A stretch of 20,000 bases of DNA, taken from IMG/VR virus record IMGVR_UViG_3300025921_000010, one strand, 5' to 3'. The notes under the pieces are model-generated. The model searched no databases. It worked only from the letters and a program-made list of their open reading frames with translations, and was not told where the DNA came from. Made by a program: the position numbers and the translations under genes. The stretch comes from an uncultured virus (IMG/VR IMGVR_UViG_3300025921_000010) (Duplodnaviria; Heunggongvirae; Uroviricota; Caudoviricetes; Crassvirales). Shown here piece after piece: positions 1-20,000 of the stretch. The first letter of the stretch is position 1, and the number at the start of each line of letters is the position of its first letter.

Positions 1-112
1 TAAAGTAACTAAGCAACACTTCTAAATTCTTACCACCAATGACAGGGGCGGAAGTATTAAAATACTTGCCTATAAATTCTTTAACGTTTTCGTCCGTCCA
101 TTCAAATTCCAT
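1..112 (-). CDS. Hypothetical phage protein, 5' part only (MEFEWTDENVKEFIGKYF..., runs off the window)
   Basis: Manual translation: ATG at 112-110, frame open to position 1. The start overlaps the 3' end of the 102..314 ORF, as expected in an operon. Confidence 0.65.
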   Translation of the reverse strand, partial: MEFEWTDENVKEFIGKYFNTSAPVIGGKNLEVLLSYF

Positions 113-314
113 AAAATAAGTTTTTGATTTTGATTGCAGTTATTTGGAAACACCTAATGAATTTATATTTTGAAAGCCTTCTAAGAGTAACAGAAGTTAA
201 ACACTTTTCATCATTTACACTTAATACGATATGTTTTGTATCGTTGATGTTTATTATATCAAACTTCTTCATTCCTTTAGTTAGTGTTAATAAACTTAGT
301 TTGGATTGCTTCAT
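102..314 (-). CDS. Hypothetical protein (70 aa)
   Basis: ATG lies 3 nt after the stop of the GroES-like gene; tightly packed - strand operon. Confidence 0.6.
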   Translation of the reverse strand: MKQSKLSLLTLTKGMKKFDIININDTKHIVLSVNDEKCLTSVTLRRLSKYKFIRCFQITAIKIKNLFYGI

Positions 315-317
315 TTT

Positions 318-854
318 TTAATCTTCAAAATCTTCTACCAACTGACTTTCAGAAACAGCGTATATTTCACTTTGGTTTAAAATAATATTATCTTTAACTT
401 TTACGCCTAAATTCTTAGGGTAAATAACTACATCTCCGACTTCCAGTAGCATGGGCTCTGACTGTGTCCCGCTTCCGGTGGCGATAACCTTTCCTTCGGC
501 TATGGTTTTATCTTCGAGTAAGACTACGCCACCTTCGGAAAGCGTTTCGTCTTTTTTAATGGGTTCAATAAGTACTCTTGCGTGAAGTGGTATCATAGTA
601 TTGTCTTTTATAGTTCCTAAGATGAAGTTGTGATTAATAGATAAGTATTTTTTATCTCCGTATTCTGCGATATATCCGGTGCGGTGGTTGTAGAAAACGT
701 GATCGCCGTCTTTTAATTCGTGATCCGGTGATATTGAGATAATTATTCCTGTGTTAGTAGGTTTTCTTGCTTCTTCCGGTATATGGATGCCGTTTATTTT
801 ATCCGGTGGAGTGTCTGGAAGAATGACCGCCTGTAATCCGTAGTATTTCAGCAT
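318..854 (-). CDS. groES: Co-chaperonin GroES/Cpn10-like protein with two tandem GroES domains
   Basis: Domain 2 has the classic motifs PLHARVLIEP, SEGGVVL, GKVIATGSG, LEVGDVVIY and ILNQSEIYAV. Domain 1 has NGIHIPEEA, TGIIISI, LKDGDHVFY and YLSINHNFILG. Confidence 0.85.
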   Translation of the reverse strand: MLKYYGLQAVILPDTPPDKINGIHIPEEARKPTNTGIIISISPDHELKDGDHVFYNHRTGYIAEYGDKKYLSINHNFILGTIKDNTMIPLHARVLIEPIKKDETLSEGGVVLLEDKTIAEGKVIATGSGTQSEPMLLEVGDVVIYPKNLGVKVKDNIILNQSEIYAVSESQLVEDFED

Positions 855-876
855 TTAGTGGGAATGAAATAAAAAG

Positions 877-907
877 TGAAGATACAAAATGTATCGAATC
901 TACCAAA
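877..907 (-). promoter_or_regulatory. Class A promoter: TTTG-N19-TATCTTCA with palindrome GATACAAAATGTATC (881-895) overlapping the -7 box
   Basis: Matches the Bacteroidota sigma-A consensus TTTG-N19-21-TAnnTTTG. The same geometry recurs at 1939-1969 and 3538-3568. Confidence 0.75.
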
Positions 908-920
908 TTTATTTTAGAAA

Positions 921-971
921 TTTCTCCCCTTTTTTTACGATACAATTTGTATCTACCTGTCTAACTTTGTT
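921..971 (+). promoter_or_regulatory. Class B promoter module: TTTCTCCCCT-N8-GATACAATTTGTATC(939-953)-N8-TAACTTTG(962-969)TT
   Basis: One of four copies with identical 8/8 spacing; the -7 box is a perfect TAnnTTTG. Confidence 0.8.
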
Positions 972-976
972 CCAAG

Positions 977-1546
977 ATGAAATCTCCTTTTAAGTTTATA
1001 ATCAACATAGAAAAGCCTTACATGGATGAAGCGCCAACAGCTTCCGGTATAAAATTATACCGTGATACTACGTTTCATCCTGAAAACTACGCCCAAACTC
1101 ACGGTGTAGTAACAAGCACCCCTCTAAAAAATGATTTGGATGTTCAAAAAGGCGATGAAATCTACTTTTCTTATCAGGTAGTAGAGGATAAAGAACAAAG
1201 AGACCGCGATACTGACGTTCATAAAAATATGATTTTTTACAACGGGCAAAAATCATGGATGGTTAATACCGACCTCGTGTATTTCAGAGTTCGTAATGAC
1301 CAAATAGGAATGCTGAATAAATATGCTCTCGTGGATTTAATGGAAGAAGAACAAACGTCCTCTTTAGTCATTCCTGATTACTTAAAAAAAGTGAAGTTGT
1401 TAGGACAGGCACGAATCATTGCTTCCGCTAATCTAAAAAAGGGTGAAGTGATCTTATTTGACAAGCGGTTTATAGAAACTTATGAACTCTTTGGAAGGGA
1501 GTATTACATTTTGCACGAAGAAAGAATACTGGCGAAATTAGGTTAA
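977..1546 (+). CDS. Divergent tandem GroES-like (Cpn10-fold) phage protein
   Basis: First GroES-like unit: TASGIKL, HGVVTSTP, VQKGDEIYF. Second unit: TSSLVIPD, LKKGEVILF, GREYYILHEERILAKL. Confidence 0.7.
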   Translation: MKSPFKFIINIEKPYMDEAPTASGIKLYRDTTFHPENYAQTHGVVTSTPLKNDLDVQKGDEIYFSYQVVEDKEQRDRDTDVHKNMIFYNGQKSWMVNTDLVYFRVRNDQIGMLNKYALVDLMEEEQTSSLVIPDYLKKVKLLGQARIIASANLKKGEVILFDKRFIETYELFGREYYILHEERILAKLG

Positions 1547-1552
1547 TTAATA

Positions 1553-1918
1553 TTATTTAAAAATATTACTAATATTTTCAGTTCCCACCGGATTCATTGA
1601 ATGAATGAATATAACTGGCAAATCCGTTTTCATTTGTGCGTAAAATTCTTTCATCCATTTTGCACAATCAAGCCCGGTCTTTTCTAAGTACATAGGACTT
1701 TCCCATGTCTCTGAATTATAATGTTCATCAGCTAAATCATGGTCAAAAGAAACATGGGTAATTAAGTCAATATTTTCTGAAATTACTTTTACAAATTCAT
1801 CATAGTTCTTAACTAACTCCCATTGCTCATAATAAATTGGATTCTTTGCTCCAATTCTTCTGTGCATATATCTACCTGCTTCTTGTGGTATTCTGTAATC
1901 ATCTAGAAAGACTTTCAT
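1553..1918 (-). CDS. Cyclic-phosphate processing receiver domain (cREC-like) protein
   Basis: Signature motifs FLDDxR, SFDHDL, KTGLDCAKW and IHSMNPVG are characteristic of this standalone receiver-fold family. Confidence 0.8.
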   Translation of the reverse strand: MKVFLDDYRIPQEAGRYMHRRIGAKNPIYYEQWELVKNYDEFVKVISENIDLITHVSFDHDLADEHYNSETWESPMYLEKTGLDCAKWMKEFYAQMKTDLPVIFIHSMNPVGTENISNIFK

Positions 1919-1938
1919 CGGTAATGAGTTTTGAATAG

Positions 1939-1969
1939 TAAAGATACAAATTGTATCGAACTATCCAAA
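1939..1969 (-). promoter_or_regulatory. Class A promoter: TTTG-N19-TATCTTTA with palindrome GATACAAATTGTATC (1943-1957)
   Basis: Same geometry as 877-907; lies about 20 nt upstream of the 1918 start. Confidence 0.75.
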
Positions 1970-1971
1970 TT

Positions 1972-2022
1972 TTTCTCCCCTTTTTTCAAGATACAAAATG
2001 TATCATTCATTCTAATTTTGTT
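1972..2022 (+). promoter_or_regulatory. Class B promoter module with palindrome GATACAAAATGTATC (1990-2004) and -7 box TAATTTTG (2013-2020)
   Basis: Invariant TTTCTCCCCT-N8-palindrome-N8-TAAYTTTGTT layout. Confidence 0.8.
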
Positions 2023-2033
2023 CAAAGAGGATT

Positions 2034-2693
2034 ATGACCATTCAAGACATACATAACTGGATAGACTTTCTCACCAATAAAGCGCAAGGGGTTTACTTTA
2101 CCCACGAAGAAAAGGATATGGCTCTTGACAGGGCACAGATGCAGTATTTTAATGAGCAGTACGGTTATTATGCGCTTGCTCAAAAAATACAGGAATCTCT
2201 TTCTCCCTTTAAAACTAAGTACTCTTTTTTAGATACTCCAAGTGGACTAATAACTGCTCCGGCAGATTATTTATACCTCACAGGGGGTAAAATCGTGTAC
2301 ATGGAAGGTTCTCATACTCGTTATAAGGCTTTAAAAGTCCTTTCAGATGATGAACTGGCTTATAGATTAAACTCTCAGTTGCGTCCGGTAACAATCACAA
2401 GTCCGGTAGCAGTAATGGCAGGGAAAGTATCGGGCATCTCTCTGATTCAACTATATCCTAAGCAAACATTTGCAGGAGATATTGATTATCTGAGGCGACC
2501 CAAAGCACCTAAGTACGCTTATACGCAATCAGGTAGAACGTTCACTTATGATAGTGCAAATTCTGTACAAATAGAATGGGGCGAAAGTGAACTCAATGAA
2601 TTAATCATGCGTGCTTTAAGTTTCTTAGGTATCTCAATAGATGACCAGTTGGTAACTCAATATGCGGAAGCAAAAAGTAAATCAGTGAACTAA
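2034..2693 (+). CDS. Putative tail tubular/ring (head-tail adaptor) protein
   Basis: N-terminus NKAQGVYFTHEEKDMALDRAQMQYF and C-terminal DYLRRPKAP...IEW...ELIMRAL resemble crAss-like/Bacteroidota phage ring proteins. Lies upstream of the muzzle gene. Confidence 0.7.
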   Translation: MTIQDIHNWIDFLTNKAQGVYFTHEEKDMALDRAQMQYFNEQYGYYALAQKIQESLSPFKTKYSFLDTPSGLITAPADYLYLTGGKIVYMEGSHTRYKALKVLSDDELAYRLNSQLRPVTITSPVAVMAGKVSGISLIQLYPKQTFAGDIDYLRRPKAPKYAYTQSGRTFTYDSANSVQIEWGESELNELIMRALSFLGISIDDQLVTQYAEAKSKSVN

Positions 2694-3325
2694 TGACTAA
2701 ATACAAAATAGCCGAACAAATTCTTCTCATGCTCAAAGGAGGCAACATAAAAGCTGCCACCACTATTGAGTTGGAAGATATTATGGAGGCAGTAGGGCAG
2801 TACATTAATTCACACTTCAAGCAGGAACAACTTTCAGTGAATATGCCATCGGGTGAAACTATTCCCGAAGGTGTTATGCTTACCTATTATGATGGGCTTG
2901 TGCCTGTACAGTATAAAGGGGTTTCTAAAGTTACATTGCCGGTTACGCCAATTTCTTTGCCGAGAAATATGGGCATTATGCACTTATCAAGGTCAAACGA
3001 TATAAATGATGGATTTATCCCTACGCAAAACGGGCAATTAGCCTTACTAAAAGGAGAAAGGTTAATCAGCGATATGTCAGGACAGGTTAGTTATACTCCT
3101 TTTGGGAATGATTGTATTTTAAGCAAAGACCTAACAACAGAGACAGGAGTTACTGTAATTGCAGGATTGGTAGTCATGGATATTTCTAAGTATGGAGATT
3201 TTGATCCGCTTCCATTACCCGCTGATATGGAAGCTACTATCATTCAGGAAGTGTTTAAATTATTTTCAATGCAGATGCAGGGTGCGAAATTAGATGACCC
3301 AAGCGCAGAAAGACAACCAAAATGA
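2693..3325 (+). CDS. Putative tail ring protein 2
   Basis: TAATG overlap with the previous gene. C-terminal PLPLPADMEATII is typical of crAss-like ring proteins; size about 210 aa. Confidence 0.6.
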   Translation: MTKYKIAEQILLMLKGGNIKAATTIELEDIMEAVGQYINSHFKQEQLSVNMPSGETIPEGVMLTYYDGLVPVQYKGVSKVTLPVTPISLPRNMGIMHLSRSNDINDGFIPTQNGQLALLKGERLISDMSGQVSYTPFGNDCILSKDLTTETGVTVIAGLVVMDISKYGDFDPLPLPADMEATIIQEVFKLFSMQMQGAKLDDPSAERQPK

Positions 3326-3332
3326 GTTATTA

Positions 3333-3518
3333 TTAAGCATTCTTAGCAGCTTCGGTAAGTATAGCCCATTCTTCATCTGTAAACTTAACCTCTGAAATGC
3401 CTCTCTGGTCTAAATCTAAAACATAATCTACGCCTTCAATATCACGTATGTATTGAATGTATTTAGAAAGGACTGTATTTGAAATTGTATTGTCCTTAAT
3501 AGGTTCCCCTTCTTTCAT
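3333..3518 (-). CDS. Hypothetical protein (61 aa, MKEGEPIK...)
   Basis: The ORF-track start at 3548 is a TTG inside the promoter palindrome. The ATG at 3518 lies about 20 nt downstream of the class A -7 box, matching the other cassettes. Confidence 0.7.
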   Translation of the reverse strand: MKEGEPIKDNTISNTVLSKYIQYIRDIEGVDYVLDLDQRGISEVKFTDEEWAILTEAAKNA

Positions 3519-3537
3519 TAAGAATAGTTTTATTAAA

Positions 3538-3568
3538 TAAAGATACAAATTGTATCAAACCAACCAAA
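3538..3568 (-). promoter_or_regulatory. Class A promoter: TTTG-N19-TATCTTTA with palindrome GATACAAATTGTATC (3542-3556)
   Basis: Third copy with identical geometry. Confidence 0.75.
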
Positions 3569-3572
3569 TATT

Positions 3573-3623
3573 TTTCTCCCCTTTTTCTTAGATACAAAAT
3601 GTATCTCAACTTCTAACTTTGTT
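3573..3623 (+). promoter_or_regulatory. Class B promoter module with palindrome GATACAAAATGTATC (3591-3605) and -7 box TAACTTTG (3614-3621)
   Basis: Invariant layout and spacing. Confidence 0.8.
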
Positions 3624-3636
3624 GGAAGAAAAATAT

Positions 3637-4398
3637 ATGAGATATACTACGCTCGATAATATTTGCAGAAGCACATTAATGCAAGCCGGTTACAGCCTCC
3701 ATTGGTATCTACAAGCCTTAAAGAGTGCAAGTGATTGCCTTCGTGAACTAACTTTCGACACTTTACAAAATGTAAATACAGTTAACCTTACTTTATCTGA
3801 TTCCGGTTCGGCAGACCTGCCTTGTGATTATGTTGACTTCGTAAAAGTTGGTGTTCCGTATTCTCAATATGTCCGTCCACTTGTGCAGAAAGATTCTATC
3901 AACAGGCTTCAAAACAAAGATACTTCCGGCAATCCTATACCTTATTCCAATGCGATTGATGTAACGTATGGAGATACCGTTTCCGTTCCTCCATTTTTTG
4001 AAAGCGACTACATAAATGATAATGGTGAGCCTTTAGGAAGGCTATTTGGATTTAATGCAGGTTGGATTCAGGACGGCTTCAAAATATTGAGAGAAAGAGG
4101 ACAAATACAGGTTGACCAACAATTATGTGCGACCTCAATTTACTTGGAATATATCAGTGACGGACAATGTTCGGATAATGCTACTAAAGTTCATCCTTAC
4201 GCCCAAAAAACTATTGAGGCTTATATCTTATGGCAGTTCAAACAACATAGTCGGGCTTACGGAAGTCAGGAAAGAGAATTAGCGAAGGATGAATTTAGTT
4301 CCCAAAGAAGAATATTGAGGGCACGATTAACCGGACTTACTGCACAGGATATTAAACGGATAGTAAGGAAATCTTATTCAGCAACTACTAAAGGTTAA
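3637..4398 (+). CDS. Putative tail ring/structural protein 3 (253 aa)
   Basis: LPCDYVDFVKV, LEYISDG, KVHPYAQKTIEAYILW and RILRARL resemble conserved Bacteroidota podophage structural proteins. Start moved to ATG 3637 because the track's TTG at 3619 lies in the -7 box. Confidence 0.7.
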   Translation: MRYTTLDNICRSTLMQAGYSLHWYLQALKSASDCLRELTFDTLQNVNTVNLTLSDSGSADLPCDYVDFVKVGVPYSQYVRPLVQKDSINRLQNKDTSGNPIPYSNAIDVTYGDTVSVPPFFESDYINDNGEPLGRLFGFNAGWIQDGFKILRERGQIQVDQQLCATSIYLEYISDGQCSDNATKVHPYAQKTIEAYILWQFKQHSRAYGSQERELAKDEFSSQRRILRARLTGLTAQDIKRIVRKSYSATTKG

Positions 4399-4419
4399 AT
4401 CATCTTAAAACATACAAAA

Positions 4420-4566
4420 ATGAAACATCCGGGATTCAAAAGTGTACAATCCTCAATCGCAAGAAAAGAGGGAGTATCTAAGAAAGCAGCAGGAGCTATT
4501 CTCGCAGCAGCAAGTAGAAAAAATGCAAAAACCTCGTCCAATCCGAGACTAAAGCGTGTTAAATAA
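4420..4566 (+). CDS. Small basic protein, 48 aa (MKHPGFKSVQSSIARKEGVSKKAAGAILAAASRKNAKTSSNPRLKRVK), possibly DNA-binding or virion core
   Basis: Manual translation (below the ORF-track cutoff). A-rich leader, fills the intergenic gap, K/R/A-rich. Confidence 0.8.
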   Translation: MKHPGFKSVQSSIARKEGVSKKAAGAILAAASRKNAKTSSNPRLKRVK

Positions 4567-4627
4567 TTTGACATTAAAACAGACTAAACTTTAAAGCAGG
4601 AACCGGCTAAGCGGTTCATATATAAAC

Positions 4628-5032
4628 ATGAATACAAAAGAAAAAGCAATCAGATTTTTTACAGAGAAAGTAGCAGATAATGTAAAGTTTGCTTATGGTT
4701 CAGAAAAAGAGATGATGACACATCTTTTTTCTGGAGAAGTTACAATCCCGTTTACAGATGCTATCGATTATGTGACTGAACTGATTGGAGAGTGTAATCT
4801 TCCTTCAAGACATAAGCATGGTGATAAAGTTTTATTTGGTATGCAACCCTCAGATGGCGGATGGATTTGTCCGATGACAGGAACTGTTACAGGAGTGCAT
4901 TTCTACCAAAGTAAGGTTAAATACGATTTAGAACTTGGACTTGATGAAGAAAAAACCAGAATTTATAACGTGGATTCTCTTTATGTGCAACCATTTTCGG
5001 AAGAAGCATATAAATGTTATGCGCTGAAATAG
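4628..5032 (+). CDS. Hypothetical protein (134 aa) with a possible C-terminal SH3-like barrel
   Basis: ATG with A-rich leader. HKHGDKVLF...GTVTGVHF...VKYDL...IYNVDSLYV is an SH3/KOW-like pattern (inference). Confidence 0.75.
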   Translation: MNTKEKAIRFFTEKVADNVKFAYGSEKEMMTHLFSGEVTIPFTDAIDYVTELIGECNLPSRHKHGDKVLFGMQPSDGGWICPMTGTVTGVHFYQSKVKYDLELGLDEEKTRIYNVDSLYVQPFSEEAYKCYALK

Positions 5033-5079
5033 TAAACAAATCAAAACCTTTCTGTGTATAGGTCAACAGAATTAAAATT

Positions 5080-5319
5080 ATGGCAAGAATGAGAGCAAAA
5101 TTTACAGTTCAAACTATTGAAAAGTATGAAGGAGGAGAAACCCTTTATTTTTCCGCTGTTTGTCCAGACAAATTTGGAGAAAACGGAGAAAATGAAGATA
5201 ATGATTTCGCAAGATGGACACCATCCGGGAATCTTTCAATGAGTGTTACCAATCCAAATTTATTGGGAACTTTTAAGGAAGGTGAGAAGTATTATTTGGA
5301 CTTTACAAAAGCAGATTAA
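5080..5319 (+). CDS. Conserved phage hypothetical protein (79 aa)
   Basis: RAKF...F.AV...E...FARWTPSG.LSM.VTNP...F..G..YYLDFT matches a widespread small phage family of unknown function, recognised from memory. Confidence 0.8.
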   Translation: MARMRAKFTVQTIEKYEGGETLYFSAVCPDKFGENGENEDNDFARWTPSGNLSMSVTNPNLLGTFKEGEKYYLDFTKAD

Positions 5320-5323
5320 ATAA

Positions 5324-8300
5324 TTGGATAACTACCGCAAAATATTTAATGAGGGCTTAAATGCTGACGATGACTTCTCGGTAATATCGAAAGGGCAATG
5401 GGTGAACGCTTCCAATATCCGCACATTTACTACTGATAGCGGCGCAACAGGTCGTGTAGAAAATGTTGGCGGTACTTCTTTAATCTTTAGCTCGCTTCCT
5501 GCGGGAACGAATAAATGTATCGGGGCGGTGGCGGATGATTCGCAAAAGTTTATTGTATTCTTTAACTGGAACGATACGGAGGCAACCGATATTCGTGACA
5601 CACAAACAATCGTACATAAAAGTCACGGAATATACTGTCTTTATAACGGTGTTCCTTATACTGTATTATTAGATGTGGACGCTGTAGGGGGGCTTAATTT
5701 TGACAAATACTACCGCATAGATAGTAATTGTAAGATTAGCGGCGACCTCCTATATTGGACTGACAACAAAAACGAACCACGCAGACTTAACCTGAAAGCT
5801 GCGATAAATGCGTACCACGCCAACACTTTCCCAAGTGTTACTCCTTATGCTCTACGTTTAGCACCTGAAAACATCACAGTTATAAGACGTGCGCCTCAAC
5901 TTCCCTTAGAATGCACCAAAGCAGTAGGAGCAGATTTAGGTGTTACCGTAGTGCAGAATTTCATTAAGAATCTTTCACTTCAATTTTGTTATTATTACGT
6001 TTTTAGAGATTATGAAACTTCGGTTACTTCTACCCGCTCTCTCCTATTTAATTACAATTTCGATGAAGAGAATTTTGACGTTATAGACATCAAGATTCCC
6101 TTGTTAGAGAAAATCCAACAGGACGTTTCAGAAGTATATCTTGTGGCTCAAAATAAAGAATCAACGAAGTATTTCATTATTAAAAAATGGAGCAAAGAAA
6201 ACACTTCTGATTTAAGCGCCATTAATCTTCATAATTCAGGAACAAAACAACTTGAATTTATCTTCAAAGGAGATTATTTCGGAGCTGCCTTAGACGATGT
6301 ATTTTCAACGAAGCTGTATGAATCAATCCCGCTCCTCTCAAAGACGCTTGAACTGGCTAAAAACAGGCAATTCTTCGCTAATAATCTTGTAGGATATAAT
6401 ACACCCGCAATAACTTCGCTAACCACTTCAATATTGCAAGGGGGTACTACCTCAGAGACCGACAATGTTTATTGGACGGACTTTTTTATTAGTATTCACG
6501 GTACGCCTCAAAACATGGGCAGTGGGGCTATAAATTTTGACTACCATTATAATGTAGTCAAACTACCGTCCGCAAGTAACGGATATTACACATTAGCTGA
6601 TAACACTATGCCCGCTACTGCTGATTTTTCTGATATGATTTTTGCGGGCAATACACTCGATGAAGTAAGCCAGTACTTTGTATTCGATATAATGAGGTTG
6701 AATCCTGGTTACGATATTGATGTAATGGACAATTCTTTAAATGACACCACTACACCTGTTACCGTATCTAATATTGGCCTTATTGTTCCGCTTACCGGAC
6801 GATTCTTTAAAACGGATTCTACCTATAAGGTAAGTATTGAGTTTTTAGATGGCTTCCAGAGGAAATGCGGGGTAGTTGATGTAACCAACACGATAACAAT
6901 TCCAACAAGGAAGTTTACTTACGATTCGTACTATACGTATATAAAGTGGACTTTAAGTAATTCTAACGCTTTAATTGAAATACCGGAGTGGGCAACACAT
7001 TATCAGATAGTAATAACCCAAAGCCGGAATATTCTATTTTTTATTGAAGGAGTAGCGACCAAGTACGCTTATGTAAAAAAAGACGATGCCGGACTGTATA
7101 CTTATACCGACACTGTACCCGACGATGATTACGTAGGGCTGGCCGTTGACCTTTCAGAACTCCTCAATAATAATATCGGCTACACTTATCAGGATAAAGA
7201 CCTCGCTGTAATATACAGAGATAGCGTTCCTGCAATATATACGGAAGTTATCGGTACAGACGGAAAGTGGGTGATCCTAAACTATAAAGACATTGGAACC
7301 ATCGCTACTACTCCTGCGCCTTTTGTGTATGAAATTCGCTCCCCTAAAACACAAGGCAGTGACGATGTTTTTTACGAAGTTTCACAGTGTTACCCAATTA
7401 CGAATGCGGGAACTTCGGGCAGGGTTTTCAGTACCCTTACAGGTCAGGTAAGAGGCGATACCTATATCGTTAAGAGAACCGTAGGAGGAACTGATTACTA
7501 TATGGAATCTATCTCCCCTAATGATAAACACCCTTTAACGTGGTTTACCGATGCTGGCAGACCCAATGCGGTTGACAATATCGGACAAAAATTACTTCCA
7601 GATAACATTTGTTTTAGTGATGTGCTAATTGAGGGAACCAAAGTAAACGGGTTATCCTCGTTCTCAACTTTGAACGTAACAGACCTTGAATCCGAAAACG
7701 GTTCTATACAGAAACTACAACTCTCCAATAAAGTACAATCCGATGGTACTGTAATGCTTGCTATCTGTCAGGATGAAACGGTCTCAATGTATCTCGGCGA
7801 ACAAGAGTTATTCGATACACAAGGGAGCGCTTATGTAGCACAGGCTACCGGAGTAATCGGTTCTCATAAAGCCCTCAAAGGTTCTCTCGGTACTTCTAAT
7901 CCTGAATCAGTCTTTGAATATAACGGGCTGGTGTTTTGGTGGGATATCAGAAACGGTTGTGCGGTACAGTACGCAGATAACGGACTATCCCCAATTTCAA
8001 GTAAGAAGTTAGTTCGTGCCGCTAATTTGTTCTCTAATAAATTCGCTTCACTTACTAAGGCAGAAATAGAGGCACTCGGTAGCAATCCTTTTATTATCGG
8101 AGGATTCGACCCTTATCATAAAGAAGTCTTATTCACTATCCCCTCTACAGAAACACCGCCAAAAGGTTATTTAGAGGATTTTAATGTCGTATATCCATAC
8201 GACATTTATGATGGACAAGGAAAGACTTTAGTCTATAAGAACCCTACGGATATGTGGTTTGGCTCAATGAGTTTTCAGGCAGAGCAATTTGTAAAAATGG

Positions 8301-8743
8301 GCAATGACCTATACTCGTTTAAAGACGGGGCGTTATACAGTCATAACCAAAATACCACTACATTCTACGGAGTACCGTTTAAATCGCAACTGATGTTCTC
8401 GGCAAATCCCGGAGCAATACATACTTTTTACTCTCTCGGACTTGAAAGCAACAAAGTTCCTTCATGGGTACATTTTAGAACCGAAGACCCGTACACACAA
8501 AGTTCAGACCTTATAACTACGGATTTCATAGTAAAAGAAGGAGTTATAGGGGCTTCATTATTGAGAGACCGCCTTTCACCGAATGCTATCGGAGACTACA
8601 ATAAAAAAGAAGTAACAGGCGATAGATTAATTGGTAAAGCCCTTCTCATAATGTTAGAATACGAATTTCAAACTGATACTTCCAAACTTCAATTAAGAAT
8701 CATAGATGTAGGTAATAATGTAAGAACAGAGTATATCAAATGA
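5324..8743 (+). CDS. Tail stabilization / muzzle protein (P22 gp10-like, crAss-like), TTG start
   Basis: N-terminal F..GLNADDD...KGQWVNASNIR, LLYWTDNKNEPRRLN, NRQFFANN, GTSNPES, IIGGFDPYHKE and FYGV motifs. Beta-rich 1139-aa protein following the ring genes. Confidence 0.8.
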   Translation: MDNYRKIFNEGLNADDDFSVISKGQWVNASNIRTFTTDSGATGRVENVGGTSLIFSSLPAGTNKCIGAVADDSQKFIVFFNWNDTEATDIRDTQTIVHKSHGIYCLYNGVPYTVLLDVDAVGGLNFDKYYRIDSNCKISGDLLYWTDNKNEPRRLNLKAAINAYHANTFPSVTPYALRLAPENITVIRRAPQLPLECTKAVGADLGVTVVQNFIKNLSLQFCYYYVFRDYETSVTSTRSLLFNYNFDEENFDVIDIKIPLLEKIQQDVSEVYLVAQNKESTKYFIIKKWSKENTSDLSAINLHNSGTKQLEFIFKGDYFGAALDDVFSTKLYESIPLLSKTLELAKNRQFFANNLVGYNTPAITSLTTSILQGGTTSETDNVYWTDFFISIHGTPQNMGSGAINFDYHYNVVKLPSASNGYYTLADNTMPATADFSDMIFAGNTLDEVSQYFVFDIMRLNPGYDIDVMDNSLNDTTTPVTVSNIGLIVPLTGRFFKTDSTYKVSIEFLDGFQRKCGVVDVTNTITIPTRKFTYDSYYTYIKWTLSNSNALIEIPEWATHYQIVITQSRNILFFIEGVATKYAYVKKDDAGLYTYTDTVPDDDYVGLAVDLSELLNNNIGYTYQDKDLAVIYRDSVPAIYTEVIGTDGKWVILNYKDIGTIATTPAPFVYEIRSPKTQGSDDVFYEVSQCYPITNAGTSGRVFSTLTGQVRGDTYIVKRTVGGTDYYMESISPNDKHPLTWFTDAGRPNAVDNIGQKLLPDNICFSDVLIEGTKVNGLSSFSTLNVTDLESENGSIQKLQLSNKVQSDGTVMLAICQDETVSMYLGEQELFDTQGSAYVAQATGVIGSHKALKGSLGTSNPESVFEYNGLVFWWDIRNGCAVQYADNGLSPISSKKLVRAANLFSNKFASLTKAEIEALGSNPFIIGGFDPYHKEVLFTIPSTETPPKGYLEDFNVVYPYDIYDGQGKTLVYKNPTDMWFGSMSFQAEQFVKMGNDLYSFKDGALYSHNQNTTTFYGVPFKSQLMFSANPGAIHTFYSLGLESNKVPSWVHFRTEDPYTQSSDLITTDFIVKEGVIGASLLRDRLSPNAIGDYNKKEVTGDRLIGKALLIMLEYEFQTDTSKLQLRIIDVGNNVRTEYIK

Positions 8744-8904
8744 AAGACGTAAAGTGTCAATGTGGTAAAAAAGCCGTTCAGTTCTTCCCTAAATATTCAG
8801 TCGAAGAAGGTAAAGACATATCAAAACCGTATTGCGCATCCTGTCTTGCTAAAATGAGAAAAGAAGTAGCCGAAGATATTATGAAGAACGGAAGGCTGAA
8901 TTAA
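8740..8904 (+). CDS. Small putative zinc-finger protein, 54 aa (MKDVKCQCGKKAVQFF...PYCASCLAKMRKEVAEDIMKNGRLN)
   Basis: Manual translation. ATGA overlap with the muzzle stop; CxC-X23-CxxC pattern. Confidence 0.75.
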   Translation: MKDVKCQCGKKAVQFFPKYSVEEGKDISKPYCASCLAKMRKEVAEDIMKNGRLN

Positions 8905-8906
8905 TT

Positions 8907-8957
8907 TTTCTCCCCTAAAATTACGATACATTATGTATCATCGGTTCTAACTTTGTT
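8907..8957 (+). promoter_or_regulatory. Class B promoter module with palindrome GATACATTATGTATC (8925-8939) and -7 box TAACTTTG (8948-8955), no divergent partner
   Basis: Fourth copy with 8/8 spacing; heads the internal virion protein operon. Confidence 0.8.
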
Positions 8958-8976
8958 CTGACTAAAATAAAGTACT

Positions 8977-9705
8977 ATGCCGGGATTTCCAATGCTTGAT
9001 GCTGCCGGAGCCGTTTCTTCTCTTATAGGAGGAATATTTAAAGGTATTCAAGGCCATAAACAACAAAAGATGGCTAATGCGATTCATCCGGTGAACGCAG
9101 TGTATCACGTCTCTCCTTACGCTCAAAACCAATTATCTACTGTTCAACAGATGATGAACGGACGTATGGCGGGAGCAGGAGCAGAAGAACAAAACATTCA
9201 GGGGAATTTCGCTAACTCAATGGGAGGTGTGGATAGAAACTCTACCAGTGGAGCACAATCTCTTGCGATGCTGGCGGGACTAAACGGGAATGCTAATCAG
9301 GCTTTTAGTCAACTCGCCCAACAGGAAGCCATGAATAAACAAAATATGCTCGGACAACTATATTATGCTAATCAGGGGATGACACAGGAAAACCAGAATG
9401 TTTATCAAGACCAGTTAAGAAACTATAACAACGACTTACAGGCTAAAAATGCCCTTCAAAATGCCGCATGGAACAATAAAGGTGGAATGATAGATAGTTT
9501 TCAAAATGCTTTAGTACAAGCAGGAAATATGGGGCAAAATGGGGCTTTTAGTGGTGGTGGTGGTGGTGGAAATCCTACTGCGATGATTTCAGGAGGTAGT
9601 ATGCCACAAGTAGGTAGTTATGCAGGTCAATTAAGTGGTGGTTCTTATATAAATCCATTTATGATGAACCCACAACAGAATTATACTAACCCTTTTATAA
9701 GATAA
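8977..9705 (+). CDS. Putative internal virion/ejection (pilot-like) protein
   Basis: Gly/Ala-rich hydrophobic N-terminus and Q/N/A/M-rich helical body. First of three size-ascending genes after the muzzle, as in podovirus ejectosome modules. Confidence 0.65.
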   Translation: MPGFPMLDAAGAVSSLIGGIFKGIQGHKQQKMANAIHPVNAVYHVSPYAQNQLSTVQQMMNGRMAGAGAEEQNIQGNFANSMGGVDRNSTSGAQSLAMLAGLNGNANQAFSQLAQQEAMNKQNMLGQLYYANQGMTQENQNVYQDQLRNYNNDLQAKNALQNAAWNNKGGMIDSFQNALVQAGNMGQNGAFSGGGGGGNPTAMISGGSMPQVGSYAGQLSGGSYINPFMMNPQQNYTNPFIR

Positions 9706-9706
9706 T

Positions 9707-11323
9707 ATGGGCGCACCAGGATCAGGAGCTTTAAATGCGGGATATGCAGTTACCTACGGTGACTTAGGGGAAACTAACCGGATGAACCTTGTAAACCTGT
9801 TAGACAGACAGAGGCAGGAACGTCAGGATAAGATTGATGCACAGAAAGAGGCAGACAAAGCACACCAGTTTGCCCTTCAAAAATATTACGGTACAGAGCT
9901 TGACCCTTCTAAATACCAAACATCAACTCCATTAGACCAGTTTATAAATCCGGCAGCAAGTCAATCCCTTAAAGACATTTCTGACCTTATTTATAAAGGA
10001 GCAAGTGATGAAGATGTAGAAAGTGCCGCTAATCAGGCAACCAGTGAGTTGCAAAATATGTATCAGATAGGAACGTCGATAAAAAATAATATTGCAACTT
10101 CTGCTAAAGGATTAGAAGGTGATCCCGGGATAGATCAGGGTGCGTTACAACTGCACTCTAACTTAATGGCGTTTTATAAAAAAGACCCAACAACCGGACA
10201 TATCATACCTAAGACAAAAGAAGAAATAAAGCAATTAGACCCTCAATACAATTACGCAGCTGATATTCTACAGAATCATCCAGAATGGGTGGCGAAGGAC
10301 AAAGGCAATGTGGATTGGATTGGAATGAAAAAATTATTTACCCCTTCAAGTGTTGACGTATCAGGAACACACTACACTTCTCCGGGAGTAAAAAGTAAAC
10401 ATGATGCCAAAGCTACCATATATGATGGATTGCAAACTTTGACCAAAGATGATAGTGGAGCATTTAAGGTTTCGACCCTATCCGACCCTATAATAACGAC
10501 AGATGCTAATGGTAATCAAGTGAAGATAGACGCAATACCACAAAGCACGCTTAATACCCTACAAAAAACTCCGGGAGCAAAAGCGAATATGGACGTAGCA
10601 ACCCAAAGGTGGCTTGCTCAAAATTACCCAGACCAACCACAGCCAGCACCGGGAACACAGCACTTTGAAGACATGAAGCGTATTATGGGTTTTCAAATGA
10701 TGAAAGATTTCGGAGCCAAAGCAATAAGTGATAAGACTGATGAAAACAGGTCAGCATTGCGAATAAGACTGGATTTAGGAGGTTCTCTACCGGGTCAAGG
10801 TAAAGAAGTTAAAGATGGTAGTACCCCCGACATTTCAGCCTCATTCAAAGATATAAATGGCGCAGACTTCCAAAGTTCTGATGGGAAAGTAAATGGAACC
10901 ATAGAGAATGGCGTATTTCAACCGGCGAAGAAAAGTCTTTTTTCTCCTTTATTTGGAGGAGGATATAAAGCAGGACAGGAAATAACCGGAACTATACCTG
11001 TAGATAAGTTACCTGCATCAGTTTATAAAGCGGCACAGTCTTATATTTCTAATAATGATATTACCGGAGAAACTGTTCCAGGAACTGATAAAGACGGAAA
11101 TCCAACGAGCAAAGAAATACCAACCGGACGTGTAAAAGTTAAGATTGGCGGTGACGGTCAAATACAAGCAATAAGAACTGATAAAGGATGGTTTGATGTT
11201 GGGGATAGAGAAAATGCCAACGTAAACCTTCTTAATAAGACACGCAGCATAAAAAATAAAATAGAAGGAAAGTTGCCTGACGCAAAAACTAAAAAAACAG
11301 CAGCCGATTACGGCTTAAATTAG
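9707..11323 (+). CDS. Putative internal virion/cargo protein (538 aa)
   Basis: Long ORF with 1-nt gaps to both neighbours, N-terminal coiled coil, position in the ejection module. Confidence 0.6.
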   Translation: MGAPGSGALNAGYAVTYGDLGETNRMNLVNLLDRQRQERQDKIDAQKEADKAHQFALQKYYGTELDPSKYQTSTPLDQFINPAASQSLKDISDLIYKGASDEDVESAANQATSELQNMYQIGTSIKNNIATSAKGLEGDPGIDQGALQLHSNLMAFYKKDPTTGHIIPKTKEEIKQLDPQYNYAADILQNHPEWVAKDKGNVDWIGMKKLFTPSSVDVSGTHYTSPGVKSKHDAKATIYDGLQTLTKDDSGAFKVSTLSDPIITTDANGNQVKIDAIPQSTLNTLQKTPGAKANMDVATQRWLAQNYPDQPQPAPGTQHFEDMKRIMGFQMMKDFGAKAISDKTDENRSALRIRLDLGGSLPGQGKEVKDGSTPDISASFKDINGADFQSSDGKVNGTIENGVFQPAKKSLFSPLFGGGYKAGQEITGTIPVDKLPASVYKAAQSYISNNDITGETVPGTDKDGNPTSKEIPTGRVKVKIGGDGQIQAIRTDKGWFDVGDRENANVNLLNKTRSIKNKIEGKLPDAKTKKTAADYGLN

Positions 11324-11324
11324 T

Positions 11325-11507
11325 ATGAACGATCCACGACTTGATTATATTAGTAAAGTTTATAGCGCATTACAAGATAATGTTAGTGGTTTTAATAAAA
11401 CTCCCGGCGATTTTTTAGATTCAATGAACGACCCCAACTACAGAAATAAGGTTTATTCAGCTTTAAAAGATAACGTTCAAGGTTTTAATAAATCACAGCA
11501 AGACTTT
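11325..11507 (+). repeat. Two tandem ~31-33 aa repeats at the N-terminus of the giant protein (MNDP..Y..KVYSAL.DNV.GFNK...DF)
   Basis: YISKVYSALQDNVSGFNKTPGDF versus YRNKVYSALKDNVQGFNKSQQDF. Confidence 0.9.
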
Positions 11508-14500
11508 GAGAGTATAACTGCTCAAAAAAAAAATTCTTTACCGACTTCAACTCCTTCAAAGTATGTGGCCGCACCGGAAGATACAGAAGATTCACAACCT
11601 TCTTCGGCCGTTGCTACGCCTTCGCAAAGTCAATCAGGTTCCGTAGCCCAATCATCATCACAAGGAACGCAGCCAGTACAACCACAGCAGCAACCGACTA
11701 AACCACCGCCTTTTGACCCGAATACGTTCATGCGTCAATCAAGGGCGAACGTAATACAACAACCTGTACAAGATAATACTTTAGCAGTACAGCCTCAACA
11801 AACTAAGGCTGCTATTGACAGCCAATTAGAGAAACCGGAATATCAGAAACGAAAAGCCGAAATTAATAAAGAAGCGGTAATCAATTCTACAGCTCAATAT
11901 CTCAAAAATAAAGGAATAAACGCTCCAGTAGGTTCTGCTCAATTTAATCAGCAACTTGCCAAAACACAAGAATTAGTTAATAGTGGGCAAGCTACCGTTG
12001 CTATCAATCCTGACGGACAAATAGGGCTAAAAAGAGTAACAGGATTCTTAGAGAACATTAAGAATGGATGGGACGAGGCAACTAAGAGTGCAGATGAAGC
12101 TAATGACTTCACTAATAATATGACTACTCAACAAAGAGTAGATTATGTTAAATCGCACGATATACCACAACCTGACCAATTTATAGGAGAACAACCTTCT
12201 ACTTTGGGTTCTTTAGGGCATTTCATGGGTGGCGCTGCTCCGTTCTTAGGCAAAGCCGCCGTAGGTGCAGGTATAGGCGCTCTTGCAATAGCTGGTGCTC
12301 CTGAAAGTATGGGTGCTTCACTTACAGGATTACCAACGGCCATGTCTTTCATCCTTACTGCACCCGATATGGCGAATCAGGGAGCGCAACAAGAAATAAT
12401 AAGGAGATACCAGATACTCAAAAATCAGAATCCAGATATGTCCGATGTGGACGCAATGGAGGAGGCGGGTAAAGGTGCTCTTGTAGGAGGTATAGGTGGA
12501 ATTTTAACCAATGCTGCCTTAATGGGTACTGGACTTAAAACACCCCTTTCTCTCGAAGCAAAAGGAGTTGTAGGGAAGACTTTGCAGGAAGTAGGAAAAT
12601 CAGCAGTTCACATGGGAGGCGTATCAGCGGGAGTAACAGCGGCGCAACAACTCGAAGGTGAAGCAGAGGGTATTCATACTTCAACATCCGATAAATTAAA
12701 AGCAATAGAGGACAGTTTTAAAGAAAATGCTACCACAGGGGCTATGCTTACAGCTTTGATGCACGGAGTACCCAAGATAATGGAATCTGCCATTAAATAC
12801 TCCTTAAAAGACACACCTCCTGACCAGATAAGAAACGTACTTCAAGCTAATGAAAACGCCGGAACTGTACCAGAAGGTACTACCGAAAAGGTAATGAAGG
12901 ACATAAGTTCTTATAATGACGCTCTTAATAAAACAGTTGATGGACTTTCCCCCGAAGCCACCGCATCCGTCGCAGGATTAATACAGAAGAAAAACAGCCT
13001 TATCGAAGAATCCAAAACAAAAGACGATTCGTTCAAACCTATCTATAAGGAAAAGATTGACGCCATAGACCAACAAATACAAGACATTCAAAGAACAGGC
13101 AAACCATTTGAACATGAGATAGACGAAGTAACAGGCAAACCTTATCAACAACCTACTTATGACGATGTAGCCCAACAACAAGTACAGGATTTAGCAAATA
13201 ATATCGCTAAAGGAAAGAGAGTAGAAAAACCAGAAGATTTACAAACAGAAGCTAACTTCCCGAAAGAACTTGAAGATGAACTTCAAAACAGATTAAAAGA
13301 AGATCAGCAAGCAGGTAAAGAAAATTCAGGCGTACAACAAAATATTAATTCTTTCTTAAAGGATAAACAGCCGACCATTCAGAGTGCCGTAATAACTATC
13401 AACGGTAAAACTTATGAAGGCGAAAACCATGCAGAGGCTATATTAAAAGCCAAACAAGACGGGCAGGATATTTCACAAGTGGATAGACAAGGTCAAGGTC
13501 AATTTAAGTTATCTGACGGCACAATAATCAGCAGAGATGAAGCTAAACAACGTTTCGGACAAGATAGGGCTGAACTACTAATACCACAAGATGAAGCAGC
13601 AAAACAAGCAGATAAGCAATACAGGGAAATAACTACTCCGAGCAACGAAGAACCTGCTCCCGTAAGAGCAGCAGATAAACCGGTTGAACCCGTAAGTTCT
13701 CCGGTTATTTCTGATAAAGAAGAAGAGGCTTTGTATGGAAAGAAAGGTGAGCCAAGAGTAAAATTAGATTTCTCCTCAAAAGGTAAAAATATAGTAGAAC
13801 CTCCTAAGCCTATTTCAGAAATGAATAGTGATGAATTGTACGATTATTCCCAACAGGTTAAAAAGGCTCTCGCAAAACAGGATAAAGAATTTGAAGGTAA
13901 AACAGATGACGAAAAAGAAGCCGCAGGTTATTATGATTATGTTGATAATGTAAGTGATTTAAGAGATACAGCGCAAAGGGTAAACTTTGTTGAAAATTCA
14001 GAAAACCTTGACGAATTGGCTTCATCTACAAAATCAGCATTGCGTGATTTTAATAAAGATAATCCTTCTGACGAATCTTTAGCTATATTAAACGCCGCAA
14101 AAAATAAAGCGGAAGAAATGAATATTGCGCCTGAAGATTTGATAAAGGCTGTTATAAAAAAAGTTGGCAATGATTATAAAGATAAAGATGATGCTGAATT
14201 TATGATGCGCAGCTATCTTGAAAAAATAACACCAAAAGAATCTTCTTCCAGTAAACCAACAAATACAGAAGAAAATAATTCTTCAAATAAACCGGAAGTA
14301 GTACCTTCAACCCCCGATTTAGAAGGTTTTGGTGGTAGAGGTGGAAGAAACAGGCTTTACGAAAGAGTGAAAAACATAGACGAACCCACTGATATTGATG
14401 GTAAAATATTACATTACTTCGCAGGAGGTGGTAAAGTTCATCCTGAAAGTTTCAGCAAGGAAGTAGTAGGGATGAAAAGAAAGGGGTATGGCGACAAAGA

Positions 14501-17500
14501 AGGTTCTTATCCGTCCGAAGTAAAAGGTAATACGCTTGTAAAGGCTACTGATGAAAATGGCAAACCAAATCCGACTATTAAACAGCTTTCAGAATCATTT
14601 GGTGACGGTACAAACGACCAAGAAATCAGAAATAAGATTATCGATGTTTTACAATCTCATGGAAGCAGAGAATCAGCGGCAACAGAACTTATAAACAGGT
14701 ACGATCAGGAATATATAGAAGCTAAACATCAAAAAGAAGAAAACGAATATTGGGAAGGGCTGCATAAACAAGAAGTAGCGGCAGAAGAAAACTACCTCAC
14801 AGAGAAAGGAAAAGAACAAGATGAAATCGAGCAAGACCCAGAGTATATTAAACACTTAATAAATCAATATGAAACTGAAACAGTTCCGGCAAATGATAAG
14901 CGGTCTGACACCGGAAGTAAGGCAGAAAGTGGTGAGGCACGTAGCACTCCAAAGGACACTCAGCCAGAGGGGATTGATAAATCCGAACGACCAAGTGACC
15001 TACGAGGATCTTCAGAAGATAAGCCAGAACCAGATAAAGGCAAACCAGAAACTCCTAAAGGGAAAATAGGCGACCCTTTACGTCATTTTGCTGACATTGT
15101 AGAGAGAGGAAAAATCTCCAAATTAGGGGGCTTTAGAGCCTCAACAGGCTTCGATGCTGTTTGGGATGGTTCATTAACTGTTGTAGCAGAAACACTCCGT
15201 AAAACGGCTGATTTAGCCGATGCTATACAAGCCGGACTTGAACACATTAAAAATTCAGATTGGTATAAAGGTCTTACAGATAAAAAAGACTTCGATGAAA
15301 AATATGTTGCTCACTTAGAAGGTGAGTATAGTAAGTTCAAAGAACAACCCAAAGAACAAAATGAACAGGAAGGAAAATCCGGTACACTCGGTATTTCACA
15401 TGAAGCACTTAATGACCTTGCTCAAAAAATAGGATTGCCTGAAATTGAGAGAGGCAAATCGTATGATCCAAAAGAACTTGCCGACAGGGGGCGTAAATTA
15501 CTCAATGCAGGAGCAGACCCAAATAAAATAGCAGATACCTTTTATACTAATGGACGTACTGATGAAAATGGAGTGTCAGTAATACGAGCCAAGATAGAGC
15601 AACTATTCAAAACAGGAGAACAAATTACTGATAAGGAAAGCACTTCATTTAAAGAAAATTTCGACCAGTTATCTAAGTTCATGCAGGTAGAAAAAGATAT
15701 GGGTACTTTCGCTCATAGGGTAATGAAATCCTTTCAGGGGCAACGTGACATAGACACTGATTCTTTTGTTTATGTATCAATGGCTGCGCAGCGTAAATTA
15801 GGAAGGGAATTAAATAGCGAGGAAAAAGCTAAAATTGATGGCCTTACAAAACAGGTATCAAATCTAAAAAATAAAGTAAATGAGTACGAAGAAAGGCTTA
15901 AAAATGCGATCGATAAAGATTTAACAGGGGAAAGTAAACCAGAAGTCAAATTGTCTATTTCAGAGAAGGCAAAGAAACTCGCAGACGTAATCAGAAAAGG
16001 GAAAGCTCATAAACCAGGCGTATTCAGTGCCGCTACTCCCGCAAGCCTTGTATGGGATGCGGCCGTTGAAACAACCGCACAAGTGGTAGAGAAAGGCGGC
16101 CAGTTAGTAGATGCTATCCAAAAAGGCGTTGAATACATTAAAGGGACGGATTGGTATAAAGGACTTTCCGAAGATAAAAAGAAAGAAGCAGAGGACGCTT
16201 TCGTTAAGGCGCACAGGGATTCAGAAGGCACTTCACTTGAAAGCCTTCAAGAGATGCTCGCTGACAAAAAGGGAGACAAGTTTACACCACAGGAAGCTAA
16301 ATCAATTTGGGATTACGCAAAGACACAATACTTAAATAAAGGCGGTGACTATCTTCAAATGTTATCAGGAGTAGCTAATGATTTAGGTTACACGATGACG
16401 CAGGTAAGTAAAGCTATCATTACTCCCAAAACACAACGTATTTCGGATGAAATGTGGAAACAAAGAAGCGAACTTTACAAAAATAGATCGTCTGTAAAAA
16501 GATGGCTTGATAATAAGGGCGGCAATCTGGCTTACAAAGGATTTAAAACTGCTATCGATACGTTTAGAGAAGCTGCGGTATTTGGTCATGGTGCCATCTT
16601 CATTGGAACCCACGCAATGCCTACTTTCTTTGACATACCAAGAGCTAAATATGCAATAAAGGGATTTTTTAATGCTTATAGAGCAGCTTACGGAAAGACA
16701 GGTAATTATGAGTTAATGATAGCAGATTTGAAAAATTCGCCTAACTATCTCAAAGCACAGCGAGCCGGACTACAAAACAATCCTGAACGAATTGGCTCAG
16801 ATACTGAAATTATCAGCCATCACTTAAAATGGTTTACAGAAGCAGGAGAAAGAGGGTTTAATGCCATCAAAATACTAAGACAGAATTTATTCGATTCTCA
16901 TTATAACGCTTTACCGGAAACCCTAAAACAAGACCCGACAGTATTAAAAGAAATAGCTCAGATAATAAATAATGCCACAGGCGCAACAAACGCTAAAGTA
17001 CCCAACTGGATGAGAGAGGTAACTTTTGCAGGTGGTATGGAAATTTCAAGATGGGAAAGAATTATAAAAAACCCTGCTAAGGCGGCTGATATATTAGCGA
17101 AGGTAGCCAAAGGAAATGCAACTCCTGCTGAAAAAGTATTTTTAAGAGTTTGGGCAACAAGGGCTGGAACAATAGCGGGTGTTTACACTTCTGCATTAAT
17201 TATGAACAATGCGATTAACGCCTACCTGTACCCCGATGATGATAAGAAAAGAATTAATTTCTTCAACCCATCTAAAGGGGATTGGTTTAAATTAAAATTC
17301 GGAAGTGTAGTAATTGATCCGACTTCCGGTATGGGTACAAGTTTAAGGTTTTTAACTACGATTGCCTCCATGCCATTTCACAGTGAAGATTATATTAAAT
17401 CTCACAATCAGGGGGACAACCGAAAAAATGCACTTGCTAAGAAAGTCTTGGGTTATGGATTAGGAAAACTTTCTCCCGGATATACCACAATTGGAGAATT

Positions 17501-17816
17501 GGTTCTTAAACATGATTATACTGGTAATACAATTCCTTTCTCAAATGACAGACCTTTTTATAAGAGCGCAAGGAAATTAACCGCACTCGAATATATTGAA
17601 CATAAAGCGCCATTACCTTTAGCAGAAGGGTTTGAAATATACCACGATGCAGCACACGAGGCAGGTGCGAACGATGGAATATGGAATGCTTATACTAAAG
17701 GGTTGTTTTTTGGAGGTTTGAGTGGGGCTACTGGTGTACGGTCTTATGAAGACACCAAAGCTGCCGAACCTGCTAAAAAAGAAACTTCTGTTCCTTATTA
17801 TCATTCACCCGATTGA
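11325..17816 (+). CDS. Giant internal virion / large polyvalent-type ejected protein (2163 aa)
   Basis: N-terminal duplicated motif, Q/P/S linker, Gly/Ala-rich membrane-type helices (about 12200-12790), charged helical regions, an internal duplicated domain and a C-terminal hydrophobic region. Confidence 0.75.
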   Translation: MNDPRLDYISKVYSALQDNVSGFNKTPGDFLDSMNDPNYRNKVYSALKDNVQGFNKSQQDFESITAQKKNSLPTSTPSKYVAAPEDTEDSQPSSAVATPSQSQSGSVAQSSSQGTQPVQPQQQPTKPPPFDPNTFMRQSRANVIQQPVQDNTLAVQPQQTKAAIDSQLEKPEYQKRKAEINKEAVINSTAQYLKNKGINAPVGSAQFNQQLAKTQELVNSGQATVAINPDGQIGLKRVTGFLENIKNGWDEATKSADEANDFTNNMTTQQRVDYVKSHDIPQPDQFIGEQPSTLGSLGHFMGGAAPFLGKAAVGAGIGALAIAGAPESMGASLTGLPTAMSFILTAPDMANQGAQQEIIRRYQILKNQNPDMSDVDAMEEAGKGALVGGIGGILTNAALMGTGLKTPLSLEAKGVVGKTLQEVGKSAVHMGGVSAGVTAAQQLEGEAEGIHTSTSDKLKAIEDSFKENATTGAMLTALMHGVPKIMESAIKYSLKDTPPDQIRNVLQANENAGTVPEGTTEKVMKDISSYNDALNKTVDGLSPEATASVAGLIQKKNSLIEESKTKDDSFKPIYKEKIDAIDQQIQDIQRTGKPFEHEIDEVTGKPYQQPTYDDVAQQQVQDLANNIAKGKRVEKPEDLQTEANFPKELEDELQNRLKEDQQAGKENSGVQQNINSFLKDKQPTIQSAVITINGKTYEGENHAEAILKAKQDGQDISQVDRQGQGQFKLSDGTIISRDEAKQRFGQDRAELLIPQDEAAKQADKQYREITTPSNEEPAPVRAADKPVEPVSSPVISDKEEEALYGKKGEPRVKLDFSSKGKNIVEPPKPISEMNSDELYDYSQQVKKALAKQDKEFEGKTDDEKEAAGYYDYVDNVSDLRDTAQRVNFVENSENLDELASSTKSALRDFNKDNPSDESLAILNAAKNKAEEMNIAPEDLIKAVIKKVGNDYKDKDDAEFMMRSYLEKITPKESSSSKPTNTEENNSSNKPEVVPSTPDLEGFGGRGGRNRLYERVKNIDEPTDIDGKILHYFAGGGKVHPESFSKEVVGMKRKGYGDKEGSYPSEVKGNTLVKATDENGKPNPTIKQLSESFGDGTNDQEIRNKIIDVLQSHGSRESAATELINRYDQEYIEAKHQKEENEYWEGLHKQEVAAEENYLTEKGKEQDEIEQDPEYIKHLINQYETETVPANDKRSDTGSKAESGEARSTPKDTQPEGIDKSERPSDLRGSSEDKPEPDKGKPETPKGKIGDPLRHFADIVERGKISKLGGFRASTGFDAVWDGSLTVVAETLRKTADLADAIQAGLEHIKNSDWYKGLTDKKDFDEKYVAHLEGEYSKFKEQPKEQNEQEGKSGTLGISHEALNDLAQKIGLPEIERGKSYDPKELADRGRKLLNAGADPNKIADTFYTNGRTDENGVSVIRAKIEQLFKTGEQITDKESTSFKENFDQLSKFMQVEKDMGTFAHRVMKSFQGQRDIDTDSFVYVSMAAQRKLGRELNSEEKAKIDGLTKQVSNLKNKVNEYEERLKNAIDKDLTGESKPEVKLSISEKAKKLADVIRKGKAHKPGVFSAATPASLVWDAAVETTAQVVEKGGQLVDAIQKGVEYIKGTDWYKGLSEDKKKEAEDAFVKAHRDSEGTSLESLQEMLADKKGDKFTPQEAKSIWDYAKTQYLNKGGDYLQMLSGVANDLGYTMTQVSKAIITPKTQRISDEMWKQRSELYKNRSSVKRWLDNKGGNLAYKGFKTAIDTFREAAVFGHGAIFIGTHAMPTFFDIPRAKYAIKGFFNAYRAAYGKTGNYELMIADLKNSPNYLKAQRAGLQNNPERIGSDTEIISHHLKWFTEAGERGFNAIKILRQNLFDSHYNALPETLKQDPTVLKEIAQIINNATGATNAKVPNWMREVTFAGGMEISRWERIIKNPAKAADILAKVAKGNATPAEKVFLRVWATRAGTIAGVYTSALIMNNAINAYLYPDDDKKRINFFNPSKGDWFKLKFGSVVIDPTSGMGTSLRFLTTIASMPFHSEDYIKSHNQGDNRKNALAKKVLGYGLGKLSPGYTTIGELVLKHDYTGNTIPFSNDRPFYKSARKLTALEYIEHKAPLPLAEGFEIYHDAAHEAGANDGIWNAYTKGLFFGGLSGATGVRSYEDTKAAEPAKKETSVPYYHSPD
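14869..15069 (+). CDS. Candidate overprinted gene (66 aa) in the +1 frame within the giant protein gene
   Basis: ATG preceded by the A/T-rich leader ACACTTAATAAATCAAT. The product looks like amphipathic helices, while the main frame over the same interval is a disordered linker. Confidence 0.5.
   Translation: MKLKQFRQMISGLTPEVRQKVVRHVALQRTLSQRGLINPNDQVTYEDLQKISQNQIKANQKLLKGK
15087..16181 (+). repeat. Internal ~67-aa domain duplicated in the giant protein (15087-15287 and 15978-16181)
   Basis: ADIVERGK..GGF..S....VWDG...VAE......LADAIQAGLEHIKNSDWYKGL versus ADVIRKGK..GVF..A....VWDA...TAQ......LVDAIQKGVEYIKGTDWYKGL. Confidence 0.9.
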
Positions 17817-18268
17817 AAATATTCCCAATTACCGTTGAACTGATTCCTTTGGTAATATCCTACTTTGCTCCCATTTGAATTAAAGACATTAATTCTATTT
17901 TTATCAAATTGATCTGCTTGTTTATAACCTATAATGTTCCCGTTCCGGTCATAAATATTTTCTTTAGATTTATCGAATGCGTCTTTTTGCTGTGAGGATT
18001 CCTGATTTCCACGGTTGTCATAGGTATTTGTTTTATTGTTATTAAATGCGTCTTTTTTTATAGTATTTACAAGATTTCCCCTTGAATCGTACACATCAAT
18101 TTGGTTACTATTAAAAGCGTCCGGTTTATAATATCCAAGTAAATTTCCTCTATCATCTTTTATGTTTGTTTTACTTCTGTCAAATGGGTCTTGCTCATAT
18201 ACATAAGATTGCGCAAATAAGTTTGCTGAAATAAAAGCAGTGATTACGAGTACTAATAATTTTTTCAT
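17801..18268 (-). CDS. Secreted/periplasmic protein with Sec signal peptide and ~5.5 tandem 23-aa beta-hairpin repeats
   Basis: Signal peptide MKKLLVLVITAFISANLFA-Q. Repeat consensus xxxxD(A/P/Q)F(D/N)xxxx(N/D)(I/V/T)YDxxGNxxx. Confidence 0.85.
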   Translation of the reverse strand: MKKLLVLVITAFISANLFAQSYVYEQDPFDRSKTNIKDDRGNLLGYYKPDAFNSNQIDVYDSRGNLVNTIKKDAFNNNKTNTYDNRGNQESSQQKDAFDKSKENIYDRNGNIIGYKQADQFDKNRINVFNSNGSKVGYYQRNQFNGNWEYFQSGE

Positions 18269-18287
18269 ATTTCATTATTTGATACAA

Positions 18288-18319
18288 TAAACATAATACA
18301 ATCATTTTTAATCTGCAAA
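18288..18319 (-). promoter_or_regulatory. Host-type promoter TTTG-N20-TATGTTTA for the secreted repeat protein, with only a half palindrome (GATACA, 18281-18286)
   Basis: Fits Bacteroidota -33/-7 spacing and lies about 20 nt upstream of the start at 18268. Confidence 0.55.
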
Positions 18320-18331
18320 TAAAATTTAATT

Positions 18332-18350
18332 GATACATTTTGTATCTTTG
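18332..18350 (+). promoter_or_regulatory. Class A-like site: palindrome GATACATTTTGTATC (18332-18346) overlapping a perfect -7 box TATCTTTG (18343-18350)
   Basis: Exact palindrome; no clear -33 TTTG. Confidence 0.7.
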
Positions 18351-18354
18351 GGTT

Positions 18355-19194
18355 ATGCAGCAAGATTCCTCTTTACCACAGCCAAAAGACAATAAATATT
18401 ACGTCCAAAAATACGGACAGTACATGGCCGGAAGAAACACCGATGAAAAGTTAGCCGGACAAACCTTTCAGGACGCTACCAAACCGTACAAAGATTTAGT
18501 ACTCGATGCGTCCAAAAAGACCGGAATACCACCGGAACTACTGTTTGCTTCTATTAACGAAGAAGGACTAAGAGATATGGTTGCTAAAGACGAATATTCC
18601 GGTGATGACAAATACCCGATAAGTGGTTTTGCTCATTTCGGACTTGATACTTTTGGAGACGCTTACCCTGAACTTGTTAAAAAGGGTTACTTACCTGACA
18701 ATATGGACTTTTCGCCGCAAGTAGCGACCAATGAAAGAGGAGGTAGAGTTCACACCGCTAACTTTAAAACGGTAGATGATGCTATTGCAGCTAAAGCAGC
18801 TATGCTTAAAAACGTACAAGACCAAGTAGAGGCTTATGCTGCCAAAAGAGGCTATAAACTAAGCGATAAAAGTAAAAACTTCTTTATGCTGGCAGGGTAT
18901 AACGGAGGTACAGGACTTGCACAAAAAATGATGGATTCCTACAACGATAAAGGAGTGCTTCAAAATGATGCTTACCTAACTAAAAAACCTTCAAGCTATC
19001 AAGGCGTGTATGATAATGTTCAACGGCGTATGATACCTGCGCAAGCATGGGCTGATGACGGTATTTTCGTTCCACGTGAAACGGTACAAAATGTATCGGC
19101 GCAACCTGCCCAACCACAAGGACAGCCTATTTACGGCCAAGATGGAAATGTTATGGCTTACAATGTGAATGGGCAGATTATTGCAGCAAATTGA
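18355..19194 (+). CDS. Lytic transglycosylase (SLT)/lysozyme-like fold protein, 279 aa
   Basis: YKDLVLDASKKTGIPPELLFASINEEG (catalytic Glu helix), G.AHFG.D, and LAGYNGGTG (AYNAG-like motif). Start moved to ATG 18355 because the track's TTG at 18340 lies within the palindrome. Confidence 0.7.
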   Translation: MQQDSSLPQPKDNKYYVQKYGQYMAGRNTDEKLAGQTFQDATKPYKDLVLDASKKTGIPPELLFASINEEGLRDMVAKDEYSGDDKYPISGFAHFGLDTFGDAYPELVKKGYLPDNMDFSPQVATNERGGRVHTANFKTVDDAIAAKAAMLKNVQDQVEAYAAKRGYKLSDKSKNFFMLAGYNGGTGLAQKMMDSYNDKGVLQNDAYLTKKPSSYQGVYDNVQRRMIPAQAWADDGIFVPRETVQNVSAQPAQPQGQPIYGQDGNVMAYNVNGQIIAAN

Positions 19195-19211
19195 TACATA
19201 TTGTATCTTTA
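19180..19211 (+). promoter_or_regulatory. Class A promoter: ATTG-N20-TATCTTTA with palindrome GATACATATTGTATC (19193-19207)
   Basis: The palindrome overlaps the -7 box and the TGA stop of the upstream gene. Confidence 0.7.
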
Positions 19212-19224
19212 CAAAAATCAATTT

Positions 19225-19806
19225 ATGTACAAATATCAAGATTTCACTTCTTGTCTTTTTAATCCTTTAGAAAAAAATCTGTTGGTAAAATATCCTCAAC
19301 TGATTGTACTGCTGCCGAAATGCAAGGATGATGAAAAAGTTTTAAGATTTATTATCTCAATGTATGACCCTAATAATCCGGTAGTAAGAGAAAACAGAGA
19401 CCCTTTACTTAGAAAAAAATCCTGTGCCGTACTTGCAGGATTCGACCTCATAAAAGATGAAGCATTTTTGGAAGAAATTTTCAATTACACCAATGAAGAA
19501 ATAGTAGAAAAGACTGACCGTTTCCTAAAGGAGTTTGTACACATAAGATTATGGAGTATGATATGCGCCAATGAGCAAACCTTCTTTGAATACTCTAAAA
19601 GAATGATGAAACCTGTCGAAGAAGCTGGCGCCAAAGAAAAAGATTTAATGAGTGCCATTGCTATCAAATCAAAACTAAGTGAGGATATGGACGCTATTAA
19701 TAACCGATTAGATTCTTACTATGATAAACTCTACGGTGATGCTGACCTGAAAAATAAAGTTCAGAAAGTAAGGATAAGCCCTGAAAGCATGAGTGGAACG
19801 GTTTAG
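19225..19806 (+). CDS. Conserved Bacteroidota-phage hypothetical protein (193 aa, C-terminal coiled coil)
   Basis: RFIISMYDPNNP...RKKSCAVLAGF motif. Start moved to ATG 19225 because the track's TTG at 19201 lies within the palindrome. Confidence 0.7.
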   Translation: MYKYQDFTSCLFNPLEKNLLVKYPQLIVLLPKCKDDEKVLRFIISMYDPNNPVVRENRDPLLRKKSCAVLAGFDLIKDEAFLEEIFNYTNEEIVEKTDRFLKEFVHIRLWSMICANEQTFFEYSKRMMKPVEEAGAKEKDLMSAIAIKSKLSEDMDAINNRLDSYYDKLYGDADLKNKVQKVRISPESMSGTV

Positions 19807-20000
19807 TTACCGACTTCTCTTACATTATTTGGTGGCACGCTAAACTCTTTTCCTTTGTATTCAACGATCGCCCTACCCCCTTTAGTAAGCCGTAGTAGTG
19901 TTAAAGGCGTTTTATTATAAATAAAATACCTAAGTTCATGATAAAAAGCTAAATCCCCTTCGCCTGTAAGATATACTTTATTCCCTATCGCTTGGTTTAT
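19803..20000 (-). CDS. Hypothetical protein, 3' part (...INQAIGNKVYLTGEGDLAFYHELRYFIYNKTPLTLLRLTKGGRAIVEYKGKEFSVPPNNVREVGN*)
   Basis: Manual translation: frame open from the window edge to TAA at 19805-19803, overlapping the convergent gene's stop. Confidence 0.7.
   Translation of the reverse strand: MNQAIGNKVYLTGEGDLAFYHELRYFIYNKTPLTLLRLTKGGRAIVEYKGKEFSVPPNNVREVGN

Follow-up and report, generated by a model that had tools for sequence, protein, structure and literature searches.

An operator shared with PBSX Xre and an asymmetric late box form candidate two-element promoters in a Bacteroidota podovirus family

McDonnell and McConnell (1994) are reportedly the source for the Xre repressor and operator of Bacillus subtilis PBSX. 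In Firmicutes loci with this operator, three to five copies are clustered in the gap between the repressor and the early genes. In phage P1, the C1 repressor acts at dispersed operators, and Lpa activates late promoters that contain a 9-bp inverted repeat (PMC8198154, PMC10695390). The lytic crAss-like phage phi14:2 is described as having a virion RNA polymerase and a tripartite middle/late promoter motif used by host RNA polymerase (bioRxiv 10.1101/2020.03.07.982082).

The locus described here combines likenesses to these systems with clear differences. Its recurrent palindrome, GATACA-N3-TGTATC, is the same 15-mer as the published PBSX Xre consensus, taken from DBTBS (PMC4243335); that the operator is undescribed, as a preliminary description of this DNA suggested, is not supported. 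The candidate binder is likewise a putative HTH_3/XRE protein, whose helix bears the T-Q...[S/T]-R signature and which lacks a peptidase domain. Unlike in PBSX, 10–16 operators are dispersed among the promoters of accessory and virion genes in a Bacteroidota podovirus, and the identity more likely reflects convergence or a shared HTH code than true membership. As in P1, one repressor would serve many promoters, and many separate late promoters would be positively controlled while using host RNA polymerase; unlike in P1, the operators lie on the late promoters themselves. With phi14:2, the family shares a Bacteroidota podovirus background, a related muzzle and a tripartite host-read promoter, but it is temperate (as seen in G001, the closest complete relative) and shows no virion RNA polymerase. 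A virion RNA polymerase system was considered and rejected on sequence, as the search for a conserved DFDxD together with similarity to gp66 was negative. The operator sequence (PBSX) and dispersed repressor operators (P1) are already known; the layout and the candidate activator are new. A search of largely open-access literature, preprint supplements such as the phi14:2 list of promoters aside, found no description of such an operator or promoter from any Bacteroidota phage and none of a DnaA-IV-fold class of phage late activator.

The window analyzed is a 20,000-nt stretch of an uncultured Crassvirales record (IMGVR_UViG_3300025921_000010). The source is a soil bacterial virus of a widespread, uncultured Bacteroidota podovirus family. 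Nine perfect palindromes start at 881, 939, 1943, 1990, 3542, 3591, 8925, 18332 and 19193, all as first listed and all with A/T-only spacers (9/9), and 0 of 200 dinucleotide shuffles produced even one match. A tenth site with one mismatch (19083..19097) lies within an ORF 110 bp upstream of 19193 and is possibly an auxiliary operator. The whole record (G000, a 47-kb fragment, 66% complete) holds 16 palindromes, most of them paired within a divergent-promoter cassette of ~90 bp, and other spacer lengths (0 to 9) gave zero perfect matches anywhere in it. Extending the motif scan to relatives, as had been proposed, recovered perfect GRTAYA-N3-TRTAYC in just 3 of 17 family genomes (16 in G000, 10 in G001 and 3 in G411); because the close relative has C or G in its spacers, the A/T-only spacer is not general. 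Pattern scans of genomes and metagenome contigs returned 67 matches, two of which have a −7 box at N8 (L022 and L058, close relatives); the remainder look like chance. The non-canonical LexA (SOS) boxes of Bacteroidetes, GGA-N5-TCC as well as CTAA-N5-TTAG, were also compared and did not match. The reading of the motif as a putative operator of a dimeric phage protein was supported.

Two promoter geometries are associated with the palindrome. In class B (939, 1990, 3591 and 8925), TAAYTTTG lies precisely 8 nt downstream in 4/4 cases, as originally reported, and the described lack of a normal −33 element was upheld; these promoters look activator-dependent. In class A (881, 1943, 3542, 18332 and 19193), the palindrome end was said to form part of the −7 box. 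A perfect TAnnTTTG bears this out at 18332 alone; the other four boxes are looser, namely TATCTTTA at 1943, 3542 and 19193 and TATCTTCA at 881. Sites 881, 1943 and 3542 have a −33 TTTG at N19; it is absent at 18332 (best candidate, three mismatches) and weak at 19193. The class A placement over the −7 box is nonetheless consistent with the repressing geometry ascribed to it. A sigma-70 scan was uninformative for a Bacteroidota-type host.

A single divergent cassette, likewise unremarked before, occurs in triplicate here (881/939, 1943/1990 and 3542/3591), and another three pairs lie past the window (20038/20086, 25131/25179 and 29005/29052). On the left arm of cassette 1, the class A palindrome (881..895), with TATCTTCA at 884-877 and −33 TTTG at 907-904 on the − strand, faces a leftward operon led by GroES-like co-chaperonin paralogue a (318..854, − strand; Pfam Cpn10, E 2.4e-21). 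On the + strand, an asymmetric box, TTTCTCCCC (921..929), which is followed by a T-run, a class B palindrome assigned by motif and geometry (939..953) and the −7 box TAACTTTG (962..969) precede paralogue b (977..1546, + strand; Cpn10, E 1.2e-7). Cassette 2 (1943..2020) comprises a class A palindrome (1943-1957), the box (1972-1980), a class B palindrome (1990-2004) and a −7 box (2013-2020). Its class A target is an accessory gene with a cyclic-phosphate processing receiver domain (1553..1918, − strand; PF20274), which together with the cassette forms an insertion that is missing in relatives including G001 and whose joints (1528-2033) were found in two DNA runs. Its class B targets are two virion ring/connector genes (2034..3325, + strand; phrog_14543 virion structural protein for 2034-2693), both conserved in 17/17 genomes. 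Cassette 3 (3542..3621; class A 3542-3556, box 3573-3581, class B 3591-3605, −7 box 3614-3621) has as its class A target a small inserted accessory gene (3333..3518, − strand), for which the ATG at 3518 is favored over a TTG within the palindrome and a family search returned nothing above cut-off. Its class B targets (3637..8743, + strand) are a virion ring protein, small ORFs and a crAss-like muzzle (phrog_13977, phrog_14478 and PF25731, the last with E 6.3e-13 but under the curated coverage).

A stand-alone class B promoter (8907..8955, + strand; box 8907-8915, palindrome 8925-8939, −7 box 8948-8955) precedes three genes that, by position and conservation, probably encode ejection (cargo) proteins (8977..17816, + strand), one of them a 2163-aa protein without similarity to RNA polymerases. 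An accessory gene that runs leftward (17801..18268, − strand) and whose start resembles a signal peptide has a half-site alone upstream, at 18281, and its family search yielded no function. The class A palindrome of 18332..18350 (+ strand), which is the PBSX Xre consensus itself, carries the perfect −7 box TATCTTTG (18343-18350) ahead of a 279-aa gene (18355..19194, + strand); this gene has no Pfam match and is possibly a lytic transglycosylase, by motif. The last class A site (19193..19211, + strand) precedes the probable terminase small subunit gene terS (19225..19806, + strand), assigned by its position directly upstream of terL; its product is 47.6% identical to that of the G001 gene before terL and the family occurs in 15/17 genomes. 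Cultured phages are distant (best terL matches, 28.8%). Viral contigs scanned for the capsid protein yielded no locus. In RNA run X15, low-depth contigs covered several structural genes; they reveal no starts and no strand, could derive from DNA and carry no weight here.

Equating class A with early and class B with late genes, as had been suggested, was not supported by comparison with relatives, since terS has a class A promoter in G000 but a class B one in G001 and the true early operon of G001 has no N3 site.

The box TTTCTCCCC, which had been overlooked, lies 9 nt upstream of each class B palindrome. Throughout the close clade, class B sites (14/14) follow the layout TTTCTCCYC-N9-palindrome-N8-TAAYTTTG, in which the position of the palindrome is invariant and the N9 and N8 bases vary. 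An invariant position is the pattern expected of an activator or co-activator site and counts against a repressor-only reading. Family-wide, the −7 box of late promoters has the asymmetric box 32 nt upstream, whether or not a palindrome is present; at the late promoters of G000 and G001 the palindrome occupies the spacer. G416 retains box-N32-(−7) with no palindrome in the spacer at 3/4 CACCCCC boxes. In the distant relative G411, each of the five TTTCATACC boxes is followed by a −7-like box at N32–33 and the best spacer palindrome has 4–6 mismatches at 4/5; the palindrome lies instead over the terS start site, downstream of the −7 box by 4 nt. The terS and scaffold promoters of G415 carry a different palindrome, which begins at the final base of the −7 box. 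Palindromes over the start point fit repression rather than activation. Judged by sequence comparison, the inverted repeat does not behave as a conserved activator site, because the G411 and G416 late promoters keep box and spacing without it, and the asymmetric box looks like the true on-switch of the virion genes.

The candidate binder of the palindrome was identified in G001 as a 66-aa HTH_3/XRE protein (XRE66) with the helix TRSAVNAIE and two sites immediately downstream. A T-R helix start is found in G001 and G411. At the p116 promoter, the N3 palindrome is perfect at both loci with a T-R helix (2/2) and absent at all those with a G/A-S/A-I/V-G-A helix (7/7), which share another palindrome. 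Operator sequence thus appears to track the XRE recognition helix across relatives, the T-R side being represented by two genomes; L328 combines an A-R-S helix with a different palindrome. An unbiased scan for tandem operator copies gave 58 highly redundant loci, 39 of which have an XRE ORF within 300 bp, and 35 of these 39 have an S-R recognition-helix start. At 11 of the 21 loci that were examined, the XRE orthologue and p116 diverge, as a repressor and a lytic operon would; family members with other palindromes show this layout. In G001, XRE66 closes the early operon in the same orientation as p116 and lacks a palindrome at its own promoter; operators clustered in a gap between repressor and divergent lytic operon, with autoregulation, were not found there. 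Neither the XRE66 gene nor a p180 family gene was found in the 47-kb fragment, so the link between operator and binder rests on G001.

DnaA boxes are asymmetric 9-mers. The late box is likewise an asymmetric 9-mer, and a member of the p180 family from G416 is predicted to adopt the fold of DnaA domain IV (pLDDT 91.3). This model matched four DnaA chains (domain IV; PDB 3pvp, 1j1v) with Z 7.7–9.9, followed by a next row at 5.4; the best match had Z 9.9, below the tool's caution level of ~13 for a helical domain, with an rmsd of 2.5 over 91 aligned residues. Unlike DnaA, p180 family proteins are stand-alone (120–180 aa, ~10% identity) and have no AAA+ domain. Foldseek gave no match for the family at E <= 0.001, ESM Atlas no usable match for p180 or p116, and Pfam, PHROGs and PDB sequence searches left p116 and the p180 family unnamed. 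Late box and p180 family co-occur across relatives, the family being absent from three complete-looking ones (G413, G414 and G415). We infer a transcriptional role, and a p180 family protein is perhaps the late activator acting through the asymmetric box; the predicted fold could instead point to a role in replication. A winged-HTH family, present in ~10 relatives, is an alternative candidate activator.

The explanation that we favor, and regard as reasonably probable, is that a small XRE (HTH_3) repressor owns the palindrome and blocks both classes and that another protein activates class B through TTTCTCCYC. An XRE dimer would cover the spacer and −7 box at class A, and the −33 position and spacer at class B, in each case blocking host RNA polymerase; class B would be switched on by a separate protein bound upstream of the −7 box, at a distance of 32 nt. 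The same operator would in G001 guard the p116–p180 operon with the best activator candidate, so late genes would be locked twice. The operator regulon would probably comprise middle/late genes, with almost all promoters of virion and accessory genes, each bearing the site, held shut together. Motif, geometry, conservation, gene neighborhoods and fold prediction are results of the analysis; the binder, the repression, the identity of the activator and the role of the lock, in lysogeny or in lytic timing, are proposals. A more elaborate version is offered tentatively, as a minority prospect: a DnaA-IV-fold protein on the 9-mer as late activator, an XRE lock on its operon and, in the clade, on every late promoter, replication that, with 10–16 operators per genome, could titrate the repressor and thereby set the timing of virion production, and insertion of accessory genes along with a ready-made divergent cassette that brings them into the regulon.

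The earlier single-factor model, in which the same dimer would repress class A and activate or co-activate class B on the pattern of P1 Lpa, seems unlikely. In P1, Lpa binds a 9-bp inverted repeat in each of the 11 late promoters (PMC10695390), and a palindrome at fixed N9/N8, covering the expected −33, is what all 14 class B sites of the close clade show. The P1 repeat is, however, an activator site, whereas here the palindrome is dispensable in relatives, being placed in G411 over the terS start and not in the box-N32-(−7) spacers, and the conserved late element is the asymmetric 9-mer; the earlier proposal that the palindrome-binding protein activates class B is disfavored accordingly. The class change of terS and an early replication operon devoid of N3 sites weigh against it as well. 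That another phage protein binds the operator, most likely a CI-like 139-aa repressor of G001 (helix SRAHLFK) or its Cro partner, which would bring the late regulon under direct immunity control in the manner of P1 C1, is more doubtful still. The CI-like helix starts S-R-A, as in Firmicutes repressors, and the sole two one-mismatch N5-spaced sites in 74 kb both fall in the CI/Cro gap, but that spacing is N5 rather than N3, no homologue was found in the other 16 genomes (G411 may be incomplete) and G411 has the N3 palindrome together with an XRE66 orthologue.

We consider it very improbable that the palindrome is a host transcription-factor site (of SOS, Fur or metal-regulator type) tying virions to host state. 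The pattern is somewhat commoner than its reversed control in several genomes, yet a host regulon with many intergenic copies was not found in 401 sampled genomes from the class of a Flavobacterium MAG, a sample outside which the actual host may fall: there were <=5 matches per genome, and 24 of 25 inspected sites were inside ORFs. This tally includes G182 and G096, marked unpublished, with one of the 25 sites from G182; nothing else reported here draws on these two genomes. Changes in the palindrome also accompany those in the phage XRE helix. The chance that the palindrome serves an N4- or crAss-like virion RNA polymerase as a hairpin or cruciform promoter is negligible. The 6-bp stem and 3-nt loop would suit it, and the 2163-aa virion protein, with one DIDTD string, approaches phi14:2 gp66 in size (2180 aa); against this, the arms vary independently, giving A–C mismatches, a host-type −7 box lies beside every site, PDB matches of the 2163-aa protein include no RNA polymerase and its G001 counterpart lacks DxDxD and shares short stretches only. 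Without RNA polymerase similarity in this protein, host RNA polymerase is the likely enzyme, as first proposed.

Under the favored two-protein explanation, these promoters would follow a two-element grammar of activator box and repressor operator, with a candidate protein for each. Two small proteins and short DNA fragments suffice for testing it, and natural variants are on offer in which operator and recognition helix change jointly. Late-gene timing in temperate Bacteroidota phages that have no RNA polymerase or sigma factor of their own is little described, and it is this timing that the proposed grammar addresses.

The nine perfect GATACA-N3-TGTATC palindromes of the preliminary description were recovered where claimed (starts 881, 939, 1943, 1990, 3542, 3591, 8925, 18332 and 19193), with matches in 0 of 200 shuffled sequences. 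The linear 47,419-bp virus record containing the window (66% complete by CheckV) holds 16 sites of the form GRTAYA-N3-TRTAYC; at the other spacer lengths between 0 and 9, no perfect site occurs. Twelve of the 16 form pairs, 47–58 bp apart, so that one divergent cassette is present six times. Its left arm (class A), on the minus strand, is a promoter of host type resembling TTTG-N19/20-TATCTTTA; the palindrome takes up the greater part of the spacer and extends over half of the −7 box, the first half. This arm drives one small accessory gene or operon reading leftward. In the opposite arm (class B), TTTCTCCYC-N9-palindrome-N8-TAAYTTTG drives the next virion-gene block. A −7 box at N8 of the palindrome always came with the TTTCTCCYC box at N9 (7/7 here, 5/5 in the closest complete relative, G001), and the palindrome held the same place in all 14 box-N32-(−7) promoters of four sequences. 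The 1553–1918 gene and its cassette are both absent from relatives, so accessory genes seem to insert together with a cassette.

The record carries a podovirus morphogenesis module of Bacteroidota type, with a pair of GroES-like genes and genes for ring proteins, a crAss-like muzzle, the terminase and the portal. Across the 55 proteins scanned, none was identified as an integrase, a repressor or a replication protein. The GroES-like family occurs in 15 of 17 relatives, and its window members (318–854 and 977–1546) are divergent paralogues on one cassette, both of which look like tandem or extended versions of Cpn10. The large ejection protein (11325–17816) is mosaic, just three short stretches aligning with its 2,990-residue G001 counterpart. 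A leftward gene at 17801–18268 has a signal-peptide-like start and DxF-N repeats and is preceded by no more than a half-operator; a lysogen could express it. Beyond the window, the end of the early operon, a DUF559-like gene (L003, 4139–8303), has the opposite orientation to that in G001 when the structural module is taken as reference.

Judged by gene content, G001 (IMGVR_UViG_3300038412_000083; 74 kb, terminal repeats, portal 77% identical) is temperate; it carries two integrase-family genes and, by our own reading with no Pfam match, a divergent CI/Cro-like pair. Class B promoters precede five orthologous blocks, accessory operons are preceded by class A sites, and behind one of these sites (L020, 8568–12497) lies a cluster of about six ORFs that we read as probable glycosyltransferase or methyltransferase genes. 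An ORF of tandem 9-residue repeats lies at the record end (L021, 16675–17049). The equation of class A with early and class B with late genes is not supported: terS is class A in the window's record and class B in G001, and the classes therefore do not correspond to early and late genes.

Of 82 portal loci, only those of G001 and G411 (portal 40%) had perfect GRTACA-N3-TGTAYC sites. Searched as whole records, G411 shows five TTTCATACC boxes, all followed by a −7-like box at N32–33; in four cases no palindrome-like sequence separates the two elements, and in the fifth a 2-mismatch site overlaps the −7 box. G416 has AAYCACCCC at N32 in three of four cases, and G404, G405 and G406 have upstream boxes of their own with T-runs. 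Because relatives keep upstream boxes, mostly without the palindrome in G411, sequence comparison indicates that what late promoters share across the family is an asymmetric box with a T-run, set at a constant distance from the −7 box. G405 also bears a CRISPR-like array (69057–70329; L254, about 9050–10330) of ~15 repeats, many at a 66-nt period, with variable spacers.

The palindrome itself moves: G411 uses it in class A geometry and also 4 nt past the −7 box of terS, and in G415 another palindrome, GGTTAR-N5-YTAACC, covers the terS and scaffold start points. By established principle, a site that shifts among spacer, −7 box and start point suggests a repressor operator. From its varying position the palindrome is best read as such an operator, an assignment we consider rather probable. 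Another dispersed palindrome, TGCAWC-N3-GTTGCA, occurs in G414 (1931, 30562, 31382 and 46096), which lacks an orthologue of XRE66, a 66-residue HTH_3 protein of G001.

A host regulon found little support in 401 sampled class-level genomes (two unpublished): the motif matched in 188, at most five times per genome, and 24 of 25 inspected matches lay inside ORFs. Nor does the motif match the published SOS boxes (PMC8565304). Among viral contigs, tandem copies marked 58 loci, many of them near-duplicates, and 39 had an XRE ORF within 300 bp, its recognition helix starting S-R in 35. XRE66 is among the 39 (helix TRSAVNAIE), and its stop codon overlaps a site; orthologues turned up in 4 of the 22 family records (E ≤ 1.3e-15), with one further weak match, and the gene was not found in the 66% complete fragment. 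The 28–30-kb loci of the tandem-copy scan are presumably PBSX-like. The preliminary description did not recognise the operator from any described system; the 15-mer at 18332 equals the PBSX Xre consensus given in PMC4243335.

A wider scan gave 28 XRE loci, of which 21 were examined after removal of five nearly identical to L330 and of two weak matches. A homologue of p116, from the G001 p116–p180 operon, occurred in 13, with the XRE gene divergent from it in 11. In a comparison of 11 of these p116 promoters, the GRTAYA-N3 site was perfect in both T-R loci and absent from seven glycine-rich-helix loci, which share another palindrome, and from L328 (A-R-S helix, two HTH domains). XRE66 thus fits as predicted binder, from few independent cases. 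A rival is the 139-residue CI-like protein of G001. In that genome neither the CI/Cro gap nor the early replication operon has an N3 site, and its sole two 1-mismatch N5-spaced sites both lie in that gap. Two or three GATACA-N5-TGTATC-like 17-mers there (L018, about 1890–1980) share half-sites with the N3 operator, and one half-site may be read by two regulators at different spacings.

For the activator, a p180-family gene lies behind the operator-bearing p116 promoter in G001 and G411; the family occurs in 9 of 17 genomes, with 207 database representatives. The G416 member's model (pLDDT 91.3) best matches DnaA domain IV (Z 9.9, rmsd 2.5, 91 residues; next unrelated structure, 5.4), and Foldseek returned nothing at E ≤ 0.001. 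Because DnaA domain IV recognises asymmetric 9-mers, the modelled fold makes p180 a natural, if doubtful, candidate for binding the box. The family is missing from G413, G414 and G415, and in two tabulated G415 promoters the box is not at N32; p180 could equally act in replication.

The operator sequence is that of PBSX Xre (background in PMC8347963), its dispersal resembles that of P1 C1, and the dispersed operators overlie apparently positively controlled late promoters (PMC8198154 and PMC10695390); the system is a member of neither. Tripartite host-polymerase promoters are described for phi14:2 (bioRxiv 10.1101/2020.03.07.982082), and no description of this layout was found in the literature searched. 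The observation is real, and the candidate activator proposed to act behind it, though unproven, is more novel.

Building on the observed motifs, spacings, conservation, neighbourhoods and predicted fold, we propose that XRE dimers would occlude class A and class B promoters alike. On repressor release, class A promoters, including that of the p116–p180 operon, would fire with host polymerase alone, and the activator would then switch on class B. The XRE66 gene ends the early operon of G001, and many operators could titrate its product during replication. The lock may serve either lysogeny maintenance or lytic-cycle timing.
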